Assembly (NCBI GenBank): GCA_964640635.1
Contig: CAZXFD010000001.1
Location: forward strand, 177,302 to 241,301
DNA length: 64,000 bases
Reading direction: 5' to 3'
Source of the DNA: an uncultured Gammaproteobacteria bacterium
Lineage (GTDB): Bacteria; Patescibacteriota; Patescibacteriia; UBA1558; S5-K13
Shown: piece by piece, positions 1-64,000 of the stretch
Layout of the letters: each line of letters opens with the position of its first letter
Numbering within the stretch: the stretch's first letter is position 1
The notes under the pieces: generated by a model
Seen by the model: only the letters and a program-made list of their open reading frames with translations
Told to the model about the DNA's origin: nothing
Database searches by the model: none
Program-made: the position numbers and the translations under genes

Positions 1-48
1 TCATTTTTTTATTATAATTAAAATATAGAAATTAATCAATCATAAAAA

Positions 49-459
49 ATGGAAAAAGATAGAGGTGAACATAGATCATTGATTCTTAGAATTTTGTCTT
101 CCAAGACGTTTTTGTTTATTTTTTTGATTATTACAATATATGCACTACTTAATGTTTACCACAATATCTCTCAAAGAATAAAAGTACAACAAGAAATAAA
201 GAATCTTCAATTAGAAGTAGAAAACTTTCAAAAAGACAATGATAAGCTAGGTAGTTTGATAAAATATTTTCAATCAGAAGAATATGTAGAATCTTCTTCA
301 AGGGAAAAATTGAGCTACAAAAAACCAGGAGAAACGGTAATCGTTTTTAATCATGAACAAAATAGTCAAATAAATACAGATCAATTAGAAAACGGCAAGA
401 AACAAACCAATATTATTTTGTGGTGGAACTATTTTTTTAATAATAATAATGAAAAATAG
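49..459 (+). CDS. Septum formation initiator FtsB/DivIC-like protein (N-terminal TM helix, coiled coil, C-terminal ...EEYVEsssREKLsYKKPGE motif)
   Basis: ORF translation: single TM helix then coiled coil, with the C-terminal motif resembling the DivIC/FtsB family signature. Sits next to ftsE/ftsX. Confidence 0.5.
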   Translation: MEKDRGEHRSLILRILSSKTFLFIFLIITIYALLNVYHNISQRIKVQQEIKNLQLEVENFQKDNDKLGSLIKYFQSEEYVESSSREKLSYKKPGETVIVFNHEQNSQINTDQLENGKKQTNIILWWNYFFNNNNEK

Positions 460-1306
460 ACTTATAAAAATCATTTTTGTATTTATGATAATTGTTTTGG
501 CATTTACATGTTTAGATGCTTATTTTTTTTATAATAAAACGTTTGTCGCAAGATTAGTTGAGCACGTCTTTCCCATTCCAGTTGTGTATGGTAATGGAGT
601 ATATATTACATTTAATGAGTATAACGGGTTATATGATTTTTATAAAAAAAATATTTATCCAAACGATCCAGAAATAAGAAAAAATTCTTTAGATTATATG
701 GTTAATATTAAGTTAATGCAAAAAGCTATAAAAGATTATAATATCAAACTTGATGGTACAAAATATAAAGAATTTGAACAAAATTTTTATATTAATAATG
801 GTGTAAAAAAAACATCTGATGATTTCGTAGGCTTTGCAAAATATGTTTTAGAGCCAGCATTTATTGAAAATGCTATTAATTTTGAATTGTCTAAGGACTC
901 TTTTAATCAGGCCAAAAAAGAACAAATGATTGGTATTTATGGAGAGCTTTTAAAAGATGCAAGTCTTTTTGATAAATATGCGGGTGAATATTTTGATAAA
1001 AATATGCTCTTTGGAGATGACCAGATATCTTATTTGCCAAAAAAAGATTTGCCAGAAAATATTCAAGAATCTATAGATGATATGAAAATAAATGATTTTA
1101 CAGAAGTCAAAAAAAGTATTTCAGGTTTTCATATATATAAATTAGTTTCAAAATTAGAGGGTAAAGAGGGGGAAGAGTCTTATTATAAAATACAGCAAAT
1201 TTTTATACCACTTATGAATTTTGATGAATATAGTCAGAATTTAATCAGTAAGTCGGAAATAAAATATTTATTGCCTAACTATGCTACAGCTTCTGTTGGT
1301 GAATAG
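449..1306 (+). CDS. Membrane-anchored hypothetical protein, possibly a SurA/PrsA-like chaperone with a degenerate parvulin-like C-terminus
   Basis: N-terminal TM/signal anchor and a long open frame. The C-terminal GFHIYKL segment weakly resembles a parvulin PPIase. The functional call is weak. Confidence 0.35.
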   Translation: MKNRLIKIIFVFMIIVLAFTCLDAYFFYNKTFVARLVEHVFPIPVVYGNGVYITFNEYNGLYDFYKKNIYPNDPEIRKNSLDYMVNIKLMQKAIKDYNIKLDGTKYKEFEQNFYINNGVKKTSDDFVGFAKYVLEPAFIENAINFELSKDSFNQAKKEQMIGIYGELLKDASLFDKYAGEYFDKNMLFGDDQISYLPKKDLPENIQESIDDMKINDFTEVKKSISGFHIYKLVSKLEGKEGEESYYKIQQIFIPLMNFDEYSQNLISKSEIKYLLPNYATASVGE

Positions 1307-1319
1307 TTGGTAATTTCGT

Positions 1320-1395
1320 GCCGGGATAGCTCAGCTGGTAGAGCAGTGGTATCGTAAACCAAAGATCGCAGGTTCGAATCCTGTTCCCGGCTCCA
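1320..1395 (+). tRNA. tRNA-Thr (anticodon CGT)
   Basis: Manual cloverleaf: acceptor stem GCCGGGA/TCCCGGC, D-arm GCTCAGCTGGTAGAGC, anticodon loop ATCGTAA with U33 and anticodon CGT, T-arm GCAGG-TTCGAAT-CCTGT, and an encoded CCA end. Confidence 0.85.
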
Positions 1396-1585
1396 TTATT
1401 ATAAAATTTAGACGTTGAGGTCGTCCTGCTAAGCGGGACAGATGGCTCCACTCGAATATAAAATTTAATAAAATAATTTTAGTCAAAAACTTAAAAATGT
1501 AGTAAAATATAGATAGCTTTTAGTTGTTAGTATTTAGTATTTAGATTTCTCTAAACTCTAACCCCTAAATTCTAAACCCTAGTCC

Positions 1586-2266
1586 ATGATTAAACTCACA
1601 AGTGTTTCAAAATTTTATTCACCAAATGTCTGGGCACTAAGCAAAGTTTCTTTGCAAATACAAGCAGGAGAATTTGTTTCAGTGGTAGGACAATCAGGAA
1701 CCGGCAAAACAACGCTGGCTAAAATTTTGTTTGCAGAAGAGAAGCCTACAGAAGGTGAAATAGTTGTAGGTGGATGGAACATAACCAATATTAAACCAAG
1801 CGAAATTCCATACTTAAGACGTCAAATAGGATTTATATTTCAAGATTTCAAATTACTTCAGCGAAAAAATATTTATGAAAATATTTCTTTTGCAATGGAA
1901 ACTTGTGGCATGGATGCAAAAAAAATAGATTTAATAGTTCCACAAATTTTGAAAATAGTAGGACTTCAAAATAAAAAAGATGCATATCCATATCAATTAT
2001 CAGGTGGAGAGCAACAGAGAGCAGCTATTGCACGCGCACTCGTTCATCAGCCAAAGTTTTTGATAGCAGATGAGCCCACTGGTAATCTAGACTCAATAAA
2101 TACAAGAGAAATCATAGATTTGCTGGTAAGAATAAATAAATTAAATACAACAGTAATGCTCGTTACTCACAATCGCGATGTTGTAAATAGTTTGAATAAA
2201 AGAGTTATAACATTTGAATCAGGAAGAATTATCAGCGATCAAAACAATGGACGCTACATCCTGTAA
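1586..2266 (+). CDS. ftsE: Cell division ABC ATPase FtsE
   Basis: Walker A GQSGTGKTT, ABC signature LSGGEQQRAAIARAL and Walker B LIADEPTGNLD. Immediately upstream of ftsX. Confidence 0.9.
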   Translation: MIKLTSVSKFYSPNVWALSKVSLQIQAGEFVSVVGQSGTGKTTLAKILFAEEKPTEGEIVVGGWNITNIKPSEIPYLRRQIGFIFQDFKLLQRKNIYENISFAMETCGMDAKKIDLIVPQILKIVGLQNKKDAYPYQLSGGEQQRAAIARALVHQPKFLIADEPTGNLDSINTREIIDLLVRINKLNTTVMLVTHNRDVVNSLNKRVITFESGRIISDQNNGRYIL

Positions 2267-2327
2267 TTTATAATTTACAAATAGTAAATCAATTAATAAT
2301 TTCTAAATTGAAAATTGAAAATAATTT

Positions 2328-3248
2328 ATGTTTGTACAATTTACAAGAATACTAAAGTTTGCAATCCAGGGTTTTTTTAGAAACTTCTGGCTTTCTATTG
2401 CAAATGTTACTATTTTGACACTCACTCTTGTTGTTATAAATTTTCTTATAGTATTTAATCTTTTAACAATGAATGCCATTGACCTTGTTAAGGACAAGGT
2501 TGATATAAGCTTATATTTCAAGCAAGATATTAGTACTAACGATATAGAGCAGGTAAAACAAAAAATATCAAAATCTCCGGAAATTAAATCTGTTGAATAT
2601 ATATCATCAGAGAAAGCATTGCAAATTTTTCAAGAAAGACATGATGGAGAAGATATTAATAAAGCTATAGAAGATCTCAAAAAAGAAGATGATCAAATTT
2701 TTGCGGCAAGCATAAAAATAAAAGCAAAAGATGTTGCAATGTATGATCAAATATTAAAAGAGTTAAGAACTAGTCAATACAGCAATCTCTTTGAAATAGA
2801 TGAAAATCAATTTAAAGATTATTCTAGGATTACAGAGAGGCTAAATAGTATTTCATCTAAAGTTGAGCTTGTTGGATATATGGTTTCTTTGATATTTATC
2901 ATAATCACTCTTACGATGGTGTATAATTCTATAAAAATAGCGATATATACACATAGAGATGAAATTTACATAATGAAGCTTGTCGGTGCAAACACTAGTT
3001 TTATAAAAGGACCATTTTTTATAGAAATTTTAATGTCTAATATAATAGCACTTTTGGTGGTAATGGGTATATTTTATGCCTCTGCTGCCATAGCTCAGCC
3101 ATTTATAGATAGATTATTTGAGGGTTATTCGATAAGCTTAATAGGATATTTTAATGAAAATTTTATAGTGATATTTTTAGGGCAACTTATTATAAGCAGT
3201 GTATTTTCTGTATCAAGTAGCTATATTGCAATGAAAAAATACTTATAA
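2328..3248 (+). CDS. ftsX: Cell division permease-like protein FtsX
   Basis: Follows ftsE. Topology is N-terminal TM, a periplasmic domain and 3 C-terminal TM helices, as in the FtsX family. Confidence 0.8.
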   Translation: MFVQFTRILKFAIQGFFRNFWLSIANVTILTLTLVVINFLIVFNLLTMNAIDLVKDKVDISLYFKQDISTNDIEQVKQKISKSPEIKSVEYISSEKALQIFQERHDGEDINKAIEDLKKEDDQIFAASIKIKAKDVAMYDQILKELRTSQYSNLFEIDENQFKDYSRITERLNSISSKVELVGYMVSLIFIIITLTMVYNSIKIAIYTHRDEIYIMKLVGANTSFIKGPFFIEILMSNIIALLVVMGIFYASAAIAQPFIDRLFEGYSISLIGYFNENFIVIFLGQLIISSVFSVSSSYIAMKKYL

Positions 3249-3276
3249 AGATATTTTTGTTTGATATAATACAAAA

Positions 3277-3305
3277 AACATCCCACTAAATGAGATGTTT
3301 TTTTA
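3277..3305. terminator. Bidirectional intrinsic terminator between ftsX (+) and rpmA (-)
   Basis: Hairpin AACATC-cccactaaatga-GATGTT flanked by an A-run upstream and a T-run downstream. Confidence 0.6.
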
Positions 3306-3330
3306 AATAAAGTTATTTGTAGTCCAGATA

Positions 3331-3609
3331 TTATTTTGTTTTTACAGCAACGAAACCACGTTGTTTGATTTTGCCATCAAAGGCTTTTACTTTCTTTTTG
3401 GAAAATTTGATTACCCCAGCTTTTTTTGCATAAAGAGTATCATCAGATCCTCTTGCTACATTTTCTCCGGGATGATATTTTGTACCACGTTGTTTTATGA
3501 TAACTTGACCAGCTCTTGTTGTTTGGCCGTTTTGAAGTTTTACGCCCAGTCTTTTTGCTTTGGAATCTCGTCCCAGCGAGGTGGATCCACCAGCTTTTTT
3601 ATGTGCCAT
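3331..3609 (-). CDS. rpmA: 50S ribosomal protein L27
   Basis: [24 protein letters not shown]... is the canonical L27 N-terminus. Confidence 0.95.
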
Positions 3610-3694
3610 ATGATTAGTTTTTTAGAGTTTAGGCTTTAGTATTTGAAAACACTATAGACCAGCAACCTTTTTAATTTAAATTATTACTTTTCAA

Positions 3695-3722
3695 AGTATA
3701 TCAGAAACTACATAATTGTCAA
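3695..3722 (-). promoter_or_regulatory. Sigma-70-like promoter for rpmA (TTGACA, 17 nt spacer, TATACT, read on the minus strand)
   Basis: Reverse complement reads TTGACAattatgtagtttctgaTATACT. This is followed by a G-free CTAAA-type leader running to the rpmA ATG. Confidence 0.5.
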
Positions 3723-3772
3723 GGATTTTTTGTATATTTGTTGGATAAATAGCTTGTTTTATGGTGTTTTTG

Positions 3773-3801
3773 TTGACTCTAAGTCTTTCAAGTGGTAATA
3801 T
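3773..3801 (+). promoter_or_regulatory. Candidate promoter for the Fe-S cluster operon (TTGACT, 17 nt spacer, TAATAT)
   Basis: ttgactctaagtctttcaagtggtaatat lies upstream of the IscU-like gene. Confidence 0.4.
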
Positions 3802-3896
3802 ATTATATATGATTAGAGTTTAAAAACCTTATTTTTTCATAAAATAATCATATTTTTTTGACCCCAATCATCTAATTTCCTAATCTTACTAATTAT

Positions 3897-4349
3897 ATGT
3901 ATTCCAAACAAGTATTAAAACATTTTCAAAGCCCAAAAAATCAAGGAAAGTTATTAAATCCAGATGCCGTTGGTCAGGTGGGTAATCCTGTTTGTGGAGA
4001 TATAATGAAGTTATATTTGAAAATAGACAAGAACAAGACAGATATAGGAAAAAGTAAAATACAAAGTATTAAATTTGAAACACTCGGTTGTGGAGCAGCA
4101 ATAGCATGTTCATCGGTAGTTACTGAAATTGCAAAGGGAAAAACCTTAGATTATGGACTTAATTTAGATAAAAAATTTGTATTAAAAGAACTTGGTGGTT
4201 TACCAGAAACAAAAGTTCATTGTTCAATGCTTTCTATTGAGGCGCTTAAAAAGGCAATTAATTCATATTTACAAAAAAATGATAGTTCAAAAAAAGATAG
4301 TCAAAAAATTAGTAAAAAATCCATTACTAGACCCAAAGTTAAAAAATAA
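3897..4349 (+). CDS. IscU/SufU-type Fe-S cluster scaffold (NifU N-terminal domain) with an odd Lys-rich tail
   Basis: Conserved Cys-containing motifs GNPVCGD, TLGCGAAIACSS and KVHCSMLSIEALKKAI. The tail NDSSKKDSQKISKKSITRPKVKK overlaps the next reading frame. Confidence 0.8.
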   Translation: MYSKQVLKHFQSPKNQGKLLNPDAVGQVGNPVCGDIMKLYLKIDKNKTDIGKSKIQSIKFETLGCGAAIACSSVVTEIAKGKTLDYGLNLDKKFVLKELGGLPETKVHCSMLSIEALKKAINSYLQKNDSSKKDSQKISKKSITRPKVKK

Positions 4350-4542
4350 AATAAATCAAATAAGAAAAATGCTCCAATTAGATGGAGGAGATTTGAAAGT
4401 AGTTGATTTTACAAAAAATGTTTTGAGTATAGAGTTGTTGGGAGTTTGTTCTCATTGTCCTATGGCGGAGATAACTATATCTGGATTTATTCAAGAAGAG
4501 CTTCAAAAAGTCATTCCAAAAATAAAAATTAAAAGAGTCTAA
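4279..4542 (+). CDS. Nfu/NifU C-terminal domain protein; start uncertain (ATG at 4279 or 4369) and possibly fused to the IscU-like gene by a frameshift
   Basis: ...KINQIRKMLQLDGGDLKVVDF...LLGVCSHCPMAEITI matches the Nfu-type CxxC domain. The domain begins upstream of the only non-overlapping ATG, at 4369. Confidence 0.55.
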   Translation: MIVQKKIVKKLVKNPLLDPKLKNKINQIRKMLQLDGGDLKVVDFTKNVLSIELLGVCSHCPMAEITISGFIQEELQKVIPKIKIKRV

Positions 4543-4554
4543 TTTTATATTATT

Positions 4555-5724
4555 ATGAAATTAAAAAAAATATATTTTGATAATGCGGCTACAACAGAGA
4601 TAGACAAAGATGTTCTTAAGTCAATGATGCCATATTTTTCAAATTATTTTGGAAACCCATCTTCTATACATTCTTTTGGGCAAAGAGCAGAGGGAGCCGT
4701 GCTTAGATCAAGGGACGTAATTGCAAAATTTTTAAATTGTAAGTCCAACGAAATTATTTTTACATCGGGTGCAACAGAAAGCAATAATACTATTTTAAAA
4801 GGTATTTTTTTTGATTTTAAGGGACATCTTATTACGACAGCTTTTGAACACCCATCCGTCTTAGAAACAGCAAAATATTTACAAAAAAATGGTGTAGAGG
4901 TAGATTTTGTTTTCCCTGAAAAAAATGGAATTATAGATTATAAAAAAGTTTTATCATTTATAAAAAGCAATACAAGGCTTATTTCAATAATGTATGTTAA
5001 TAATGAAATAGGAACTATACAGCCCGTTGCAAAAATTGGTAAAAAATTAAGAGAAATAAATCAGAGTAGAAAAGATAGGGTTTTTATGCATACCGATGCT
5101 GTACAGGCTACATATTTCTTGCAAATGAATGTAGAGAGACTATATGTTGACCTTATGTCTATTTCTTCTCACAAAATATATGGACCAAAAGGAGTAGGCG
5201 CTTTTTATGTAAGAAAAGAAGCAAAATTAAAACCCTTTATTCATGGTGGCCATCAAGAATATGGTTTGAGAGCAGGCACCTTGAATGTGCCAGCAATAGT
5301 GGGTTTTGCTAAGGCAATAGAGCTTATATCTAATAAATCTCATAAAGTAAATGTATTAAAAATACAGAAAATAAGAGATTATCTTATAAAGGAGGTACTT
5401 AAAATAGATATGGTTAGTTTGAGTGGAGATAGCGCACTAAGAGTTCCAAATAATGCGAATTTCTTGTTTAAGAATATCGAGGGAGAGAGCTTACTTCTCA
5501 AATTAGATATGGGTGGAATTTCTTGTTCAACTGGATCTGCTTGTGCGTCAGGATCTCTTAGTCCATCACATGTTTTATTGTCAATGGGAATAAAACCAGA
5601 AGATGCCCATGGATCTTTGAGGATTTCTTTGGGTAAATATAATGAAATGGAAGAAGTAAAGTATTTTGTTTCAAATTTAGAAAAGATAGTAAAAGAATTG
5701 AGAGGATATTCACCGCTAAAATAA
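4555..5724 (+). CDS. Cysteine desulfurase (NifS/IscS family, PLP-dependent)
   Basis: FDNAATT start and the PLP lysine motif SISSHKIYGPKG, next to the scaffold genes. Confidence 0.9.
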   Translation: MKLKKIYFDNAATTEIDKDVLKSMMPYFSNYFGNPSSIHSFGQRAEGAVLRSRDVIAKFLNCKSNEIIFTSGATESNNTILKGIFFDFKGHLITTAFEHPSVLETAKYLQKNGVEVDFVFPEKNGIIDYKKVLSFIKSNTRLISIMYVNNEIGTIQPVAKIGKKLREINQSRKDRVFMHTDAVQATYFLQMNVERLYVDLMSISSHKIYGPKGVGAFYVRKEAKLKPFIHGGHQEYGLRAGTLNVPAIVGFAKAIELISNKSHKVNVLKIQKIRDYLIKEVLKIDMVSLSGDSALRVPNNANFLFKNIEGESLLLKLDMGGISCSTGSACASGSLSPSHVLLSMGIKPEDAHGSLRISLGKYNEMEEVKYFVSNLEKIVKELRGYSPLK

Positions 5725-5728
5725 TGGT

Positions 5729-6097
5729 ATGATGTATTTTAAGGATAAATGGAAAATTTTTTTTACAAATAGAATAGTTACTAAATTTTTATTAGCTTTT
5801 TTATTGCTAAATGTTGTAATGGGATTTATGCTATATAGATTTGTAGATTTTTCAAAAGATTCTTATGTGTTGCATTATAATTACTATTTTGGAATAGATC
5901 TTTTGGGCGCCTCAAATAATCTAATTTATGTTGTAGTAGGATCTTTATTTTTGATGATCGTAAATATAATTATTGCTTTTGGAGTTTTTTCTAGAAAAAA
6001 TAATTTTTTTATATCAAATATTATATTATCAGTATCTTTGTTTATTGATTTAGAAATATTATTTTATTTAATTCAAATTATTAAATTAGAATATTAA
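5729..6097 (+). CDS. Small hypothetical membrane protein (3 TM helices)
   Basis: Hydrophobic ORF tightly packed between the desulfurase gene and mraY. Confidence 0.4.
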   Translation: MMYFKDKWKIFFTNRIVTKFLLAFLLLNVVMGFMLYRFVDFSKDSYVLHYNYYFGIDLLGASNNLIYVVVGSLFLMIVNIIIAFGVFSRKNNFFISNIILSVSLFIDLEILFYLIQIIKLEY

Positions 6098-6098
6098 T

Positions 6099-7139
6099 AT
6101 GTTTATTATAAAAATTTTTGTACTCACAACCCTTTCTTTTTTTGTGGCTTTTTTTATTACACCATTTATTACAAATATTTTATATAAATATAAACTTGGA
6201 AAACAGATAAGAGATGAGGGGTCTGCTCCAATTTTTTTTAGTTTACATAAAAAAAAAGCAGGTACTCCAACTATGGGAGGTATTATTATTTGGCTTACGA
6301 TGATTATTGTAATGGTTTTGTGTTATTTTATTTTTATATTTTTCCCAGAGAGCAAATTATCATCACTAAACTTTTTTTCTAGATCTCAAACATTGTTGCC
6401 ACTTGGAGTATTTATTGCATCAGCACTTGTTGGGTTATTAGATGATTATCTTGGTGTTAGAAAAATCGGTGAAAAAGGGGGTGGATTATCTATGAAATAC
6501 AAGCTTATTATTTATTTTGCTATAGCCACTATTGGTGCATTGTGGTTTTATTTTAAACTTGATTGGGATGTGCTTCATATTCCATTTGTTGGAAATTTCA
6601 ATATTGGGTGGTGGATTATTCCTATTTTTACTTTTGTTGTTGCGTCAACATCTTTTTCTGTAAATGAAACAGATGGACTAGATGGTCTTGTTGGAGGTTT
6701 GCTTCTTATCTGTTTTGCGGGGCTCGGGGTCATTTGTTTTTCTCAAGGAAAATATGATTTGGCAGCATTTTGTGGAGTAATAGTTGGATCTCTTATAACA
6801 TTTTTATGGTTTAACATACCACCAGCTCGTTTTTTTATGGGGGATACTGGATCTATGAGTCTTGGAATAACTCTTGGAATTATAGCAATGCTTACAAATA
6901 CACTTATTTATCTCCCAGTTATTGCATTTATTTTTATATTAGAATCATTGTCTGTGATAGTTCAGATGACTTCAAAAAAAATAAGAAAAGGAAAGAAAAT
7001 ATTTCAATCCACTCCAATTCACCATCACCTTGAAGCTATTGGATGGCCAGAGTCAAAAATTGTAATGAGGTCATGGCTCTTGGGAGGGGTTTTGATGGTT
7101 ATAACGCTTATTGTATATATGTTTGATAAGGGCATCTAA
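6099..7139 (+). CDS. mraY: Phospho-N-acetylmuramoyl-pentapeptide transferase MraY
   Basis: Polytopic membrane protein carrying the MraY motifs LDDYLGV, DGLDGL and PIHHHLE. Confidence 0.9.
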   Translation: MFIIKIFVLTTLSFFVAFFITPFITNILYKYKLGKQIRDEGSAPIFFSLHKKKAGTPTMGGIIIWLTMIIVMVLCYFIFIFFPESKLSSLNFFSRSQTLLPLGVFIASALVGLLDDYLGVRKIGEKGGGLSMKYKLIIYFAIATIGALWFYFKLDWDVLHIPFVGNFNIGWWIIPIFTFVVASTSFSVNETDGLDGLVGGLLLICFAGLGVICFSQGKYDLAAFCGVIVGSLITFLWFNIPPARFFMGDTGSMSLGITLGIIAMLTNTLIYLPVIAFIFILESLSVIVQMTSKKIRKGKKIFQSTPIHHHLEAIGWPESKIVMRSWLLGGVLMVITLIVYMFDKGI

Positions 7140-7264
7140 GATATTTATAATTTACTATTTTTAATTTAGCAATTGATTCATTATTTAAATATTGTGTAAT
7201 TGGAATTGAAAATAGTAAATAGAAATTCAATTGAAAATTGTGAATAGTAAATAGAAAATAATTT

Positions 7265-8596
7265 ATGTTGGATTTTAAAGGTAAAAAAGTTTTAATAATG
7301 GGATTAGGAACTATAGGAAAGGGTCTAAAGGATGCTTTATTTTTTCGAGAGCATGGTGCAATAGTTACAGTTTGTGATCTAAAAACAGTAAATGAATTAG
7401 GTGCTTCAATAGATGAATTAAAAAAATATAAAGATATTATATTGCATTTAGGACCACACCTTGAGTCTGATTTTATAGAAAATGATATTATAGTTAGAAA
7501 TCCAGATGTGAGATATGACTCTCCATTTTTGGCAATTGCACGACAAAACAACAAAAAGATTATCATGGACGAATCATATGCAGTCACACTTACAGATGCA
7601 ACTGTTATTGGTATTACAGGCACACGTGGAAAAACTACTACAACAACCCTTATTTATGAAATTTTAAAGAAAGCTGGATACGATGTATACATCTCAGGCA
7701 ATATTAGGGGGACTGCAACACTGCCACTTTTAGATAAATTAACAAAAAATTCTTATCTTGTTTTGGAATTATCTTCTTGGCAATTACAAGGTTTCGGGGA
7801 AGAAAAAACTTCTCCAGATTATTCTATTATCACAAATATTTATGAAGATCATTTAAATCGTGGCGGAGGAATGGATAATTATGTCGCTGATAAAAAGAAT
7901 ATTTATAAATATCAAGTCGAGTCAGATTTTTTATTTTTAAATAATGAAAAACAAGATAAATATCACACAGATTTTAAACAGGAAGCAAAATCTAAAATAA
8001 TATTTTTTTCTAAAAATGATTTAATTAATTATAAAACAAATCTTTTTGGTGATCATAATTTAGAAAATATTGCTGCGGCACGAGCACTTTGTATAGAGCT
8101 TGGAGTTGATGAGGGTATTATAAGAGGTGTTGTAGAGAATTTTATGCCAGTTGAATTTAGGTTAGAGAAAATTAGAGAAATAAATGGAGTTATTTTTATA
8201 AACGATGCAGCAAGTACTGCTCCTATTGCTGGAGTAAAAGCGCTCGAGGCTTTTGGTGATAAAGTACTTTTAATCTGTGGAGGAGCAACAAAGGGCTTGC
8301 CAATTGATGATTTTGCAAAAACAATTTGTGATCATTCAAAGCACGTCGCGCTCCTTAGCGGGACAGAAACAGAGGGTTTAAAAAACAAGATAAAAGAATT
8401 TGGTGGTGAAAATTTGATAATAGGTGTATTTGATAATTTTGAGATGGCTGTAGAGACTTTATATAAAAAAGCAAAGAGTGGTGATATTATTTTACTTTCT
8501 CCTGGATGTGCAAGCTTTGGTATGTTTAAGAATGAATTTGATAGGGGAGAACAGTTTAATAAGATTGTTAATGCGTTAATAGATAATTCAAAATGA
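7265..8596 (+). CDS. murD: UDP-N-acetylmuramoylalanine--D-glutamate ligase MurD
   Basis: Mur ligase P-loop GITGTRGKTTTT. N-terminal Rossmann segment GKKVLIMGLGTIGKG. Confidence 0.9.
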   Translation: MLDFKGKKVLIMGLGTIGKGLKDALFFREHGAIVTVCDLKTVNELGASIDELKKYKDIILHLGPHLESDFIENDIIVRNPDVRYDSPFLAIARQNNKKIIMDESYAVTLTDATVIGITGTRGKTTTTTLIYEILKKAGYDVYISGNIRGTATLPLLDKLTKNSYLVLELSSWQLQGFGEEKTSPDYSIITNIYEDHLNRGGGMDNYVADKKNIYKYQVESDFLFLNNEKQDKYHTDFKQEAKSKIIFFSKNDLINYKTNLFGDHNLENIAAARALCIELGVDEGIIRGVVENFMPVEFRLEKIREINGVIFINDAASTAPIAGVKALEAFGDKVLLICGGATKGLPIDDFAKTICDHSKHVALLSGTETEGLKNKIKEFGGENLIIGVFDNFEMAVETLYKKAKSGDIILLSPGCASFGMFKNEFDRGEQFNKIVNALIDNSK

Positions 8597-9735
8597 GAAG
8601 ATTAAAAAGATTAATAGCTAGCTTGTTTCAATCAGAGAGTAGGGAGCATGAACCTAATTATTCCTTTGTAATTTTGACGGGGATAATATTGATTTTTGGA
8701 CTTTTGATGCTTATGTCTGCTTCATCGGTTTTTTCTTATAGAAAATTTGGAACTTCTTATCATATGTTTTGGCACCAAGTTCTATATGGATTTATTCCTG
8801 GCATAGTGGCTTTTTATATTTTTTCTAGAATTGATTATAGAAAATGGAAAAAATTTTCTTCTTTGTTGTTGTTTTTTTCCTTATTATTATTAATTACAGT
8901 TTTCATTCCAGGCGTTGGAAGAGTTTATAATGGTTCTCGTAGCTGGGTTAATATCTTTGGTTTTCAATTTCAACCAGCTGAAATAGTTAAACTTACATTT
9001 ATTTTGTATTTGGCATCTTGGATTGATAGTAGAGGAGAAAAAATCAAAGAATTTTATGATGGTTTTGTTCCATTTTTATGTGTATTGGGGTCTATAGTGC
9101 TTTTGATATTTTTACAGCCAGATTTTGGGACAATGGCAATAATTATATTTATATCACTTATATGTTTTTTTATTGGAGAAGGAAATTTGAAACATATTTC
9201 ATATTTAATATTTCTTTTTATGGGCTTAGCTCTTGTTGCTGTAAAAATGGCCCCATATAGATTATCTAGATTTTTAGTTTTTTTAAATCCAAATATAGAC
9301 ATGAGAGGAGCGGGATATCATTTGAATCAAGCGCTCATTGCCGTTGGTTCTGGTGGTATATTTGGACTTGGGCTTGGACAATCAAGGCAAAAATATGGAT
9401 ATTTACCAGAAGTATCGGGGGATTCAATATTTGCTATTATGGCTGAAGAAATTGGTTTTATTTTATGTTTGTTGTTTATATTTTTAGTATTCTTATTAGT
9501 TTCTCAGGGCATAAAACTTGCAAGAAGTTGCAATGATAAATATTCTCGAGTTCTTGTTTCTGGAATTATTGTCTGGATTGGATTTCAGAGTTTTATAAAT
9601 ATTGGATCTGTAATAGGACTTATGCCAATGACAGGGGTGCCACTTCCATTTGTGAGTTATGGTGGTACGGCTATGATTATAAATCTTGCTGCGATGGGAA
9701 TATTGTTTAATGTTTCTAAATTTATTAGGATTTAA
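8593..9735 (+). CDS. ftsW: SEDS-family cell division protein FtsW
   Basis: 10-TM SEDS topology. Sits between murD and murG. Confidence 0.85.
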   Translation: MRRLKRLIASLFQSESREHEPNYSFVILTGIILIFGLLMLMSASSVFSYRKFGTSYHMFWHQVLYGFIPGIVAFYIFSRIDYRKWKKFSSLLLFFSLLLLITVFIPGVGRVYNGSRSWVNIFGFQFQPAEIVKLTFILYLASWIDSRGEKIKEFYDGFVPFLCVLGSIVLLIFLQPDFGTMAIIIFISLICFFIGEGNLKHISYLIFLFMGLALVAVKMAPYRLSRFLVFLNPNIDMRGAGYHLNQALIAVGSGGIFGLGLGQSRQKYGYLPEVSGDSIFAIMAEEIGFILCLLFIFLVFLLVSQGIKLARSCNDKYSRVLVSGIIVWIGFQSFINIGSVIGLMPMTGVPLPFVSYGGTAMIINLAAMGILFNVSKFIRI

Positions 9736-9739
9736 AATT

Positions 9740-10816
9740 ATGAATAATAAAAATCAGAATAAAAGATCTAGTGGATTAAGATTGCTTTTTTCGGGGGGTG
9801 GAACTCTTGGTCCAGTCACACCACTTGTAGCAATAATAGAAAAAATACAAAAAAGCAACGCATCAGATGAAATTTTTTGGATTTCAACCAAGGGTGGTAA
9901 AGAAAATATATTTCTCAAAGATTTGGGTATAAAAGTTTATTCAATGAGTGCTGCTAAGCTTAGAAGATACATGAGTTTTGAAAATTTTTTGGATATTTTT
10001 GTATTTATTAAATCTTTGTTTGTAAGTTTTTATTTAATTAAAAAAATACACCCCGATGTTATAATTAGTGCGGGAGGTTATGTGAGTGTCCCGCTTGTTA
10101 TTATCGGAAAATTATTGGGTAAGAAAATTTTTATTCATCAACAAGATATTCAAATAGGACTTGCAAATAAAATAATGAGTTATTTTGCAGATGTTATTAC
10201 AGTAAGTTTTCAGGAACAATTAGAATATTTTAAAAATAAGAATATTTATTTTACAGGTAATCCGTGTAGATTTACAAAGGAACAAATAGATAGTCTTGAT
10301 AAAAATTTTATAATTAAAAAATATAATTTAAAAAGCGAAAAGAGTATAGTATTAGTTTTGGGTGGTAGTTCTGGTGCCAACTCTTTAAATGAGGTAATAT
10401 ATAATTCTATTAATTTACTAGTTGATAAGTGTCAGGTAATACATATTACTGGATTTGACAAAGGAAGCCCACTTGAAAATGACGATTATTTACAAATGGA
10501 ATTTCTCAAAGACGAGGCAATAGAACTTATGTATGTGGCAGATATTGTTATATCTCGCGCAGGACTTGCAACACTTACTGAATTATCAGCACTTCAGAAA
10601 ACATCTATAATAATACCACTTCGTGGGCATCAAGAGTTTAATATGAAATATTTTTATGAAAAGAATGCAGTGGAGTCTGCAGATGAAAATAATTTAGTTG
10701 AAAAAATTTGTTTATTACTTGCAAATGAAAACAAAAGAACTATGTTGTCTGAAAATATAAGTAAAATTTTTCCACACGATAGTACGGAAAAAATAATTAA
10801 ATATATAATAGAATGA
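9740..10816 (+). CDS. murG: Undecaprenyl-PP-MurNAc-pentapeptide GlcNAc transferase MurG
   Basis: G-loop FSGGGTLGPVTP. ATG at 9740 chosen as MNNKNQ...; the longer track ORF overlaps the ftsW 3' end. Confidence 0.85.
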   Translation: MNNKNQNKRSSGLRLLFSGGGTLGPVTPLVAIIEKIQKSNASDEIFWISTKGGKENIFLKDLGIKVYSMSAAKLRRYMSFENFLDIFVFIKSLFVSFYLIKKIHPDVIISAGGYVSVPLVIIGKLLGKKIFIHQQDIQIGLANKIMSYFADVITVSFQEQLEYFKNKNIYFTGNPCRFTKEQIDSLDKNFIIKKYNLKSEKSIVLVLGGSSGANSLNEVIYNSINLLVDKCQVIHITGFDKGSPLENDDYLQMEFLKDEAIELMYVADIVISRAGLATLTELSALQKTSIIIPLRGHQEFNMKYFYEKNAVESADENNLVEKICLLLANENKRTMLSENISKIFPHDSTEKIIKYIIE

Positions 10817-12237
10817 AATTAGATAAATACGAAAAAGTATATTTTATAGGGATAGGTGGTATTGGTGTATCAGCCGTAGCGAACATGATGCTTTCTTTGA
10901 ATAAAGAAGTTTTTGGATCAGATGCATGTAAAAGTGATATAACACAAGATTTAGAAAAATTAACTTGTTCACCCACAGGTAGAAATATTAAAATTTTTTA
11001 TAATCATAATAAAGTAAATATTGATAAGGTTGATTTGGATAAAAAAGATTCTCTTGTTATTTATACTTCAGCAATTCCAGCAACAAATCCAGAGTTAAAA
11101 GAAATTAAAAAACGAAAAATAGATAGTTTTACATATTTTGAATTTTTAGGAGAGTTATCAAAAGATTATAAAACAATAGCGATAACAGGTACTCATGGTA
11201 AATCTACTACAACTACCCTTACTGCTTTATTTATGCTAAACGCAGGACTTGATCCAACTGTTTTTGTTGGGAGTAAAATTTTGTCACTAAACTCAAATTT
11301 TCATCTTGGCAAAACAGATTATCTTCTCGTAGAGGCATGTGAATATAATGCAAATATGTTACACCTTAATCCCTATATGATAGGACTAGTTTCTGTAGAT
11401 AGAGATCATTTAGATTATTATAAAAATCTTACAGATATCAAAAATACATTTCAAAAATTTATTAATAAATTAGAAGACAAATCTCAGCTTGTTTATAACT
11501 TAGATGATATAAATATAGAAAGTTTGGATATCGCTAAATCGGCTTTTTCCATAGGAATTTCAGAAAGTTCAAAATTGTATGTAAAGAATGTAAAAAAAAT
11601 AGAGCAAAAACAATTTTTTGATATTTATATAAAACAAGATAAGATAGATAAGAAAATTTGTAGAACAAGCACAGTATTACCCGGATATTATAATATTTAC
11701 AACATATTAATATCAGTTGGTATCGCTATAAAACTAGGGATAGGTTCAAAAATCATAAAAAATACTATAGAAAATTTTCAGGGACTTTGGAGGCGATTTG
11801 AATTTCTAGGACTATGGAAAACCAATATGATATTTTCTGATTATGCTCATCATCCGACAGCGATAAAAGCGCTTTTATATGGTGCAAGAGGATTTTTCAA
11901 AAATAAAAAAATAATAATAATATTTCAGCCACATCAAGAAGATAGGACTGAAAAATTGTTTGATGAGTTTTTGACTAGCTTTGAACTTGCTGATGAAATT
12001 ATTTTATATCCAACATATAAAGTTTCTGGTCGTAGAAGTAAGTCTAAGAAAAATACATATGAAATGTACAAGCAGATAAAGAAAAATTATTTGAAAGAGG
12101 ATCAAAATATTTATTATTCTAAAGATTTTGAATCTTTAGAAAAAGAATTGAAAAAATATAAAAATTCAGTTGTATTAACGGTGGGGGCTGGGGATATAGA
12201 TAATTTCCCAAGACATTTTTTAAAACTAGACAAATAA
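10813..12237 (+). CDS. murC: UDP-N-acetylmuramate--L-alanine ligase MurC
   Basis: GIGGIGVSAVA plus P-loop ITGTHGKSTTTT. Confidence 0.9.
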   Translation: MKLDKYEKVYFIGIGGIGVSAVANMMLSLNKEVFGSDACKSDITQDLEKLTCSPTGRNIKIFYNHNKVNIDKVDLDKKDSLVIYTSAIPATNPELKEIKKRKIDSFTYFEFLGELSKDYKTIAITGTHGKSTTTTLTALFMLNAGLDPTVFVGSKILSLNSNFHLGKTDYLLVEACEYNANMLHLNPYMIGLVSVDRDHLDYYKNLTDIKNTFQKFINKLEDKSQLVYNLDDINIESLDIAKSAFSIGISESSKLYVKNVKKIEQKQFFDIYIKQDKIDKKICRTSTVLPGYYNIYNILISVGIAIKLGIGSKIIKNTIENFQGLWRRFEFLGLWKTNMIFSDYAHHPTAIKALLYGARGFFKNKKIIIIFQPHQEDRTEKLFDEFLTSFELADEIILYPTYKVSGRRSKSKKNTYEMYKQIKKNYLKEDQNIYYSKDFESLEKELKKYKNSVVLTVGAGDIDNFPRHFLKLDK

Positions 12238-12239
12238 TT

Positions 12240-13184
12240 ATGGATGAATTTATAATAAAATTTCCAAGTATTAAACAAAATATAGGCTTAGTTAATTTTA
12301 CCACTTTTAATATTGGTGGAAATGCAAAATATTTTTTAGAGGCAGGTGATATAGAAGAAATTACAAATGTCATCAAATTTTGCAGTGATAATAATATAAG
12401 ATTTAGAGTTTTGGGTTGGGGCAGTAATGTGCTTGTAGGTGACAATGGTTTTGATGGACTTATTATAAGGCTAAAAAATGATTTAATAGAATTTTCTCGC
12501 GGATATTTAGATGTTGGCGCAGGAGTTAGTTTGGTAAAGTTTTTGAATTTTACATTAAAAAATGGGTTTACTGGGAATGAATTTTTAGCAGGCATTCCAG
12601 GCACAATAGGTGGTGCAATATATGGAAATGCAGGAAGTTACGGTGTAGATATTTCTAGTATAATAGAGTCTGTCAAGGTAATAACTGAAAATGGATCTAT
12701 TGAAGAAGTTTCTAAAATAGGCTGTAATTTTTCATATCGTGATAGTATATTTAAAACGCTCAATGTAATTATTGCTAGTGCTAAGATAAAAATTATTCAA
12801 GGTGATATCGAGGAGTCAAAGAGAATAGTTCAGGCAAGAATATTAGAGAGAGCAGGAAAACATCCAAGTGAATTTGCCAATGCAGGAAGCTATTTTAAAA
12901 ATATTTTTATGACAGAAGAAATAGAAGAAAAGTTGGATCAATTTTTAGATATTTCGCCTTTTTTAGAATCAAAAAAAATTCCAGCAGGATTTTTGATAGA
13001 ATCACTGGGATTAAAAGGATTTTGTGTTGGTGATGCATGTGTATCAGAGCGTCACGGTAATTTTATTGTGAATAAAGGATCTGCTATGGCAAAAGATATT
13101 CTTGAACTTGCAAGTATTATAAAAAAACAGGTTTTGGAGAAATATAGCATAGAATTGGAAGAAGAAGTGCAATACATAAGTTAA
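12240..13184 (+). CDS. murB: UDP-N-acetylenolpyruvoylglucosamine reductase MurB
   Basis: Short MurB-like FAD-binding protein that follows murC. Confidence 0.8.
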   Translation: MDEFIIKFPSIKQNIGLVNFTTFNIGGNAKYFLEAGDIEEITNVIKFCSDNNIRFRVLGWGSNVLVGDNGFDGLIIRLKNDLIEFSRGYLDVGAGVSLVKFLNFTLKNGFTGNEFLAGIPGTIGGAIYGNAGSYGVDISSIIESVKVITENGSIEEVSKIGCNFSYRDSIFKTLNVIIASAKIKIIQGDIEESKRIVQARILERAGKHPSEFANAGSYFKNIFMTEEIEEKLDQFLDISPFLESKKIPAGFLIESLGLKGFCVGDACVSERHGNFIVNKGSAMAKDILELASIIKKQVLEKYSIELEEEVQYIS

Positions 13185-13340
13185 AAATTTTAAAGTATGA
13201 AGTATGAAGTTTGGAATATGAAATTTTAGTTTTTAGAGTATACTCGAATACTGAAATTAATTAGTCTTCGAGTGAAACCATGAGTTCGTCGAATGGTGGA
13301 GTCGAGAAGTTTAAGAATTCACGTTAAGTGGATTTTTTTA

Positions 13341-13372
13341 ATGAAAAAAGGACTCCGAGGAGTCCAAAATTT
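13341..13372 (-). terminator. Intrinsic terminator oriented for the minus strand, about 300 bp beyond the prs terminator
   Basis: Hairpin GGACTCC-ga-GGAGTCC. The minus-strand read is followed by TTTTTTCAT. Confidence 0.5.
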
Positions 13373-13651
13373 ACTTACTAAATATCAACAAACATTATAT
13401 AAAACTTTAACCTTGTTATAAGGCTTTGTTTAATTTGGTTATCAAATATATATTGCCAAAGTTTTAGTACAAGTTCATTGTTAATGTTTTTTTGTTTCTA
13501 AGTCTTCATAATTCTTCCTTTTGACCGATGGTCAATACCCTGTTTTTTTGCATTATTGCATTTGGTATAAATACCTACCATGGGTTGACTAGACTTATTG
13601 CTTCATAATTCCTCCTAAATCGTATTCTATAATTACATTAACTCATTTTTA

Positions 13652-13692
13652 TAAAAAAGGCAAGAAAAAAGGCCTCATTGATTTGGAGGCCT
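13652..13692 (-). terminator. Intrinsic terminator of prs
   Basis: Hairpin AGGCCTC-attgatttg-GAGGCCT. The minus-strand read is followed by TTTTTTCTTGCCTTTTTT. Confidence 0.7.
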
Positions 13693-13708
13693 AGGATTTA
13701 TAGTTTGG

Positions 13709-14752
13709 TTAGAATTTCATAAAAAGCTCACTAAGAGATTTTTCTAAGTGAATTCTTAAGATGCATTCTGCTAAAAATTCTGCTGGATCTAGGACGGTTA
13801 TTTTTTTAGGTAACCTATTTTCAAATGGTATCGTATCAACAAATATAACTTCGTCTGCACAGGATTTTTCAATATTCTGCATTGCTTCTGGCGTTAAGTC
13901 TGGATGTACTGCTGCAATAGTTATTGATTTTGCACCATGCATTTTGAGTATTTCAAGAGCCGCCATGATAGTAGAAAAAGATTGAATCATATCGTCAAAA
14001 ATCCAAACATTTTTATCTTTTACATCTCCAAGTACACGACTTCTTGTGGTATCTATGCATTTTTTTTCATGATCCTGAATCTTTTGGACTAGACATATAT
14101 CTTTAATGCCAGTTATTTTTGATATGGCTTCAATTCTTTTGGCAGATCCAATATCGGGACTACACAACACAACATCGTTAGGGTTCCTTTTTTGTAATTC
14201 TTTGATGAGAAGAGCCATTAAATAAACTCTATCATTGACCTTGAAAAAGTCAGCGGTTGCAGAATTATGGATATCACATAGTAGTACACGACTGGTTCCC
14301 GACTGATTTACTCTATTTGCAGCAACTTTTAGACTTCTGGATTCTCTTGGTATTGTTTTCCTATCTTGTTTAGTAAAACAAAACCAAGGGAAAACACCAG
14401 TGATTCTTTCAGCAGAATCTCTAATACAGTCTACTAGTAATTCATATTCTTCTAGTAGACTATAGTTATTTTTGTAATGCACACTTTGTATGATAAAGAC
14501 ATCACAACCTCTTACATTCTTAAGGGCTCGGGCATAGGGTTCTCCATTTTTAAATCTTTGTATGAATGTTGGTACGAGTTCAACTTTGTAATTAACCTTT
14601 TTAGATAATTCAAGAGCTATTCTTTCCGCAAGGGCAAGATGACCAGTACCACTGATTAGTCTAATTTTTTTACAATATGGTTTTTCTAAGTTAAGAAAAT
14701 CCAATATTTTCATAGCGAGTTTTTTTAGCAAGCTCTTAAAGTGTTTCAGCAT
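13709..14752 (-). CDS. prs: Ribose-phosphate pyrophosphokinase (PRPP synthetase)
   Basis: Motifs KIRLISGTGH..LAERIA and RFKNGEPYARALKNVRGCDVFIIQS. Start set at the ATG preceded by a GGAGGAT Shine-Dalgarno, not at the longer upstream ATG. Confidence 0.85.
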   Translation of the reverse strand: MLKHFKSLLKKLAMKILDFLNLEKPYCKKIRLISGTGHLALAERIALELSKKVNYKVELVPTFIQRFKNGEPYARALKNVRGCDVFIIQSVHYKNNYSLLEEYELLVDCIRDSAERITGVFPWFCFTKQDRKTIPRESRSLKVAANRVNQSGTSRVLLCDIHNSATADFFKVNDRVYLMALLIKELQKRNPNDVVLCSPDIGSAKRIEAISKITGIKDICLVQKIQDHEKKCIDTTRSRVLGDVKDKNVWIFDDMIQSFSTIMAALEILKMHGAKSITIAAVHPDLTPEAMQNIEKSCADEVIFVDTIPFENRLPKKITVLDPAEFLAECILRIHLEKSLSELFMKF

Positions 14753-14934
14753 TTTATCCTCCCAAGATAATGTAGTTTTATACAACTATTCTATCTAATA
14801 GCTTTTATTTGTCAACCGGTTATATAACTGATTTATTAGAGATGGTATGAATAGGTCATATAAATTGGTAACCTTGCCGATAAAGGGTATATTTGATAAG
14901 ATAAAATAAGCAATTAATTAATAACAAAAAACAA

Positions 14935-15228
14935 ATGAACATTCAATTTTATGCCAAAAATGTGGAGTTAACAGAACAAATTAAGGATTATGTCAATGAT
15001 AAAATTGGTGGACTTTCAAAATATGATTCAGGGATAATGGAGGCAAATGTAGATATTTCAAAAGATACTCATCATCAAAAAGGATGTGTATATAGATTTG
15101 AAGTAAATATGAAATCTAATAGAAATAAAAATCTTTTACGAGCCGAAGCTAATGGAGAAACTATTATGGAGGCTGTTGATTTGGTAAAAGATAAATTGCA
15201 TAGACAGATAATTAAGACAAAGAAATAA
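14935..15228 (+). CDS. hpf: Ribosome hibernation promoting factor (short HPF/RaiA/YfiA form)
   Basis: MNIQFYAKNVELTEQIKDYVNDKIGGLSKY... is the typical sigma-54 modulation protein / S30EA fold sequence. Confidence 0.85.
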   Translation: MNIQFYAKNVELTEQIKDYVNDKIGGLSKYDSGIMEANVDISKDTHHQKGCVYRFEVNMKSNRNKNLLRAEANGETIMEAVDLVKDKLHRQIIKTKK

Positions 15229-15399
15229 ATTTAATTTAATAAATAAATTCGAAATAAGAATATCTAAATACTAAACAAATTTGAAATAAGAAATATTAAA
15301 TTAAGCAAACAGTATTTGAGTAATTTGTTTGTGATTTATTGTTTGATGTTTATTATTTGTTTATAATTTAGAATTTAGACTTTAGAATTTTTGAACATT

Positions 15400-18174
15400 A
15401 TGTCGCTATTAACAAAAATATTCGGTGATCCTAACAAAAAATATATAGACTCACTACTTCCTATCATTGAGAAAATAAATTCTCTTGAATCTGAGGTAGA
15501 AAAATTGTCTCAAGAAGAGCTTCGTGCTAAAACAAAGCAGTTTCAAACAGATCTAAAAGACAAAAAAACAACACTAGACGATATACTGCCATATGCATTT
15601 GCTATGACTAGAGAATCAGCAAAAAGAACTCTTAATCAGCGTCATTATGATGTTCAGCTTATTTCAGGAATTGTACTTCATCAAGGAAGAATTGCTGAAA
15701 TGAAAACAGGAGAAGGAAAAACACTTGCTTCAACGTGTCCTATATATCTCAATGCTCTTACGGGTCGTGGAGTTCAACTTATTACTGTAAATGATTATTT
15801 ATCAAAAAGAGATTGTGTTTGGATGGGACAAGTTTATCATTATTTAGGGCTTAGTGTTGCATCTATTGAGCACGAGACTTCATATATATATGATGAAAAT
15901 TTTGTAGATGCAAAAGACAAATCAGAAGATAAAAGTATTAAAGTGGTAGATGATTATCTTCGTCCAGTTACAAGACGTGAGGCATATCAAGCAGATGTTG
16001 TCTATGGAACTAATAATGAATTTGGTTTTGATTATCTACGAGATAATATGCAAACTGACAAAAATGAAATATGTCAGCGAGATTTTTATTATTGTATTAT
16101 TGATGAGGTTGATAGTGTACTTATTGATGAAGCTCGTACCCCACTTATTATAAGCTCTCCAGATGTTGAATCGACTGACAAATATAGAGAATTTTCTTTT
16201 GTTGTAGATGATCTTATAGAAAGTAAGCACTACAATATTGATGAAAAAATGAAATCAGTAACCTTTACAGAAGAAGGTCAAAATTATATAGCACAAAAAT
16301 TAAATGATGATCCATGGGCAAGAGCAGATTTTACAACAGTATTTCATTTGGAAGCGTCTCTTAAGGCAAAATTATTATTTAAGCGAGATAAGGATTATAT
16401 AGTCAAAGATGGTGAAATTTTAATCGTAGATGAGTTTACTGGACGTTTGATGCCTGGTCGTCGTTATTCTGAGGGAATTCACCAGGCGCTTGAGGCAAAA
16501 GAAGGAGTAAAAGTTCAAAGAGAGAGCTTAACCTTAGCAACGGTCACTTTTCAGAATTATTTTAGAATGTATGAAAAATTGTCTGGCATGACAGGAACTG
16601 CTCTTACAGAAGCAGAGGAGTTTGCAAAAATTTATAGTCTTGAAGTTGCCTCTATCCCTACAAACAAGCCCGTAGCTCGTCTTGATCTTAATGATAGAAT
16701 TTACAAAACAGAAATTGCAAAGTTTAATGCTATTGTAAAAGAAGTAAAAGAAAGAAATAAAAAAGGACAGCCAGTTTTGATAGGTACAATTTCAATAGAG
16801 CGAAATGAAATCATAGGAGATTTACTTAAGCGTGAAGGAGTTCCATATAAGCTTCTAAATGCAAAACAACATGAAAAAGAAGCTGAAATTATTTCTCAAG
16901 CAGGAAGACTTGGCGCAGTAACAGTTGCCACAAATATGGCTGGTCGTGGAGTAGATATTATTTTGGGTGGAAATCCATATAACAGTGAAGAAGCAGAAAA
17001 GGTAAAAAAATTAGGAGGTTTGCTAGTGCTTGGTACTGAGCGTCACGAATCTCGTCGTATTGATAATCAGCTTAGAGGTCGTGCAGGAAGACAAGGTGAT
17101 CCAGGAGCATCTCAGTTTTATGTTTCAATGGAAGACGATTTGATGCGTGTATTTGGTTCTGATCGTATGAAATCTATTATGAATACACTTGGTATTCCAG
17201 ATGAAATGCCTATTGAAAATAGAATGATATCAAGTTCAATAGAAAAGGCTCAGGTCAGAGTAGAAGGATATAACTTTGACATTAGAAAACATTTAGTTGA
17301 ATATGATGATGTTATAAACAAACAAAGAGAAATAATTTACAAAAAAAGAAGAGAAATTCTTGATTTATCAACTGGGTTGAAGATGGAAGAATATAAAAAC
17401 TTAGGTGATTATATCAAATCTATGATAAGTGAAGAAATTTCACAAATCATTTCTTTTCACACATCACTTGAGATAAATAATGTTTGGAATATAAATGAAA
17501 TAATAGAAAGCATAAAAACAATATTCCCACTAAGCGATGAAGAAGTAGAAAAAATTAGAAAGATGAATCCATTTGAGAGTCAGGAAAAGTCAAATCATGA
17601 TGAAGCGAGAGTTGCGATGACTAGCTATATTAATAATCTTTTGGAAGAAAAGTATAATTTATTAAGATCAAATATAAATAATTTGAGTAAACAAGAAATT
17701 GAAGATGGTTTTTCTCAAATAGAAAAAGGAATATTACTTCGATCTATTGATAATCTGTGGATAGATCATTTGGATAATATTTCTCATCTTAGAACTGGCA
17801 TTGGTCTTCGTGGATACGCACAAGCTGATCCTTTAGTTGAATACAAAAGAGAGTCCTATGATTTGTTTGTAGAGCTTTTAGCATCCTTAAATAAGCAAGT
17901 TGTCTATAGTATTTTCAAGGTAGGACCAGTAACGGGTATGCTTAGAGAAGAAAAGAAAACCATCAAACTAAATGACCCAAGTGAAAACCTAAACAAACAA
18001 TTTGAGCTTGGTGATGAAAGTAGAAAAGAAATTCACAACAAAACAACACTAAAAAACGAAGAAGTAAAGAAATATGGGACAAAGGTGGGTAGAAATGATG
18101 ATTGCCCATGTGGAGCGAAGAAGGCTGATGGAAGTCCAGTTAAATACAAGAATTGTTGTGGTAAGAATGAGTAA
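15400..18174 (+). CDS. secA: Preprotein translocase ATPase SecA
   Basis: MSLLTKIFGDPNKK N-terminus, DEAD-like motor motifs, and the C-terminal SEC-C zinc motif CPCGAKK...KYKNCCGKNE. Confidence 0.95.
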   Translation: MSLLTKIFGDPNKKYIDSLLPIIEKINSLESEVEKLSQEELRAKTKQFQTDLKDKKTTLDDILPYAFAMTRESAKRTLNQRHYDVQLISGIVLHQGRIAEMKTGEGKTLASTCPIYLNALTGRGVQLITVNDYLSKRDCVWMGQVYHYLGLSVASIEHETSYIYDENFVDAKDKSEDKSIKVVDDYLRPVTRREAYQADVVYGTNNEFGFDYLRDNMQTDKNEICQRDFYYCIIDEVDSVLIDEARTPLIISSPDVESTDKYREFSFVVDDLIESKHYNIDEKMKSVTFTEEGQNYIAQKLNDDPWARADFTTVFHLEASLKAKLLFKRDKDYIVKDGEILIVDEFTGRLMPGRRYSEGIHQALEAKEGVKVQRESLTLATVTFQNYFRMYEKLSGMTGTALTEAEEFAKIYSLEVASIPTNKPVARLDLNDRIYKTEIAKFNAIVKEVKERNKKGQPVLIGTISIERNEIIGDLLKREGVPYKLLNAKQHEKEAEIISQAGRLGAVTVATNMAGRGVDIILGGNPYNSEEAEKVKKLGGLLVLGTERHESRRIDNQLRGRAGRQGDPGASQFYVSMEDDLMRVFGSDRMKSIMNTLGIPDEMPIENRMISSSIEKAQVRVEGYNFDIRKHLVEYDDVINKQREIIYKKRREILDLSTGLKMEEYKNLGDYIKSMISEEISQIISFHTSLEINNVWNINEIIESIKTIFPLSDEEVEKIRKMNPFESQEKSNHDEARVAMTSYINNLLEEKYNLLRSNINNLSKQEIEDGFSQIEKGILLRSIDNLWIDHLDNISHLRTGIGLRGYAQADPLVEYKRESYDLFVELLASLNKQVVYSIFKVGPVTGMLREEKKTIKLNDPSENLNKQFELGDESRKEIHNKTTLKNEEVKKYGTKVGRNDDCPCGAKKADGSPVKYKNCCGKNE

Positions 18175-18283
18175 TAATATTTATAATAATGAGTGACATC
18201 TCGCCAAGGGTGGGTTGGTAAAAGAAATCAGTTATTTTTAAAAGAAATAATTTCAAGAATTTTGTTATTATAATTTAAAATTC

Positions 18284-18490
18284 ATGCTTAAACTAGGAAA
18301 ATACAAACATTATAAGGGTAATGTTTATGAAGTAATTGGTATTGCAAAACATAGTGAAACTCAGGAAGAATTTGTTGTTTATCGCGCGCTTTATGGAAAT
18401 AATGACTTGTGGATTAGGCCACGAGAAATGTTTGAAAGTGATGTTGAGATAAATGGTCAAAAAGTTAAAAGATTTGAAATAATATTATGA
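18284..18490 (+). CDS. DUF1653 domain protein
   Basis: YKHYKGNVYEV...HSETQEEFVVYRALYGNNDLWIRP matches the DUF1653 signature. Confidence 0.6.
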   Translation: MLKLGKYKHYKGNVYEVIGIAKHSETQEEFVVYRALYGNNDLWIRPREMFESDVEINGQKVKRFEIIL

Positions 18491-18939
18491 AACAAAAAGA
18501 TTTATATCAAATATCGCTAAAACTTATCTTAAAAAATGATAAGGGAGAAGTTTTAATACTTAATGCAATTCGCGGCGGTACTTTTGAAGGGTTTTATGAT
18601 TTACCAGGTGGAAGAATAGATGTTGATGAGTTTAGGATTGATTTTGAAGATATTTTAAAAAGAGAAATAAACGAAGAACTCGGGGAAATAAAAGTTGATA
18701 TTTCATCCATTCCTATTTCAATAGGACGTCACTTGATTCCAGCTAGTTTATCAAGTACGGGTAGTGAAATGCATGTGCTTTATCTGTTTTTTGAAGGATG
18801 TTATTTGAGTGGGGATATTAAAATAAGCGAAGAACACCTTGGATATAAATGGGTAAATTTAAAAGAAATTGTGTTGGATGAATATTTTAATTCGGGAATC
18901 TTAGAGGGTATGAAAAGATATGTTAATACAATAAAATAA
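18487..18939 (+). CDS. NUDIX hydrolase
   Basis: Nudix box GGRIDVDEFRIDFEDILKREINEELGEI (G-x5-E-x7-REuxEExGu). Confidence 0.7.
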   Translation: MKQKDLYQISLKLILKNDKGEVLILNAIRGGTFEGFYDLPGGRIDVDEFRIDFEDILKREINEELGEIKVDISSIPISIGRHLIPASLSSTGSEMHVLYLFFEGCYLSGDIKISEEHLGYKWVNLKEIVLDEYFNSGILEGMKRYVNTIK

Positions 18940-18943
18940 TATT

Positions 18944-19756
18944 ATGAGCTTTGAAACCCCAGATATACAACAAGAAGTTAAAAAAAATAGAGAGAATTCA
19001 TCTGAAAAATTTAAATCTATTTATCGTGGTATTTGGGCAGATGAATTAGAAGATAAACAACAATTGCCAATGGGAGGTTCTTTGTTTAGTAAAGAATTGA
19101 CTACAAAATTGGAATTAGATTTTTCAAGTTTTGATTACGAGCTTAGCGGTTTTACAGAAGAAAATCTGAAAAAAATATATAAACAAAGCGAAGATAGTGT
19201 AAAGGAATGGCTTCGCAAAATAAACTCTAACATAGACCCATATTTATTTTTTTTGTTATTTCAGGCTCAGAAAAAGGTTCATAAACTTTTAGAAATAAAC
19301 CTAGAAACTCCAACAAATTCATTTGAAAGAAGAAAAATGTATCAAAATAATAATATTCCAAAATTATCTCAATTAAAGGGCAAGAGTGAATGTGTAGAAA
19401 GAGCTGTTTTGGGTCAATATATACTTCAAAAATCTGGAATAAAATCGTCTTATGTAAGTGGAATTACAATGAACAATCCTAAGGATGATGATGAATATCC
19501 AGAAGATCATAGTTTTATAGTTTTGAGTGATCCAACAAACAAAGCAAAAACTTTGATATTTGATATTGCAAGACCAAAGTCTGGAGCAGAAATTCCAAGA
19601 TTGTTAGAAACAGATGCCCCACTTACTTATGATTTATTAAAAGACAAGGAAGATCTTCTTGTGGGTGCAACAGAGGTTTTACAGAGAGGGAGACTTTGGT
19701 TTGGTGTTGGAGATCCAACAGCGGGATATCATGAAATAATAGAAAAACCAAATTAA
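18944..19756 (+). CDS. Hypothetical protein with a possible transglutaminase-like cysteine-peptidase core (Cys-His-Asp)
   Basis: GKSECVERAVLGQYILQKSGIKSSYVSG, then EDHSFIVL, then LIFDIARP. The order resembles the transglutaminase-like Cys/His/Asp core. Not verified. Confidence 0.35.
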   Translation: MSFETPDIQQEVKKNRENSSEKFKSIYRGIWADELEDKQQLPMGGSLFSKELTTKLELDFSSFDYELSGFTEENLKKIYKQSEDSVKEWLRKINSNIDPYLFFLLFQAQKKVHKLLEINLETPTNSFERRKMYQNNNIPKLSQLKGKSECVERAVLGQYILQKSGIKSSYVSGITMNNPKDDDEYPEDHSFIVLSDPTNKAKTLIFDIARPKSGAEIPRLLETDAPLTYDLLKDKEDLLVGATEVLQRGRLWFGVGDPTAGYHEIIEKPN

Positions 19757-19793
19757 TTTAATAAAGATTCAAAATCAATAAATAGTAAATCAA

Positions 19794-20276
19794 TTGAAAA
19801 TTGAAAATAGTCAAAATTCATCCCGCCAGGGCGGGATAAAAAATGTCTTTATCTGGGGCGCATACGATATTCTCCACGACGGTCATATTAAATTTATAGA
19901 ACATGCTAAGAAATTGGGTGATGTTTATGTTATTCTTGTACCAGATAAAGTAGTAAAAAAATACAAAAAATCTTATTTTAAAGCGAGTATAAGAAAAAAA
20001 CATTTACTAAAAACGGGGTTAGTAAAAAATGTTTTTATAGATGCACTTCCAAATATGAAATGTTTTGATAAAATAGCTCCTGATATATTTGTATTCGGTT
20101 ATGATCAGAACAAAGAATGGAATAACATTTTGAAGAAATATATTTTAGAAAGATTTTCAGATTGTAGGTTTAAAACATTAAAACAATATAGCGAAACACA
20201 TTCAAGTCATCTAAAAAGCAAGATATTATGTTATTGTAGAAGTGGAAAAAAGTTCGTTGATTGTCACGGAAAATAA
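19794..20276 (+). CDS. TagD-like cytidylyltransferase (HxGH nucleotidyltransferase) with a C-terminal SEC-C-like Cys/His motif; start codon ambiguous
   Basis: GAYDILHDGHIKFIEHAKKLGDVYVILV and IFVFGYDQNKEW closely parallel glycerol-3-phosphate cytidylyltransferase. The tail is CYCRSGKKFVDCHG. The only in-frame starts upstream of the KNVFIWG core are TTG 19794 or ATT 19800. Confidence 0.7.
   Translation: MKIENSQNSSRQGGIKNVFIWGAYDILHDGHIKFIEHAKKLGDVYVILVPDKVVKKYKKSYFKASIRKKHLLKTGLVKNVFIDALPNMKCFDKIAPDIFVFGYDQNKEWNNILKKYILERFSDCRFKTLKQYSETHSSHLKSKILCYCRSGKKFVDCHGK
19820..19837. repeat. 18-bp perfect palindrome ATCCCGCCAGGGCGGGAT (copy 1), inside the 5' coding region of the cytidylyltransferase gene
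   Basis: Seen directly. Encodes ...SRQGGI.... GC-rich in an AT-rich context. Confidence 0.8.
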
Positions 20277-20282
20277 TAATTA

Positions 20283-20300
20283 ATCCCGTCATGGCGGGAT
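20283..20300. repeat. 18-bp palindrome ATCCCGTCATGGCGGGAT (copy 2), intergenic, ending 11 nt before the MazG-like ATG
   Basis: Seen directly. Differs from copy 1 by a C-to-T change in the stem and a 1-nt change in the loop (CATGG for CAGGG). Confidence 0.8.
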
Positions 20301-20311
20301 AAGCTAAAAAT

Positions 20312-20671
20312 ATGAAAAAAATTACTACAATTAAAGATGCTCAAAAATTAGTAAAAGAATTTGCAAAGAAAAATAATTGGAAAGATATCCCAAATGTTGA
20401 TAAATTTGACCATATCCACGAAGAACTTATTGAAATGTCACAATACCTAAGATATAAAACGGAGAAGCAGAGAATAAAAGAAATTAAAGTTAATAAACAA
20501 ATTTTTACTGACGGAATAGGGGACTTATTTTTTGCAATTTGTAGGTTAGCAAATCAATTGAATGTTGATATTGAAAGTGCATTTAATATAGTAAGCGGTG
20601 AAATTTTCAAAAAATATGACAACAAAAACAAAGAAATAAACATTTCTTCAAAGAGGAAAAAAATAAAATGA
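20312..20671 (+). CDS. MazG-like nucleotide pyrophosphohydrolase (all-alpha NTP-PPase)
   Basis: HEELIEMSQYL...DGIGDLFFAICRLANQLNVDIESAF matches the MazG/YpjD-type EExxE...D motifs. Confidence 0.65.
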   Translation: MKKITTIKDAQKLVKEFAKKNNWKDIPNVDKFDHIHEELIEMSQYLRYKTEKQRIKEIKVNKQIFTDGIGDLFFAICRLANQLNVDIESAFNIVSGEIFKKYDNKNKEINISSKRKKIK

Positions 20672-21111
20672 TTTCAAGACAGCGACCATGTGCTATTATT
20701 GTTCAAAATGACAAAATATTGCTAATGAAAAGAATTAGAGATAATGAAACTTATTTTACATTTCCAGGTGGTCACGTAGAAGAAAATGAGGACTTGCAAG
20801 CGACTTTAAAAAGAGAAATTAAAGAAGAGTTAAATTTTGATATTAGTAATTTCAAAGAAGTTTTTCGAATTATTCAATTTATCCCGCCAAGGCGGGATGA
20901 ATCAAGAGAAAATATAGAAATTGAAAGTATATTTTATTTAGTATTTGATTTTAAGGGAGAATTACAACTTGGTGGCCCAGAGATTGAAAGAATGAAAACT
21001 GGAAAAAATAATTATTATCCAACGTGGTATAATAAAGTTGAATTTAGTGAACTTGATCCAATTTATCCAGTTGGTATAAAAGAGTTTGTTTTAGATAATC
21101 TACTTAGTTAA
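20668..21111 (+). CDS. NUDIX hydrolase (second copy) carrying an in-frame 6-codon palindromic insert
   Basis: Nudix box PGGHVEENEDLQATLKREIKEELN. Codons IPPRRD are encoded exactly by palindrome copy 3. Confidence 0.7.
   Translation: MISRQRPCAIIVQNDKILLMKRIRDNETYFTFPGGHVEENEDLQATLKREIKEELNFDISNFKEVFRIIQFIPPRRDESRENIEIESIFYLVFDFKGELQLGGPEIERMKTGKNNYYPTWYNKVEFSELDPIYPVGIKEFVLDNLLS
20881..20898. repeat. 18-bp perfect palindrome ATCCCGCCAAGGCGGGAT (copy 3), in-frame inside the Nudix CDS
   Basis: Seen directly. Starts on a codon boundary of the 20668 frame. Confidence 0.8.
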
Positions 21112-21118
21112 AAATTTA

Positions 21119-22327
21119 ATGAGAAAGAATTTTTCTTTGAAAACTATAAAATATATAATTTTATTTACCGCATTGGTAGATGTTCTTGGCATTGGAATCA
21201 TTATTCCAGTTTTACCATTTTATGTTAAATCATTTGGACTCTCTCCAGCTGGAATGACTATTTTATTTTCAGCCTTTTCTTTGTGTTCACTTTTTTCTAC
21301 TCCAATTTTAGGGTCGCTATCAGATAAATATGGAAGAAAAATCATTTTAGCAATAAGTCTTGCTTCAACAAGTCTGGGGTGGTTTGTATTTGCATTTGCG
21401 CCATCTGTTTTGTGGCTTTTTATAGGAAGAGTTATAGATGGACTTGCTGCTGGAAATTTTTCTACAGCGCAGGGAGTTTTATCGGATATTGCAAAAGATG
21501 AAAAACAAAGATCTCAAAATTTTGGACTTATTGGAGCTTTGTTTGGAATGGGGCTTATTATAGGACCAGCACTTGGTGGTCTTCTTATGTCAATATCACA
21601 CAATGCATCATTTATATTTGTTGGAATATTGTCTTTTTTAAATACAATTTTGATGTTGATTTTCTTGCCAGAAACCAATCTAAATAAAAGAAAAGAGGCA
21701 ATAATTAACCTCAATCCATTAAAAGCTATTTTTTATTCTTTCACAAAGTCAAATATAAAGAGTTTGTTTTCTTCATGGTTTGTTTTCCATGTATCAATGG
21801 CAATTTTCCAATCAGTTTTTTCTTTGTATCTATTAGAAATATTTGGATTTAATTCTATAACAATTTCCATGGTTTTGGCAGGGCAAGGAGTAATAATGGT
21901 TATAAATCAAGGATTCTTATTAAAACATTTTTGGCTCAAGAGATTTTCTATTAAAAGCCTGTCTTATTACTTGTATATATTTATAGGATTAGCGACATTA
22001 TGTTTTGCAGTTAAAAATGTATATTTTTTAATTTTAGGAATATTGATTTTGTCGCTTTCTCAGCCAGTTCTAAGAGTGGCCGTTACGAGCGAGGTTATAT
22101 CAAATACAGATGATACAAAAAGAGGAGAGGTGCTTGGAGTTATGGCATCAATTGCAAATTTAGGTATGATTGTTGGACCACTTTTCTCTGGACTTCTATA
22201 TTCAATATCTTTTAGGCTTCCTTTTCTAATTTCCTCGGGGATAATATTTTTGATATTTATTATTATGAGTATTTCTATAGGGAAATACAAAAAGGCAAAT
22301 AAAATATCGGATTGTGTTAATATATAA
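21119..22327 (+). CDS. MFS transporter
   Basis: 12-TM profile with the MFS loop motif GSLSDKYGRKIIL and GRVIDGLAAG. Confidence 0.8.
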   Translation: MRKNFSLKTIKYIILFTALVDVLGIGIIIPVLPFYVKSFGLSPAGMTILFSAFSLCSLFSTPILGSLSDKYGRKIILAISLASTSLGWFVFAFAPSVLWLFIGRVIDGLAAGNFSTAQGVLSDIAKDEKQRSQNFGLIGALFGMGLIIGPALGGLLMSISHNASFIFVGILSFLNTILMLIFLPETNLNKRKEAIINLNPLKAIFYSFTKSNIKSLFSSWFVFHVSMAIFQSVFSLYLLEIFGFNSITISMVLAGQGVIMVINQGFLLKHFWLKRFSIKSLSYYLYIFIGLATLCFAVKNVYFLILGILILSLSQPVLRVAVTSEVISNTDDTKRGEVLGVMASIANLGMIVGPLFSGLLYSISFRLPFLISSGIIFLIFIIMSISIGKYKKANKISDCVNI

Positions 22328-22403
22328 AAGTCTAAGGCATAAAGTCGTAAGGCGTAAGTTTTTTGCCTTTTCACTTTCACCTTTATTTACTAATTTTAAA
22401 ATT

Positions 22404-23024
22404 ATGCAAAAAACAACAAAAAATGTATTATTATTAGCTTTACTATTAATTGGATTAGTAGTTTTGGTGTTTTGTTTACGAAGCTACTTAAAAAAGAGTG
22501 TCACACAACCTCAAAAAATTATTCAAGAAAATCAGGAGTCTGTTGGCATTGCAAATCCTGCGTCAGTATATTGTAAAGATAATGGTGGAAAATCTGAGAT
22601 AAAAAATAATGAAGAGGGACAATATGGTATGTGTGTTTTTCCAGACGGAAGCCAGTGTGATGAATGGAAATTTTTTAGAAAAGAATGTGGCGTTGGAGAT
22701 TCTAACATAAGTCCAGAAAAAGATTTAGAATTAATTACTCAAGCACTAGTTTTAAAGGATGGAATTGATTTAGATCTTGTTGATGTTTCTATAGGTAATA
22801 GAGTAAATAATTTTGTTTCTGGTTCTATTTCGCCAAAAGAAGAGGGTATTGGTGGAGCATATTTTTTCGCAGTAAAAAATAATGGTGTATGGAAAATATT
22901 AGCTAGTGGAAATGGTATTATAAAATGTGAAGACATAAAAGACTATCCAAATTTTCCTATAAACATGATTCCAGCATGCATTTCTAAAAATGGAGAACTA
23001 GAGAGACGAGACTTGCCGTTATAA
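22404..23024 (+). CDS. Secreted/membrane-anchored DUF333-like protein
   Basis: Signal anchor then NPASVYCKDNGG...GMCVFPDGSQCDEWKFFRKEC, the DUF333 putative hemolysin-like Cys pattern. Start set at the internal ATG after a weak hairpin. Confidence 0.5.
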   Translation: MQKTTKNVLLLALLLIGLVVLVFCLRSYLKKSVTQPQKIIQENQESVGIANPASVYCKDNGGKSEIKNNEEGQYGMCVFPDGSQCDEWKFFRKECGVGDSNISPEKDLELITQALVLKDGIDLDLVDVSIGNRVNNFVSGSISPKEEGIGGAYFFAVKNNGVWKILASGNGIIKCEDIKDYPNFPINMIPACISKNGELERRDLPL

Positions 23025-23088
23025 GTTTTTAGGTAAAAAAGAAAAGAGTGATCATAGACCACTCTTTTTAGTTTTCCGTATTTCTTTA

Positions 23089-23472
23089 TTATATGTTTGG
23101 GAACACGGGGGATATATCTTCTTGTAGAAGTTGTCTTATGATAATTCCCGAGATCTCACTATATTCTTTTTTAATTTGTGAAATGGCATCTAATAAGTCG
23201 TATGCCATAATAGTTTTTTCTTCTTTGGTGCCGAGTATTTTGTAAACAAAGGCACGCAGCGGGTTAATTAGACCTTGAACATCTTCTGGAAGGACGCGTT
23301 TGCATCGAACTGCGTCTCTATCCGGTACATTTGAATGTTTGGAATTTTCCAATCCTTCAAAATACTTGTCAATTGCATTTTTCTCGTTTTCTGCTTCGAT
23401 GTATCCGGCACTGGGCTTTGGTCCGTCACAATTAAACCAGCATGCCCATAAAATAAGTTGTTTTTGACACAT
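23089..23472 (-). CDS. Hypothetical cytoplasmic protein (Cys-containing N-terminus CWFNCDG)
   Basis: Strong Shine-Dalgarno GGGAGGAAAA immediately upstream on the minus strand. No family recognised. Confidence 0.5.
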   Translation of the reverse strand: MCQKQLILWACWFNCDGPKPSAGYIEAENEKNAIDKYFEGLENSKHSNVPDRDAVRCKRVLPEDVQGLINPLRAFVYKILGTKEEKTIMAYDLLDAISQIKKEYSEISGIIIRQLLQEDISPVFPNI

Positions 23473-23550
23473 TTTTCCTCCCTTATTTCTCTTTATGAGA
23501 ATTTATATATTAATATATCATATATATTACTATTTGTCAAATATGCCATA

Positions 23551-23579
23551 TTGACACTTTTTATATATCTGCTATACTT
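23551..23579 (+). promoter_or_regulatory. Sigma-70-like promoter of the rplJL operon (TTGACA, 17 nt spacer, TATACT)
   Basis: ttgacactttttatatatctgcTATACT lies about 200 nt upstream of rplJ. Confidence 0.55.
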
Positions 23580-23666
23580 ATTTCGTAATCCACAGACAGC
23601 GAGCGTCGACTGAAAACGGCTTAATTTCTCGCCAAGGATAAAAGATTATTTTTTAGTCTATTATTT

Positions 23667-23693
23667 CTGCGGATAACGCAGTTTTTTTATTTT
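23667..23693 (+). promoter_or_regulatory. L10 leader attenuator-like hairpin plus U-tract
   Basis: CTGCG-gataa-CGCAG followed by TTTTTTTATTTT, inside the long rplJ 5' leader. Confidence 0.45.
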
Positions 23694-23782
23694 AGTATAA
23701 AGTTAAATATCGCGAGATTATAAAGAAAAAACCAACTTTATATACTTTCGACTTTAGACTTTTTAACTTTTAACTTAACATT

Positions 23783-24301
23783 ATGGCTAAGACAAAATTA
23801 CAAAAGCAAGAAGCATTAAGAAATATACAACGTGGATTTGAGAATTCAAAGCTCGTTGTTTTGACATCTTATACAAAGATGCCAGTTTCAGATGTTTCTG
23901 ATTTAAGAAGAAGATTAAACAAGGAAAATGTATCTCTTGCAACTATAAAAAAGACATTATTAAAAAAAGCAATGACAGACATTGTTGATGAAAATGATCT
24001 TGTAGAAGCAGGAAATCTTTCTCTTGCTTATGGAAAAGATGAGACAACTGCTGCAAAAGTTCTTTCAGCTTTCGTGAAGGATCATGAAAATTTGAAGATT
24101 TTGGGTGGTTGGCTTGAAAATCAGTTTTTAACAAAAGAAAAGGTGAGTGCGCTTGCAATGCTTTTAAGCAAAGAAGAGACACTTGCAAAGTTGTGTGGTA
24201 CATTAAATGGTCCTTTAAATGCGTTTGCTCGTGTTTTAAGTGGTAACACAAGGGGACTTGTAAATGTATTAAGTGCTATAAAGGATCAAAAGTCTAATTA
24301 A
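23783..24301 (+). CDS. rplJ: 50S ribosomal protein L10
   Basis: L10 N-terminal sequence MAKTKLQKQEALRNIQRGFENSKLVVLTSYTKM... Confidence 0.9.
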   Translation: MAKTKLQKQEALRNIQRGFENSKLVVLTSYTKMPVSDVSDLRRRLNKENVSLATIKKTLLKKAMTDIVDENDLVEAGNLSLAYGKDETTAAKVLSAFVKDHENLKILGGWLENQFLTKEKVSALAMLLSKEETLAKLCGTLNGPLNAFARVLSGNTRGLVNVLSAIKDQKSN

Positions 24302-24336
24302 TAATAATAGGTATTAGTTGTTAGTAGTTAGTATTT

Positions 24337-24378
24337 AGAAAATAAATACTAAACACTAAAAACTAAACACTAAAAACT
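24337..24378 (+). repeat. Tandem G-free repeat (ACTAAACACTAAAA)x2.5 forming the rplL 5' leader
   Basis: Seen directly. Similar CTAAA-rich leaders precede ftsE, mraZ, dnaJ and rpmA. Confidence 0.7.
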
Positions 24379-24384
24379 AAACAT

Positions 24385-24786
24385 ATGACAGAAAAAAAAG
24401 ACGTAATTGTGCCAGAAAAATTTCAATCAATAGTTTCAGAGATTGAAAAGATGTCCGTATTAGACCTTTCAGAATTGGTTTCAATTTTGGAAGAAAAATT
24501 TGGAGTAAGCGCAGCAGCTCCAATGATGATGGGTGCTATGCCAGCAGCAGCTGGGGCAGCTGAGATTGAAGAAAAATCATCATTCGATGTTGAACTTACT
24601 GATTGTGGCGCAAGCAAAATCAATGTTATTAAGGCAATAAGAGAAATTACTCAACTTGGTCTTAAAGAAGCAAAAGATATTGCTGACGGAGCACCAATGA
24701 TGGTTTTAGAAGCTGCTGACAAAGCAAAGGCAGAAGATGCAAAAAAGAAGATAGAAGAAGCTGGTGGAAAAGTTACATTAAAATAA
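24385..24786 (+). CDS. rplL: 50S ribosomal protein L7/L12
   Basis: Ala-rich hinge and the C-terminal domain [21 protein letters not shown]...KVTLK. Confidence 0.9.
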
Positions 24787-24894
24787 TCCCCCACTCATAA
24801 AAAGAATAGATATATAAAAACACAGCTCTTAACGGAGCTGTGTTTTGTGATATTTAAATTTATTTTTCTAGATGAATTTTTATGAGTGGGGGAT
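24786..24894. repeat. 109-bp element bounded by perfect 18-bp inverted repeats (ATCCCCCACTCATAAAAA and its reverse complement) and enclosing the rplL terminator
   Basis: Seen directly. The right repeat ends on the stop codon of the minus-strand 748-aa gene. Confidence 0.55.
24820..24848. terminator. Bidirectional intrinsic terminator after rplL
   Basis: ACACAGCTC-ttaacg-GAGCTGTGT then TTTGTG, with an A-run upstream. Confidence 0.7.
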
Positions 24895-27140
24895 TATTTT
24901 ACTTCTACAACTTTATTTTCAGACTGCAAATAAATAGTTTTACTTGCACCATCTACAATAAAGTTGTTGAGAGTATTTAATGTTGGAAAATAATATTGTT
25001 TGATGAGTTCTCCTTTTTTGTTTATTATTATGATTCTCTTTGTTTGTGAGTCTAATAAGTATATTTCAGTTATTGTTTTATCTGTATAAATTTTATCAAT
25101 AGATTTTATTATAGGATTAATTGTCTTTAGCTCAAATGCTTTTTGTTTTCCCATATAAAACATTTTTATCGTGCCGTCGTTAAATCCTAGATAAATATTG
25201 CTATCTATTGCAATTGAAAGAGCATTTTTTATATCAGTGCCATCTTGTATCCAAGCTTCTCCTTTATCAAGAGATGAGGTTTTGATGGTGTGTTTGTATA
25301 TTTGATTGCTTTCGGGATCTAATATATATATTTTATCATTATAGCTTACTGCCCCGATAGATTTTTTATAATTTGGATGATAGCTAATGTCAAATTTATT
25401 TATAGTTCCATCCTCTAAATTTATGGCATCGACTTTATTATTCGTGTCTAACCCATAAACAAAATTATTGTATTTTTCAAATATATTTACGTTACTGTAT
25501 ATTGATTCTTTGCCTATTAATTCTTTTTTGTTGTCTTTTATGCTGTATTTTTCTATATCTTTTGATTCTTTTCCAAGTCCTACAATATAATCGTTGAATT
25601 TTATTATTTTTTCAGGATAAAATGCAAATTCTGTTGTAATTTTTGGCTCTTTTATAGAGTTTATGTTCCATACTTTATTTAGTGTATCTGTAAAATTATT
25701 AAGTATTTCGTCATATTTTTTCTTTTGTTCATCTGTTTTTTGAGGAAGTTCATTAATAAGGTCTGATATTTCTTTGAGTTTTTCATTGGCAAGTTTTTCA
25801 TCTTTATAAATAGATAATAAATCATATTCTGTTTTTTTGTCATCTATAGTGCCTAGTATTTTTTCATAAGCTTGTTTTTTCGCAGAGGCTTGTTTTTTGT
25901 AGTTCATTATTAGAACGTTAGCAGTGAATCCCAGAAGTATTATTATTCCACTGATAAGAAGTATTCTTTTTTTGTTTATTTTTTTTCTTGGTTTACCTTC
26001 TATTATTCCATTTGTATGTAGCGATATTGTATTTTCAGATTTTTTGTGTATGAGTATTTTTTTGATTAGTTTTGCTATATATAAAAATGGACTAAAAATA
26101 TTTTTTAATAACTTTTTTTTGTTTATTTTTTTTCTTTTTTCTAGTACATCTTTTTTTTCTATGGTTTTAAAAGGTGTTTCTATTTTGTCATCTAGGGAAC
26201 TTTTTCCTTTTGTAAGAATGTCTTTTGTTTTTTGTTGTATGTTCAAAAGTTCATCAATAGAGTTTTTGGAAGAAGAATAACCATATGTTTCTTTTGTTTT
26301 TATTTCTGCAGTATCAACGTTTTCTTGTATAATCTCTTTTTCTTCTGAATTTTCTTCTTCTGGTTTTTTAATTTTTGCATCATTTTGAGAATTTTCTAGA
26401 TCTTTGTTGGTGTTAGACTCTTCGGTAGCTTCTATTTTTATAGAAGAATCTTCTTCTGTTTTTTGATTTTCTTCGTAGGGGGTTAATTTTATAGAGACGC
26501 TACAGAAACTTCGATTTTCAATTTTAAATAAGATTTCTTTTAATTTTATATTTATTCCAGATGGGTCATTGTCTAAAGCTATTTTTTCAAGAGATTTTTT
26601 TGATACATAATCAAAAATAGAATTACTTGCAAATAGTAGTGTTTGTTTGGTTTCAATGTTTCCGCTTAGAATATTTGTAAAGATTCTATCTACAGAAGGT
26701 TTTTCTATGTCATTGTTTTCTAGATAATCAAAAACATTTATAAGTTCGTTTCCATTAGCAACCCAGGCAGACACATTTCCCACTGGAGAGAAATAAGTTT
26801 CTTGTTTGTAGATAATAGCTATTATGGCATTAAATTTTTTAAGCCAAGCATTGTCTACTTTTGTAAGCAGAGGAAGATTTTCATTACTTTCTTCTAGAAT
26901 ATTTTCAAGTATCGTTTCTTGATCTATTATAGACGATCCATAATAGAGTTGATGAATTTTTTGTATCAAAAGATTGCCAAGCTCCTTTACGTTGTCGGTT
27001 TCTTCTGGAAAATCTAGCATTATAATAAGTTTACCCTTGTCTTTTTGTCCTTTGTTTGGTGAGCCTGTATATATAAAGGCATTGTTCGGTTTTTGTAGAG
27101 AATTGATGAGTAATTTATTTGTTTTAAGTATATACTTCAT
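24894..27140 (-). CDS. Large hypothetical membrane protein
   Basis: Roughly 390-aa cytoplasmic N-terminal part with a Lys/Glu-rich linker, one TM helix, and a C-terminal region with repeated beta-strand-like motifs (YILDPESNQIY, IYLLDSQTKRI) suggestive of a beta-propeller. Long ORF with coherent composition and no recognisable enzyme motifs. Confidence 0.5.
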   Translation of the reverse strand: MKYILKTNKLLINSLQKPNNAFIYTGSPNKGQKDKGKLIIMLDFPEETDNVKELGNLLIQKIHQLYYGSSIIDQETILENILEESNENLPLLTKVDNAWLKKFNAIIAIIYKQETYFSPVGNVSAWVANGNELINVFDYLENNDIEKPSVDRIFTNILSGNIETKQTLLFASNSIFDYVSKKSLEKIALDNDPSGINIKLKEILFKIENRSFCSVSIKLTPYEENQKTEEDSSIKIEATEESNTNKDLENSQNDAKIKKPEEENSEEKEIIQENVDTAEIKTKETYGYSSSKNSIDELLNIQQKTKDILTKGKSSLDDKIETPFKTIEKKDVLEKRKKINKKKLLKNIFSPFLYIAKLIKKILIHKKSENTISLHTNGIIEGKPRKKINKKRILLISGIIILLGFTANVLIMNYKKQASAKKQAYEKILGTIDDKKTEYDLLSIYKDEKLANEKLKEISDLINELPQKTDEQKKKYDEILNNFTDTLNKVWNINSIKEPKITTEFAFYPEKIIKFNDYIVGLGKESKDIEKYSIKDNKKELIGKESIYSNVNIFEKYNNFVYGLDTNNKVDAINLEDGTINKFDISYHPNYKKSIGAVSYNDKIYILDPESNQIYKHTIKTSSLDKGEAWIQDGTDIKNALSIAIDSNIYLGFNDGTIKMFYMGKQKAFELKTINPIIKSIDKIYTDKTITEIYLLDSQTKRIIIINKKGELIKQYYFPTLNTLNNFIVDGASKTIYLQSENKVVEVK

Positions 27141-27234
27141 AATAAAAAATACACTTGTCTGTTAGCTAAAAATATTATACTATAAATATAAGAATTTGGG
27201 AACTATAATTTGATATACACAACAAAAAAAGATT

Positions 27235-27804
27235 ATGTTAGAACAATTATTTGGGTCAAGAACAAGAACAAAAATTTTACGTTTATTTTTTACAAAATCA
27301 AATAGCAGGTTTTTTGTTAGAGAAATTACTAGATTTATCAATGAAAGAATAAATTCAGTAAGAGTAGAGCTTGATAATTTACAAAAAATAGGTTTGATAA
27401 AATCAGAGACAGTGGATAATAAGAGGTATTATTTCTTGAATACAAAATTTGTTTTATTGAACGAATTAAAAGAGTTAATTATTAAATCTCGTTTTCTTAT
27501 TGAGAAAAGCTATATAGAAAAATTCAAAAAGTTATCGGGTATTAAATATTTGGCTTTAACAGGATATTTCATAGATTCTAAAGATGAGACCCTTACAGAT
27601 GTTTTGATTATTGGAAATATATCAAAAGAGAAAATAGAGAAAATAATTATAGAGATGTCTGATGAGTTTATGATTGAATTAAATTATACCATTATGACTA
27701 AGTCAGAGTTTGAGTATAGAAAAAATATGACAGACAAGTTTTTGTATAATATTTTGAAAAATAAGAAAATAGTTGTAATAGATAAGCTTGGTATAGACAT
27801 TTAA
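27235..27804 (+). CDS. Winged-helix transcriptional regulator-like protein
   Basis: N-terminal SRTRTKILRLF...VREITRFI resembles an ArsR/MarR-type HTH. C-terminal domain unassigned. Confidence 0.4.
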   Translation: MLEQLFGSRTRTKILRLFFTKSNSRFFVREITRFINERINSVRVELDNLQKIGLIKSETVDNKRYYFLNTKFVLLNELKELIIKSRFLIEKSYIEKFKKLSGIKYLALTGYFIDSKDETLTDVLIIGNISKEKIEKIIIEMSDEFMIELNYTIMTKSEFEYRKNMTDKFLYNILKNKKIVVIDKLGIDI

Positions 27805-27806
27805 TT

Positions 27807-28208
27807 ATGATTTTATATATCAATACAACAGAAAGAGACTTTATCAAATTCGCTCTTATAGATAATAAGGGTGAAGTTTTTTTATTCTCTAAGAACGTAG
27901 GAAACAAACAATCTGAAAATATGATATTTCTATTAAATAAATTTTTAAAATCTAAAAGAATAAAGTTAAATAATATTTCAAAAATTGTTGTAAATCGTGG
28001 ACCAGGGTCTTTCACCTCCGTTAGAGTTGGTGTTGTTTTGGCAAATACATTGTCATATTCTCTAAAGATCCCAGTTTTGGGAATTGATAATTTTATCCCA
28101 GAGAAAAAAGAGGATTATTTAGAGCTTTTAAAACAGGCTCCAAAAGAAGAATTTATAAAACCATTTTATTATAAAGAAGCGAACATAACCAAGTCAAATG
28201 TCAAATAA
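27807..28208 (+). CDS. tsaB: tRNA t6A biosynthesis protein TsaB (YeaZ), short form
   Basis: Motif VVNRGPGSFTSVRVGVVLANTLS (GPGSFTG-RxG). Confidence 0.7.
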   Translation: MILYINTTERDFIKFALIDNKGEVFLFSKNVGNKQSENMIFLLNKFLKSKRIKLNNISKIVVNRGPGSFTSVRVGVVLANTLSYSLKIPVLGIDNFIPEKKEDYLELLKQAPKEEFIKPFYYKEANITKSNVK

Positions 28209-28283
28209 CAAATTTCAAATATCAAATCAAGTCCAAAATTAAAAGAATAAATATCAAATTGGATATTGCAATTTTGAACCCCA

Positions 28284-28350
28284 ATATTTATTTGTCATTT
28301 GTAATTTAGAATTTGGAATTTATCTGTAATTTGTCATTTGTAATTTAGAA
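28284..28350 (+). repeat. Direct repeats TTTGTCATTTGTAATTTAGAATTT(G/A)G, two copies, in the 5' leader of the flavoprotein gene
   Basis: Seen directly. G-poor TTTAGA-type leader. Confidence 0.5.
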
Positions 28351-28405
28351 TTTAGCAAATTTTGTAATTTCAAATATCAAAAGAATAAAAGAAAGAGTAT
28401 CTATT

Positions 28406-29632
28406 ATGAATAAAAAAAAGATAGCAGTGATCGGGGGTGGTCCCGCAGGAATGATGGCTTCTGTTGTTGCTTCAGAAAATCCAGAAAATGATGTCTATTT
28501 GTTTGAAAAAAATGATATACTTGGCAAGAAATTACTTATCACAGGCTCCGGAAGATGTAATATTACAAATGCAGAGTCAGACGTTCATAAATTTATTGAA
28601 CGATATGGTAAAAATGGAAAATTTTTATTCAGTTCTTTTAGCAGGTTTTTTAATAATGATTTATTGGCCTTTTTTGAAAATTTAGGAGTTAGATTTGTTA
28701 CAGAGCGAGGAGGAAGGGTTTTCCCGGAAAGTAATGATGCAAATGAAGTTACAAATGCTTTGATAAAAAAGTTGAAAGATAATAATGTAAAGATTAATTT
28801 AAATCATGAATTAAAAGACATTAAACTAGTTGACGATAAATTTAAATTAGTATTTAAAAATAGTGAATTTTTAGCTGATAAAGTAATAATAACGTGTGGA
28901 GGAAAATCTTATCCAGGAACTGGTTCAACGGGGGAGATGTTTAAGATTATCCAAAAATTAGGACATAAAATTGTAGAATTAAAGCCATCTCTTGTTCCAC
29001 TTGGCTTGGAAGAGGCTTTCGTAAAAGACTTAGAGGGCTTGTCTTTGAAAAACGTAGAGGCAAATATTTTAAAGAATAATAAAATTATTGTAAAAAGATT
29101 TGGTGAAATGTTGTTTACGGATAGGGGGGTATCAGGGCCTATTATTTTTGAAATAAGTAAATATATTTGTAGAGAAAACCCAAGTAACTTGACTCTTTTA
29201 GTTGATCTCAAACCAGCACTATCGCTAGAACAGTTGAATAATCGCATAAGACGAGAAATGTTAGACAAAAATATTATTTTTAAAAACTTACTTAGATTAT
29301 TGTTGCCAATTAGGTTAGCAGATTTATTTATAGATTTACTTTGTATTGATGAAGATAAAAAGATAAAACATCTAAGCAAAGAGGAAATCAACAGATTATG
29401 TAATCTGCTAAAACATTTTGAATTACATATTACAGATTTGGGGAATTTTTATCACTCAATTGTTACTTCAGGTGGAGTTGATATTAAAAGTATTAATCCG
29501 AAAACAATGGAATCAAAAATAGTTTCAAATCTTTATTTTGCAGGAGAAGTAATAGATATAGATGGCGAAACCGGTGGGTATAATCTTCAAGCAGCATTTT
29601 CAATGGGATTTGTGGCTGGAAAATCTGTGTGA
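28406..29632 (+). CDS. HI0933/BaiN-family FAD-dependent oxidoreductase
   Basis: N-terminal FAD fold IAVIGGGPAGMMAS and the GSGRCNITN motif typical of this family. Confidence 0.8.
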   Translation: MNKKKIAVIGGGPAGMMASVVASENPENDVYLFEKNDILGKKLLITGSGRCNITNAESDVHKFIERYGKNGKFLFSSFSRFFNNDLLAFFENLGVRFVTERGGRVFPESNDANEVTNALIKKLKDNNVKINLNHELKDIKLVDDKFKLVFKNSEFLADKVIITCGGKSYPGTGSTGEMFKIIQKLGHKIVELKPSLVPLGLEEAFVKDLEGLSLKNVEANILKNNKIIVKRFGEMLFTDRGVSGPIIFEISKYICRENPSNLTLLVDLKPALSLEQLNNRIRREMLDKNIIFKNLLRLLLPIRLADLFIDLLCIDEDKKIKHLSKEEINRLCNLLKHFELHITDLGNFYHSIVTSGGVDIKSINPKTMESKIVSNLYFAGEVIDIDGETGGYNLQAAFSMGFVAGKSV

Positions 29633-29679
29633 TTATTGCCAACCTTGGTTTCAGTTGATAGTAAATAAAAAAAGGTGGA

Positions 29680-29895
29680 TTATTCCACCTTTTGTTGTAG
29701 TTCATTAAAATTCTTGATGAAGACTTTGAAATCTTCTTCGTCCTTAATACAAATATAGGCAATGTCATCTGCATCTAGTTTTCCATCTGGAAATTGACTC
29801 TCGAATTTTTTTTCAAATTCGAATTTTTTCTCAGGTGGAATATTCAGAACAAATCTTGCGCAACGACAGGACTCTTCAATTGTGACTTCTTCCAT
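29680..29895 (-). CDS. Small hypothetical protein (71 aa)
   Basis: Shine-Dalgarno AGGGAGA upstream on the minus strand. No homolog recognised. Confidence 0.45.
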   Translation of the reverse strand: MEEVTIEESCRCARFVLNIPPEKKFEFEKKFESQFPDGKLDADDIAYICIKDEEDFKVFIKNFNELQQKVE

Positions 29896-29936
29896 TTATT
29901 CTCCCTTGTTTTATGTTTTCGTGCTATTGAATCTTT

Positions 29937-30355
29937 TCAGAAAATCTTCAAAGGCTTTTGCTCTTTTTCTGCTATTGTAGCAATGTCATTTATAGAAAGT
30001 TTGTCATATGGAAATTTTTTGCCAAAACTTGTTCTAAAGTTTTTGTTGGATGTGACAGAAATGCTTAGATTAAAGCATATGAAGTGTTCTAGTTTTTTGA
30101 TTTTTATTGATTTTGTACCGCGCTCTTCTTTGAACCCATCAACAAAGCTTATGAATAGATCTCTTTTGTCCCAAGGAATTGTTATAGTACAAAACTTTAT
30201 TCCAAAAATAAATTCTCCGCCGGAAAATTTTCCCTTGAAGTCCTTTTCAAATAAATCTTTAAAACCACCGTCTTTAAAGGTCGCATGGAAATAAGCTAAA
30301 TCTTTTTTCCATTGGGCTTTAGTGCTACGTGAGATTGTGTTTCATTAGTTTTCAT
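29937..30355 (-). pseudogene. Frameshifted gene: GGAGGA Shine-Dalgarno plus ATG, 19 codons, then a 135-codon ATG-less continuation in the -1 frame across an A_AAA_AAG heptamer
   Basis: Manual minus-strand translation gives MKTNETQSHVALKPNGKKI*. Slipping -1 at AAAAAAG (plus coordinates 30303-30309) continues as DLAYFHATFKDGGF...KPLKIF. Confidence 0.45.
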
Positions 30356-30460
30356 TTTTCCTCCTACTATAGTTTATTAATAATGAATATTATATATTTT
30401 TTAGTGTTTTGTCAATTTATGAAAGAAAGATGCTATAATAAATGTATTATTAAATAGAGT

Positions 30461-31021
30461 ATGGAAAATGAGTTAATAGAAAAATCTGATGAAGAATTGG
30501 TTGCGATGACCTTGTTCAATAAGGAGTCTTTTGTATTTTTGGTAAAAAAATATGAAAAACAATTATTGCGATATATTCTTAGAATTTCAAATATTTCTCA
30601 CGAAGAGGCAGAGGATGCTTTGCAGGAAGTATTTATAAAGGTTTATAGAAACTTAAATGAATTTGACAAGAGTCTTAAGTTTTCATCTTGGATCTATAGA
30701 ATAGCTCATAATGAAACAATAAATTACTATAGAAAATCAAAGGCAAGGCCAGAAAAAATTGAGCTAAATGAGGATTCGGATTTGATAGAAAATTTAATGT
30801 CAGATTTAAACACAGAACATGAAATAGATAATAAAATATTAAGAGATAAATTATTAAAAATATTAGATTCAGTAGATATAAAATACAAAGAAGTAGTATA
30901 TTTAAAATTTTTTGAAGAAAGAAGCTATGAAGAAATTTCAGATATATTAAAAAAACCCATAGGAAGTGTATCTATTCTTATAAGTCGTGCTAAAAAGAAA
31001 TTAAAAAAATTATTAATATAA
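30461..31021 (+). CDS. ECF-type RNA polymerase sigma factor
   Basis: Region 2 (LQEVFIKVYRNL...WIYRIAHNETINYYRK) and region 4 (SYEEISDILKKPIGSVSILISRAKKKL). Confidence 0.8.
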   Translation: MENELIEKSDEELVAMTLFNKESFVFLVKKYEKQLLRYILRISNISHEEAEDALQEVFIKVYRNLNEFDKSLKFSSWIYRIAHNETINYYRKSKARPEKIELNEDSDLIENLMSDLNTEHEIDNKILRDKLLKILDSVDIKYKEVVYLKFFEERSYEEISDILKKPIGSVSILISRAKKKLKKLLI

Positions 31022-31026
31022 AAATT

Positions 31027-31788
31027 ATGTCATTACAAGATAAATTATTAGAAAAAATCAAGAACATAAAACCAAGATCAAAATCATATTTTATTATAAA
31101 AAATATTTTGTATTGGTTGTTCTTTGTTGTTTTTGTGATTGTTGGTGCAGTTTCTACTTCTATTATTATTTTTATTGCAAAACATAATGATTGGGATATT
31201 CATCGATATGCAAATGATAGTATGTTGTCTTTTTTCTTTTTAACAATTCCATATATTTGGGTTTTTGTATTGCTAGTGTTTGTTGTTCTAGCATATTACA
31301 ACTTGAAACGCACCAAGAGGGCATATAAATATAAACTTTATAGCATTGTTTTATCCAGTATATTTTTAAGTATTGTGCTGGGTTTTATTTTGTATAATAT
31401 TGGTTTTGCGAAAACAATACAAACTTCTCTAGTAAAAAATATTTCAAGTTACAATAAAATGTTTTGCGAAAGAGCATCTCTCTGGCATCGGCCAGAGCGG
31501 GGAGTGATTGTAGGTCAAATAAAGGAGATAAATAATAATGAATTCATATTACAAGATCCTTATATGGAAAATTGGACAGTTATTTATGATAAAAATTTAG
31601 TTGGTATGAGTGATTTAATGATTGACAACAAAATAAAGGCATTAGGTTATCAAAAAGAACAAAGGAGTTTTTTTGCGGCTGAAATAAGAGAGTCTAGTTG
31701 TGGCTGTGGACATATCAATTGTAAATGTGGGCAAAGTGAAACAAAAATAAATAATATGCGTAATAATAAGTGTGGAGCTAATAATTAA
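31027..31788 (+). CDS. Polytopic membrane protein with a C-terminal Cys cluster, candidate anti-sigma partner of the ECF sigma
   Basis: 4 TM helices then a soluble domain ending SSCGCGHINCKCGQSE...NKCG. Separated from the sigma gene by a 5-nt gap. Confidence 0.45.
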   Translation: MSLQDKLLEKIKNIKPRSKSYFIIKNILYWLFFVVFVIVGAVSTSIIIFIAKHNDWDIHRYANDSMLSFFFLTIPYIWVFVLLVFVVLAYYNLKRTKRAYKYKLYSIVLSSIFLSIVLGFILYNIGFAKTIQTSLVKNISSYNKMFCERASLWHRPERGVIVGQIKEINNNEFILQDPYMENWTVIYDKNLVGMSDLMIDNKIKALGYQKEQRSFFAAEIRESSCGCGHINCKCGQSETKINNMRNNKCGANN

Positions 31789-31792
31789 TTTT

Positions 31793-31808
31793 TCTCGCAG
31801 TGGCGGGA
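31793..31808. repeat. GC-rich hairpin TCTCGC-agtg-GCGGGA, ending 8 nt before the ATG of the Cys-rich mini-protein gene
   Basis: Seen directly. Member of the CCGCCA-N-GGCGG hairpin family. Confidence 0.6.
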
Positions 31809-31816
31809 CAAAAAAA

Positions 31817-32111
31817 TATGCAAAATAAACACGTAGTATTTGTATCAGCAGCAGCACTTATTCTAACGATGGGAATAGTCGGCATTACAAATGCCTATTC
31901 ACTTTCAAAGAATAAAACAGTAAGCACAGAAACAGTAGAAAAATGTTCTTGTGGTTGCAACAAAGATAAGAAAGATTGCTCTTGCAATGGAACGGGTTCT
32001 TGTTTAAATAAACAAAATAAGAATAAAGGAGTTGGTGTTACATGTGGATCTAATAATGTTGAAAGTGGTGCTGGAGGTGCCAAAAAAAGTTGTGGATGCA
32101 AAACCCAATAA
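31817..32111 (+). CDS. Small secreted/membrane-anchored Cys-rich protein
   Basis: N-terminal hydrophobic segment then CSCGCNKDKKDCSCNGTGSC...CGSNN...CGCK. Confidence 0.5.
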
Positions 32112-32160
32112 TAAATTTTATAACGTTTTTAAAACCCAGTTTCTTGTAAGGGGCTGGGTT

Positions 32161-32850
32161 TTATAATATATCTATTTTTTGTATCGTTTTGTATTTGCCT
32201 ATTTTGATATCTCCTAGGTCTAGTTTTCCTATTTTTATTCTTACAAGACTCATTACCTCACATTCAATAGCTTGCATCATGAGTCTTATTTGTCTTTTTC
32301 TTCCTTCGTAAATAGTGATATGTAGTAGTGCTGTGTTTTTGTTTTGTTTTATAATTTTTACAATTGCAGGGAGTGTTTTTTTGCGCTCTATGATTATGCC
32401 GTTTTGTAATTGAGAAATTTTATTTCTATCAATAAATCCTTTAACAAAGACTTCATATGTTTTTGCAAGTTTATATTTTGGATGTGTCAGTTCATTTGCA
32501 AAATCTCCATCACTAGTAAGAATTAATAATCCTTCGGAATCATAGTCTAGTCGGCCAATATATTTTAGATCTTGAAGTTTTTCTGGTAATAATTCATATA
32601 TTGTTTTTCTACCAAATTCATCTATGCGACTGACGATATAATTTTTTGGTTTATTAAGTGCTATATAAATATTGGAAGTTGTGTTTTTCAAAATTTTACC
32701 ACCATATTTTACATAGTCATTTTCATTTATTTGAGTAGATAGATCTTGGCAAACTTTTCCATTTACAATAATTTCGCCATTTTTGATGAGCTCCTCAACG
32801 TTTCGGCGTGAACCAAGATTACATTTAGCTAAAAATTTATTTATTCTCAT
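32161..32850 (-). CDS. RsuA/RluB-family pseudouridine synthase (S4 domain plus catalytic domain)
   Basis: S4 N-terminus MRINKFLAKCNLGSRRNVEELI. Catalytic motif GRLDYDSEGLLILTSDG. Confidence 0.85.
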   Translation of the reverse strand: MRINKFLAKCNLGSRRNVEELIKNGEIIVNGKVCQDLSTQINENDYVKYGGKILKNTTSNIYIALNKPKNYIVSRIDEFGRKTIYELLPEKLQDLKYIGRLDYDSEGLLILTSDGDFANELTHPKYKLAKTYEVFVKGFIDRNKISQLQNGIIIERKKTLPAIVKIIKQNKNTALLHITIYEGRKRQIRLMMQAIECEVMSLVRIKIGKLDLGDIKIGKYKTIQKIDIL

Positions 32851-32916
32851 ATTTAGAATGATAGCATTTAATTGGGAAAAGAAAAACCGCCAAATCGAAT
32901 GCTTTGGCGGTATATA

Positions 32917-34065
32917 TTATTGAAACATTGGTTTTGTGCTTAAATCGGCACTAAACGGAGATGGACCTTTTTCTAGTAAAATAGCATTACTTGGATTGTC
33001 TGGATTGAAGTAGCTATTATGCCAGAAAATATATTTGAGCCAATTTTCTCCGCTTCCAAGGTCCATGAGGGCTTTTGCATAGTTTGCTTGCCCCACGTAA
33101 TTAGTAACTTTGCCTGAGAGCGTATTTGCATCCCATGCCCAGCCAACGTATCCATTTGTAAGAGGATATTTGACGCTAGGGCAGGATGTCTCTGCAATTA
33201 CAAATGGAACACCCGTTTGATTGTAAATCTGCTTGCAAAATCCAAATATTGGACTAAGAGCGGTTTTTAGGGAACTTAGGCTAGGGATTTCTTCATCTGA
33301 TAATCCTGGATACATTGTCATGCCAAGGATATCAAAGTTTGAGCAAAAGTTATTACTTACTTGATAGAATTCACAATCTGGGAATTGTTGTGAAGATCTA
33401 TTATATGCTCCACCATTAAAGTAATAACTCACTGATCCACTGTAAATAGTTTTTATGGAATCAACTAGTGCGTGCCAATAGGCATCTTTATCTGGTGTTG
33501 TGAGTAAGATGTTCTCTTGTCCAATATTGAGAATATCAATTTCCTGAAATTCACAAAATTGGGCATCGATTCTTATCTTATTCCAGAAGTTTGTGAAGAA
33601 ATATTGAGTATTTGATGGGTTAAAATTTCCCCTCCAAATTTCTCCATATCCATTATACCATCCAGACCCACGTCCAATAGGACATATTTCAATAGCATAT
33701 TGGACTTTCATCCCATAGCTTTTTGCCCTGGTAGTCATTTGGGCAAGCTCAATATATGAATAATTGCTCCATCCAGGATCTTCAGCGGGAAATTCTTCGT
33801 GAGGGTAATATGAGTTAATCCCGTCGAAATAGTAAACTTTGTAAAAAGTTACTTGTCCAATGCCACGACTAGCAAGTGAGTCTATTCTTGCTAAAATGTT
33901 TGGTAAGGCACCATTTTGATAGTAATCACCGTAGTATTTTCTATCAAAGTTTACTCCAAACTTATTTCTTCCATCTTGTGGATCAATATTTACGTCTACC
34001 GGATTTTTTGATGTGCATGACGTAAAAAATAGCAACAGTAATATGGCACAAAATATATTTCTCAT
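32917..34065 (-). CDS. Lipoprotein, putative TIM-barrel glycoside hydrolase-like
   Basis: Shine-Dalgarno GGGAGGAAAAA plus signal peptide with lipobox LLFFTSC. Aromatic-rich catalytic-domain-like sequence; family not resolved. Confidence 0.45.
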   Translation of the reverse strand: MRNIFCAILLLLFFTSCTSKNPVDVNIDPQDGRNKFGVNFDRKYYGDYYQNGALPNILARIDSLASRGIGQVTFYKVYYFDGINSYYPHEEFPAEDPGWSNYSYIELAQMTTRAKSYGMKVQYAIEICPIGRGSGWYNGYGEIWRGNFNPSNTQYFFTNFWNKIRIDAQFCEFQEIDILNIGQENILLTTPDKDAYWHALVDSIKTIYSGSVSYYFNGGAYNRSSQQFPDCEFYQVSNNFCSNFDILGMTMYPGLSDEEIPSLSSLKTALSPIFGFCKQIYNQTGVPFVIAETSCPSVKYPLTNGYVGWAWDANTLSGKVTNYVGQANYAKALMDLGSGENWLKYIFWHNSYFNPDNPSNAILLEKGPSPFSADLSTKPMFQ

Positions 34066-34362
34066 TTTTTCCTCCCAAATTGATTTTATTGTGAACATTG
34101 TATACTACAATATATTTGTAAAAAAAGCAAGTGATGTGATTATGTAGATAAATGGTTTATTTTTAGTTTTATTTTATTGGGTTTAGAGATTTTAGGCGTC
34201 AATAAAACATGTTTTTTACTTAACTTATCCACAGATAACGAGTGTTGAAAAAAGGTCTTTAGTGGTGTATAATATAAGTAAGGTGGTGAGAAGTGGAGAA
34301 TGTTGGGGATAACTATTTTCTCTCTACTAAACGTTAAACACTAAAAACTAAACTCTAATTCA

Positions 34363-34794
34363 ATGTTTATAGGTGAATACAATCACATAATAGATGAAAA
34401 AGGAAGATTGGCATTGCCAATTAAGTTTAGAACTGAATTTAAATCTGGGGCAGTTGTAACACGAGGACTCGACAACTGTCTTTTTGTTTTCACAAAAAAA
34501 TCATGGAACGAACTTGCTGATAAATTATCAAAGTTACCAATATCACAATCAAAGTCTCGTGCTTTTGCAAGACTTATGCTTGCTGGTGCAATGGACGTGA
34601 GGCTCGATAGTCAAGGAAGAATTATATTACCAGAATATTTAAGAGTTTTTTCAAAATTAAATAAAAAAGCAATTGTTGCGGGCGTCTTCAATAGACTAGA
34701 GATTTGGGATGAGAATTTGTGGAATATATATAAAACAGACGTTGAAAATAAATCAATTGAAATAGCAAATGAATTAGGTGATTTAGGAATCTAA
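34363..34794 (+). CDS. mraZ: Transcriptional regulator MraZ
   Basis: MFIGEYNHIIDEKGRLALPIKFR... with a duplicated MraZ half-domain. Confidence 0.9.
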   Translation: MFIGEYNHIIDEKGRLALPIKFRTEFKSGAVVTRGLDNCLFVFTKKSWNELADKLSKLPISQSKSRAFARLMLAGAMDVRLDSQGRIILPEYLRVFSKLNKKAIVAGVFNRLEIWDENLWNIYKTDVENKSIEIANELGDLGI

Positions 34795-34798
34795 AAAA

Positions 34799-35734
34799 AT
34801 GAAACCACATATACCAGTATTATTAAATGAAGTAATTGAAGGATTAAATTTAAAATCAAATCAGAATGTTATTGACGCAACTTTAGGAGGTGGGGGGCAT
34901 AGCGAGGTGATACTAGAGAAGATTGCACCGAGTGGCATAGTAATAGGATTTGATTTAGATAGCTCTGCAATTGAAATAGCAAAAAAAAGATTAGAGAAAT
35001 TTGGAGATAGAGTCATTTATATTAACGATAATTATCAAAATCTAAAAAAATATGAATCACAATTTGATTTTGGAATTAATGCAGTATTACTTGACCTTGG
35101 TCTCTCATTGTATCAATTGCAAGATAAAAGTAGAGGATTTTCTTTTTTAGATGAATCTGGTCTTGATATGAAATACAATAAAGACGAAGATGGCCCCGAT
35201 GCAAAGCATATTATTAATAATTATAAAGAAGAGGATCTTGTAAAAATTTTTATAGATTTTGGGGAAGAAAAGTTAGCAAAACAAATTACAAGAGAAATAA
35301 TTGCTTTTAGGAAAACAACAGAAATAAGTACTGGATCACAATTGTCAGAAATTATTACAAGAGTTTATAGAAGATTTTATAAGAAACATTCTAGAACCAA
35401 TCCAGCTACAAAAGTATTCCAGGCACTTAGAATTTATATAAATAAGGAATTTGAAAATATAGAAAATTTTTTACCAGATGCAATTAATATTTTAGAGCCA
35501 GGAGGAAGGTTCGTGGTTATTAGTTATCACTCTTTAGAGGATAGAATTATTAAAAATTATTTTAGAACAGAATCTAGAGATTGCATATGCCCTCTTGAAC
35601 TTCCAGAATGTCGTTGTAATCATAAAGCAAGTATAAAAATCATAAATAAAGGTGTTATTGTTCCGACAAGTGATGAAACAAAAGCTAATTCAGCATCAGA
35701 GAGTGCAAAAATGAGAATAGTAGAAAAAATTTAG
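34799..35734 (+). CDS. rsmH: 16S rRNA m4C1402 methyltransferase RsmH
   Basis: HIPVLLNEV...DATLGGGGHS SAM motif. Confidence 0.9.
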   Translation: MKPHIPVLLNEVIEGLNLKSNQNVIDATLGGGGHSEVILEKIAPSGIVIGFDLDSSAIEIAKKRLEKFGDRVIYINDNYQNLKKYESQFDFGINAVLLDLGLSLYQLQDKSRGFSFLDESGLDMKYNKDEDGPDAKHIINNYKEEDLVKIFIDFGEEKLAKQITREIIAFRKTTEISTGSQLSEIITRVYRRFYKKHSRTNPATKVFQALRIYINKEFENIENFLPDAINILEPGGRFVVISYHSLEDRIIKNYFRTESRDCICPLELPECRCNHKASIKIINKGVIVPTSDETKANSASESAKMRIVEKI

Positions 35735-35857
35735 TTATTTGCTGTCAGTTTATATAAAAAACAAAAGTTAAATGATTTGGGGAAAGGGGAAAAGGAAGTT
35801 TCAAAAAAAGCTTTATCCTTATCCCCACGTCATTTGGCAACAATAATTTAAATAATT

Positions 35858-36184
35858 ATGAAAACAAAAACAAAAAATAGAATGAAGTTTAATAAGAAAT
35901 TTATATTTATAAGTAATATTTGCTTGGTGTTTGTATTTTTTCTCTCCTTGTTTGTAAATTTGATAGCCTCAACTCAAGCAGCAACAGAAGGATTTGTAAT
36001 TAAGAATCTAAATTCAAAATTGGCAGATTTAAAAAATGATAATAAGGAATTAAATATTGTATCTGCTCAATTGCAATCAATCGCGAGAATTCAAGAAGTT
36101 TCAGCAAAGGAATTAGGTATGGTAGGAGATAAAGACATTAATTATTTTGTAACAAAACAAGAAGAAACGATTGCAGTAAGATAA
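35858..36184 (+). CDS. FtsL-like cell division protein
   Basis: Single TM helix plus coiled coil, in the mraZ-rsmH-[ftsL]-ftsI position. Confidence 0.5.
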   Translation: MKTKTKNRMKFNKKFIFISNICLVFVFFLSLFVNLIASTQAATEGFVIKNLNSKLADLKNDNKELNIVSAQLQSIARIQEVSAKELGMVGDKDINYFVTKQEETIAVR

Positions 36185-36197
36185 AATATAACTATAT

Positions 36198-37919
36198 ATG
36201 ATTGGTAGACATAATAAACAAAAATTTGATAGACCATATCTTGTTTTTGTTTTTATGTCTATTTTTATTTTGCTTATAATAGCTAGATTATTTTTTTTAC
36301 AAGTTATAAATAGAGAAGAATATGTAGTAAGAGCACAAAATCAGTATTTTATAAAAGCAGTAGAGAGTCCAAAAAGAGGTGATATCTATTTTTCTATGGG
36401 AAAAGAAAATCAAAAATATCCAATAGCAACTAGTAAAATTTATTATCAGCTTTATGCAGTGCCACGAGATATAGTAGATCCAGAAAAAGTAAGTCAAGAT
36501 TTAGCAAATATTTTGAATCTAGATAAAGAAACTATTTTTGATAGATTATCAAAGCCAAATGATCTTTATGAGCCTATTAAAAATAAAATAACAGAAAGCG
36601 ATGCTCAAAAAATTAAAGATTTAAAATATGAAGGGCTTAATTTTGTAAAAGAAAGTTTTAGATATTATCCGAGTGGTGATTTGGCAAGTCAGGTATTGGG
36701 ATTTGTGAGTTATAAAGACAACACAACTATAGGAACTTATGGACTTGAAGGATATTGGGATAATGTACTTAGAGGATTAGAAGCGGAAAATAATTCTGAA
36801 AAAGATGCTTATGGAAATTTGATAACAATAGGGGATAGAGAAGTAAAGCAGGCCATAAATGGTTCTGATTTATATCTTACTATAGATCAAGCAATAGAGA
36901 GCTTTGTTTGTTCGGAATTAAAACTTGGAGTTGAAGAGTATGGGGCAAAAAGTGGTTCTGCTATTGTTGTTGATCCTCAAAATGGAGATATACTGGCAAT
37001 GTGCAATTATCCATCATATGATCCAAATAATTATTCAAAAGTCGAGGACTCAAATATTTATAATAATAATGCAATTTTTACAGCTTATGAACCAGGATCT
37101 GTTTTCAAACCGATTACGATGGCGATGGGACTTGATTTGTCTTTGGTTGAGCCAAGTACAACCTATACCGACACAGGAAAGTTGACATTAGATGGATATA
37201 CTATTCAAAACTCAGATTATAAAGCAAATGGAGTGCAAACAATGGTCAATGTTTTAGAAAAATCATTGAACACTGGTGCAAGTTTTGTTGGTGAAAAAGT
37301 TGGAAGAGAAAGATTTTTAGATTATGCCAAAAAGTTTGGTTTTGCTAAATTAACTGATATTGAGCTAAAAACAGAATCTGAGGGAGATTTGAGAAATTTG
37401 AATAAAAAAGGTAAGATATTTTTAGCAACAGCTTCTTTTGGCCAAGGTATTACAGCAACGCCAATTCAGCTTGTAATGGCATACGCTAGTTTGACAAACG
37501 GGGGTTATTTGTATAAACCTAGAATAGTGGAAAAAATAGTAAATCCAGATGGTAAAGAAGTTGAAATAGCCCCAAAAATAATAAGAAGAGTCATATCAGA
37601 GAAGACTTCAAAAGAAATAAGAGCTATGCTTATATCAGTTATTGAAAATGGTCATACAAAATCAGCCCAATCAAAGCATTATTATGTTGGGGGAAAAACG
37701 GGAACAGCTCAAGCAACAGATTATGGTTCAAGGGGATATGTTGAAGGAAAAACAAATCAAACCTTTATTGGCTTTGGACCATCTAGAAATCCAAAATTTG
37801 TAATTCTTACAAAGTTTGAGTCTCCTCAAAGAGAGTGGGCCGAATCAACAGCGGGAAGATTGTTTGTTAAGATATCTGAATTTTTATTTGATTATTATAA
37901 ATTATCGCCAGAAAAATAA
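36198..37919 (+). CDS. ftsI: Penicillin-binding protein 2/FtsI transpeptidase
   Basis: N-terminal TM helix, then the active-site serine in the GSVFKP SxxK motif, then SLNTG (SxN) and KTGTA (KTG). Confidence 0.85.
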   Translation: MIGRHNKQKFDRPYLVFVFMSIFILLIIARLFFLQVINREEYVVRAQNQYFIKAVESPKRGDIYFSMGKENQKYPIATSKIYYQLYAVPRDIVDPEKVSQDLANILNLDKETIFDRLSKPNDLYEPIKNKITESDAQKIKDLKYEGLNFVKESFRYYPSGDLASQVLGFVSYKDNTTIGTYGLEGYWDNVLRGLEAENNSEKDAYGNLITIGDREVKQAINGSDLYLTIDQAIESFVCSELKLGVEEYGAKSGSAIVVDPQNGDILAMCNYPSYDPNNYSKVEDSNIYNNNAIFTAYEPGSVFKPITMAMGLDLSLVEPSTTYTDTGKLTLDGYTIQNSDYKANGVQTMVNVLEKSLNTGASFVGEKVGRERFLDYAKKFGFAKLTDIELKTESEGDLRNLNKKGKIFLATASFGQGITATPIQLVMAYASLTNGGYLYKPRIVEKIVNPDGKEVEIAPKIIRRVISEKTSKEIRAMLISVIENGHTKSAQSKHYYVGGKTGTAQATDYGSRGYVEGKTNQTFIGFGPSRNPKFVILTKFESPQREWAESTAGRLFVKISEFLFDYYKLSPEK

Positions 37920-39214
37920 TGGAAAAAATTATAACAAAAATTTTAAAATTCTTTAGTAAGTTGGTTTTAAAGAAATATAAACCAGAGATTATTGCTATTA
38001 CCGGATCACTGGGTAAAACATCAGCAAAAGAAGCTATTTCTCAGATGCTAGGCAGTAAATATAGAATTTGGCAAACAAAAGGAAACTTTAATAATCAAAT
38101 AGGTGTTCCTTTTACAATTCTGGGAATTGATAAATCTCCAAAAAAATCTATTGTAGGTTGGATTATTGTGTTTATAAAATCTTTTATGCTTGTTATCAAA
38201 ACAGATAAAAATTATCCAAAGAAAATAGTGGTAGAAATGGGAGCAGATCATGTTGGAGATATAGAGTATCTAGTTGATTTTATAGATGTGAGTATTGGCG
38301 TGCTTACCAAAATAGCCAGTGTTCATTTGGAGTTTTTTAAGAGTATTGATAATATTTTGAAAGAAAAAACCAAAATATTCAAAAATATAAAAAAAGATGG
38401 CTGGGCAGTTATAAATATAGATGATGACAAATTAAGAGATTATAGACCACGCATTACTCATTGTAATGTAATGACCTATGGTATAGATATTGAAGCAGAT
38501 GTTTGGGCAACAGATTTACAGATTATAAGAAAAGAACATTTTGTGGGCATGAATTTCAAAATTAGGTATAAGGGCAATGTAATACCAATATTTTTGCCAC
38601 GTGCACTTGGTAAAACACAGGTTTATGCTTTTTTGGCAGGGGCATCTGTTGCGCTTATTCATGGAATAAATTTAGTAGAAATTTCAATTTTAGCAGATAA
38701 ATATTTTTCACCTCGTGGAAGGACAAATTTATTAAAAGCAATTAATAATTCCAATGTAATTGATGATACCTATAATTCATCTCCTCAAGCAGTAAAAATG
38801 GCCCTTAATTTATTATATGAAATAAAAGAAAAAGAAATCATAAAAGGGAAAATCACAGTTGTTTTAAGTGATATGCTTGAGATAGGTGCTTCCAGTGAGG
38901 ATCGTCATAGAGAAATAGGTAGATATATTGCAGAAAAAGGTCTTAATAGTATAAATTATTTACTCACAACGGGTAATATGGCAAAATATATTAAAGAATC
39001 AGCTATTTCTTCTGGATTTGATCAAAAATTTGCTATGTATTTTGAAAGCAAAAAAGAACTTACAGAATATTTAAAAACAATTATAGAAAATGATGACCTT
39101 ATCCTTGTAAAAGGATCTCGTGGAACAAAAATGGAGCGCGTTGTTTATGAAATAATGGCCGACAAACATTTAGCAGATAATTTATTGGTTTCTGACTGGA
39201 AAGATGCAATATAG
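37919..39214 (+). CDS. murF: UDP-MurNAc-tripeptide--D-Ala-D-Ala ligase MurF
   Basis: Mur ligase P-loop ITGSLGKTSAKE, downstream of ftsI. Confidence 0.8.
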   Translation: MEKIITKILKFFSKLVLKKYKPEIIAITGSLGKTSAKEAISQMLGSKYRIWQTKGNFNNQIGVPFTILGIDKSPKKSIVGWIIVFIKSFMLVIKTDKNYPKKIVVEMGADHVGDIEYLVDFIDVSIGVLTKIASVHLEFFKSIDNILKEKTKIFKNIKKDGWAVINIDDDKLRDYRPRITHCNVMTYGIDIEADVWATDLQIIRKEHFVGMNFKIRYKGNVIPIFLPRALGKTQVYAFLAGASVALIHGINLVEISILADKYFSPRGRTNLLKAINNSNVIDDTYNSSPQAVKMALNLLYEIKEKEIIKGKITVVLSDMLEIGASSEDRHREIGRYIAEKGLNSINYLLTTGNMAKYIKESAISSGFDQKFAMYFESKKELTEYLKTIIENDDLILVKGSRGTKMERVVYEIMADKHLADNLLVSDWKDAI

Positions 39215-39346
39215 ATTATTTAAAACTTATTATTGATATTATTAAAATTGGTTTTGCCAGTTTTTTATTTTTAGTGTAATATTATATAGTGATTATATTA
39301 ATAATTAATTAAAATCTTAAACCTTAAAAGGAGTAAATAAAAAAAT

Positions 39347-40306
39347 ATGAAAAAGAAAATTTTGTTCGTCGTTGCGTTTTTGGTTTTTGCAGTTGTCATA
39401 TCAGGATGCTCTGTAAATCTCAAAAAAGCAAAAACTTTGAACCCAGAACAAGCTAAGACAAGAATTACTGAATTTATAAACAAGAACTTAATGAGTAATG
39501 GAGAGACTGTAGAAGTAAAAGATTTTGTATTGGAAAATGGTTTATACAAAATGTCAGTTGCCCTACCAAATAATCAAACAATAGATGCTTATATGACAAA
39601 AGATGGTAGCAAGTTTTTTCCACAAGTAATGGATTTGGCAAAAATTGAATCAGAAGCAGCTGGTGGAAGTACTGCTCAAGCACCTGTTGCAGAAGCTCCA
39701 AAAAGTGATAAACCAGTTGTAGAGGTTTTTGTTATGAGTCATTGTCCTTATGGAACTCAAATTGAAAAGGGTGTTATACCAGTTGCTGAAACACTAAAGA
39801 ATAAAATTGATTTTAGTATCAAATTTTGTGACTATGCAATGCACGGCGAAAAAGAATTGCAAGAACAATTGAAACAATATTGTATTTCAAAAGAACAGCC
39901 AGGAAAATATTTTGCATATCTTAAATGTTTCTTAAAGGCTGGGGACTCAGCTACATGTAGCAAAACAGCGGGTCTCGCATCAGTTGATTCATGTATTGCA
40001 AAATCAGATAAAGAGTTTTCTATCACAAAGAATTTCAATGATAAATCAACTTGGAAAGGTGATTATCCACCATTTTCCATTTTCGCAGCAGATAATACAA
40101 AATATGGAGTTCAAGGTTCCCCAACCCTTGTTATAAATGGTGCTCAAGTTGAGTCAGGTAGAGATTCGAAGAGTTTACTAGCAACTATCTGTACCGCTTT
40201 CAATAATGCTCCAGAAGAATGTTCTACAGAGTTATCAGGTGCTGCTCCATCAGCAGGATTTGGAGAAGGAACAACAAGTGGATCTACAGATGCTAGTTGT
40301 GAATAA
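39347..40306 (+). CDS. Lipoprotein with a thioredoxin/DsbA-like fold and a degenerate CPYG active site
   Basis: Lipobox VISGCS and VEVFVMSHCPYGTQ. Weak assignment. Confidence 0.4.
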   Translation: MKKKILFVVAFLVFAVVISGCSVNLKKAKTLNPEQAKTRITEFINKNLMSNGETVEVKDFVLENGLYKMSVALPNNQTIDAYMTKDGSKFFPQVMDLAKIESEAAGGSTAQAPVAEAPKSDKPVVEVFVMSHCPYGTQIEKGVIPVAETLKNKIDFSIKFCDYAMHGEKELQEQLKQYCISKEQPGKYFAYLKCFLKAGDSATCSKTAGLASVDSCIAKSDKEFSITKNFNDKSTWKGDYPPFSIFAADNTKYGVQGSPTLVINGAQVESGRDSKSLLATICTAFNNAPEECSTELSGAAPSAGFGEGTTSGSTDASCE

Positions 40307-40423
40307 TATTTATTGATTTTTTATAAAAAGCCGTTCTTTATTGGGCGGTTTTTTCTTTTACTTTATATGTGCTAAAATTTAAATAGGATTAGTATGTTCT
40401 AACCCTACTAACCAACTAATTTA

Positions 40424-40439
40424 CCCCGCCATGGCGGGG
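40424..40439. repeat. Perfect GC palindrome CCCCGCC-at-GGCGGGG, ending 12 nt before the desulforedoxin ATG
   Basis: Seen directly. The hairpin loop contains an ATG. Confidence 0.7.
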
Positions 40440-40451
40440 CAAGCTAACCAT

Positions 40452-40586
40452 ATGAACGTACAAAAAGAAGGAGAAAAGTATTATTGTGAAATTTGTGGAA
40501 ATGAAGTAACTGTAACAAAAGCTGGTGGAGGAGAGCTTATTTGTTGCGGAAAGCCCATGGAATTATTGAAGGAAGTGACTGAATAG
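40452..40586 (+). CDS. Desulforedoxin-like small metal-binding protein (44 aa), absent from the ORF track
   Basis: [39 protein letters not shown] has the CxxC...CC spacing and flanks of desulforedoxin and the Dfx N-domain. Confidence 0.65.
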
Positions 40587-40605
40587 AATTTAGTTGTTAG
40601 TGTTT

Positions 40606-40634
40606 TCCGCCAGAGGCGGATCAGCCTTCGGCTG
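40606..40634. repeat. Two adjacent GC hairpins (TCCGCC-aga-GGCGGA and CAGCC-ttcg-GCTG) downstream of the desulforedoxin gene
   Basis: Seen directly. Confidence 0.55.
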
Positions 40635-40647
40635 AAGAATTTAGAAA

Positions 40648-40680
40648 AAGAGTTGTTTTAAACGGCAACTCTTTTTTTCT
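40648..40680 (+). terminator. Intrinsic terminator
   Basis: AAGAGTTG-ttttaaacgg-CAACTCTT followed by TTTTTTTC. Confidence 0.7.
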
Positions 40681-40795
40681 TAATTTTTCTCGCGAAGCGG
40701 GATCCTGCAATAATTATAAAATATATGGAGACGTGGCCAGTTTCCTAATTTTCTAACCCTACTAACTTTCTAACCTCACTAACCCTCTAACCTCC

Positions 40796-40824
40796 TTGAC
40801 ACTATTTATTATTTTGCTATACTA
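40796..40824 (+). promoter_or_regulatory. Sigma-70-like promoter of the hrcA heat-shock operon (TTGACA, 16-17 nt spacer, TATACT)
   Basis: ttgacactatttattattttgcTATACT lies directly upstream of CIRCE. Confidence 0.55.
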
Positions 40825-40827
40825 AAT

Positions 40828-40854
40828 TTAGCACTCGTCTCTTATGAGTGCTAA
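40828..40854 (+). promoter_or_regulatory. CIRCE operator TTAGCACTC-N9-GAGTGCTAA overlapping the hrcA start codon
   Basis: Perfect match to the CIRCE consensus. The hrcA ATG lies inside the element. Confidence 0.9.
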
Positions 40855-41557
40855 GATACAAAAAAGTATGGAATTAAAAGACAAAGAATTACTTTTCAAA
40901 ATAATAGAAGAATATATTAGCTCTGCAAATCCTATTGGCTCTGCTTTTTTGGTTAAGAAAAAGAAAATGGATTGTTGCCCTGCAACAGTAAGAAATTCCA
41001 TGATGGACTTGGAAAAATTAGGATATTTGTATCAGCCTCATACATCAGCAGGAAGAATCCCAACCGAAAATGCTTATAAGCTTTATACACAAGAGCTAAA
41101 CAAAGACGAGAAGTTAAATTCAAAAATAGAAAAAAAGATAGAAAGCTTTTTAAACGAATTAAAAATAAAAGATAGAGTTACAAAATCAAAGGTTCTTGCA
41201 AAGATTATTGCAGAGGTAGCAAAGAATTCAGTTTTATTAGCTTTTTCAAAACACAATTATTATATTACTGGTTTTTCAAATATTTTGTCTCAAGTTGAGT
41301 TTGAAGATCCAGAAAAGTTAAGAGATTTAAGTCTTGTTTTTGATGAGCTTGAAAATATAGTTGAAAGAATGTTTAAGGGCGTTTCTGATAATGACGTTTT
41401 AATTGGCTCTGAGAATGAATTTTCTAAACATTTGTCTGTAATTGCGTCTCGAGCAAATTTAGTTCAAAATGAGGGCTTTTTGGCGATTCTAGGGCCTATG
41501 AGAATGAACTACAAGCAAAATTTAGGATTAATCAACTACTTTAAAAAAGCTTTATAA
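40844..41557 (+). CDS. hrcA: Heat-inducible transcription repressor HrcA (short form)
   Basis: N-terminal wHTH KELLFKIIEEYISSANPIGSAFL. Context is CIRCE plus grpE downstream. Confidence 0.75.
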   Translation: MSAKIQKSMELKDKELLFKIIEEYISSANPIGSAFLVKKKKMDCCPATVRNSMMDLEKLGYLYQPHTSAGRIPTENAYKLYTQELNKDEKLNSKIEKKIESFLNELKIKDRVTKSKVLAKIIAEVAKNSVLLAFSKHNYYITGFSNILSQVEFEDPEKLRDLSLVFDELENIVERMFKGVSDNDVLIGSENEFSKHLSVIASRANLVQNEGFLAILGPMRMNYKQNLGLINYFKKAL

Positions 41558-41584
41558 TTTTATAAACAATTTAATATAAAAATA

Positions 41585-42133
41585 ATGACAGAAGAAAAAG
41601 ATATACAAGAAGAAGATACTCAAGTAGAAGAGGCCGAAGAAGAAACATTAGACAAAGAATTCGGAGATGAAGTATTTTGCGCTAACTGTAAAAAATTAAA
41701 GGCACAATCAGATGAATATTTAAATAATTGGAAAAGATCCCAAGCTGATTATGAAAATTTGAAAAAACAAACAGAAAAAAGAATAAAAGATATTATAGAA
41801 TTTGGTAATGCTGAAATGATATTGGAATTTTTACCACTTTACAATTATTATTCTGTTGCGCTAAATCACATTCCTGAAAGTAGTAAAAAAGAATCTTGGT
41901 TTGAGGGTCTAAGTCATATTGACACTCTTTGGCAAGGATTTTTTGAAAAGTTTGGTATAAAGAAAATAAGCACAGTAGGAAATCAATTTGATCACAATAT
42001 TCATGACGCTGTTGATTTTGAAAGTGATAAGGATAAAAAAGATCATGAAGTGCTCAAGGAATTGCAAGCGGGTTATGAGCTTTCGGGGAAAGTAATCCAA
42101 CCAGCAAAAGTAATTGTTAATAAACTAGATTAA
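41585..42133 (+). CDS. grpE: Nucleotide exchange factor GrpE
   Basis: Acidic N-terminus, coiled coil and the GrpE C-terminal beta domain ...GYELSGKVIQPAKVIV. Confidence 0.85.
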   Translation: MTEEKDIQEEDTQVEEAEEETLDKEFGDEVFCANCKKLKAQSDEYLNNWKRSQADYENLKKQTEKRIKDIIEFGNAEMILEFLPLYNYYSVALNHIPESSKKESWFEGLSHIDTLWQGFFEKFGIKKISTVGNQFDHNIHDAVDFESDKDKKDHEVLKELQAGYELSGKVIQPAKVIVNKLD

Positions 42134-42141
42134 TATAATTA

Positions 42142-42190
42142 ACCCCGCCTTTGGCCCGCTTCGCAGTAGCGACAGCGAGGCAAGTCGGAA
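42142..42190 (+). promoter_or_regulatory. GC-rich structured leader upstream of hsp20, including its AAAGGAGA Shine-Dalgarno; candidate RNA thermometer or processing element
   Basis: ccccgcctttggcccgcttcgcagtagcgacagcgaggcaagtcgg includes the hairpin CGC-agta-GCG and a GCGAAGCGGG-family motif. Confidence 0.3.
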
Positions 42191-42206
42191 AAAGGAGATC
42201 AAAATT

Positions 42207-42617
42207 ATGAAATTAGTAAGATGGAATCCTTTTCTTGATGAGGGTGGTGACTGGGGAATGCTAAGTCCTTTTACAGGGGCAAATGCATTTGTGCCATCAC
42301 TTGATATTTATCAAGACAAAGACAACGTTATTGCAAAGGCAGCTTTGCCTGGAATTGACCCAGAAAATGTCAATATTTCTATTGAAAATGATATTTTGAC
42401 AATTGAAGGAACAATGAAAAAAGAATCAGAAGTTGATGAAAAAGATTATTACAGAAAAGAAATAAGTTCAGGATCATTTCACAGAAGTATGATTTTGCCA
42501 ACTAGCGTAAATGGTGATAAGGCAAAAGCAGAGTTTGCAAATGGAATACTAGAGATAACAATGCCAAAGAAAGAAGAAGTAAAACCAAAAACAGTTAAAA
42601 TTGAAATTAAGAAATAA
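42207..42617 (+). CDS. Hsp20/alpha-crystallin small heat shock protein
   Basis: Alpha-crystallin domain ...DNVIAKAALPGIDPENVNISIENDILTIEG...AEFANGILEITMPK. Confidence 0.9.
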   Translation: MKLVRWNPFLDEGGDWGMLSPFTGANAFVPSLDIYQDKDNVIAKAALPGIDPENVNISIENDILTIEGTMKKESEVDEKDYYRKEISSGSFHRSMILPTSVNGDKAKAEFANGILEITMPKKEEVKPKTVKIEIKK

Positions 42618-42624
42618 ACAAACC

Positions 42625-42656
42625 CGACCTCGTAGGTCCAAGGACCTTCGAGGTCG
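42625..42656 (+). repeat. Long near-perfect hairpin CGACCTCG-t-AGGTCC-aa-GGACCT-t-CGAGGTCG between hsp20 and the next gene
   Basis: Seen directly. About 14 bp of GC-rich stem with no U-tract. Confidence 0.6.
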
Positions 42657-42671
42657 TAAAGCTAAAACAAA

Positions 42672-42998
42672 ATGGACGGATCACTGATTTTCCCAAAAAA
42701 AATATTACAAAAATGCCCTGTCTGCGACGCAGATTATGATGCAAAAAAAGTGCAACTTTTAGATGCACAGGATTTGGATATATTATCTTATTTTAAGTGT
42801 GATAATTGCAAAAGTGGAATAGCTCTAAAGATTATGATTATGCCTCATGGCGTAGTAGGTCAGGCTATTGTCACGGATTTAGAACCGAGTGAAATATTAA
42901 ATTTCAAAAGCAAAAAGATACTAGTCAATAGCACAGATGTGTTGTATGTATATGATTTTTTTAAGAAAAAGAAGGATTTATTACGTGAAATTAAATAA
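42672..42998 (+). CDS. Hypothetical zinc-ribbon protein (CPVC...CDNC)
   Basis: Two CxxC pairs. No family recognised. Embedded in the heat-shock operon. Confidence 0.5.
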   Translation: MDGSLIFPKKILQKCPVCDADYDAKKVQLLDAQDLDILSYFKCDNCKSGIALKIMIMPHGVVGQAIVTDLEPSEILNFKSKKILVNSTDVLYVYDFFKKKKDLLREIK

Positions 42999-43008
42999 TT
43001 TAAAAATA

Positions 43009-43494
43009 ATGAAGAAAGATATTTATATAAAATTGATTGAATTTGGAAGAAAGAATTATTCGGGATTCAATTATGAAGATTTAAATAAATCTCAAGAATT
43101 AGATGATGATATTAAAGAAGTGGGGAATATTATGTTAAAAAATGCTTACAGTAATACATTTAAATCTATACATGGCGGTTATTCTAATTTAGAAACTATG
43201 TTTCTTGTTAAATCAAATAATGGCGGTTATATTGAAAATTATATTGATCCAAAAATTAAATATGTACTAAATTTAGATGCTGATTTTAAATATATAGATT
43301 ATCAAGAATTGAAACATGCAAGAAGAATGTCTAGAGAAGCAAAGAAAACTTCTGAGAAGTCTATAAAAATAGCTATTATTGCAATGATGTTATCTGTAAT
43401 TATTCCTATAATAGTTGCGCTTTTGTTTACACAAACCATAAAGGTAAACAGAAATCAGTTTAATGAAATAAAAACATTGATAAACAATAAATAA
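43009..43494 (+). CDS. Hypothetical protein with a C-terminal TM anchor
   Basis: Start set at MKKDIY. The longer track ORF overlaps the previous gene. Confidence 0.45.
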   Translation: MKKDIYIKLIEFGRKNYSGFNYEDLNKSQELDDDIKEVGNIMLKNAYSNTFKSIHGGYSNLETMFLVKSNNGGYIENYIDPKIKYVLNLDADFKYIDYQELKHARRMSREAKKTSEKSIKIAIIAMMLSVIIPIIVALLFTQTIKVNRNQFNEIKTLINNK

Positions 43495-43512
43495 TATAAT
43501 TTATAAAAGTAT

Positions 43513-44355
43513 ATGCCAAACAAAGAATTTTTAGAAGAATATCCTCTTTATAAAAGTTTTGAAACAGGAATCGTTCACGATAAAAGATACACTAGTGATA
43601 TTATAGATTTTACTAAAATTCCAAAACCAGCAATTCATATGTATTGCTCAACTTGTGGTTCTGGACAGACGTTTAATATGATAAATGATTATCATGAAAA
43701 TGAAAGTAATCAGGGCGTTATTGTTTTTGATAAGGTTGTTAGAGCGCTATATCTATGTTCGGCATGTGAGGATAACAAAAGATTTTTTATTATAAGATTT
43801 TTGTCAGAAAAGGTGAATGATTATCAATATAAAGTTATTGTTATGAAGGTTGGACAATATCCAGCGTGGGAAATTAAGATGAATAAAAATTTAAAGAAAA
43901 CTTTAGGAGAGCACTCTGGTTATTATAATAAGGGATTAATATGTGAATCTCAGAATTATGGCATAGGTGCTTATGCTTATTTTAGAAGAATAACAGAAGA
44001 TATAATTGATGAATTATTAGAATCAATACATGGTTTAATTGATGGAGAAGAGAAACAAGAAGAATATAAAAAAGCATTAGAGAATATACGCCAAGAAAAA
44101 AGAACATCTGAAAAAATTGATGTTGTAAAAGACTTATTACCAAATAGTTTAATAATAGATGGTATTAATCCATTAAAAGTTTTGCACGACGCTTTAAGTG
44201 TTGGACTGCATGGTAAAACAGACGAGGATTGTATGGAGCTTTCAGTAACTATTAGAGATAGTTTAGTTTATTTAATCAATCAAATTCTATCAAATAAACA
44301 AGGAAAAGAGCAATATAAAAAAAGCTTAGCTAAGCTTTCTAAAAAAATTAAATAA
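43513..44355 (+). CDS. Hypothetical protein with an N-terminal Cys4 zinc-finger (CSTCGSG...CSACEDN) and an alpha-helical C-terminal domain
   Basis: No confident family. The C-terminus is loosely reminiscent of DUF4145-type helical domains. Confidence 0.45.
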   Translation: MPNKEFLEEYPLYKSFETGIVHDKRYTSDIIDFTKIPKPAIHMYCSTCGSGQTFNMINDYHENESNQGVIVFDKVVRALYLCSACEDNKRFFIIRFLSEKVNDYQYKVIVMKVGQYPAWEIKMNKNLKKTLGEHSGYYNKGLICESQNYGIGAYAYFRRITEDIIDELLESIHGLIDGEEKQEEYKKALENIRQEKRTSEKIDVVKDLLPNSLIIDGINPLKVLHDALSVGLHGKTDEDCMELSVTIRDSLVYLINQILSNKQGKEQYKKSLAKLSKKIK

Positions 44356-44391
44356 TTTAAATATAAATTAAAATAATAATTCAGAAAGGAA

Positions 44392-44409
44392 CCCACGCCT
44401 GTGGCGGGG
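44392..44409. repeat. GC hairpin CCCACGCC-tgt-GGCGGGG, ending 11 nt before the dnaK ATG
   Basis: Seen directly. One mismatch in the stem. Confidence 0.6.
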
Positions 44410-44420
44410 TAAATAAAATT

Positions 44421-46352
44421 ATGAGCAAAATATTAGGAATTGACTTAGGAACAACAAACAGTGCAATGAGTATTATTGAGGGTGGAAAGCCAGTTATCTT
44501 GGAAAACAAAGAAGGCGCAAGAACTACTCCATCAATAATCGCAGTTGCAAAATCAGGTGAACGTCTTGTAGGACTTCTTGCAAAACGTCAAGCAGTTATT
44601 AACCCTGACAACACTTTATTTTCTATCAAACGTCTTATTGGTAGAAGATTTGATGACAAAGAAGTTCAAAGCGATATTAAGACATTGCCTTATAAAATCA
44701 AACAAGCTGGTGAGGGTGTAAAAATTACTCTTGGAGACAAGGATTATTCACCTCAGGAAATCTCAGCAATGATTTTACAAAAATTAAAAGCAGATGCAGA
44801 AGAAAAACTAGGTGAAAAGATAGAAGAAGCTGTTATTACGGTTCCAGCATACTTTGATGACGCACAACGTCAAGCAACAAAAGATGCAGGAGAAATCGCA
44901 GGACTAAAGGTCCGAAGAATTATCAATGAACCTACTGCAGCAGCTTTTGCATATGGTTTTGACAAGAACAAAGACCAAAAAATCGTTGTATACGATTTAG
45001 GCGGTGGAACATTTGATATTTCAGTACTTGATATTGGTTATGACGCAGAAACAAAGCAATCTACCGTAGAAGTAAAGTCCACTAATGGTGATACTCACTT
45101 AGGTGGAGATGACTTTGACCAAAAGATTATTCACTTTATTATTGATGAATTCAAAAAAGACCAAGGAATTGATCTTGCAAATGACAAAACCGCTTTACAA
45201 CGCTTGAAGGAGTCTGCAGAAAAGGCAAAGATAGAGCTTTCTACTTCAATGGAAACTGAAATTAATCAACCATTTATTACAACAGACGCTAGTGGTCCAA
45301 AGCACTTGGTCATGAAAATGACAAGAGCAAAATTAGAAGAACTTGTTGGAGAATTAGTTGATAAAACAATGATTCCTTGCCAAAAGGCATTAGACGATGC
45401 AGGACTTAAAAAAGAAGATATAAATGAAGTAGTGCTTGTCGGTGGTATGACTCGTATGCCATATGTCCAAAAGAAGGTAGAAGAATTCTTTGGTAAAAAG
45501 CCAAATATTACAGTAAATCCAGATGAAGTTGTAGCAATGGGTGCAGCAATTCAAGCAGGACAATTTGAAGGGTCTATGGGTAGTAAAGAAGTATTGCTTC
45601 TTGATATCACTCCACTTACTCTTGGAATTGAAACTCTTGGGGGTGTTATGACTCCACTTATTGAAAAAAATACAACTATCCCTACAGCAAAGAGCCAAAT
45701 TTTCTCAACCGCAGCAGATAGTCAGACTTCTGTAGAAATTCATATTCTTCAAGGTGAAAGACAATTAGCGCAGGATAATAAGACACTTGGCAGATTTATC
45801 TTATCAGGTATTCCACCAGCACCTCGTGGTATTCCTCAAGTTGAAGTTAGCTTTGATATTGATGCAAACGGAATTTTGAATGTAAAAGCAGTAGACAAGG
45901 CAACAGGAACTGAGCAGAAAATTACCATCACAGCATCAAGTGGTCTTTCAAAAGAAGAAATAGAAAAAATGAAGCAAGAAGCAGAAGCTCATGCTGAAGA
46001 AGATAAGAAAAAGAAAGAAGAAATAGAAGTAAACAATAATGCAGAAAGTATCATTTATAATACTGAAAAAATGCTAAAAGACGCTAGCGGAAAAGTTGGT
46101 GCTGACGTAATTACAAAAGTAGAAGACAAACTTAAGGAATTAAAAGATGCAAAAACTGCAAACAATGTTGAAGATATGAAAAAGAAAATGGAAGAAATGA
46201 ATGAAGTTGTTCAAGAAATTGGAAAAGCAATGTATGCTCAGCAACAACAGGCTCAACCAAATGGAGATGCGCAAGCAAACCCAGAAACTTCAGAAGAGCC
46301 AAAAAAAGACGAGCCAGTTGAAGCAGAATTTGAAGATGTTAAAAAGGAATAA
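44421..46352 (+). CDS. dnaK: Chaperone DnaK (Hsp70)
   Basis: [17 protein letters not shown] and the Glu/Lys/Ala-rich C-terminal lid. Confidence 0.95.
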
Positions 46353-46444
46353 GTTAAAAGTCAAAAAGTCATAAAGTTAAAAAGCAATAACCAAAACTTT
46401 ATAACTTTATGACTTAGTACTTTATAAACTTTATAACTAAATCT

Positions 46445-46741
46445 ATGACAGAACAAAATCAACAAGTGGAATTAAAAATCTCAGACAATATTCCTGGTGG
46501 TGAATATGCAAATGCAATGCAAATTTCTCATAATCAAGATGAATTTCATATGATATTTATGAATTTATTGCCACCTACTGGAAAAGTAGTATCAAAGGTT
46601 ATTACAAGTCCAGGACATATGAAAAGAATCATCGGTGCTATGCAAGAAAATCTCAAAAAATATGAAGATCAATTTGGGGAGATAAAAGAATCTTCAAGCC
46701 CAGAAAAAACAATCGGTTTTGCAGATAGAAAAGAATCTTAA
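46445..46741 (+). CDS. DUF3467 domain protein
   Basis: GEYANAMQISHNQDEFHMIFMNLLPP...VVSKVITSPGHMKRIIGAMQENLKKYEDQFGEI. Confidence 0.6.
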   Translation: MTEQNQQVELKISDNIPGGEYANAMQISHNQDEFHMIFMNLLPPTGKVVSKVITSPGHMKRIIGAMQENLKKYEDQFGEIKESSSPEKTIGFADRKES

Positions 46742-46786
46742 ATCAAAATCGCTAAATACTAAAAACTAAACTCTAAACACTAATAA

Positions 46787-47875
46787 ATGTCCAAAGACTA
46801 CTATAAAACCCTGGGTCTTGATAAAAATGCCACAGAGGATCAAATAAAAAAAGCCTTTAGAAAACTTGCCCACGAACATCATCCAGATAAAGCAAATGGA
46901 AAAGATGAAAAATTCAAAGAAATAAACGAAGCTTATCAAGTTTTAGGCAACAAAGACAAAAGAGCTAAGTATGACCAATTTGGTAGTGCTGATTTTGGTT
47001 CTGGCTCAGGATTTGGTGGAGGAGGCTATAGTGGAAACTGGCAAGATTTTTCTGGAGGGTTTAGTGGTGGAAATTCAGATTTTGGATTCGGTGATTTAGG
47101 TGATATTTTTGGGGATATTTTTGGTGCAGGCGGACGAACTACAAAAAAAGGGTCAAGTAGAGGACGAGATGTTGAAATATCTATTGAAATATCATTTGAA
47201 GAAGCGGTTTTTGGGGTAGAAAAAATAGTAAATCTTAAGAAAAATGTTCAATGTGAAAAATGTAATGGTGCCGGTGGTCATGGAAGCAAAACTTGCTCAA
47301 GGTGTAATGGTACAGGACGTATTCATATTCAACAAAATACTATTTTTGGATCTTTTGCTTCAGCGGCACAATGCCCAGAGTGTGATGGTTCAGGGCAGTT
47401 ATTGAAAGAAGTCTGTGGTCATTGTAGTGGCAATGGTTACTATAGTGGTAGTGAAGAAATCAAAATAAAAATTCCAGCAGGAATTGACAATGGTCAATCA
47501 CTCAGACTTCAAGGAAAAGGTGAGCCAGGTAAAAAATCAAAATCAGTGGGGGATTTGTATGTAAGAATAAAAGCACAACCTAGTCGTGAGTTTCAAAGGG
47601 ATGGGTATGATATAAAAAGTTCTGTAAAAGTAAAATATTCCCAACTTATTTTGGGAGATAAAATAAATGTAAAAACACTAGATGGAGATGTGAAGCTCAA
47701 AATTCCTAGCTCTACATCGAGTGGAAAAGTTTTTATATTAAAAGATAAAGGCGTACCAAAATTAAATAGTCGTGGTCGTGGAGATCACTTTGTAAAGGTT
47801 ATATTAGATATGCCAAGTTCTTTAAGTCATGAACAAAAAAAGTTAATAGATGAATTAGCAAAGAGAGGGTTGTAG
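46787..47875 (+). CDS. dnaJ: Chaperone DnaJ
   Basis: J-domain HPD, Gly/Phe-rich linker and four CxxCxGxG zinc-finger repeats. Confidence 0.9.
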   Translation: MSKDYYKTLGLDKNATEDQIKKAFRKLAHEHHPDKANGKDEKFKEINEAYQVLGNKDKRAKYDQFGSADFGSGSGFGGGGYSGNWQDFSGGFSGGNSDFGFGDLGDIFGDIFGAGGRTTKKGSSRGRDVEISIEISFEEAVFGVEKIVNLKKNVQCEKCNGAGGHGSKTCSRCNGTGRIHIQQNTIFGSFASAAQCPECDGSGQLLKEVCGHCSGNGYYSGSEEIKIKIPAGIDNGQSLRLQGKGEPGKKSKSVGDLYVRIKAQPSREFQRDGYDIKSSVKVKYSQLILGDKINVKTLDGDVKLKIPSSTSSGKVFILKDKGVPKLNSRGRGDHFVKVILDMPSSLSHEQKKLIDELAKRGL

Positions 47876-47908
47876 TTATTAGCAGGTCAGTAGTTTAGTT
47901 GCGTATCT

Positions 47909-47926
47909 ACGTAGCTAAGAAGCTAC
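47909..47926 (+). repeat. Hairpin CGTAGCT-aaga-AGCTACG downstream of dnaJ
   Basis: Seen directly. The GTAGCTAAG motif recurs 25 nt later. No clear U-tract. Confidence 0.4.
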
Positions 47927-47995
47927 GAAACTCAATCTATGTAGCTAAGTAACTAATTTTTTGTTATAATATATTTGTTAAATAAAATAGACTTT

Positions 47996-48325
47996 ATGAA
48001 CTTAGATAAATGGAAAGACGTGAAAGCCAATATACTCAGTAATTTTGAAATTACAAATCAATACGAAGAAAAAGATGAGGATTCTCACGGAATAAAAGAA
48101 ACAATAGAATTCAACGGACCTCTTGGAAAAACAAGATTGGTATTTTCTAGCAGAGATTTAATATTAGATAAACATACAAATTATTCAAATAGAATTGGAT
48201 CTGGAGTGTCAGTAGAATATCATTATTCTGATACAGAAAAAACGAATTCTCTTAAAGCATTTAAATTCGTTGATGGAGATTGGCAAGAAATTGAAATGCA
48301 ATTCCAACCATTTATTCAAGATTAG
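47996..48325 (+). CDS. Hypothetical protein
   Basis: ORF preceded by an extended -10 TGTTATAAT. No homolog recognised. Confidence 0.4.
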   Translation: MNLDKWKDVKANILSNFEITNQYEEKDEDSHGIKETIEFNGPLGKTRLVFSSRDLILDKHTNYSNRIGSGVSVEYHYSDTEKTNSLKAFKFVDGDWQEIEMQFQPFIQD

Positions 48326-48374
48326 CCCCATCAATTATATTATTATTCAATTAATCAATTAGGCTATTAATTTT

Positions 48375-48728
48375 ATGAGCTTTATAAGCAGAATTTTTAA
48401 AAAAGAATACTCCCATTTTTTCATTTATAAGTGGAGTATTTTTGCAAGCTTTGTCGAAGTTTTACTCATTGTCCTAGCAACATTTTCGATGACAAATTTA
48501 TATACAATTTTGTCTTCATCTGGGTCTATGAGTAATTCTATATACACAATGGTTTTTTCTTTCTATTTAGTATTGTTTGTTATTCTTACCTGTTTCATCG
48601 TTTTTGGAATGCCATTATATTTAATTATCAAAAAAAGAGCATTTTCTACAGCATTTTTAATGTTGCTTATGACTATGGCTTTTATTTTTGTGTTTTTTAC
48701 AGCACTGCTTTTAGTATATTTGATGTAA
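48375..48728 (+). CDS. Hypothetical membrane protein (3-4 TM helices)
   Basis: Hydrophobic ORF. Confidence 0.4.
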   Translation: MSFISRIFKKEYSHFFIYKWSIFASFVEVLLIVLATFSMTNLYTILSSSGSMSNSIYTMVFSFYLVLFVILTCFIVFGMPLYLIIKKRAFSTAFLMLLMTMAFIFVFFTALLLVYLM

Positions 48729-48805
48729 TTTTTTAATGAATTATTGTGTGTTTTGTATGTAGTGTGAAAAATTAAAAAAATAAATAATAAATTTAAAACA
48801 AAAAA

Positions 48806-49285
48806 ATGCCAAATAATTCATTTTTTTTAAAGGTTTTTCATCCCCAAGAAGATGAAAAAGCATTTTCGCTGATTATTAAGATAGTAATGATTTGTATTAT
48901 TTTAAGTATTCTGCTTTTAGCTATAATTTTGTATTCAAAGAATTTAGAAGAAGAAAGTCAAATTAATGTTTCAAAAGATACAAAACCCGTTGCGGAAGCA
49001 CAACAAGTAGTAACTATAACTCATGACGAACTCGTGTCTAATTATAAAGAAGGTATGATAAAAGTACTAGATGATTTCGATGGAGATTTTTCAAAGCTTA
49101 AAGATAAAATTCTAAACCTTGATGTTCCAATGGAATTTCAAAAATTGCATTTTACTCTTGCAACATCACTAGATAAGGTTATTTATGAAAACGACAAACA
49201 ATCTGCAAAATCAGAAATAACGGATCTTATTAAAGATAATTCATGGCTTGAGCAAGGACTTAGCAAACTCGCAAACAATTTATAA
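48806..49285 (+). CDS. Hypothetical membrane-anchored protein
   Basis: N-terminal TM helix and a soluble helical domain. Confidence 0.4.
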   Translation: MPNNSFFLKVFHPQEDEKAFSLIIKIVMICIILSILLLAIILYSKNLEEESQINVSKDTKPVAEAQQVVTITHDELVSNYKEGMIKVLDDFDGDFSKLKDKILNLDVPMEFQKLHFTLATSLDKVIYENDKQSAKSEITDLIKDNSWLEQGLSKLANNL

Positions 49286-49303
49286 TTTTCAAATACAAAA
49301 AGT

Positions 49304-50050
49304 ATGATAATTTACAAAAAGATACTCGGTTTTTTGCTTAGCTTTTTGTCTGGATTTTTTCTTATTTTAATAAATTACAAACCAACTTGGACTTTTTACA
49401 TAATAATTGTTTATGTGTTATTTTTAGCTTTGTATTTTTGGAGAATAAAAAATAGATTTATTAAATATTCAGAATTGTTGGCTTATTTTTTAATGTTTTT
49501 TGTTTTTATTTTTTCAGTGTTTTTATTTTTTATAACTCTAGATAGTCTTTTCATAAAAATTGTTATATCTATTTTTGTTGCTATTTATTCATTTTTTATA
49601 TTTGAGAGTATATTTAAAAGGATTTATGAGAATATAGAAATCAAGCTTCAATTATTTTTGTATGTTGATTTGTTCTGTTTTTTGTTTTTTATATATTTTT
49701 TATTCTATTCTTATACCATAGTAAAGACTAATTTATTTGCTCTAATATCTTATTTGTTAATTTTTTCTTTTATATTGACAAATATGCGTTTTTATTGGAA
49801 TAAAATAAGTATTAAAAGAAATCTTTTGGGAGCCTTGATTATATGTATGGTTCTGATAGAGTTATATTTGGCTACCTTATTTCTCCCATTTAACTTTTAT
49901 TTATCAGGGTTCATAGTGTGGATATGGTATTATTGTCTAGTAGATTTCATTGTTTTAAAGATAAAAGATGAGTTTATCTGGAGAAAAAAGAAGAAAATGG
50001 TATTTCTTGCCATTATTTTATTTATTTTATCAATAATAAGCATAAGATAA
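49304..50050 (+). CDS. Hypothetical polytopic membrane protein
   Basis: Multiple TM helices. Stop overlaps the next start (ATAATGA). Confidence 0.45.
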   Translation: MIIYKKILGFLLSFLSGFFLILINYKPTWTFYIIIVYVLFLALYFWRIKNRFIKYSELLAYFLMFFVFIFSVFLFFITLDSLFIKIVISIFVAIYSFFIFESIFKRIYENIEIKLQLFLYVDLFCFLFFIYFLFYSYTIVKTNLFALISYLLIFSFILTNMRFYWNKISIKRNLLGALIICMVLIELYLATLFLPFNFYLSGFIVWIWYYCLVDFIVLKIKDEFIWRKKKKMVFLAIILFILSIISIR

Positions 50051-51141
50051 TGAAACAAAATCTCAAAAATATAACAATAATAGTCCTTATCGTTTGTTCA
50101 GCTATTTTTGTCATAGTTAGTATTTTCTATGGAATTCAGATGAGAAAAATTTTATCCCAATATCAAGAATCTGTTGATGCAAAAAGAATCAATTTTGTAA
50201 ATGAAGAGAATAAAAATCAAAATCCAAAGAACATAAATGCAAAGTTGTTAGATAGTCTAAATAATCAAATCTGGACACTTGCAAGAGCCAAAACTAGTAA
50301 ATCAAAAGAAGTATTAGATCAAGCATATTTTAATGAAAATTTTATAGGTTGGGTTGTCGTTGCAACAAATGATGGTTGGTTTATGACAAATAGTCCACTT
50401 AGTGATTATAAGAATTTAGTTGTAATAAGTAATAAAAATGAAATTATAAATATTGAAAGTGTTTATAAAGATCCAATTTTAAATATTTATTATTTGAAAG
50501 CGAATAAAAATGGATTGGAGCCAATTGCATTTGCAGATCCAGATGATATAAATGTGGGTCAAGACGCATATCTCATTAAACCTAATTTATACAATTATCA
50601 AAACGAGACGTTGTTTAATTCAGTGAGAAATCTTCATTCAAGATTCATAAATAACAAACTAGATCTAGTCCACAAACCAGACGATTTTATCTTATATGGA
50701 CTTCTAAATAGTTATAATGATGAAAATTTGCCTATTGTAAATAGTGAGGCACAGCTTATGGGCTTTTCTATAAATAAGAACAATCAAAGCTATTTTGTTC
50801 CAAGTAGATACATAAGGTATTCAATAAAGAGCTTTTTTGCAAACAACAACAAGGTTATTTATCCAAGCACAGGAATTTCTTATATAGATTTGAGCGAAGT
50901 TGTTCTAAGGGATCAAAATTTACCAAAGAAAGGTGCTTATGTTTATTCAGTCACCAAACCTAGCGAATTTCAAAAAGGGGATGTTATTACTTATATTGGC
51001 GGAGATGAAATCAATGAAATAAGGCAGTTAAATACAATTTTACTTGATTATGGTCCAGGATCTAAGGTTTCTGCTACATTTATCAGAGATGGCAAGGAAC
51101 AAAAAGTAGACATAACATTAGGACAATCGCTTATTAAATAA
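50050..51141 (+). CDS. Membrane-anchored PDZ-domain protein (HtrA-like architecture, catalytic motifs not evident)
   Basis: N-terminal TM helix. C-terminal PDZ-like segment GAYVYSVTKPSEFQKGDVITYIGGDEINEIRQL...ATFIRDGKEQKVDITLG. No GNSGG serine motif found. Confidence 0.55.
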   Translation: MKQNLKNITIIVLIVCSAIFVIVSIFYGIQMRKILSQYQESVDAKRINFVNEENKNQNPKNINAKLLDSLNNQIWTLARAKTSKSKEVLDQAYFNENFIGWVVVATNDGWFMTNSPLSDYKNLVVISNKNEIINIESVYKDPILNIYYLKANKNGLEPIAFADPDDINVGQDAYLIKPNLYNYQNETLFNSVRNLHSRFINNKLDLVHKPDDFILYGLLNSYNDENLPIVNSEAQLMGFSINKNNQSYFVPSRYIRYSIKSFFANNNKVIYPSTGISYIDLSEVVLRDQNLPKKGAYVYSVTKPSEFQKGDVITYIGGDEINEIRQLNTILLDYGPGSKVSATFIRDGKEQKVDITLGQSLIK

Positions 51142-51147
51142 AAATTA

Positions 51148-51720
51148 ATGAATAGATTAAAAATAGAAAAATTAGCACTCTATAAGATTAAGGCTGGGCA
51201 ACTAGATGCTTTCGCAGATCTTTATGATTTATATTATAAGCAAATTTATAGATATATTTATTTCAAAGTTCCCACAAAAGAAAAGGCAGAAGATCTTACA
51301 AGTGATACTTTTTTAAAATGTTGGGAATATATCAACAAGCACGAAAACGCTATAAAGAATTTTCAAGCCTTTATCTATCAGGTAGCTAGAAATCTTATAG
51401 CAGATTTTTACAAAAAGCCCAAGGAAAACCAGCTTCCTATTTTTGATGAAAAAGACGAAGCAATACAAATAGAGGACACAGATTTTACCCAAAACCTAGA
51501 ATTATTGTCAGATTGGCAAATTTTAGAAAAATCACTGCGAGTATTAGGCAAAATCAATGGAAAATGGCAAGAAGTAGTACTTCTTAAACATATTGAAGGA
51601 TTTTCAATAAATGAAATTGCCAACTTATTAAATGAATCAAAGTCAAATGTGAAAGTCTTAATTCATAGAGGTATGGAAAAACTCAAAGAAATAGCCAATA
51701 AAGACATCAAAGAAGATTAA
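51148..51720 (+). CDS. Sigma-70 family (ECF-like) RNA polymerase sigma factor
   Basis: Region 2 FLKCWEYI...FIYQVARNLIADFYKK. Region 4 SINEIANLLNESKSNVKVLIHRGMEKLK. Confidence 0.8.
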   Translation: MNRLKIEKLALYKIKAGQLDAFADLYDLYYKQIYRYIYFKVPTKEKAEDLTSDTFLKCWEYINKHENAIKNFQAFIYQVARNLIADFYKKPKENQLPIFDEKDEAIQIEDTDFTQNLELLSDWQILEKSLRVLGKINGKWQEVVLLKHIEGFSINEIANLLNESKSNVKVLIHRGMEKLKEIANKDIKED

Positions 51721-51750
51721 AACCGCCAATACAGATTGACGGTTTTTTGT
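51719..51750 (+). terminator. Intrinsic terminator after the sigma gene
   Basis: AAAACCG-ccaatacagattga-CGGTTTTTTG. Confidence 0.5.
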
Positions 51751-51765
51751 TTAATAAAAAAAATC

Positions 51766-51795
51766 AGGGGCGATCGCTTTTGCGCAACTGCCCCT
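51766..51795 (-). terminator. Terminator of the minus-strand lipoprotein gene
   Basis: AGGGGC-gatcgcttttgcgcaactg-GCCCCT, with a T-run on the minus strand. Confidence 0.5.
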
Positions 51796-51803
51796 ATTTG
51801 TGT

Positions 51804-52157
51804 TTATAGTTTCTTTATCCGACTCCAACGGGTGTCGGAACCAGAAGTTTTCGTGTTATAAGTTACAACGTTTTCTCCCGAAGATGATAACATTGCTTCA
51901 GTAAGATTGATCTTTGTCACAATGGCATCTGTGGGTATTTCTACCCTATAGCTATCACCTTCATAGCTGAAAGTAATAACCGCAGCGCCGGTTTGGATTT
52001 CTCGGCCGGAGCCTATTGATACTGAGAAAAGCCCTTCTACAAAGGTGTAATCACCATTTACAGATGAACCATCTATTATAACACTTGTTTCTTGCTTGCC
52101 ACAGGCAGATATGCACAGTAGCGCTGCTAATGAGATTATTATTAATATACCTTTCAT
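51804..52157 (-). CDS. Small lipoprotein
   Basis: Shine-Dalgarno AGGAGGA plus signal peptide with lipobox LLCISAC. Start placed at MKGIL rather than the longer ORF. Confidence 0.55.
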   Translation of the reverse strand: MKGILIIISLAALLCISACGKQETSVIIDGSSVNGDYTFVEGLFSVSIGSGREIQTGAAVITFSYEGDSYRVEIPTDAIVTKINLTEAMLSSSGENVVTYNTKTSGSDTRWSRIKKL

Positions 52158-52221
52158 TTTATCCTCCTTATTGGATATATTTATACTATAGCATATCTTA
52201 ATATAAATGTCAAATAATATA

Positions 52222-52258
52222 CCAACCCGGGGTTGACTATTCGGCAACCCCGGGTTGG
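52222..52258. repeat. Perfect 14-bp inverted repeat (CCAACCCGGGGTTG, 9-nt spacer, CAACCCCGGGTTGG), each arm itself palindromic, in the divergent intergenic region
   Basis: Seen directly. Strongly GC-rich. Can fold as one long hairpin or two small ones. Confidence 0.6.
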
Positions 52259-52361
52259 GGTTTCAAGGTGTAACCTTTTCCCATTAAACCCGTCTTACTA
52301 TATAGAGAAACATATCTCTACAAAACAAAAACAAAAAAATAAGCCTAAAAACAACAATATT

Positions 52362-53435
52362 ATGAAAGACACTGACATATTAAAAAATTTAAAAGACTTC
52401 AAAGACATAGAGCCGGATGAAAAGTGGTACCACGTCAACCGCTCTATTTTGTTAAACATTATAGATCGTGATTCTGTAACAAAGGAATCGTTTAGCCTAA
52501 AGAGAGTATTTTTTGGGTTTTTGCTTGTATTTAGAAACATGATGCCAAACTGGAAAGTAGCTCTATCAAGCTTTGTAGCAATAGTAATGGTCGGTGGTAG
52601 CGTATTTGGAGCAAGCGCATCTATTCCAGGACAAGCACTTTACCCAGTAAAGCTTGCTACAGAAAAAATTGAAATCAGTCTTGCAAAGGACGAAGTATCA
52701 GAAACCAATATTAGACTCAAGCATATTGATAATAGAATAGCAGAAATTAACAAACTTTCTTCAGATGAGGCTCAAAAGCACATAGAAAGCATTACAGCAA
52801 ATATTACCGAAAATCTAAACAATGTTCAAAACTCACTCAAAACAATAGAAAAAAGTGATTCTGTCAACAATAAAGACATTGTTAAGCTAGCTCAACTAGT
52901 CGACGAGAAAACAATCAATGCTACAAAAGCAATAAAAGGAATTAGTTCTGACTCTGTTTCAGCTACCGAAATTGCAACGCTAGGAAATCAAGTTAGCCAA
53001 AAAGCTCTTGAAGTCATCATAGATAAGACTGGTGAGGAATCAAAAGAAGTCATTGAAAACAGTCTAAACAACAAAATTCAATTACAAGAAGAAAGAGCAA
53101 CTGCTGTTACAGCAAAGATAAATGAAGTTACAAAAGCAGATGATTCTAAGGTAATTGTTAAATCTACAAGTACAGACCCAAATATTGAATTTAATATAGA
53201 TCAATTAAAGAAAATAGATCCAACGGAAATTGACAAATATTTGAAATCAGCAAAAGAGCTTATATCCCTCGGTAATTACAAAGGAGCTCTTATAGAACTA
53301 GAAAAAGCACAATTTTCTCTAGACTTATCAGATAAAGCACTAGATTCTGTTATAAAAGATGGATATAAAAAAGATATTGAAAATATAGAAAAAAATATAA
53401 AAGAAATAGAAAACAAAGACACCTTGAAAAATTAA
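52362..53435 (+). CDS. Membrane protein with a DUF5667-like coiled-coil ectodomain (anti-sigma-factor-like)
   Basis: Cytoplasmic N-terminus, TM helix, then LYPVKLATEKIEISLAKDEV...IRLKHIDNRIAEI. Located beside an ECF sigma gene. Start set at MKDTDIL. Confidence 0.5.
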   Translation: MKDTDILKNLKDFKDIEPDEKWYHVNRSILLNIIDRDSVTKESFSLKRVFFGFLLVFRNMMPNWKVALSSFVAIVMVGGSVFGASASIPGQALYPVKLATEKIEISLAKDEVSETNIRLKHIDNRIAEINKLSSDEAQKHIESITANITENLNNVQNSLKTIEKSDSVNNKDIVKLAQLVDEKTINATKAIKGISSDSVSATEIATLGNQVSQKALEVIIDKTGEESKEVIENSLNNKIQLQEERATAVTAKINEVTKADDSKVIVKSTSTDPNIEFNIDQLKKIDPTEIDKYLKSAKELISLGNYKGALIELEKAQFSLDLSDKALDSVIKDGYKKDIENIEKNIKEIENKDTLKN

Positions 53436-53487
53436 TTTAATTTAAATAAGATATCAAAATTTATCTTGATTTGTGGAAGCTTTATTA

Positions 53488-53755
53488 TTGTAGATTGTGT
53501 TAAGGGCCTATAATATAGACATTTAGCACAATCTATAATGACATTGCGCGAGCAAGTCAGGATGGATTTCTCTCGCACCTTATTAAGAGGTGGGGGGATA
53601 AGTTCTCTATTACGGGTTGTGTTTTATCTTATTGGCCCATTGGTCCTGGTTGATAGCAAGATCGATGCCGCAAGGCAATCACCTCGAGTCAATGAATAAA
53701 GGTAATAAGACAAAGGCAATTTAAGTAATATTGAATTATAAAAAGGAAAAAAAAT
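53488..53755 (+). promoter_or_regulatory. Candidate promoter (TTGTAG...TATAAT) plus a roughly 230-nt GC-rich structured 5' leader of the giant surface-protein gene
   Basis: 9-bp stem TAGATTGTG/CACAATCTA around the -10 region. Stems GCGAG/CTCGC and CACCT/AGGTG. GNRA hairpin TGCC-gcaa-GGCA. The GC content is atypical for intergenic DNA here. Confidence 0.35.
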
Positions 53756-56700
53756 ATGAATTTAATTAAAAAATTATTTGTTTATGCCGTTGTATTTTCA
53801 ATGGTATTGACAATGGCTTTGCCAGCAGGTATCGCTGTTGCTTCTACAAGTTTAGTAGCAGGCGATTTGATTAAGGCAAACAATTCTGCTGCTGTATATT
53901 ATTACAACGGTTCAGAAAGATTTGCTTTTCCAAACGCAACAACATACTTTAGTTGGTATCAAGACTTCAGCACTGTAAAAACAATTACACCTGAAGAACT
54001 ATCTGCCGTTACATATAATGGTAAGTTAGTAACAGTAAGACCTGGAACACAATTGGTAAAGATTCAATCTGATCCAAAAGTTTATGCAGTAGAACCAGGT
54101 GGAAAATTAAGATCAATTCCTTCAGAGGCTGTAGCAGCATCTTTGTTTGGAATTAATTGGGGTAGATTGGTAGTAGATGTATCAGACGCTTTTTGGTTCT
54201 GGTATGATAGAACAAACACAACTCCACTATCAACAGTTCATCCAACAGGATCTTTAGTAAAATATGCAAATTCAAACAATGTTTATTATATTGATGGAAC
54301 ATCAAAGAGATTAGTAACAACAGCAGGATTTACAGCAAACAAATTCGACAATGATTTTGTACTTGTAATCCCTGATACAGTTACTTATACAGATGGAACA
54401 CAAGTTACAGGAGCAGAAGCTGGTTTATTCCCTATTACTAGCGGAACAACAACAGCTCCAGCAACATTAGGAGCTTTGACTTTCGCTATGTCTGCATCAA
54501 ATCCAGTTTCAGCAACAATTATTTCTGATGATGCAAGTTCAGCTCAAGCAATGATTCCATTTATTGCTGTAAATCTTACAGCTTCATCAGCAGGTAGTGT
54601 AAAAGTTTCAAAGATGATGTTTGAAAGAACTGGTATCTCTTCAGATACAGATCTTGCAAATCTTTATTTATTTGATGGAGTAACAAAACTTACAGATTCT
54701 GGATCAATATCAAACAAGATAGTAACTTTCAATGATAATGATACAGAGGGAATTATTACAATTCCTGCAGGAACAACAAAAACAATCATGCTAAAAGGTG
54801 ATTTAACCGTTCCTACATCTGCTTCAAAGCAAATTGGATTTAATTTGACAAATGTTACATCAAACGCAGCTTCAACAGCTGGATCATATCCAGTAGTTGG
54901 AAATCTTATGGTAACAGCTCAAGCAACAGATTTGGGTTATGCTACTATTGAATCATTACCTATTCCAACTGCAGCTTCAACAGATGTAAATTCAAATGAA
55001 AAAGATTTCGAAGCATTCAAAGTAACATTCCAAACAGTTAATCAAGACATGCAACTCGAAGGTTTGAGACTTACTCAAGTTGGTAGCGTTTCAAATGGAG
55101 ATCTTGCAAACTTTAGATTAATGGTTGGTGGAACAACTCTTGCAACTGCAGAGTTGAATGGTAACAATGAATTGTATTTTGATCTTTCAGCAAATCCTTA
55201 TGTTATTACAAAAGGAAATTCAAAGACGTTCTCATTGTTAGTTGACGTTGTAAAAGGTTCTACAAGAACATTTTATTTCGCAATTCAAAATGCATCTGAT
55301 ATTTTGATGAAAGATAAAGGATATAATGTTTATACTCAAACATTTGACACCGGTACAACATGGACAGCATATAAAGATGCTGACGGTTATTATGAAGTAT
55401 TAGCAGGTACCCTTTCAACAACAAAAGATAACACATCTCCATCAGGAACAGCTGTAGTAAATGCAACTAATGTTAAATTAGGAACATTTAAATTCGAAGC
55501 ATCTGGAGAAGATGTAAAAGTAAAGAGCTTGGATCTTAAAATTGCTTCAACAGGAGCAACAGCAGATTCTGGTATTCAAAATGTAAAGATTTATTATGAT
55601 GGTGTACAAGTTGGTAATACAAAAAATCTTACAACAAGTACAACAGCAGTAAATTTCTCATTTGGATCAAGTATGGTATTGCCAGCTGGAACACCAAAAT
55701 TAGTTGATATCTATGCTGATACAAAGAAAGCAGACGGTACAACTCTTACAGATGGTGGAAACATTCAAATTAAGATTATTGCAGGATCAGATGCTCAAGG
55801 AGTAGTTTCCCTTTCAACTGTTAGCGTAGGCGCAGTAGATGGAAATTCTTTAACATTGTCAACATCTGCTCTATCAATGGCAAAATATGCTTCATTCGGT
55901 GATAACTACCTAACATCTCCTGCATCAGCTGCTAAAATTGGTTCTTTCACAATGACAGCTGGAGCAACAGAAGGTATTACCATTGACAATATTTATGTTA
56001 GTGGTGTTACTTCAGGAGTATTATCAAATTTGACATTGAAAAATGGAACAACAATTTTAGCTACAAAAGCAACTCTTCCATCAAGTGGTACAACTACTAT
56101 TGGAATGGGAGCAAATTTGTCTCTAAATGCTGGTGAAAGTAAAGTTATTGATATTTATGCTGATGTAAAATCAGGTATAACTTCATATAGCCTTACCTCA
56201 GTAGTAGCAGCTGATGGAACAACAAAGGTTACAAATACATCAGCAGTTTCAACAGGTGCAACACTTCAAACAATGGGTATTGCAGCTGGTTCTATTTCAG
56301 TAGCAAATGGTTCAGCAAAACCAGATGCTGATATAGTAATTGGTGGAATGACAACTCTTGTAAACTCAGTTGAGTTCACTGCTCTTAACGAAGCAATGAG
56401 AGTTACAAACTTGCAAATTACTTCAGCTGGAACAGCTGGATCTGTTGCAGCAGTAATACTTGAATATCCAAAAGAAGATGGTACAACAGGTACTGCTACT
56501 GGATATATTAGTGGAACTACAGCAACATTTAATAATTTAGCAATGTATGTTCCAAAGAATGGAACAGCAGTGTTAAGTATTAAAGCTCAGGTTTCATCAG
56601 TAACACAATCTGCAGCAAATATATCAGGGTATGGAGTTAAATTAAGTATTGCAAGCTTGACATCAAACACAGATCCATCATTATTCAGTGCAGTTGGTCT

Positions 56701-57322
56701 TACATCAGGAACAACTCTTTATGCATTGGGTGGTGGTGCTATGACAGGAAACACAATGATCTTAAGAGCTACAAGACCTACAATTACTCTACTTGCTCTT
56801 CCTACAACAACTCTTACAAATGGAACTCAAGTAATATCTAAATTCAAGATTGCAGCTGATGCCACAAATGATATATCATGGGGTAGAATTGAATTTACTT
56901 ATGTAACTTCAACAAATACTTCAATTGATAATACCACAATCAATTTGTATAGAGATGGTAGTGCAACAGGAATATTATCTACTGCAACTAGCTTAGATAA
57001 AGTAAACAAGAGAATTGTAATTACCGCTCCAACTGAACAAACAATTACTAAGGGAACATATGCAACATATGAACTTAAGGGTGATATTTCAGGAACAGGA
57101 ACAGGAGAATCATTCTCAACAAGAATTGGCGGAGGTACTGTAACAGCAGCATCAACACCTACAACTGGTACTTATGCAAACATAGCTACAGCTGAATTGA
57201 GATTTGTATGGTCTGATAGATCAGCAGCTCCTCATACAGCACTTACATCATCTGACTGGTGTGATTCAAACTATGTTAAATCATTACCAACAGATTCTCA
57301 AACATTAAGCACAACATACTAA
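53756..57322 (+). CDS. Giant secreted Thr/Ser/Ala/Gly-rich surface protein (S-layer/adhesin-like, 1188 aa)
   Basis: Signal peptide MNLIKKLFVYAVVFSMVLTMALPAGIAVA. Three N-terminal repeats built around (A)VYYxNGxxKR. Then a long beta-rich, low-Cys body. Strong terminator downstream. Confidence 0.8.
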   Translation: MNLIKKLFVYAVVFSMVLTMALPAGIAVASTSLVAGDLIKANNSAAVYYYNGSERFAFPNATTYFSWYQDFSTVKTITPEELSAVTYNGKLVTVRPGTQLVKIQSDPKVYAVEPGGKLRSIPSEAVAASLFGINWGRLVVDVSDAFWFWYDRTNTTPLSTVHPTGSLVKYANSNNVYYIDGTSKRLVTTAGFTANKFDNDFVLVIPDTVTYTDGTQVTGAEAGLFPITSGTTTAPATLGALTFAMSASNPVSATIISDDASSAQAMIPFIAVNLTASSAGSVKVSKMMFERTGISSDTDLANLYLFDGVTKLTDSGSISNKIVTFNDNDTEGIITIPAGTTKTIMLKGDLTVPTSASKQIGFNLTNVTSNAASTAGSYPVVGNLMVTAQATDLGYATIESLPIPTAASTDVNSNEKDFEAFKVTFQTVNQDMQLEGLRLTQVGSVSNGDLANFRLMVGGTTLATAELNGNNELYFDLSANPYVITKGNSKTFSLLVDVVKGSTRTFYFAIQNASDILMKDKGYNVYTQTFDTGTTWTAYKDADGYYEVLAGTLSTTKDNTSPSGTAVVNATNVKLGTFKFEASGEDVKVKSLDLKIASTGATADSGIQNVKIYYDGVQVGNTKNLTTSTTAVNFSFGSSMVLPAGTPKLVDIYADTKKADGTTLTDGGNIQIKIIAGSDAQGVVSLSTVSVGAVDGNSLTLSTSALSMAKYASFGDNYLTSPASAAKIGSFTMTAGATEGITIDNIYVSGVTSGVLSNLTLKNGTTILATKATLPSSGTTTIGMGANLSLNAGESKVIDIYADVKSGITSYSLTSVVAADGTTKVTNTSAVSTGATLQTMGIAAGSISVANGSAKPDADIVIGGMTTLVNSVEFTALNEAMRVTNLQITSAGTAGSVAAVILEYPKEDGTTGTATGYISGTTATFNNLAMYVPKNGTAVLSIKAQVSSVTQSAANISGYGVKLSIASLTSNTDPSLFSAVGLTSGTTLYALGGGAMTGNTMILRATRPTITLLALPTTTLTNGTQVISKFKIAADATNDISWGRIEFTYVTSTNTSIDNTTINLYRDGSATGILSTATSLDKVNKRIVITAPTEQTITKGTYATYELKGDISGTGTGESFSTRIGGGTVTAASTPTTGTYANIATAELRFVWSDRSAAPHTALTSSDWCDSNYVKSLPTDSQTLSTTY

Positions 57323-57365
57323 TTAATTAGTTATTGACTTAGTGAAAAAGATTTAGTTCTTTTTA

Positions 57366-57397
57366 CCCCCCACCTTATTGGTGGGGGGTTTTGATTT
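57366..57397 (+). terminator. Strong intrinsic terminator
   Basis: CCCCCCACC-ttatt-GGTGGGGGG followed by TTTTGATTT. Confidence 0.85.
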
Positions 57398-57448
57398 AAG
57401 CTTAAAAATTTGCTATATTTATACTTATTAATATATAAAATAAGACTT

Positions 57449-58210
57449 ATGAAATTAAAACAATCAATCAAAGGAGTTATTACAATTTTAGTTTGCATTA
57501 TAATTATTGTAGGAGCTATATTTTTCTACAATGTTTATAAAAACAAGAAAACACAAAATGCGCAACAACCAAGTATATCAATGTCTGAAAAGGATTTTTC
57601 AAATGATTTTGAAAACATACTCAGAAAAGAGATTTCTGAAACTATTCCACCACAAGAAATAAAAGATAGGTTTAATAAGGAAATTGAAATATCAAAGAAG
57701 GCTATAGAAAACAATAAGCCATCTCAAGAAAAATTTAAAGATTTGAGCGAAGATTATGTAATAGTGGGTTTTAATTATCAAATTTTAGGTCAATATAAAG
57801 AAGCAGAAGATTGGTATAAAAAGACTATTGAGAAATGGCCAGATAATTACAAAGCTATTGTAAACTTAGGAGATTTGTATATTTTGATGGGTCAGTATAG
57901 AGAATCTGCAAGTTATTTTTATACTGCTATAAAGGCATATCCAGAAACAGATATTGCATATATGAAATTAGCAGATTTATATAATAAATATGCTAAAAAT
58001 AATAAGGATAATGCAAGTATTATATACGAAGAAGGTGCTAGGGTAGCAAATTATAAGAGAGCTTTATTAAAGGCGTATGCTGGATATTTAGAATTATATA
58101 AAAAAGATTATGAAAAAGCCGTTTCAATATGGAGAGAATATGAGAAGGTGTCTGGAGATAAAGTTGAACAAGAAATTTTAAGACTTCAAGAGGCAATAGA
58201 GTTAAAATAA
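57449..58210 (+). CDS. Membrane-anchored TPR-repeat protein
   Basis: N-terminal TM helix, then TPR-like helices with W/Y/A periodicity (EAEDWYKKTIEKWPDNYKAIVNLGDLY...). Confidence 0.55.
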   Translation: MKLKQSIKGVITILVCIIIIVGAIFFYNVYKNKKTQNAQQPSISMSEKDFSNDFENILRKEISETIPPQEIKDRFNKEIEISKKAIENNKPSQEKFKDLSEDYVIVGFNYQILGQYKEAEDWYKKTIEKWPDNYKAIVNLGDLYILMGQYRESASYFYTAIKAYPETDIAYMKLADLYNKYAKNNKDNASIIYEEGARVANYKRALLKAYAGYLELYKKDYEKAVSIWREYEKVSGDKVEQEILRLQEAIELK

Positions 58211-58211
58211 T

Positions 58212-60401
58212 ATGCTAGAAAATACATTAAAGAAAATAAATTTTTGGGGAATAATTTTAATAATATTTTTGCCATTATTTACAAGTACAGCATTTATATT
58301 CCCATTTATGGCACTCAAGAATCTTCTTTTTAGATTTATTGTTTTACTTATTTCTATTTTTTTTGTTTGGTATTCTATAGGTATAAAAAAAATTAGGTTT
58401 GGTTGGATTTTTTTGAGTTTTATTATATTTTTTATTATTCAAACATTCTCATCTATTTTTGGTGTTAATTTTTATTATAGTTTGTTTGGTAATTTAGAAA
58501 GAATGGATGGATTATTTCATATTTTTTTATTACTTATATTTTTATTAATTCTTATTAATATATTGAAAACGAAGCAAGATTGGCTAAAAGTATTTAGATC
58601 TCTATCTATTTCTACGATATTAATGAGTTTATTTTATTTCCTGGGTTATTATGGAATCAGATTTTCTATTATATCTCTAGATAATTCAGGAACAATTGGA
58701 AACACTGCATTTCTTGGTGTGTATATGGTTTTAGTATTGTTTTTTCTTGCAATAGCTTATGTATATGATGACAGCAAGAAATGGAAGTATTTTTATATTA
58801 TTAATATAATCTTAGGTTTAATAATAGTTTTCATGAATGCTTCAAGAGGATCTATTTTGGGATTAATATTTGGAATATTTATTTTCTTATTATTTTTAAG
58901 TTTTAAATCAAAAAAAATAATAAAGCACATAACGATTATTTTTTTATCTGCAGTTATTTTGTTTGGGGTATTGGTTTTTAGCAATAGAGATAAATCTTGG
59001 GTACAGAATACAAAATTTTTAAATAGATTCGCAAGTATCGCTTCAAAAGATTATAGTTCTCAAGGAAGGTTATTGATTTGGGAAGTTGGATATAAGGCAT
59101 TTTTAGATAGACCAGTTTTTGGATATGGGCCTGAAAATATTTTGTATGGTGTTAATAAATATTTTAATCCACAAATTACAGAAAACTGGTTTGATAGAAT
59201 GCATAATTTTGTATTTGATTATTTAGATTCGTCTGGAATTTTGGGATTGCTGAGTTATTTATTTATGATTTTAGTAACATCTATATATATATTAAAGTAT
59301 TATAAAAAAGATTATTTGTTGGGCTCAGCTTTGTTTGGATTTTTAGCATCTTATTTGGTAATGAATTTTTTTGTTTTTGATACACTTAATTCTTGGATTC
59401 TTGTAATAATGTTTTTAGCCCTTGTTAGTTTTCTATATAAAAATAATAGTAAAATAGATCAGGAAAAAATAATTCCTAAATTGTTAGTTTCAAATGTGAA
59501 TATGGTATTGGGTTTTTCAACAATAGCATCAATATTGTTTATGTATATTTTTGTATTTTTACCAGCACAGGCAAACTCATGTGCTTTATTATCTCTTAAA
59601 GAACTTGGTAAAAATCCAGAAAAAAGCTTAGAATATATAGAAAAAGGAATTGCTTTAAATACCTTTGGAAATCGTGAATTATCAATGCAGTTATCAAAGG
59701 CTTATGTAGAAAATTTGGCCGACAGAAGTGATGTAACTCTTGACATACAAAAACGATTCTTTGAAAGTGCTGAAAAAAATTTACTAGAAATTATTAAAAA
59801 AGACCCAGAGGATGTTAGAACTAGAATGATTTTAGCAGAGCTTTATTTGAAATATTCAGCGCGTAATTCTTTTTATATTGACGAGGCCATTAAGTTAATT
59901 GAAACAACTATTCAATATTCTCCAACAAGAGTTGAGTCATATCCTATGTTGGCAGAGGCCTATCTTATGAAAAGTGACCCCAATAAAGCAATAGATTATT
60001 TAGAAAAAGCATTAGAGATAAATAATACAAGAAGTCAAGATTATCTAAATATAATTAATGTTGCATCGCAACTTAAAAGAAAAGATATAATGGATAAATA
60101 TGTTAATAAATTTTATGAAGGTTTTTATAATATTGATTCAGAGAGTTATAGAAAAATAGGTCAATATTATTTTATGGCAGGATATTTGAGTGATGCAGAG
60201 AGAATTTTAATAGAAAAAGCAATTCCATCAGATCCTGATAATATGAAAAGTTATGTATCACTTGCATCTATTTATGAATATGCAAAACAGTATGATAAAG
60301 CGATTAGCTATTTGGAGGGTGTTATAATAGATCATCCAGACTGGTCTATCACGCTACAAGATTATATTAAGTATTTACAAGACTTAAAAAATAAAAAATA
60401 A
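58212..60401 (+). CDS. O-antigen ligase/Wzy_C-like polytopic membrane protein with a C-terminal TPR domain
   Basis: About 10 TM helices, a large loop with NASRGSILG, then TPR repeats. Paralog of the protein at 60629. Confidence 0.65.
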   Translation: MLENTLKKINFWGIILIIFLPLFTSTAFIFPFMALKNLLFRFIVLLISIFFVWYSIGIKKIRFGWIFLSFIIFFIIQTFSSIFGVNFYYSLFGNLERMDGLFHIFLLLIFLLILINILKTKQDWLKVFRSLSISTILMSLFYFLGYYGIRFSIISLDNSGTIGNTAFLGVYMVLVLFFLAIAYVYDDSKKWKYFYIINIILGLIIVFMNASRGSILGLIFGIFIFLLFLSFKSKKIIKHITIIFLSAVILFGVLVFSNRDKSWVQNTKFLNRFASIASKDYSSQGRLLIWEVGYKAFLDRPVFGYGPENILYGVNKYFNPQITENWFDRMHNFVFDYLDSSGILGLLSYLFMILVTSIYILKYYKKDYLLGSALFGFLASYLVMNFFVFDTLNSWILVIMFLALVSFLYKNNSKIDQEKIIPKLLVSNVNMVLGFSTIASILFMYIFVFLPAQANSCALLSLKELGKNPEKSLEYIEKGIALNTFGNRELSMQLSKAYVENLADRSDVTLDIQKRFFESAEKNLLEIIKKDPEDVRTRMILAELYLKYSARNSFYIDEAIKLIETTIQYSPTRVESYPMLAEAYLMKSDPNKAIDYLEKALEINNTRSQDYLNIINVASQLKRKDIMDKYVNKFYEGFYNIDSESYRKIGQYYFMAGYLSDAERILIEKAIPSDPDNMKSYVSLASIYEYAKQYDKAISYLEGVIIDHPDWSITLQDYIKYLQDLKNKK

Positions 60402-60404
60402 TTT

Positions 60405-60596
60405 ATGTTAGACTCAAATGATATATATAATATAACAGAATCTATTGATAGAAAAATAGAGCAAAGACTTGAAGATTTCCAAGAAAAAGTTATTTCAAAA
60501 GATGATTTATATAAATTAAAAGAAGATATAATGTATAGCGTAAAAGAGGAGTTGAATAATTTTTATGATAAGGTAAAAGAACTTTTAAATAAATAA
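60405..60596 (+). CDS. Small coiled-coil protein (63 aa)
   Basis: Amphipathic helix. N-terminal theme (MLDSNDIYNI..IDRKIEQRL) is shared with the small proteins at 62741 and 63235. Confidence 0.4.
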   Translation: MLDSNDIYNITESIDRKIEQRLEDFQEKVISKDDLYKLKEDIMYSVKEELNNFYDKVKELLNK

Positions 60597-60600
60597 AATA

Positions 60601-60617
60601 ATCTCGTCAGACGAGAT
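60601..60617. repeat. Perfect palindrome ATCTCGTC-a-GACGAGAT, ending 11 nt before the ATG at 60629
   Basis: Seen directly. Confidence 0.7.
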
Positions 60618-60628
60618 AAAATAAAAAA

Positions 60629-62647
60629 ATGTTAGATAAAAATATTAAAAAGTATTTGCAAATATCAATATATTTTCTTATTGTATTTGCTTTTGCATCA
60701 AGTCTTGTGATTTTCAAGACTTGGATTTTTCCATTTATTACATCAAAAGCAATTCCTTTTAGAATTTGTGTTGAATTATTGGGATTTGCTTATGTGATTT
60801 TGATGTTAAATTGTGAAGAATATAGACCAAAAAAGTCTTGGATCACTTATAGTGTTGGTATATTTACTCTTATCGCAATAATCACATCTATATTTGGTAT
60901 TAATCCATATTTGTCTTTTGTCGGGGATTTAGAGCGAATGTGGGGAATAAATAATTGGTTACACTTAATTCTTTTCTTTTTTGTAGTTACGAATTTCTTG
61001 AAAACAAAAAAAGAATGGTTTGTATTTTTTAATTTTATATTAATTTTTGCAACTATAGTTGCAAGTGTTGCATATTTACAAATATGGAAAGTGTTTTCTA
61101 TCATATCTGTAAATCAAGGACTTGAAAGCTTACTAGGTAATATTGCCTATGTTGCTGGATTACTCCTTCTAGGCGTGCTTATATCCCTATACTACTTTAT
61201 AGAAAAAAAAGAATGGTGGTGGAGACTTCTTTATTCTATTCATATCATTATTCAGCTTCCAATATTAATAAAGACTCAAATTAGAGGAGCTCACGTTGCG
61301 CTATATTTATCTATTCTTACATTGTCTTTAATTTTTATTTTTAAGTCTCGTGCAAAAAAAGTAAAAATAGGATTATTAGTCTTTGTATTATTTTTTATTT
61401 CTATTTTTGGAGCAGCCTTTGCAAATAAAGATAAAGATTGGGTTAAGACAAGCCCAATTTTTGGTAAAATGGCAAGCATTTCAGCAAGCACTGGTACGGT
61501 AAGAACAAGACTTATTTCTTGGAATAGTGGTTGGCACGCATTTTTATTAAACCCCGTTCTGGGATATGGAATGGAGAATTATTATTATGCTTTCGATAAA
61601 TTCTTTCCAGGCTCTTATTACAGTGTTTCAGCTGGTGAAACTTGGTTTGATAGAGCACATAATATGGTTGTAGAAACTCTTGTTGCTCACGGAATATTTG
61701 GACTTGTTTCGTATTTGTTGATTTTTGTAATAACACTATTATGTTTATATAAAACATATAAAATAAATAAAGAAAAAAACTTTTTATACTATTTGTTTTT
61801 TTCCTGCATTGTAATAGCATATTTTATACAGAACTTTTTTGTATTTGATTCACTAGCCGTTACATCTGTATTTTTCTTTATCCTAGCTTATATAAATTTT
61901 AGATACACCGAAGAAACAAAACAAGAATATATTTGGAAAAGTGATTTATCAAATATTTTTAAGTGGACGATAGGAATTTTATCGGGAATTGTTTTGTTGT
62001 ATTTTGTTTTTGCTATAAATTTTGTAGAAATGAGTGTTGCAAAACAAAATTATGCAGTCCAGAGATCTATTTATCAAGACAATGATTTTAATAAATCACT
62101 TATAGAAATAAAAAAACTTTATGAGATAAATAGCTATCTAAATAAAGATTCAACTACAATGCTTACAGACACCATTACCACGGCATACACAAGAGCCCAA
62201 GGACAAGAACAAATTCAATCTGTTTTTAATATTATTAATTATCTTATAGATCAATATGATTATTATTTAGGTATCAATAACAAAGAAGCTTACATGCAAA
62301 TGAATTTATCTCGTCTTTATATTGTAAAGTCTAATTTTTTTGCCCCAGGTAGCAAGGATAGTGTCGACGCCTTGCAAATGGCAAAATTAGTAATTCAAAA
62401 ATCAATAGATCTATCTCCAGAGAGACTTCATAACTATTATTTTATGGCAAATATTGAGATGGCGCTTGGTAATACAAACTTAGCAACTGAAAATCTTGAA
62501 AAAGCTATAAAATACAATGATAAATATGGTGAGTCATATTTATTCTTGGGTAATATTTATAAGCAACTTAAAGATTCTAGAGCTGACGAATATATTAAAA
62601 AAGCTATAGAATTAGATCCAGCATTAGCAGCTCGAGTACAAAATTAA
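60629..62647 (+). CDS. O-antigen ligase/Wzy_C-like polytopic membrane protein with a C-terminal TPR domain (paralog)
   Basis: N-terminal region aligns by eye with the protein at 58212 (FPF(I/M)..KA/NL.FR..V.L, G(I/V)N.Y.S..G.LERM.G). C-terminal TPR repeats. Confidence 0.65.
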   Translation: MLDKNIKKYLQISIYFLIVFAFASSLVIFKTWIFPFITSKAIPFRICVELLGFAYVILMLNCEEYRPKKSWITYSVGIFTLIAIITSIFGINPYLSFVGDLERMWGINNWLHLILFFFVVTNFLKTKKEWFVFFNFILIFATIVASVAYLQIWKVFSIISVNQGLESLLGNIAYVAGLLLLGVLISLYYFIEKKEWWWRLLYSIHIIIQLPILIKTQIRGAHVALYLSILTLSLIFIFKSRAKKVKIGLLVFVLFFISIFGAAFANKDKDWVKTSPIFGKMASISASTGTVRTRLISWNSGWHAFLLNPVLGYGMENYYYAFDKFFPGSYYSVSAGETWFDRAHNMVVETLVAHGIFGLVSYLLIFVITLLCLYKTYKINKEKNFLYYLFFSCIVIAYFIQNFFVFDSLAVTSVFFFILAYINFRYTEETKQEYIWKSDLSNIFKWTIGILSGIVLLYFVFAINFVEMSVAKQNYAVQRSIYQDNDFNKSLIEIKKLYEINSYLNKDSTTMLTDTITTAYTRAQGQEQIQSVFNIINYLIDQYDYYLGINNKEAYMQMNLSRLYIVKSNFFAPGSKDSVDALQMAKLVIQKSIDLSPERLHNYYFMANIEMALGNTNLATENLEKAIKYNDKYGESYLFLGNIYKQLKDSRADEYIKKAIELDPALAARVQN

Positions 62648-62710
62648 TTTGACGGCTAAATAATGGTTAATAAGTCGTTTGACGAAATATTTTTGTGATT
62701 ATAAAATAAC
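62641..62710 (+). repeat. Roughly 70-bp promoter-containing repeat, copy A (TTGACG...TTGACGaaatatttttgtgatTATAA)
   Basis: Near-identical to copy B at 63124-63193, with about 5 mismatches. Confidence 0.7.
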
Positions 62711-62740
62711 AATAAATTATTTTTAATAATAAAAATATTT

Positions 62741-63037
62741 ATGAAAAAGAGTGACTTAAATCAAATTGCAGATTTGTTAGATAAAAAGCTAATCAACTTT
62801 GTAGCAAAAAAGGATTTAAAACAGTTTTCTATGAAAAATGATCTGATTGCCGCTGACAATAGGGTTGTTGTATGTGTTAATAGGAATTTTATAAAAAATG
62901 ATAAAGCTCAGAGAGTTATATTTAAAAAATTAGATTGTGCAGAGACTAGATTAGATGGTATTGATATAAAATTAGATAGAATAGATGCGATTTTAGAAGA
63001 TGTGAGCGATGTTCTATTACCAAAGTCTGTTTCATAA
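62741..63037 (+). CDS. Small alpha-helical protein (98 aa), paralog of the protein at 63235
   Basis: MKKSDLNQIADLLDKKL... versus MRKSDLKQFSDLIDERL.... Confidence 0.5.
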   Translation: MKKSDLNQIADLLDKKLINFVAKKDLKQFSMKNDLIAADNRVVVCVNRNFIKNDKAQRVIFKKLDCAETRLDGIDIKLDRIDAILEDVSDVLLPKSVS

Positions 63038-63123
63038 GGTGATTTACTCTATTAGATAAATAAGAAATCAATACTGTGAAGAATAGCTATTAAATTATAT
63101 TCAGTATTAATAGTTTGAATGCA

Positions 63124-63193
63124 AAATTAATTTGACGGCTAAATAATTGTTAATAAACTATTTGACGAAATATTTTTGTGATTATAATATATA
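63124..63193 (+). repeat. Roughly 70-bp promoter-containing repeat, copy B
   Basis: See copy A. Confidence 0.7.
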
Positions 63194-63234
63194 TATATTA
63201 ATAAATTCTAATTAAGGTTTTAAAATAATGTATT

Positions 63235-63696
63235 ATGAGAAAAAGCGATTTAAAACAATTTTCAGATTTAATAGATGAGAGATTGGATTTGAAATTAGAC
63301 CAAAAGCTAGATGAAAAGCTAGCTAATTTTGCTACAAAGGATGATTTTAATGGCGCAAGAGAAGATCTCAAGGGTTTTGCTACAAAAGAGGATTTGAAGC
63401 GGTTTGTCACAAAAGACGATTTAAATGAATCAGAAGAAAAAATAGCACGGTCTATTAATAGCGGCATTAATATTAGTTTAAAAGAATTTGAAGGAAAGAT
63501 GAATATTAAATTTGATGAGATTAATAAGGAATTAATGAAAAGACCTACGAAAGATGAAATTTTTCAAAAATGGGATAACAACATAGATCAAATAAAGTGT
63601 GATGTCGATGGATTGAAATACATGCATAGAGATCAGTGGAAGCAGCTACCAAATAGAGCCACTATAAAAAGCGCTCTCGGCACAAGAAATGCATAA
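63235..63696 (+). CDS. Small alpha-helical protein (153 aa) with internal KDDL/KEDL repeats
   Basis: Repeats of FATKDDFNGAREDLKGFATKEDLKRFVTKDDL. Confidence 0.5.
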   Translation: MRKSDLKQFSDLIDERLDLKLDQKLDEKLANFATKDDFNGAREDLKGFATKEDLKRFVTKDDLNESEEKIARSINSGINISLKEFEGKMNIKFDEINKELMKRPTKDEIFQKWDNNIDQIKCDVDGLKYMHRDQWKQLPNRATIKSALGTRNA

Positions 63697-63717
63697 TATA
63701 TATTTATATAAAAAGAG

Positions 63718-64000
63718 CTATTCTAAATAGTTCTTTTTTATTTTGTCTATGAAGTTCGAAAAGTTAAATTTTTCAAGGCTATTTGGACCATTTTTGATGA
63801 GCTTTGAAGCTAGTTCTTGGTCTGTGAGTAGTAGTTCAATTTTACTGGCTAAATCATTGGAATTTTTGGCTTCAAAAATGACTCCATTTACGTTATTTTC
63901 AACAACTTCGGTCAATGATTCAAGATTGCTAGAAACTATCAAATTTGAGGCATTTAGAGCTTCTAAAAGGGTATATGGTAAGCCTTCTTTAATGGATGAT
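63718..64000 (-). CDS. GT4-family glycosyltransferase, C-terminal part (5' end lies beyond the window)
   Basis: Minus-strand translation ...EGLPYTLLEALNASNLIVSSNLESLTEVVENNVNGVIFEAKNS... shows the GT4 E-x7-E region. The ORF runs off the window edge. Confidence 0.6.
   Translation of the reverse strand, partial: SSIKEGLPYTLLEALNASNLIVSSNLESLTEVVENNVNGVIFEAKNSNDLASKIELLLTDQELASKLIKNGPNSLEKFNFSNFIDKIKKNYLE

Follow-up and report, generated by a model that had tools for sequence, protein, structure and literature searches.

A gene on the minus strand of the 64-kb stretch of uncultured Komeilibacteria DNA analysed here (the window) has lost one base in each of two A runs. We found that the orthologues of this gene are in frame, that stimulators of frameshifting are absent at the break, and that an independent assembly reproduces the sequence. 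The locus is probably a genuine, recently frameshifted gene, a young pseudogene that arose through two replication-slippage deletions and heads a two-gene operon; both the loss of function and the replication-slippage origin are what we infer from these observations.

Results

Layout of the broken gene

On the minus strand, an ATG at 30355-30353, preceded by AGGAGG at 30365-30360, opens a frame of 19 codons, MKTNETQSHVALKPNGKKI*, that ends at a TAG (30298-30296), just as the preliminary description of this DNA had it. The codons GGA AAA AAG (30310-30302) place an A_AAA_AAG heptamer at 30308-30302, in phase for tandem -1 slippage, and its identification as the heptamer used by dnaX was likewise correct. 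The -1 frame is open from 30341 to a TGA at 29939-29937 (135 codons). The first ATG, GTG or TTG in it comes only near its end, and it was therefore missing from the program-made list of open reading frames. This start-less frame had been described accurately, but the gene natively ends beyond its stop at 29937: a second deletion had been overlooked, and the native TAA lies at 29913-29911 (Table 1).

As it stands, the ancestral gene runs from 30355 to 29911 and measures 445 nt; restoring two bases gives 447 nt (148 codons plus stop), and the window copy could yield the native protein only through two -1 events. A stretch of about 565 nt around the gene was left blank by an automatic gene caller. 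A plus-strand ORF with a TTG start (29794-30294, 166 aa) lies antisense to the gene, and gene callers might report it instead. We rejected it as a true gene and regard it as an antisense shadow, since only 92 of its codons are open in the orthologous locus L001 and the gene opposite is under purifying selection.

Table 1. Features of the broken gene and its immediate surroundings, in window coordinates
Feature	Position	Strand	Basis or remark
Putative sigma-70-like promoter, TTGACA-17-TAATAT, upstream of the broken gene	30387-30415	-	10/12 consensus matches; consensus match only
Shine-Dalgarno AGGAGGA, 4 nt before the ATG	30359-30365	-	Conserved in all orthologues
Whole ancestral gene, Komeilibacteria-specific product	29911-30355	-	Five homologues, DNA alignments, repaired translation
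Frame-0 remnant MKTNETQSHVALKPNGKKI, 19 codons plus TAG	30296-30355	-	Translation
Deletion site 1, A6 run plus G reading A_AAA_AAG in phase	30302-30308	-	Orthologue DNA one base longer
Open -1 frame, 135 codons, no usable start, protein body	29937-30341	-	Collinear with homologues
Deletion site 2, A5 run in GCAGAAAAAGAGC	29964-29968	-	Orthologue DNA alignment
Native C-terminal tail AKAFEDFLKRFNSTKT*, third frame, TAA 29913-29911	29911-29961	-	Matches orthologue C-termini
Downstream partner gene, intact, 71 aa, own Shine-Dalgarno AAGGGAG	29680-29895	-	Follows the focal gene in orthologous loci
Two-way terminator-like hairpin closing the two-gene unit and the converging HI0933-like gene	29670-29693		Predicted from sequence

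Homologues encode the protein in one frame

We searched about 5.8 billion proteins with the fusion translated as a -1 slip predicts (expected junction peptide, PNGKKDLAYFHATFK), and five homologues of 146-155 aa were found, each 70-79% identical to the query at 100% query coverage. The junction, ...LKPNGKKDLAYF..., was continuous in the alignment, with G-K-K-D-L-A invariant among the homologues, all five of which read ...NGKKDLAYF... across it in a single frame. These alignments show that the 19-codon frame and the 135-codon -1 frame are one gene. The preliminary description had allowed that the first 19 codons might prove unrelated in orthologues; instead, they are conserved. A separate downstream gene with its own start was rejected on two counts, the lack of a start codon until near the end of the frame and the homologues that span the junction.

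Orthologous DNA was available from four distinct loci: L001 (identical to L004), L002, L003 and L005. L001/L004 represents one sequence, from the Candidatus Komeilibacteria single-cell genome S5_K13 described by Wiegand et al. 2021 (PMC8241940). L002 and L003 come from Logan assemblies, and L005 from a JGI metagenome contig whose start lies beyond site 1, leaving only site 2 covered.

At site 1, the orthologues read AAT GGA AAA AAA GAT or AAC GGG AAA AAA GAT, while the window reads AAT GGA AAA AAG ATT; the G/A run is GGAAAAAAAGAT or GGGAAAAAAGAT in the orthologues and GGAAAAAAGAT, one base shorter, in the window. At site 2, the window has GCAGAAAAAGAGC (A5, 29968-29964) compared to GCAGAAAAAAGGGC (A6) in L002, L003 and L005. 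L001/L004 reads GCAGAAAAGAGGGC at this position, so that A6 is present in three of the four distinct orthologue sequences. Both gaps are private to the window, and each orthologous locus is one base longer at every site that it covers. Because of the one-base deletion at 29968-29964, the conserved C-terminus sits in the third frame, where window positions 29961-29911 encode AKAFEDFLKRFNSTKT*, matching the orthologue C-termini AKAFEEFLKRFNSART and AKTFEEFLKKFNSAKT. This second deletion alters only the last 17 residues and need not inactivate the gene by itself.

Synteny was conserved in L001-L003, in the order pseudouridine synthase gene or sigma-factor cassette, focal gene, small gene and converging HI0933-like gene. 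The promoter-like TTGACA-17-TAATAT is also conserved in L003, there upstream of an intact orthologue. We considered the upstream sigma-factor cassette as a cause of inactivation and rejected it, as L003 has the same upstream region with an intact gene.

The slippery heptamer lacks the signals of programmed frameshifting

The preliminary description had left two options for the break, an indel or a programmed shift. The homopolymer indel is borne out by orthologues that use one frame and carry one more base; a programmed shift is disfavoured by the missing stimulators and by the second break. In this alternative, the A6 allele would be functional, with some ribosomes slipping by programmed or compensatory -1 frameshifting, and the protein body would end in an altered tail, ...EQKPLKIF. 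Several features fit such a shift. The phase of the heptamer is exactly right, and with stimulation A_AAA_AAG ranks with the most shift-prone motifs of E. coli (PMC4066793). The signals for translation initiation are intact, and the downstream frame, open throughout, bears a signature of purifying selection. Frameshifting that acts on indels also forms a recognised class, termed 'compensatory' (Atkins et al. 2016, PMC5009743).

The heptamer itself is commonplace in DNA of 29% G+C and is weak evidence on that account. AAAAAAG occurs 101 times in the 64-kb window, compared to 75 +/- 8 expected, and 13 copies lie in the same slippery phase within intact, ordinary ORFs. Nor were stimulatory elements detected around the break. 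Within the 101-nt context, folding was no better than that of shuffled sequence (z = -0.60), and the sole local hairpin uses the slippery run itself. The 60 nt downstream of the heptamer, where a stimulatory stem-loop had been proposed as a check, form no stem-loop and fold worse than the shuffles (-5.7 kcal/mol, z = +0.81). The 20 nt upstream (CGTAGCACTAAAGCCCAATGG) contain no GGAGG-like or other Shine-Dalgarno-like element. For E. coli, Sharma et al. 2014 (PMC4066793) give a background of about 0.055%, which heptamers without stimulators raised only 2.1- to 10-fold; at such rates, roughly 0.5% or less, at most a trace of product would be expected. The two-frame layout and the slippery site are not conserved, since the five homologous proteins and every locus covering the site are single-frame, and a shift at the heptamer would leave the second frame break in the same gene unexplained. 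Taken together, these data make frameshifting an unlikely explanation of the locus.

Sequence conservation points to a recent lesion

Phase variation would treat the A run as a contingency tract, switched between on (A7) and off (A6) by replication slippage, with the assembly having caught the off state. The position of the break, a homopolymer at the gene's 5' end immediately after a disordered N-terminus, is indeed typical of a translational switch, and the remainder of the gene is undecayed. Homopolymer tracts of known contingency loci, however, are typically longer than the 6-7 bases present here, and the orthologues with GGG AAA AAA have only A6 when 'on'. Only identical copies of this lineage were retrieved, and the protein collection contained no on allele; among the 5.8 billion proteins there was no repaired allele of the window copy, the best match being 79% identical. 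The separate second deletion, in an A5-A6 run, argues for neutral decay over a single switch, and window genes contain 321 A/T runs of at least 6 without sign of switching. We consider phase variation improbable on this evidence.

Among intact orthologues, omega was 0.09-0.24, indicating purifying selection on the family; for the repaired window copy compared to the orthologues, it was 0.15-0.28, barely above the family range. At columns where the others do not vary, the window copy carries five private changes (Y to C, H to R, P to L, D to G and E to K), a count that omits four changes due to the second frameshift, and intact orthologues carry 2-8 in the same comparison. Besides the two deletions, the window copy is free of decay: the promoter-like sequence, Shine-Dalgarno, ATG, downstream gene and terminator are all intact. 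An undecayed frame together with intact operon elements suggests that the lesion is recent. There is also a separate reason for the transcription signals to persist: they serve the downstream 71-aa gene. An intact promoter, Shine-Dalgarno and ATG do not discriminate between a very recent pseudogene, a gene still in use and a sequence error.

The pristine frame and start signals are also compatible with a 'pseudo-pseudogene', in which the ferredoxin-fold protein would be kept at a low level by unstimulated -1 slippage on A_AAA_AAG that compensates a fixed indel. Slippage might then have been selected to lower expression of the protein while the downstream 71-aa gene stays transcribed. We regard this version as very unlikely. 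If true, low-level slippage would be a first hint of compensatory frameshifting in a bacterium of the Candidate Phyla Radiation (CPR).

Both deletions are reproduced in an independent assembly

A sequencing or assembly error would mean that the organism truly has A7 and A6 and that both homopolymers were under-called. In favour of an error, each break is the loss of one base from an A run, as in the classic homopolymer error; the gene otherwise looks fully functional, and the source is a metagenome- or single-cell-type assembly. Searching for exact copies of the neighbouring 71-aa protein and of the sigma factor led to this genome in NCBI and in Logan assemblies, including a 68-kb contig of run SRR10083293. 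This de novo assembly matches the window at 100% identity over 10,216 and 10,561 nt, both deletions included, and no gene was called in the gap at the broken gene. The Logan contig may share reads with the deposited genome, so its identity excludes an assembler or polishing artefact but not an error in the reads themselves. A read-level homopolymer error is unlikely, and an exact contig of 68 kb would itself imply accurate reads.

The rest of the window is also intact, with 69 ORFs, a coding density of 91% and tidy gene boundaries. All 13 neighbouring genes compared by tblastn match L001 in a single frame, over about 15 kb of synteny. In codon alignments with L001, nonsynonymous divergence was low across all genes (pN 0.03-0.19) and dN/dS was 0.05-0.15, except for the 71-aa partner gene (0.31) and for GH113, where saturated synonymous sites made dN/dS not computable. 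The 64 kb yielded no further frame break, although its ORFs contain 787 A/T runs of at least 5, 321 of at least 6 and 107 of at least 7. The probability that two random hits on A/T runs share one gene is about 0.02, and two breaks in one 445-nt gene fit a gene no longer under selection. The independent assembly and the intact remainder of the window thus argue against sequencing error, which the preliminary description had entertained and which we judge highly improbable.

A generally error-prone assembly was rejected, because the sole other split candidate, NifU, proved to be a normal arrangement and the remaining overlapping ORF pairs hold distinct or complete domains. On the plus strand, the NifU_N gene (3897-4349, 150 aa) overlaps a +1 frame (4186-4542) with the NifU C-terminal domain (PF01106). 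The best 120 matches listed for NifU_N have only the NifU_N domain and are 120-160 aa long, and the exact 150-aa protein is present in the collection from both NCBI and Logan; judging by these matches, the two are probably separate overlapping genes. The overlap is rich in A6-A7 runs, and an ATG at 4279, a possible start of the second gene, has no Shine-Dalgarno. An alternative genetic code with TGA as sense is unsupported, as table 11 gives long ORFs and tidy gene boundaries.

The protein and its operon partner

The preliminary description had assigned the protein to no recognised family, and our searches of Pfam, NCBIfam, PHROGs, PADLOC and PDB sequences likewise gave no match. When 1.84 billion representatives were searched with a profile, the only addition was one distant relative (P0126, E = 7.6e-11). 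The gene is chromosomal and specific to Candidatus Komeilibacteria, a CPR lineage. An AlphaFold2 model built on the five homologues (pLDDT 68.7) has a disordered N-terminus (residues 1-23 of P0001), followed by a sandwich of beta-alpha-beta-beta-alpha-beta type and a long C-terminal helix, which places the break immediately ahead of the first strand. For this protein of about 148 aa, the model predicts a ferredoxin-like alpha/beta fold.

In every orthologous locus that reaches far enough, the focal gene is followed by a gene for an acidic partner protein (67-75 aa across loci). The 71-aa window copy (29680-29895, minus strand) is intact and under purifying selection, with an omega of 0.31 compared to L001, and no family match was found for it. 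The focal gene and its partner look like a conserved two-gene module, and this pairing is the one firm piece of context for the focal protein.

Other features of the window

A three-gene cassette at 30461-32111 on the plus strand encodes an ECF-type sigma factor (186 aa, Sigma70 r2 and r4), a membrane protein of 253 aa (multi-pass, C-terminus Cys-rich) that may be an anti-sigma factor, and a Cys-rich protein of 103 aa (CSCGC...CSC...CGC). It sits between the pseudouridine synthase gene and the focal gene, and likewise in L003, judging from the shared upstream sequence. The cassette is absent from L001/L004 and L002, in which the synthase gene directly precedes the focal gene.

Two intergenic gaps, 13185-13708 (524 nt) and 40307-40843 (537 nt), gave no Rfam or tRNA match, and tRNA-Thr(CGT) at 1320-1395 is the sole RNA gene found in the 64 kb. 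Each of the sixteen 4-kb bins has a positive GC skew, and about 60 of the 69 ORFs lie on the plus strand. Both observations are consistent with a window that lies wholly on one replichore and in which genes are strongly co-oriented with the leading strand.

Discussion

For the reading that we favour, a young pseudogene, we propose that replication slippage converted A7 or GGGA6 to GGA6 at site 1 (30308-30302), and that an independent one-base slippage deletion converted A6 to A5 at site 2 (29968-29964). Translation from the intact Shine-Dalgarno and ATG would end after 19 codons, and the protein body, having no start codon of its own, would not be made in meaningful amounts. There would have been too little time for further decay of the promoter, Shine-Dalgarno, start codon and downstream frame, which would explain their pristine state, and the transcript would still be needed for the intact 71-aa downstream gene. 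The dnaX-like heptamer lies at the break because a Lys-Lys pair, AAA AAA, lost one A: A_AAA_AAG would be the remainder of GGA AAA AAA GAT, carrying no recoding signal and allowing at most trace spontaneous slippage.

The locus is best annotated as one frameshifted gene, 29911-30355 on the minus strand, with two lesions, and neither as a recoding site nor as an empty intergenic region. It also calls for some caution elsewhere. At 29% G+C, in-phase A_AAA_AAG is expected by chance many times, and in AT-rich genomes the deletion of one A from AAA AAA automatically yields a dnaX-like heptamer at the break. The feature is ordinary, and it can be compared with several described systems.

With dnaX of E. 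coli (tau/gamma), the gene shares the same heptamer in the same phase. The dnaX site has an upstream Shine-Dalgarno-like element and a downstream stem-loop, both of which are lacking in the window gene. The dnaX shift is, moreover, conserved among relatives and gives a shorter product, whereas the relatives of the window gene are in frame and a shift would be needed for its main product.

The layout also resembles that of IS1 and IS3-family transposases (orfA-orfB), in which a short upstream frame is followed by a longer start-less -1 frame with A_AAA_AAG in the overlap. In contrast, no transposase domains were found in the window gene, which is syntenic, chromosomal and single-frame in all relatives, and its overlap arose by deletion.

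Rescue by poly(A) slippage in Buchnera and Blochmannia (PMC5009743) offers a third parallel, with a frameshift in an A run, a small AT-rich genome and a frame otherwise conserved. However, the runs in the bacterial example of transcriptional slippage quoted in that review (Atkins et al. 2016, PMC5009743) are 9 A's or T's long; those in the window are 6 and 5, which makes transcriptional slippage implausible as a rescue here.

The locus shares with the homopolymer-slippage pseudogenes of AT-rich reduced genomes its one-base deletions in A runs, a truncated 5' ORF with a start-less open frame behind it, intact orthologues and more than one lesion per gene. Unlike those pseudogenes, the window copy would be very young, and it retains intact expression signals and stands upstream of an intact, conserved partner.

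Follow-up and report, generated by a model that had tools for sequence, protein, structure and literature searches.

The question raised by this locus is whether three adjoining genes, encoding an ECF sigma factor, a membrane protein and a Cys-rich secreted mini-protein, act together and, if so, what they would respond to. To our knowledge, Patescibacteria have tiny genomes with very few regulators, and their sensing of the surroundings is almost uncharted; a literature search for ECF sigma factors in these bacteria or in Parcubacteria found no paper on the subject, nor did the ECF reclassification paper yield a mention in its main text. The analysis covered the window, i.e., the whole 64 kb stretch of DNA, together with related loci, and indicated that the three genes, from an ultra-small bacterium of the Patescibacteria (CPR) that is uncultured, very probably constitute a sigma-regulated module, a unit for stress signalling.

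Operon layout, sigma factor and promoters

The genes for the sigma factor, the membrane protein and the mini-protein form one real three-gene operon (Table 1). The sequence-only reading had placed the membrane gene 5 nt downstream of the ECF sigma gene and grouped the mini-protein with them; both genes are present, the membrane gene at that distance, and the order sigma, membrane, Cys-rich secreted recurs in relatives with 76%, 47% and about 34% identity, whose flanks differ. Upstream on the minus strand there are a 71-aa ORF and the remnant of a frameshifted gene, again as noted earlier, and an HI0933-like flavoprotein gene also lies upstream of the module in the window. The operon end is marked by a terminator-like hairpin (−19.9 kcal/mol for the 76-nt stretch folded), common to the operon and to a convergent pseudouridine synthase gene. 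As for the "GC hairpin" reported ahead of the mini-protein gene, the stem-loop found there was not significant (−7.8 kcal/mol; 54 of 200 shuffles fold equally well), and it was rejected as a terminator or attenuator; because of its z of −0.6 against the shuffles and the lack of a following T tract, it is probably no functional terminator.

Table 1. Position of the features of the module in the window
Feature	Position	Strand	Basis or remark
Promoter region P1	30409..30449	+	5' of sigma gene
ECF (group 4) sigma factor, 186 aa	30461..31021	+	Pfam, TIGR02937
Putative anti-sigma factor (membrane protein), 253 aa	31027..31788	+	
OB-fold domain of the membrane protein, aa 160-222	31504-31692	+	predicted
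CxCx4CxC cluster of the membrane-protein tail (C225, C227, C232, C234)	31699..31728	+	Cys conservation
C249, further Cys of the membrane-protein tail	31771-31773	+	
Internal ECF-type promoter P2	31737..31766	+	in 3' end of membrane gene
Small 6-bp stem-loop, intergenic or 5'-UTR	31793..31808	+	folding
Secreted Cys-rich mini-protein, 97 aa	31818..32111	+	
Terminator-like hairpin after the mini-protein gene	32131..32162	.	15-bp stem, z = −3.2

Regarding the sigma factor, it matched the Pfam domains Sigma70_r2 (PF04542, residues 27-94, 7.7e-18) and Sigma70_r4_2 (PF08281, residues 129-181, 3.3e-11), as well as TIGR02937 (6e-31; 107 bits, cut-off 42.9), and the domain search gave no match to a sigma-3 domain; the protein has the make-up of an ECF (group 4) member of the sigma-70 family. 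The best named NCBIfam models were SigW and SigM, both with scores under the equivalog cut-offs, which for SigW (NF007223 / TIGR02948) were 98.1 vs 209 bits and 87.4 vs 243 bits. The protein has no Cys at all, which sets it apart from the CorE-like ECF44 group. Judged from sequence, its promoter preference is sigmaW-like.

An ECF promoter motif was found de novo in 83 orthologous regions upstream of sigma genes: GAAGAA/TGAAAG–N–GCGTATTA occurs 5' of 54 of the 83 genes and never on the reverse strand. The conserved form, GAAGAA/TGAAAG–N14-16–CGTA, suggests that the sigma gene is autoregulated. In the window, the corresponding site in P1 is TGAAAGAAA-N-TGTATTA (30420-30449), with a C to T change at the otherwise invariant −10 C (CGTA to TGTA); its score of 12.5 is the third best in the 64 kb. 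Embedded in P1 there are a housekeeping-type TTGTCA (30409-30414) and an extended −10, TGCTATAAT (30431-30439), and both the TGTATTA variant and the embedded TGCTATAAT recur in the 47% relative (L003).

The internal site P2 reads TGAAAC-N16-CGTAATAA and lies about 50 nt before the ATG of the mini-protein. With a score of 16.9, it is the sole PWM match of at least 14 on either strand of the window (128 kb scanned), and it has one mismatch at an otherwise invariant base (AAGAA to AACAA). Because 0.22 sites with such a score would occur by chance in a random 64 kb, the weight of P2 comes from its position and from its conservation across loci: 79 of 104 unique loci have an equivalent site in the same relative place, in the 3'-terminal part of the membrane gene. 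Read in frame, P2 gives S-E-T-K-I-N-N-M-R-N-N, and the conserved peptide motif ER[KN]xxxMRNN in the last codons of the putative anti-sigma factor would really be a DNA signal, the promoter of the partner gene. Since those codons provide the mini-protein gene with a sigma-type promoter of its own, the sigma factor would drive this gene directly, and the mini-protein would probably be its main local output.

The membrane protein and the mini-protein

To date, the large family that includes the membrane protein has been seen only in Patescibacteria; the 42 genome loci of the family come from Patescibacteria-type MAGs, some of them labelled "Gammaproteobacteria" or plain "bacterium", and the module family comprises about 1900 representative clusters. 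Word-index homolog searches with the membrane protein or the mini-protein returned only the query itself and one close relative, and the profile query for the membrane-protein family was saturated by hydrophobic words (23 matches); a narrower conserved alignment yielded 122 related loci, none with a CxC tail. There is no Pfam or NCBIfam model for the family, and a PDB profile search with it gave no significant match.

The predicted parts of the protein are a cytoplasmic N-terminus of ~25 aa, three TM helices, an extracytoplasmic helical linker, an OB fold and a variable tail. Four TM helices had been claimed at the outset; hydropathy gave three hydrophobic segments instead, in line with the AF2 helices 19-53, 66-94 and 98-125 in a model of moderate overall confidence (pLDDT 67). 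The predicted extracytoplasmic domain is a five-stranded closed beta-barrel that matches solved OB folds, and in the window the protein ends with a Cys tail predicted to be disordered (pLDDT < 50); this soluble C-terminus reads ...SSCGCGHINCKCGQSETKINNMRNNKCGANN, as first described. The distribution of charges (7 K/R in the N-terminus and 6 K/R in loop 2) and the model predict that the basic N-terminus (~25 residues) and the TM2-TM3 loop face the cytoplasm, with the OB fold and the CxCx4CxC tail facing outward. The cytoplasmic N-terminal motif is conserved, with I11, P16, F22 and W30 at ≥90%, and so are T96 and Y100 in loop 2.

It is likely that this protein is the anti-sigma factor of the adjoining sigma factor. 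An orthologous ECF sigma gene immediately precedes the membrane gene in 92 of the 104 unique loci; of the others, 11 are truncated by a contig end and one has no such gene. The gap between the two genes is mostly 4 nt; a sigma gene directly upstream in 92 of the 93 loci with room for it therefore points to an anti-sigma role. Pfam and NCBIfam gave no recognisable anti-sigma domain (ASD, zf-HC2 or RskA). Class I proteins (ASDI, ZAS) have an N-terminal helical anti-sigma domain of ~80-90 aa, with HxxxCxxC in the ZAS group, whose thiol-based switching is mentioned in PMC6851896; the window protein has ~25 aa before TM1, and its residues 1-26 contain neither His nor Cys. As for class II (CnrY/NepR type), whose short N-terminal peptide contacts sigma-2 and sigma-4 and which has no family model, the N-terminal length is compatible and the motif strongly conserved.

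The third protein had been read as a 98-aa product with a hydrophobic N-terminus and 12 Cys; the N-terminus and the CSCGC, CSCNG and SCGCK motifs were recovered, but the length is 97 aa and the number of Cys is 9. Translation probably starts at the ATG at 31818, which a gene caller also chose on the identical contig L002. Export via a Sec-type signal peptide (aa 1-26, boundary …ITNA/YS) is predicted, leaving a mature part of 71 aa in which the Cys are arranged as CSCGC, CSC, SC, TC and SCGC. The mini-protein has homologs in L001 and L003, and all of its Cys are kept in the 76% relative. Its signal peptide shares the 8-mer LILTMGIV with that of the third-gene protein of L048, which has 160 aa, a helical domain and a CGC tail; on these sequence grounds, the conserved third-gene family of secreted proteins includes the mini-protein as a shortened form, the helical domain having been lost. 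This domain shows the pattern DYxAW…NFxxF…HxL…ELG, and the third-gene family has no sequence match in Pfam, NCBIfam or PDB.

Cys clusters and the signal they may sense

Cys clusters had been proposed in both the membrane protein and the secreted mini-protein, and the enrichment is far above chance in each: 5 Cys in 32 aa of the tail (p = 8e-6) and 9 in the 97 aa of the mini-protein (binomial p = 2e-7), against a background of 0.86% Cys in the long ORFs of the window. Both clusters are predicted to lie outside the cell (hydropathy, AF2, charge), and the Cys are kept in the 76% relative of the mini-protein and among homologs of the tail; C225, C227, C232 and C234 show no or almost no variation in 16 divergent homologs with this tail. 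Thus neither of the two refuting conditions named at the outset, genes that are not co-conserved and Cys that are not conserved, was borne out. Only 15 of 138 family representatives have a Cys tail; because most members (about 89%) are without it, the Cys are not needed for the core function. A crude NJ tree puts the Cys-tail proteins in 10 scattered groups, at about 30% identity, too low to tell whether they form one clade.

The co-occurrence of CxC in the tail and in the third protein was followed by targeted look-ups, because the 122 fetched loci include no CxC tail; several of these contigs are too short to show the third gene. CxC is present in both proteins in 5 of 6 tail-bearing relatives, and the association (5/1/0/69 loci, Fisher p = 3.5e-7) ignores phylogeny and is decided by ~6 loci. 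A wider match of tail chemistry to the third protein was rejected: among helical third proteins, correlations of Met/His, Cys and Pro/Gly counts between the membrane-protein tail and the partner tail were not significant (rho 0.07-0.29), with rho of 0.14-0.18 for Met/His or Cys counts. Metal-related neighbours occur at 1-2 of 5 Cys-tail loci; in one of these relatives, L047, an HMA gene (CopZ-like, CGGC) adjoins the sigma gene. The module of L003 is preceded by genes for cytochrome b5 and flavodoxin, and the regulon of other members includes a lipoprotein and HlyD-type adaptors.

The proposal that emerges, an anti-sigma factor with an outward Cys tail and a sigma-induced Cys mini-protein that together sense metal or thiol stress, is in our judgement evenly balanced as a whole. 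The cytoplasmic N-terminus and TM2-TM3 loop of the membrane protein would hold the sigma factor inactive, while the outward clusters of tail and mini-protein would bind a thiophilic metal (of the Cu, Zn or Cd type) or respond to oxidative or thiol-reactive stress. Once the tail is occupied or oxidised, the sigma factor would be released, and the induced mini-protein may provide negative feedback, either by sequestering this stimulus or through binding to the tail. A metal or redox ligand is suggested by the composition, the extracytoplasmic topology and the HMA gene in the operon of one relative. For the ligand itself, a metal is a tentative assignment, and a redox signal an improbable one. 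A broader joint reading is doubtful: the 3TM-OB proteins would be an undescribed CPR-wide class of anti-sigma factors, tail and secreted partner would be a matched sensing/feedback pair, in the window's lineage the CxC clusters would share a metal or be bridged, and the partner's promoter would sit in the last codons of the membrane gene. Under it, metal or disulfide bridges between the CxC clusters of tail and partner are conceivable, and the cell may gauge free ligand because a secreted "sponge" competes for it with the sensor tail.

Alternatively, in the same module the clusters may respond not to metal but to oxidative or thiol-reactive stress, or to the state of disulfides at the cell surface: oxidation of CxCx4CxC would alter the conformation or stability of the anti-sigma factor, and the mini-protein would be a sacrificial extracellular thiol buffer. 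This is consistent with two outward-facing clusters, with the even number of Cys (six) in the membrane protein, compatible with disulfides, with the cytochrome b5 and flavodoxin genes of L003 and the HI0933-like gene of the window, and with the thiol-based anti-sigma switches well established for cytoplasmic ZAS proteins; however, CxC is ill suited geometrically to an intra-motif disulfide and is the usual spacing in metal-thiolate clusters, the L047 operon contains an HMA metallochaperone gene, and no thioredoxin, DsbA-like or peroxidase gene is conserved beside the module in the window and in the flanks of the relatives; we consider this variant unlikely. An equally unlikely role for the clusters is structural, as a disulfide- or metal-stapled knot that docks the third protein on the tail, the signal being e.g. 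envelope damage or an antimicrobial, as in sigmaW-type regulons. The sigma factor, the OB domain and a secreted third protein are indeed retained in the representatives that have no Cys tail, the lipoprotein and HlyD-type adaptors in the regulon of others suggest an envelope or efflux response, and the promoter resembles the TGAAAC-N16-CGTA of Bacillus subtilis sigmaW; still, a knot fits poorly with a tail predicted to be disordered, it gives no reason for CxC runs in both proteins unless they share a ligand or bind each other, and the HMA gene of L047 points to metal.

The other two rivals concern the proteins themselves. That the membrane protein is a co-transcribed effector (transporter-like or envelope), with the sigma factor controlled otherwise, would explain the missing ASD, zf-HC2 or RskA signature, the very short cytoplasmic stretch and three TM helices, a number atypical of anti-sigma factors. 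This reading is quite unlikely given the position of the gene, which directly follows the sigma gene in 92 of 93 informative loci across 4-nt gaps of the kind usual in translational coupling, the strong conservation of the N-terminal motif and loop 2, and the precedent of the short class II anti-sigma peptides of the CnrY type (PMC6851896). Finally, the mini-protein, small and Cys-rich, had alternatively been taken for a ribosomally made Cys-rich peptide, i.e., a RiPP precursor or a bacteriocin, and it does give a faint match to TIGR04117, the Cys-Xaa-Xaa-Xaa radical SAM target (E = 0.058). This idea found no support and is very improbable: the match reaches 13.5 bits vs a cut-off of 50, no gene for a radical SAM enzyme, cyclodehydratase, lanthipeptide synthetase or dedicated exporter was present around the gene in the window or in the flanks of L001, L003, L047, L048 and L050, the N-terminus is a classic Sec signal peptide and not a leader, the homologs include longer secreted proteins with a helical domain, and the gene has its own ECF promoter.

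In conclusion, the analysis defines a widespread sigma / membrane / secreted module whose membrane and secreted proteins lack Pfam, NCBIfam and PDB relatives, and provides a promoter consensus usable for reading the regulon in any CPR genome. Should the Cys-tail variant of the proposed anti-sigma factor respond to extracellular metal or thiol stress, an ECF pathway would here rely on thiolate sensing on the extracytoplasmic side, which is unusual. It should also be noted that, with a promoter embedded in coding sequence, a "conserved protein motif" can be a DNA element, a caution for motif-based annotation.

Comparison with known systems

The module resembles SigW-RsiW of B. subtilis in that SigW is the best NCBIfam model, the membrane gene lies directly 3' of the sigma gene, and the module's promoter, TGAAA(G/C)-N16-CGTA, is essentially the sigmaW consensus; however, the sigma factor is far under the equivalog cut-offs (98 vs 209 bits). 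As a class I anti-sigma factor, RsiW binds zinc and crosses the membrane once, whereas the membrane protein of the window has no ASD or HxxxCxxC and possesses three TM helices and an outer OB fold.

CpxP, Spy and ZraP are small secreted proteins that represent the strongest output of envelope stress and feed back on the sensor, and ZraP binds metal. A similar feedback role is proposed here for the third-gene product; those proteins belong instead to two-component and not ECF systems, and no member of the third-gene family has a sequence match in Pfam, NCBIfam or PDB. As for metallothioneins, the mature mini-protein recalls them with 9 Cys per 71 aa in CxC runs, low complexity and almost no aromatic residues, but it is secreted, its Cys fraction is lower (13%) and it has no Pfam or other family match; the composition in itself is suggestive.

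CorE-type sigma factors use CxC and a Cys-rich domain for sensing Cu, Cd or Zn (PMC6851896), and the CxC motifs with a variable Cys-rich stretch are the shared feature with this ECF44 metal-sensing element; in CorE, the Cys are inside a cytoplasmic sigma factor that has no anti-sigma factor, as a CxC between sigma-2 and sigma-4 and a Cys-rich C-terminal domain, while in the window they are extracytoplasmic and on two other proteins.

In CnrYXH of Cupriavidus metallidurans, which senses Ni/Co, a separate periplasmic metal sensor works with a membrane anti-sigma factor (PMC6851896). Its autoregulated operon combines an ECF sigma factor with a membrane anti-sigma factor, whose sigma-binding cytoplasmic peptide is very short, and with a separate, largely helical extracytoplasmic partner that binds metal (PMC6851896); the proposed module shares this three-part make-up. 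This analogy is limited to architecture, since no sequence homology was detected between the modules, and no third-gene protein matched CnrX (Metal_resist / LTXXQ family) in Pfam, NCBIfam or PDB. Other differences are the gene order, cnrY-X-H vs sigma, anti-sigma, partner in the window; the three TM helices and OB fold of the putative anti-sigma factor; and the partner, which is cleaved and secreted, has lost the helical domain and has Cys instead of His/Met ligands. Finally, the partner has its own sigma-dependent promoter, which suggests a role in output or feedback and not that of a constitutive co-sensor, as in CnrYXH.

The sigma factor and its membrane partner

The module is formed by three genes in the same orientation within a window of 30% GC: a σW-like ECF sigma factor, a tightly linked membrane protein with three transmembrane helices and an OB domain, and a secreted mini-protein behind its own sigma-type promoter. 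Regarding the sigma factor (gene 1), its closest named models were SigW and SigM, with scores far under their equivalog cut-offs, and membership tests assigned it neither to the SigW equivalogs nor to the CorE-like sigma factors. Reading from sequence only had placed a four-TM protein (gene 2) directly behind it; the 5 nt spacing stands, and the number of hydrophobic helices is three. On the other side, the frameshifted gene reported as divergent from the operon was found as a remnant encoding MKTNETQSHVALKPNGKKI up to a stop, then a 134-aa stretch in another frame, with a frameshift needed to read through; it had no Pfam match and no gene is called there on the identical public contig.

Coordinates of the module and of associated features (window positions unless a locus of a relative is named; PWM, position weight matrix)
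Feature	Position	Strand	Remarks
Remnant of frameshifted gene	29900-30340	-	
P1, predicted promoter	30420-30449		Upstream of sigma gene; PWM 12.5; -10 element TGTA, not CGTA
Gene 1, ECF sigma factor, 186 aa	30461-31021		Pfam Sigma70_r2 and Sigma70_r4_2; TIGR02937 6e-31
Gene 2, membrane protein, 253 aa	31027-31788		
P2, predicted promoter, TGAAACAAAAATAAATAATATGCGTAATAA	31737-31766		Last codons of gene 2, ~50 nt before gene 3 ATG; PWM 16.9
Gene 3, mini-protein, 97 aa	ATG at 31818, end 32111		Preferred start, as called on identical contig L002
Strong hairpin	32131-32162		Separates unit from convergent pseudouridine-synthase gene
Second ECF sigma gene	51148-51720	+	Distant relative of gene 1 (phmmer 2.8e-18)
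400-aa protein gene	52233-53435	+	One hydrophobic segment
Second-best PWM match	60517-60548	+	Score 13.7, within chance expectation
L047, HMA gene	2154-2414		
L047, Peptidase_M50B gene	4182-4799		
L048, Peptidase_M50B gene	4360-4983		

As for the gene 2 protein, Pfam and NCBIfam searches gave no match and a word-index search returned a single relative (76%); an exhaustive HMMER search brought the family to 1937 representative clusters (E < 1e-10 for 1564), and a profile of 138 family representatives had no match in the PDB. All 42 loci from species-representative genomes came from Patescibacteria-type MAGs (Paceibacterota, Falkowbacteria, Komeilibacteria, Buchananbacteria, Parcubacteria and others), some of them titled "uncultured Gammaproteobacteria" or plain "bacterium". 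The family consensus starts with a conserved, basic N-terminus (…L.KIK…I.PKPKW.F..K) before TM1, and continues with an acidic loop (NDWD), TM2 (LPYFW), a second loop, which is basic and leads to TM3 (AYYN..HTK.GY.Y), and a soluble part after TM3 that ends in …F.A.EIRP and leads to a variable tail. Because of the charge distribution in gene 2 (7 K/R at the N-terminus, 6 K/R and no acidic residue in loop 2, a net-acidic loop 1), the N-terminus and loop 2 are predicted inside, the OB domain and the Cys tail outside. Longer members, of ~350-380 aa, end in an additional domain that contains 12-14 Cys (…C..N.DC.C…C.C…C..VV; loci L022, L085/L086 and L094, representatives P0057, P0108, P0110, P0115, P0131, P0137 and P0148), followed in L022 and L085 by a 622-aa HlyD-type membrane-fusion protein.

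ORFs were called in every fetched locus and scored against both the family HMM and the sigma factor of the window: 92 of the 104 unique complete family genes had an orthologous ECF sigma gene directly upstream, 11 were cut off by the contig end, and 1 had none; these sigma genes matched with phmmer E values from 1e-52 to 1e-113, mostly at a gap of 4 nt. Cognate anti-sigma factors are classically recognised by such near-constant adjacency, which makes the membrane protein a candidate for this role. A class I anti-sigma domain is absent, since just ~25 cytoplasmic residues precede TM1, and the class I membership test failed; the nearest mechanistic precedent for the candidate is CnrY, with its short class II peptide (PMC6851896). 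The N-terminus and loop 2 would hold the sigma factor sequestered. Elsewhere in the window, the second ECF sigma gene is followed ~0.5 kb downstream, past a small opposite-strand gene, by that of the 400-aa protein, its possible anti-sigma factor.

Predicted promoters of the σW type

An unbiased search, counting 5-mer/spacer/4-mer pairs over 83 sigma-gene upstream regions, yielded AAGAA-N14/15-CGTA, present in up to 33 regions at one spacing and in 0 on the reverse strand. The extended motif is tGAAGAAA / TGAAAGAAA … GCGTATTA, i.e., TGAAAG-N16-CGTA, essentially the Bacillus subtilis σW consensus, TGAAAC-N16-CGTA, in agreement with the SigW-like sequence scores. A PWM was made from 54 instances. 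The TGTA variant of P1 is common to the window and to the 47% relative L003, and a housekeeping-type extended -10 element, TGCTATAAT, is embedded in both. P2 is the sole site with PWM ≥14 on either strand of the whole window, a score that by itself would turn up 0.22 times by chance in 64 kb of random sequence; an equivalent site lies at -120 to +200 of the stop codon of the family gene in 79 of 104 unique loci, and stray minus-strand matches were six across 572 kb, all low (13.3-18.1). P2, its counterparts and the few stray matches indicate that the sigma factor very probably controls gene 3 directly. The second-best match in the window lies inside a 63-aa ORF, ~110 nt upstream of the gene of a 672-aa polytopic membrane protein with a helical, repeat-like C-terminal part.

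In many relatives, a further promoter of this type, the third, precedes a lipoprotein gene, and in some of them HlyD-type adaptors follow. This copy occurs ~1.5-1.9 kb past the family gene start (L008, L013, L017, L026, L034, L036, L041, L106, L110, L120); the lipoprotein (LAGC…RPDFGQP…IRGIVKSI.GNEVTILKI…), absent from the window and without a Pfam match, is probably a further regulon member in those genomes.

The C-terminal peptide ER[KN]xxx[MT]R[NSI][NI], found in many family members, is the in-frame translation of the internal promoter whenever this falls within the coding region (GAA AGA AAx … ATG CGT AAT AAT). Examples are DERKFLEMRSNR in L020, HERKVKGMRIIR in L089, NERNFPDMRNN in L048 and SETKINNMRNN in the window; L003, L010, L042, L047 and others also have it. 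Where the promoter lies just beyond the family gene, the gene takes its stop codon from the promoter's TGA (L018, L126).

Cysteine tails and the third gene

The mini-protein had been credited with 12 Cys, a count corrected here to 9, and the "GC hairpin" proposed between genes 2 and 3 proved to be a 6-bp stem, not better than in shuffled sequence and without a T tract after it. The Cys richness itself was confirmed: against a background of 0.86%, the 9 Cys in 97 aa give p = 2e-7, and the 5 Cys in the final 32 aa of gene 2 give p = 8e-6. Both clusters are predicted to be extracytoplasmic.

The third-gene product of most loci is 115-210 aa long and carries a signal peptide, a helical motif (…DYxAW…NFxxF…HxL…GD…A..I..ELG) and a tail that is Gly/Met/His-rich or reads F[VI]DxNGDGxCD; other loci have a lipoprotein in this position (47 helical, 16 lipoprotein and 12 other among 75 scored loci). 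These proteins had no match in Pfam, NCBIfam or the PDB, and the membership test for CnrX homologs failed. A C-terminal F[VIT]DxN[GKE]DGxCD, resembling a Ca-binding DxDxDG-type loop plus one Cys, recurs in L003, L024, L025, L043, L047, L048, L050 and L055.

Of the 138 family representatives, 15 carry the tail motif IR-x2-3-CxC-x2-5-CxC; in an alignment of 16 proteins with this tail, C225 and C234 never vary, and conservation of C227 and C232 is at least 90%. In relatives with the CxC tail, the third genes encode 108 aa with 11 Cys in L001 (76% identity to the window membrane protein), 109 aa with 12 Cys, including FVDKNGDGKCDC, in L003/L004 (47%), 82 aa with GCGC…FVDANKDGQCDKCGK in L047 (~35%), 160 aa with signal peptide, helical domain and GCGC…CGC…C…FIDENKDGQCD in L048 (~34%), and 173 aa with helical domain and CHSSCH…FVDANEDGVCDH in L050 (34%). 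This series, and the 8-mer LILTMGIV common to the signal peptides of the mini-protein and the L048 protein, mark the mini-protein as the same gene minus the helical domain, with the Cys tail retained. Flanking genes vary between these loci, and the conservation of the trio is therefore independent of its surroundings; deep conservation of both the trio and the tail Cys, on which the sequence-only reading depended, holds among relatives. Where the third gene is complete, loci scored for CxC in the membrane-protein tail against CxC in the third-gene product divide as 5 / 1 / 0 / 69 (Fisher p = 3.5e-7, a statistic that ignores shared ancestry), and a crude tree of the Cys-tail proteins is compatible with one clade or several. 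Wider matching of tail chemistry (Met/His, others) between membrane tail and third protein was not significant.

Ligand and known systems

In the proposed mechanism, the Cys tail would be the input of the module, and the mini-protein would act as output and feedback at once. A thiophilic metal as ligand is the favoured reading, though a tentative one; it is suggested by the chemistry of CxC motifs, by an HMA neighbour and by the metal-sensing precedents CnrYXH and CorE (PMC6851896). In the Cys-tail relative L047, the gene of this HMA protein (CopZ-like, CGGC) abuts the sigma gene start, fused to the operon front, and is itself preceded by a degenerate promoter of this ECF type; in L003, a Zip transporter gene precedes the sigma gene by ~1.2 kb. 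A convergent Peptidase_M50B (site-2-protease-like) gene is found just past the module in L047 and L048.

The same clusters could instead respond to thiol or redox stress, a less probable reading, or have a purely structural or docking function, which is about as probable as that. The ribosomally made Cys-rich peptide once suggested for gene 3, i.e., a RiPP precursor, has little in its favour: no maturase gene was found in the flanks of the window module or of those in L001, L003, L047, L048 and L050, the mini-protein begins with a Sec signal peptide, and it is homologous to larger secreted proteins. Its membership test as a RiPP target failed. It matched no metallothionein family; its composition, with 9 Cys arranged in CxC runs in a mature part of 71 aa, is suggestive of one.

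In the literature searches made, no publication turned up that deals with ECF sigma factors of Patescibacteria, which are also absent from the main text of the ECF reclassification paper. As a candidate anti-sigma family, the membrane proteins are undescribed; they have a predicted extracytoplasmic OB fold, and the window lineage is predicted to pair extracytoplasmic Cys clusters on two proteins. The regulatory logic is ordinary, but neither partner family has an annotation, the promoter consensus can be put to direct use, and the paired-thiolate idea is open to testing. In conclusion, by analogy the module would work like known systems of sigma factor, anti-sigma factor and extracytoplasmic partner, among which CnrYXH resembles it most in architecture, and SigW in the type of sigma factor and promoter.

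Follow-up and report, generated by a model that had tools for sequence, protein, structure and literature searches.

The GC-rich hairpins of a 64-kb stretch of DNA (hereafter, the window) belong to two families of miniature palindromic repeats, which we name family A and family B and which an earlier note on this DNA had merged into one. Family B has entered unrelated places in its lineage: leaders, trailers, spacers and, in frame, two coding sequences. We think it probable, if far from assured, that these hairpins are mobile mini-palindromes of a REP-like kind, retained at harmless positions and perhaps co-opted as RNA hairpins.

The source genome, of which ~77 kb of sequence was accessible, is that of an AT-rich, largely Shine-Dalgarno (SD)-independent member of the Patescibacteria, near Ca. 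Staskawiczbacteria. The window has a GC content of 30%, with GC skew above zero along its entire length. A GGAG/GAGG core is present at -20 to -4 in only 4 of its 67 genes, and about 60 of the 67 (~90%) are without an SD; according to a paper on CPR ribosomes, the anti-SD motif is present in only 48% of Parcubacteria (PMC9297842). The top enriched 4-mer 5' of the start codons in the window is CTAA, which peaks at -8; such a CUAA peak in an SD-poor genome is relevant to start-codon choice in organisms of this kind.

Family B consists of 15–18-nt GC-rich stem-loops with the consensus (AATTN)ATCCCGCC-NN-GGCGGGAT, a loop or spacer of 3 to 4 nt and RNA hairpin stabilities of -7 to -17 kcal/mol; 11 folding copies lie within the 64 kb (Table 1). 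The hairpins of the earlier note are real and are not due to chance: CCCGCCNNGGCGGG, allowing up to two mismatches, has five matches in the window versus 0.03 expected, and CCGCC-N1-12-GGCGG has four versus 0.00 expected. Nine of the 11 copies are extragenic and two lie in frame within coding sequence, so that family B is, as REPs are, an over-represented short palindrome that is mostly extragenic. Another feature common to the copies is their AATTN flanks and loops: all four perfect ATCCCG copies have AATTN immediately on the 5' side, in the same orientation, against a background in which AATT occupies ~1.5–2% of positions. Neither a target duplication nor a firm boundary of the family B element was definable, and its copies bear neither a GTAG nor a CGTC tag. 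As to the sites first listed, the 11 short copies and 42625 do fold, but two others fail as members: 23627 has no fold (-3.1 kcal/mol, z = +0.33), and at 42152 the hsp20 leader forms an unrelated, larger structure with a clear AAGGAG after it. Furthermore, 42625, which had been described as a longer relative, does not belong with them: it consists of GACCT-NNN-AGGTC units in an inverted doublet, a separate repeat that we assign to family A.

Table 1. Palindromic repeats of the window, their sequences and their settings
Position	Strand	Sequence	Repeat	Setting
1423..1439	+	GTCCTGCTAAGCGGGAC	family B-like	28 nt past tRNA-Thr; preceded by degenerate family A unit (1411-1422)
18200..18214	+	CTCGCCAAGGGTGGG	family B-like, two G.U pairs	25 nt past secA stop, 69 nt before next start
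19820..19837	+	ATCCCGCCAGGGCGGGAT	family B	N-terminal coding part of cytidylyltransferase-like gene (ORF 19794-20276), read SSRQGGI
20283..20300	+	ATCCCGTCATGGCGGGAT	family B, one G.U pair	35-nt intergenic gap; 6 nt past stop, 11 nt before ATG 20312; AAGCTAA next
20881..20898	+	ATCCCGCCAAGGCGGGAT	family B	in frame in NUDIX gene 20668-21111, codes IPPRRD
31793..31808	+	TCTCGCAGTGGCGGGA	family B, one G.U pair	leader of Cys-rich 97-aa ORF; 4 nt past stop at 31788, 9 nt before ATG 31818
40424..40439	+	CCCCGCCATGGCGGGG	family B	desulforedoxin leader; 12 nt before ATG 40452, then AAGCTAA
40606..40620	+	TCCGCCAGAGGCGGA	family B-like	19 nt past desulforedoxin stop; abutted by second hairpin 40621-40635; canonical terminator 40643-40678 next
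40688..40702	+	TCTCGCGAAGCGGGA	family B, one G.U pair	between desulforedoxin terminator and hrcA promoter/CIRCE (40796-40854); no start codon nearby
42625..42656	+	GACCTCGTAGGTC-caag-GACCTTCGAGGTC	family A inverted doublet of GACCT-NNN-AGGTC, REPIN-like	7 nt past hsp20 stop, 15 nt before ATG of zinc-ribbon gene, then AAGCTAA
44392..44409	+	CCCACGCCTGTGGCGGGG	family B variant, bulged A	11 nt before dnaK ATG, just past AAAGGAA
60601..60617	+	ATCTCGTCAGACGAGAT	family B-like	11 nt before ATG 60629 (Wzy_C/TPR gene)

The key observations to emerge from comparison with relatives concern presence and absence at orthologous sites. Seven of the sites have an orthologous region in relatives, and at six of these (19820, 20283, 20881, 40424, 40606 and 40688) the hairpin is missing from the relatives. 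The NUDIX copy at 20881 (-17.1 kcal/mol, z = -5.9) is an exact 18-nt, 6-codon in-frame insertion: all ten of the closest homologs (52–76% identity) are without these residues, and the insertion was also compared at the codon level with relatives L070 and L071. At 19820 (-11.6 kcal/mol), the hairpin is part of an in-frame difference in the cytidylyltransferase N-terminus: L070 is without it and is shorter here by 21 nt, or 7 codons. This region is coding in the window, because L071 has an ATG start upstream: the cytidylyltransferase ORF reads through the hairpin, the ATG after the hairpin (19843) is in another frame, and the Pfam domain of the protein begins at residue 20. The 20283 hairpin is missing from the orthologous spacer of both L070 and L071. 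In L003 and L004 the desulforedoxin leader has no hairpin and its start is kept (ATGAAYGTA), and the entire 40606 segment is missing.

The seventh site, in front of dnaK (44392), is mixed. The closest relative, L002 (87–89% nucleotide identity), reads AAGAAAGGA/CAATAAATATG at this point, with no hairpin; the more distant L004 carries a hairpin, TCCACGCCTTTGGCGGGA, in which the closing C-G pair is replaced by U-A, a compensatory change. L002 and L003 have a hairpin of the dnaK type too, in their hsp20 leaders. Bearing in mind that L002 has the hairpin in its hsp20 leader and not at dnaK, with the window showing the reverse, turnover of family B is fast. At orthologous sites, then, family B shows the presence/absence pattern of a mobile element.

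Family A brings a candidate mobilising enzyme with it. The 42625 doublet folds as one hairpin (-23.7 kcal/mol, z = -6.1), and the corresponding site of L002 and L003 is also occupied by a doublet of this unit, with different stem bases. A REP-associated tyrosine transposase (RAYT)-like gene (L074, 54-641) lies 8.8 kb upstream of the window in the same genome; family A doublets at L074 19-51 and 733-761 flank it and another lies inside it at 407-440, where the unit is embedded in frame, which demonstrates that in-frame insertion of palindromes happens in this lineage. The encoded transposase matches the Y1 transposase family (PF01797, E = 1.6e-8), its HUH (NHFH) and Tyr (YINLNP) motifs are conserved, and some of its homologs carry the JGI name RayT; its best NCBIfam match is to REP_Tyr_transpos, at 69.6 bits (below the curated cut-off of 80), and PDB 4ER8 (TnpArep) is a weak match. 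In L200, too, the family A unit flanks a homolog of 72% identity. Away from the transposase, the accessible ~77 kb holds one copy of family A plus the degenerate unit at 1411. Family A has two marks of a REPIN/RAYT system: an inverted doublet that forms a single hairpin and a Y1 (HUH) gene flanked by the repeats. As for family B, no linked transposase was found in the same ~77 kb: the sole RAYT-like gene seen has family A flanks, and L074 has no family B copy beside it.

Among the roles that had been put forward for these hairpins, a mobile mini-palindrome that leans towards 5' leaders fits best, because of the insertion differences among relatives, the near-identical copies in unrelated contexts, and the RAYT-like transposase with palindromes of its own; a secondary role at the RNA level may coexist. 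We hypothesize that family B, the younger and more abundant set of the two, spreads as single-stranded DNA hairpins, which a Y1 transposase would excise and reinsert in one orientation, next to AT-rich, AATT-like sites. Selection would purge copies whose presence upsets the final ~9 nt in front of a start codon, a stretch often with CUAA at -8; surviving copies would thus gather just 5' of that stretch, just past stop codons, or in tolerant protein loops. Transcribed copies would form stable RNA hairpins, some of which may have been co-opted for transcript-end protection or for insulation between cistrons. The ATG spacing, the dnaK copy that is kept in L004 with a compensatory change, and the AAGCTAA that follows three hairpins all hint at function over passive tolerance.

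These same hints form the core of the alternative that survives best, which we judge plausible but unlikely: that the hairpins are selected 5'-leader RNA modules, in which the stem ends ~11 nt before the AUG and is often followed by AAGCUAA or by CUAA at -8. Such modules could act as an SD-independent aid to initiation, as a standby or insulating boundary, or as 5'-end protection after processing, and the copies would resemble one another through selection or through recombination of leader cassettes, not transposition. The earlier note placed most of the hairpins 10–15 nt before the ATG, and this is so only in part: the copies near a start codon are 20283, 31793, 40424, 44392 and 60601 (11, 9, 12, 11 and 11 nt, respectively, from the 3' end of the stem) and the family A copy at 42625 (15 nt); among these six, the distance from the upstream stop codon varies from 4 to 117 nt. 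The spacing is tighter than uniform placement would give, with ~1.2 copies expected in the range, a rough post hoc estimate for a range chosen after the data had been viewed and for a small sample. Each of the three intergenic occurrences of AAGCTAA in the window immediately follows a hairpin (20283, 40424 and 42625), CTAA peaks at -8 upstream of starts, the G.U pairs are found on the sense strand only, the dnaK/hsp20 hairpin is shared by four genomes, with a single compensatory pair, and relatives have GC hairpins of their own 12–16 nt before ATGs. Against this, two of the four best-preserved copies lie within coding sequences (the placement claimed by the note fails for 20881 and 19820), and another four (40606, 40688, 1423 and 18200) are 69–223 nt from the next start codon. 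In two copies, moreover, short intergenic gaps (29–35 nt) force proximity to the start, and orthologs in relatives use the same start codon without a hairpin.

Leader hairpins with a function are not without precedent: one lies between the SD and the start codon in phage T4 genes 38 and 25, and ompA and aprE have 5' stabiliser stem-loops. The dnaK leader resembles the T4 arrangement in its succession of AAAGGAA, hairpin, 11 nt and AUG, such that the fold would bring the purine tract nearer to the start. It differs in that the purine tract accompanies only the dnaK and hsp20 copies in a genome where most genes use no SD, and in that the dnaK leader of L002 carries this purine tract 8 nt before the ATG, with no hairpin. 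Rfam gave no guidance: the gathering scan matched only tRNA, with no ROSE, thermometer or leader family, and E-value scans of 40300-44450 and 18100-21200 returned nothing at E <= 1. We consider it improbable that a hairpin plus AAGCUAA, or CUAA at -8, constitutes a transferable, SD-independent start-site module supplied by domesticated mobile palindromes; this would explain both the 9–12-nt spacing and the recurrence of the hairpin in dnaK/hsp20 leaders of four genomes.

The more specific proposal of the earlier note, that the hairpin stands in place of an SD, is not supported. The observation behind it is correct in that start-proximal hairpins have no SD, but the same is true of about 60 of the 67 genes; SDs are rare here in any case, orthologs start without the hairpin, and two copies are translated. 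A substitute for the SD would be expected at a fixed position upstream of the start codons of genes that otherwise need one, and only five of the 11 copies are near an ATG.

We find it quite unlikely that the hairpins are terminators or attenuators that have no U-tract, or that they protect the 3' end of the upstream gene. Copies 1423, 18200 and 40606 do sit 19–28 nt past the end of a tRNA or gene, 20283, 31793 and 60601 begin 4–6 nt past a stop codon, and REPs of other bacteria have been reported mainly downstream of genes (PMC3733652). The family B hairpins also resemble intrinsic terminators in having a GC-rich stem with a tetraloop. On the other hand, they differ in their A-rich 3' flanks and, as the earlier note had recognised, in having no U-tract on the sense strand: none of the copies runs into a T-tract on the + strand, in a genome that possesses canonical A-tract/hairpin/T-tract terminators (e.g., 24817, 29670, 40325 and 40643). 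Defined as a stem-loop with a U-tract on the transcribed strand, an intrinsic terminator was not listed on the + strand for any family B copy by the terminator scan. Furthermore, several copies occupy gaps of 29–35 nt that are presumably within operons, two are inside genes, and 40606 is already followed by a canonical terminator.

We regard as very unlikely a role as palindromic duplex-DNA sites for a dimeric regulator, for which one could cite the palindromic core and the location of 40688, ~95 nt upstream of the hrcA promoter. The loop or spacer varies from 3 to 4 nt, and copies lie within genes and past stop codons. In addition, changes in the stem preserve pairing and not sequence, as with the closing pair in L004: on the + strand, the imperfect family B copies have seven G.U (G.T) pairs and no A.C, and in two stem pairs of 60601 both partners depart from the consensus, which favours a structure formed by a single strand, as our preferred reading has it, over a site in duplex DNA. 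Part of the G.U asymmetry could come from a C-to-T bias of the leading strand, given the positive GC skew along the whole window. Least credible of all is independent convergence on GC hairpins of no common origin: an identical 18-mer does serve as an ordinary terminator stem in many unrelated genomes, but five matches versus 0.03 expected, the common AATTN flanks and loops, and the exact in-frame insertions relative to homologs already disfavour it.

Returning to mobile mini-palindromes, the closest parallel is with the REP/REPIN-RAYT systems of E. coli and Pseudomonas, which likewise consist of short GC-rich palindromes that are mostly intergenic and lineage-specific; the family A inverted doublets that form one long hairpin, and the repeat-flanked Y1/HUH gene, extend the likeness. 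REPs have also been reported within genes elsewhere; they measure 20–40 bp and bear at one end a tag, GTAG or CGTC, that is unpaired (PMC3733652). Family B differs from classical REPs in being shorter, in occurring as untagged singlets and in the AATTN that lies 5' of its perfect copies; the system also departs from REP/REPIN-RAYT in its 30% GC patescibacterial host, in the position of family B away from the transposase of L074, and in the sub-threshold NCBIfam score of the latter. A full-text literature search yielded no paper mentioning RAYT or REPIN together with Patescibacteria. Two further analogies come from AT-rich genomes. Rickettsia palindromic elements (RPE), of roughly 100–150 bp, are palindromic repeats inserted in frame in the protein genes of a reduced AT-rich genome, as family B is, in a different lineage; they have no sequence relation to the 18-bp elements described here. 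The GC clusters of yeast mitochondria, about 30–60 bp, are mobile GC-rich palindromic mini-elements, mainly intergenic, in a very AT-rich genome; being organellar and longer, and with a mobilisation that is different or not established, they offer an analogy only.

If our favoured explanation is correct, the reach of REP/RAYT-type repeats would take in the Candidate Phyla Radiation, with its reduced and AT-rich genomes, and these repeats would include a very small (18 nt) variant that is able to enter 5' leaders and, in frame, proteins. Through such elements, leaders would turn over fast and proteins would acquire small insertions in genomes that are thought to be streamlined; in MAGs, the elements would further lead to contig breaks and miscalled gene starts.

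Stable GC-rich stems were recovered by sequence reading and folding at 11 sites in the window, together with a 32-nt hairpin at 42625, so the stem-loops described in an earlier note are real. The pattern CCGCC-N1-12-GGCGG has four matches in the window (0.00 expected), and CCCGCCNNGGCGGG at two mismatches or fewer occurs five times (0.03 expected). Two sequences listed there as looser relatives fall away: folding gives no hairpin at 23627, and 42152 belongs to a separate, larger structure in the hsp20 leader (42144-42190; 45 nt, GC-rich, -21.7 kcal/mol), immediately 5' of a clear, strong AAGGAG. That the hairpins are not intrinsic terminators was borne out by a terminator scan: no copy has a T-tract 3' of it on the + strand, and ordinary A-tract/hairpin/T-tract terminators are present elsewhere in the genome. 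Rfam scans gave no family match for the hairpins. Ordinary terminators overwhelmed the motif scans of public collections. ATCCCGCCNNGGCGGGAT occurs at 42 loci in viral contigs, mostly in GC-rich genomes that use it as an ordinary terminator stem; ATCCCGYMANGGCGGGAT occurs at at least 120 metagenome loci, and the matches listed all have at least 34% GC, come from mixed contexts and include no locus from this organism, making the metagenome scan uninformative. A hairpin-like GTCGCGCTCCTTAGCGGGAC at 8345 in murD contains a stem mismatch and reads VALLSG, presumably resembling a conserved Mur-ligase motif; we treat it as a probable chance occurrence.

Hairpin positions in the window (stable GC stems by reading and folding, except as marked) and a composite element in other genomes
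Position	Feature	Setting
1423	short GC stem	tRNA-Thr ends 28 nt upstream
18200	short GC stem	secA ends 25 nt upstream
19820	short GC stem	within ORF of cytidylyltransferase-like gene
20283	short GC stem	3' stem end 11 nt 5' of ATG
20881	short GC stem	within NUDIX gene 20668-21111, translated as IPPRRD
31793	short GC stem	3' stem end 9 nt 5' of ATG
40424	short GC stem	3' stem end 12 nt 5' of ATG
40606	short GC stem	19 nt 3' of desulforedoxin; real terminator then follows
40688	short GC stem	spacer between desulforedoxin terminator and hrcA promoter/CIRCE
44392	short GC stem	3' stem end 11 nt 5' of ATG
60601	short GC stem	3' stem end 11 nt 5' of ATG
42625	long hairpin	15 nt 5' of ATG
L005 ~9905-9940; L018 ~9910-9950; L107; L145	GATTGCTTC-[GC hairpin]-TCGCAATGAC	
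L007, L010	GATTGCTTC-[GC hairpin]-TCGCAATGAC	dnaK leaders

The window has 30% GC, a positive GC skew throughout and almost every gene on the + strand, and a GrpE-based scan assigns the organism to Patescibacteria, close to Ca. Staskawiczbacteria. Its exact DnaK sequence is also found on metagenome contigs. The relatives compared are L002, L003 and L004 (GrpE identity 91%, 71% and 64%), and L069-L071 were added from NUDIX homologs. At comparable sites, the relatives lack the hairpin in six of seven cases, the seventh (the dnaK leader) being mixed. Two copies are in-frame insertions. In the NUDIX gene, the 18-nt palindrome separates TTT from GAA TCA, and the protein has exactly six additional residues that are absent from all ten of its closest homologs. 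At 19820, L070 has no hairpin and is 21 nt shorter with the reading frame preserved. The ATG at 19843, previously read as the start that follows this hairpin, is out of frame with the cytidylyltransferase-like ORF. From the hairpin to the conserved GAYDILHDGH motif there is no canonical start in frame; the gene has no in-frame ATG (19782-19845), its first canonical start being TTG at 19794. In L071 the equivalent region is preceded by an ATG start, where the window has ATA (19782). The surrounding same-strand array of small genes (18284-22327: DUF1653, several NUDIX, a cytidylyltransferase, a 119-aa ORF, MFS) differs from L070 and L071 in gene content and order.

The 20283 copy is absent from L070 and L071, and those at 40424, 40606 and 40688 are absent from L003 and L004, where the desulforedoxin start and hrcA promoter are retained. 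The dnaK leader of L002 reads AAGAAAGGA|CAATAAATATG, and the window carries its 18-nt hairpin at that junction; L004 has the same bulged hairpin with its closing pair altered on both sides, while in L002 and L003 the bulged type is found instead in the hsp20 leader, which differs from that of the window in having AAAGGA and a bulged CCCACGCC hairpin. Such differences, at these leaders and at other sites, mean that leaders are replaced rapidly, even between genomes with 87-89% nucleotide identity. In the same region, a near-consensus promoter (TTGACA, 16 nt, TATACT with TG) followed by CIRCE (TTAGCACTC-N9-GAGTGCTAA) lies 5' of hrcA-grpE-hsp20 at 40796-40854, and both L003 and L004 conserve it. 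Between the zinc-ribbon gene and dnaK (42985-44355) come genes for two proteins of unknown function, 169 and 280 aa long. Neither is present in L003, whose zinc-ribbon gene directly precedes dnaK; in L002 this stretch is masked.

The best-supported and most likely reading, from sequence comparison, is that the short hairpins are a young family of REP-like mini-palindromes: near-identical copies occupy unrelated places, two of them as in-frame insertions; relatives lack them at most comparable sites; the perfect copies (4/4) have AATTN in common on the 5' side, always in the same orientation; and on the + strand the imperfect copies contain seven G.U pairs and not one A.C, together with pairs altered on both sides. 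Counting covariation across the six copies of 18 nt (pairing in 95% of cells; only one pair changed on both sides) is no real test, because the copies are too alike. A strand with leading-strand-type skew serves as the lagging-strand template, on which Y1 transposases act; by this textbook reasoning the + strand, with its excess of G over C, would be that template. Bearing in mind that the + strand is also the sense strand, selection at the RNA and DNA levels is inseparable here. The short hairpins differ from REPs in length and tag, and none flanks a REP-associated tyrosine transposase (RAYT) in the ~77 kb of genome covered (the window, 9.4 kb upstream and 3.5 kb downstream, where contigs break at transposase repeats). 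With no enzyme tied to them and these two differences, we describe them as working like a REP, not as being one.

A transposase is associated with the other family. The 42625 hairpin, previously called a longer relative, is real but belongs elsewhere: it is a GACCT-NNN-AGGTC doublet and, judged by its sequence, a REPIN-like element of a family other than the short hairpins. In L002 and L003 the same spacer also contains a doublet, with different stem bases. Such doublets flank a gene (54-641, minus strand) for a 195-aa Y1 transposase on L074, the locus extending the window upstream, and one more lies in frame inside it. This protein matches PF01797 and, weakly, PDB 4ER8; its best NCBIfam match is the RAYT model, at 69.6 bits against a cut-off of 80. 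Its HUH and Tyr motifs are also conserved in Patescibacteria homologs, and JGI gives some of these the name RayT. A 72% homolog (L200) is flanked by a GACCT-NNN-AGGTC unit. The in-frame repeat (L074 407-440) contains the unit ACCTCGCAGGT, coding TSQV. In several homologs this unit lies in a variable loop immediately following HUH; in this genome's transposase it is doubled, adding four residues. A suspected TnpB (ORF 52233-53435) carries DUF5667 and has no transposase match; a very stable GC palindrome (CAACCCGGGGTTG...CAACCCCGGGTTGG, -27 kcal/mol) lies at its start (52223-52258), and a CACCTTATTAAGAGGTGGGGGG hairpin 3' of it (53564-53599) resembles the terminator stem at 57365-57389.

The earlier note had placed the hairpins 10-15 nt before an ATG, in place of a Shine-Dalgarno (SD). 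The placement stands for five short copies, at 9-12 nt, and for 42625; the other six copies lie elsewhere. By a rough post hoc estimate this spacing is tighter than uniform placement (five copies, ~1.2 expected). The replacement of an SD is not supported: GGAG or GAGG occurs within -20..-4 of 4/67 genes (7/67 counting AGGA and AAGG), and the anti-SD motif is reported in only 48% of Parcubacteria (PMC9297842), so SD absence is the rule here and does not mark out hairpin-bearing genes. The simplest account of the 9-12 nt spacing is purifying selection, with insertions surviving only 5' of the important part of the leader; alternatively, the hairpins may have a true leader function or have been co-opted. 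CTAA, the top enriched 4-mer at -18..-4 (13 genes, 2.6 expected; sharp peak at -8), could be an SD-independent start signal, and all three intergenic AAGCTAA in the window are directly 3' of a hairpin. Pursuing the idea of an anti-CUAA, we found no 16S rRNA 3' end in the fetched loci. The CTAA peak, at -8/-7, is also seen in close relatives, and tandem CTAAAC/CTAACC-type units make up AT-rich leaders at 1551-1585, 24349-24384, 34327-34362, 40399-40420, 40753-40795 and 46750-46786. We dropped an RNA thermometer, reasoning that the purine tract is outside the stem and the stems are stable, and likewise an integron attC, the elements being far shorter and no integrase appearing among the genes with Pfam families seen.

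In other Staskawiczbacteria, 18-19 nt GC palindromes form families of their own (L014 1555-1572 and 2194-2211; L021 4511-4528; L005 1104-1122; L007 1237-1255), one being AATAACTT-GGTTGYC-NNNN-GRCAACC and another, GCGTAGCCaagGGCTACGC, directly abutting an ATG. The composite GATTGCTTC-[GC hairpin]-TCGCAATGAC recurs in several unrelated contigs, sometimes enclosing a ATCCCGCCAAGGCGGGAT stem. Staskawiczbacteria loci other than the window's have GC mini-hairpins of their own at 0-16 nt 5' of ATGs, so the phenomenon may be clade-wide.
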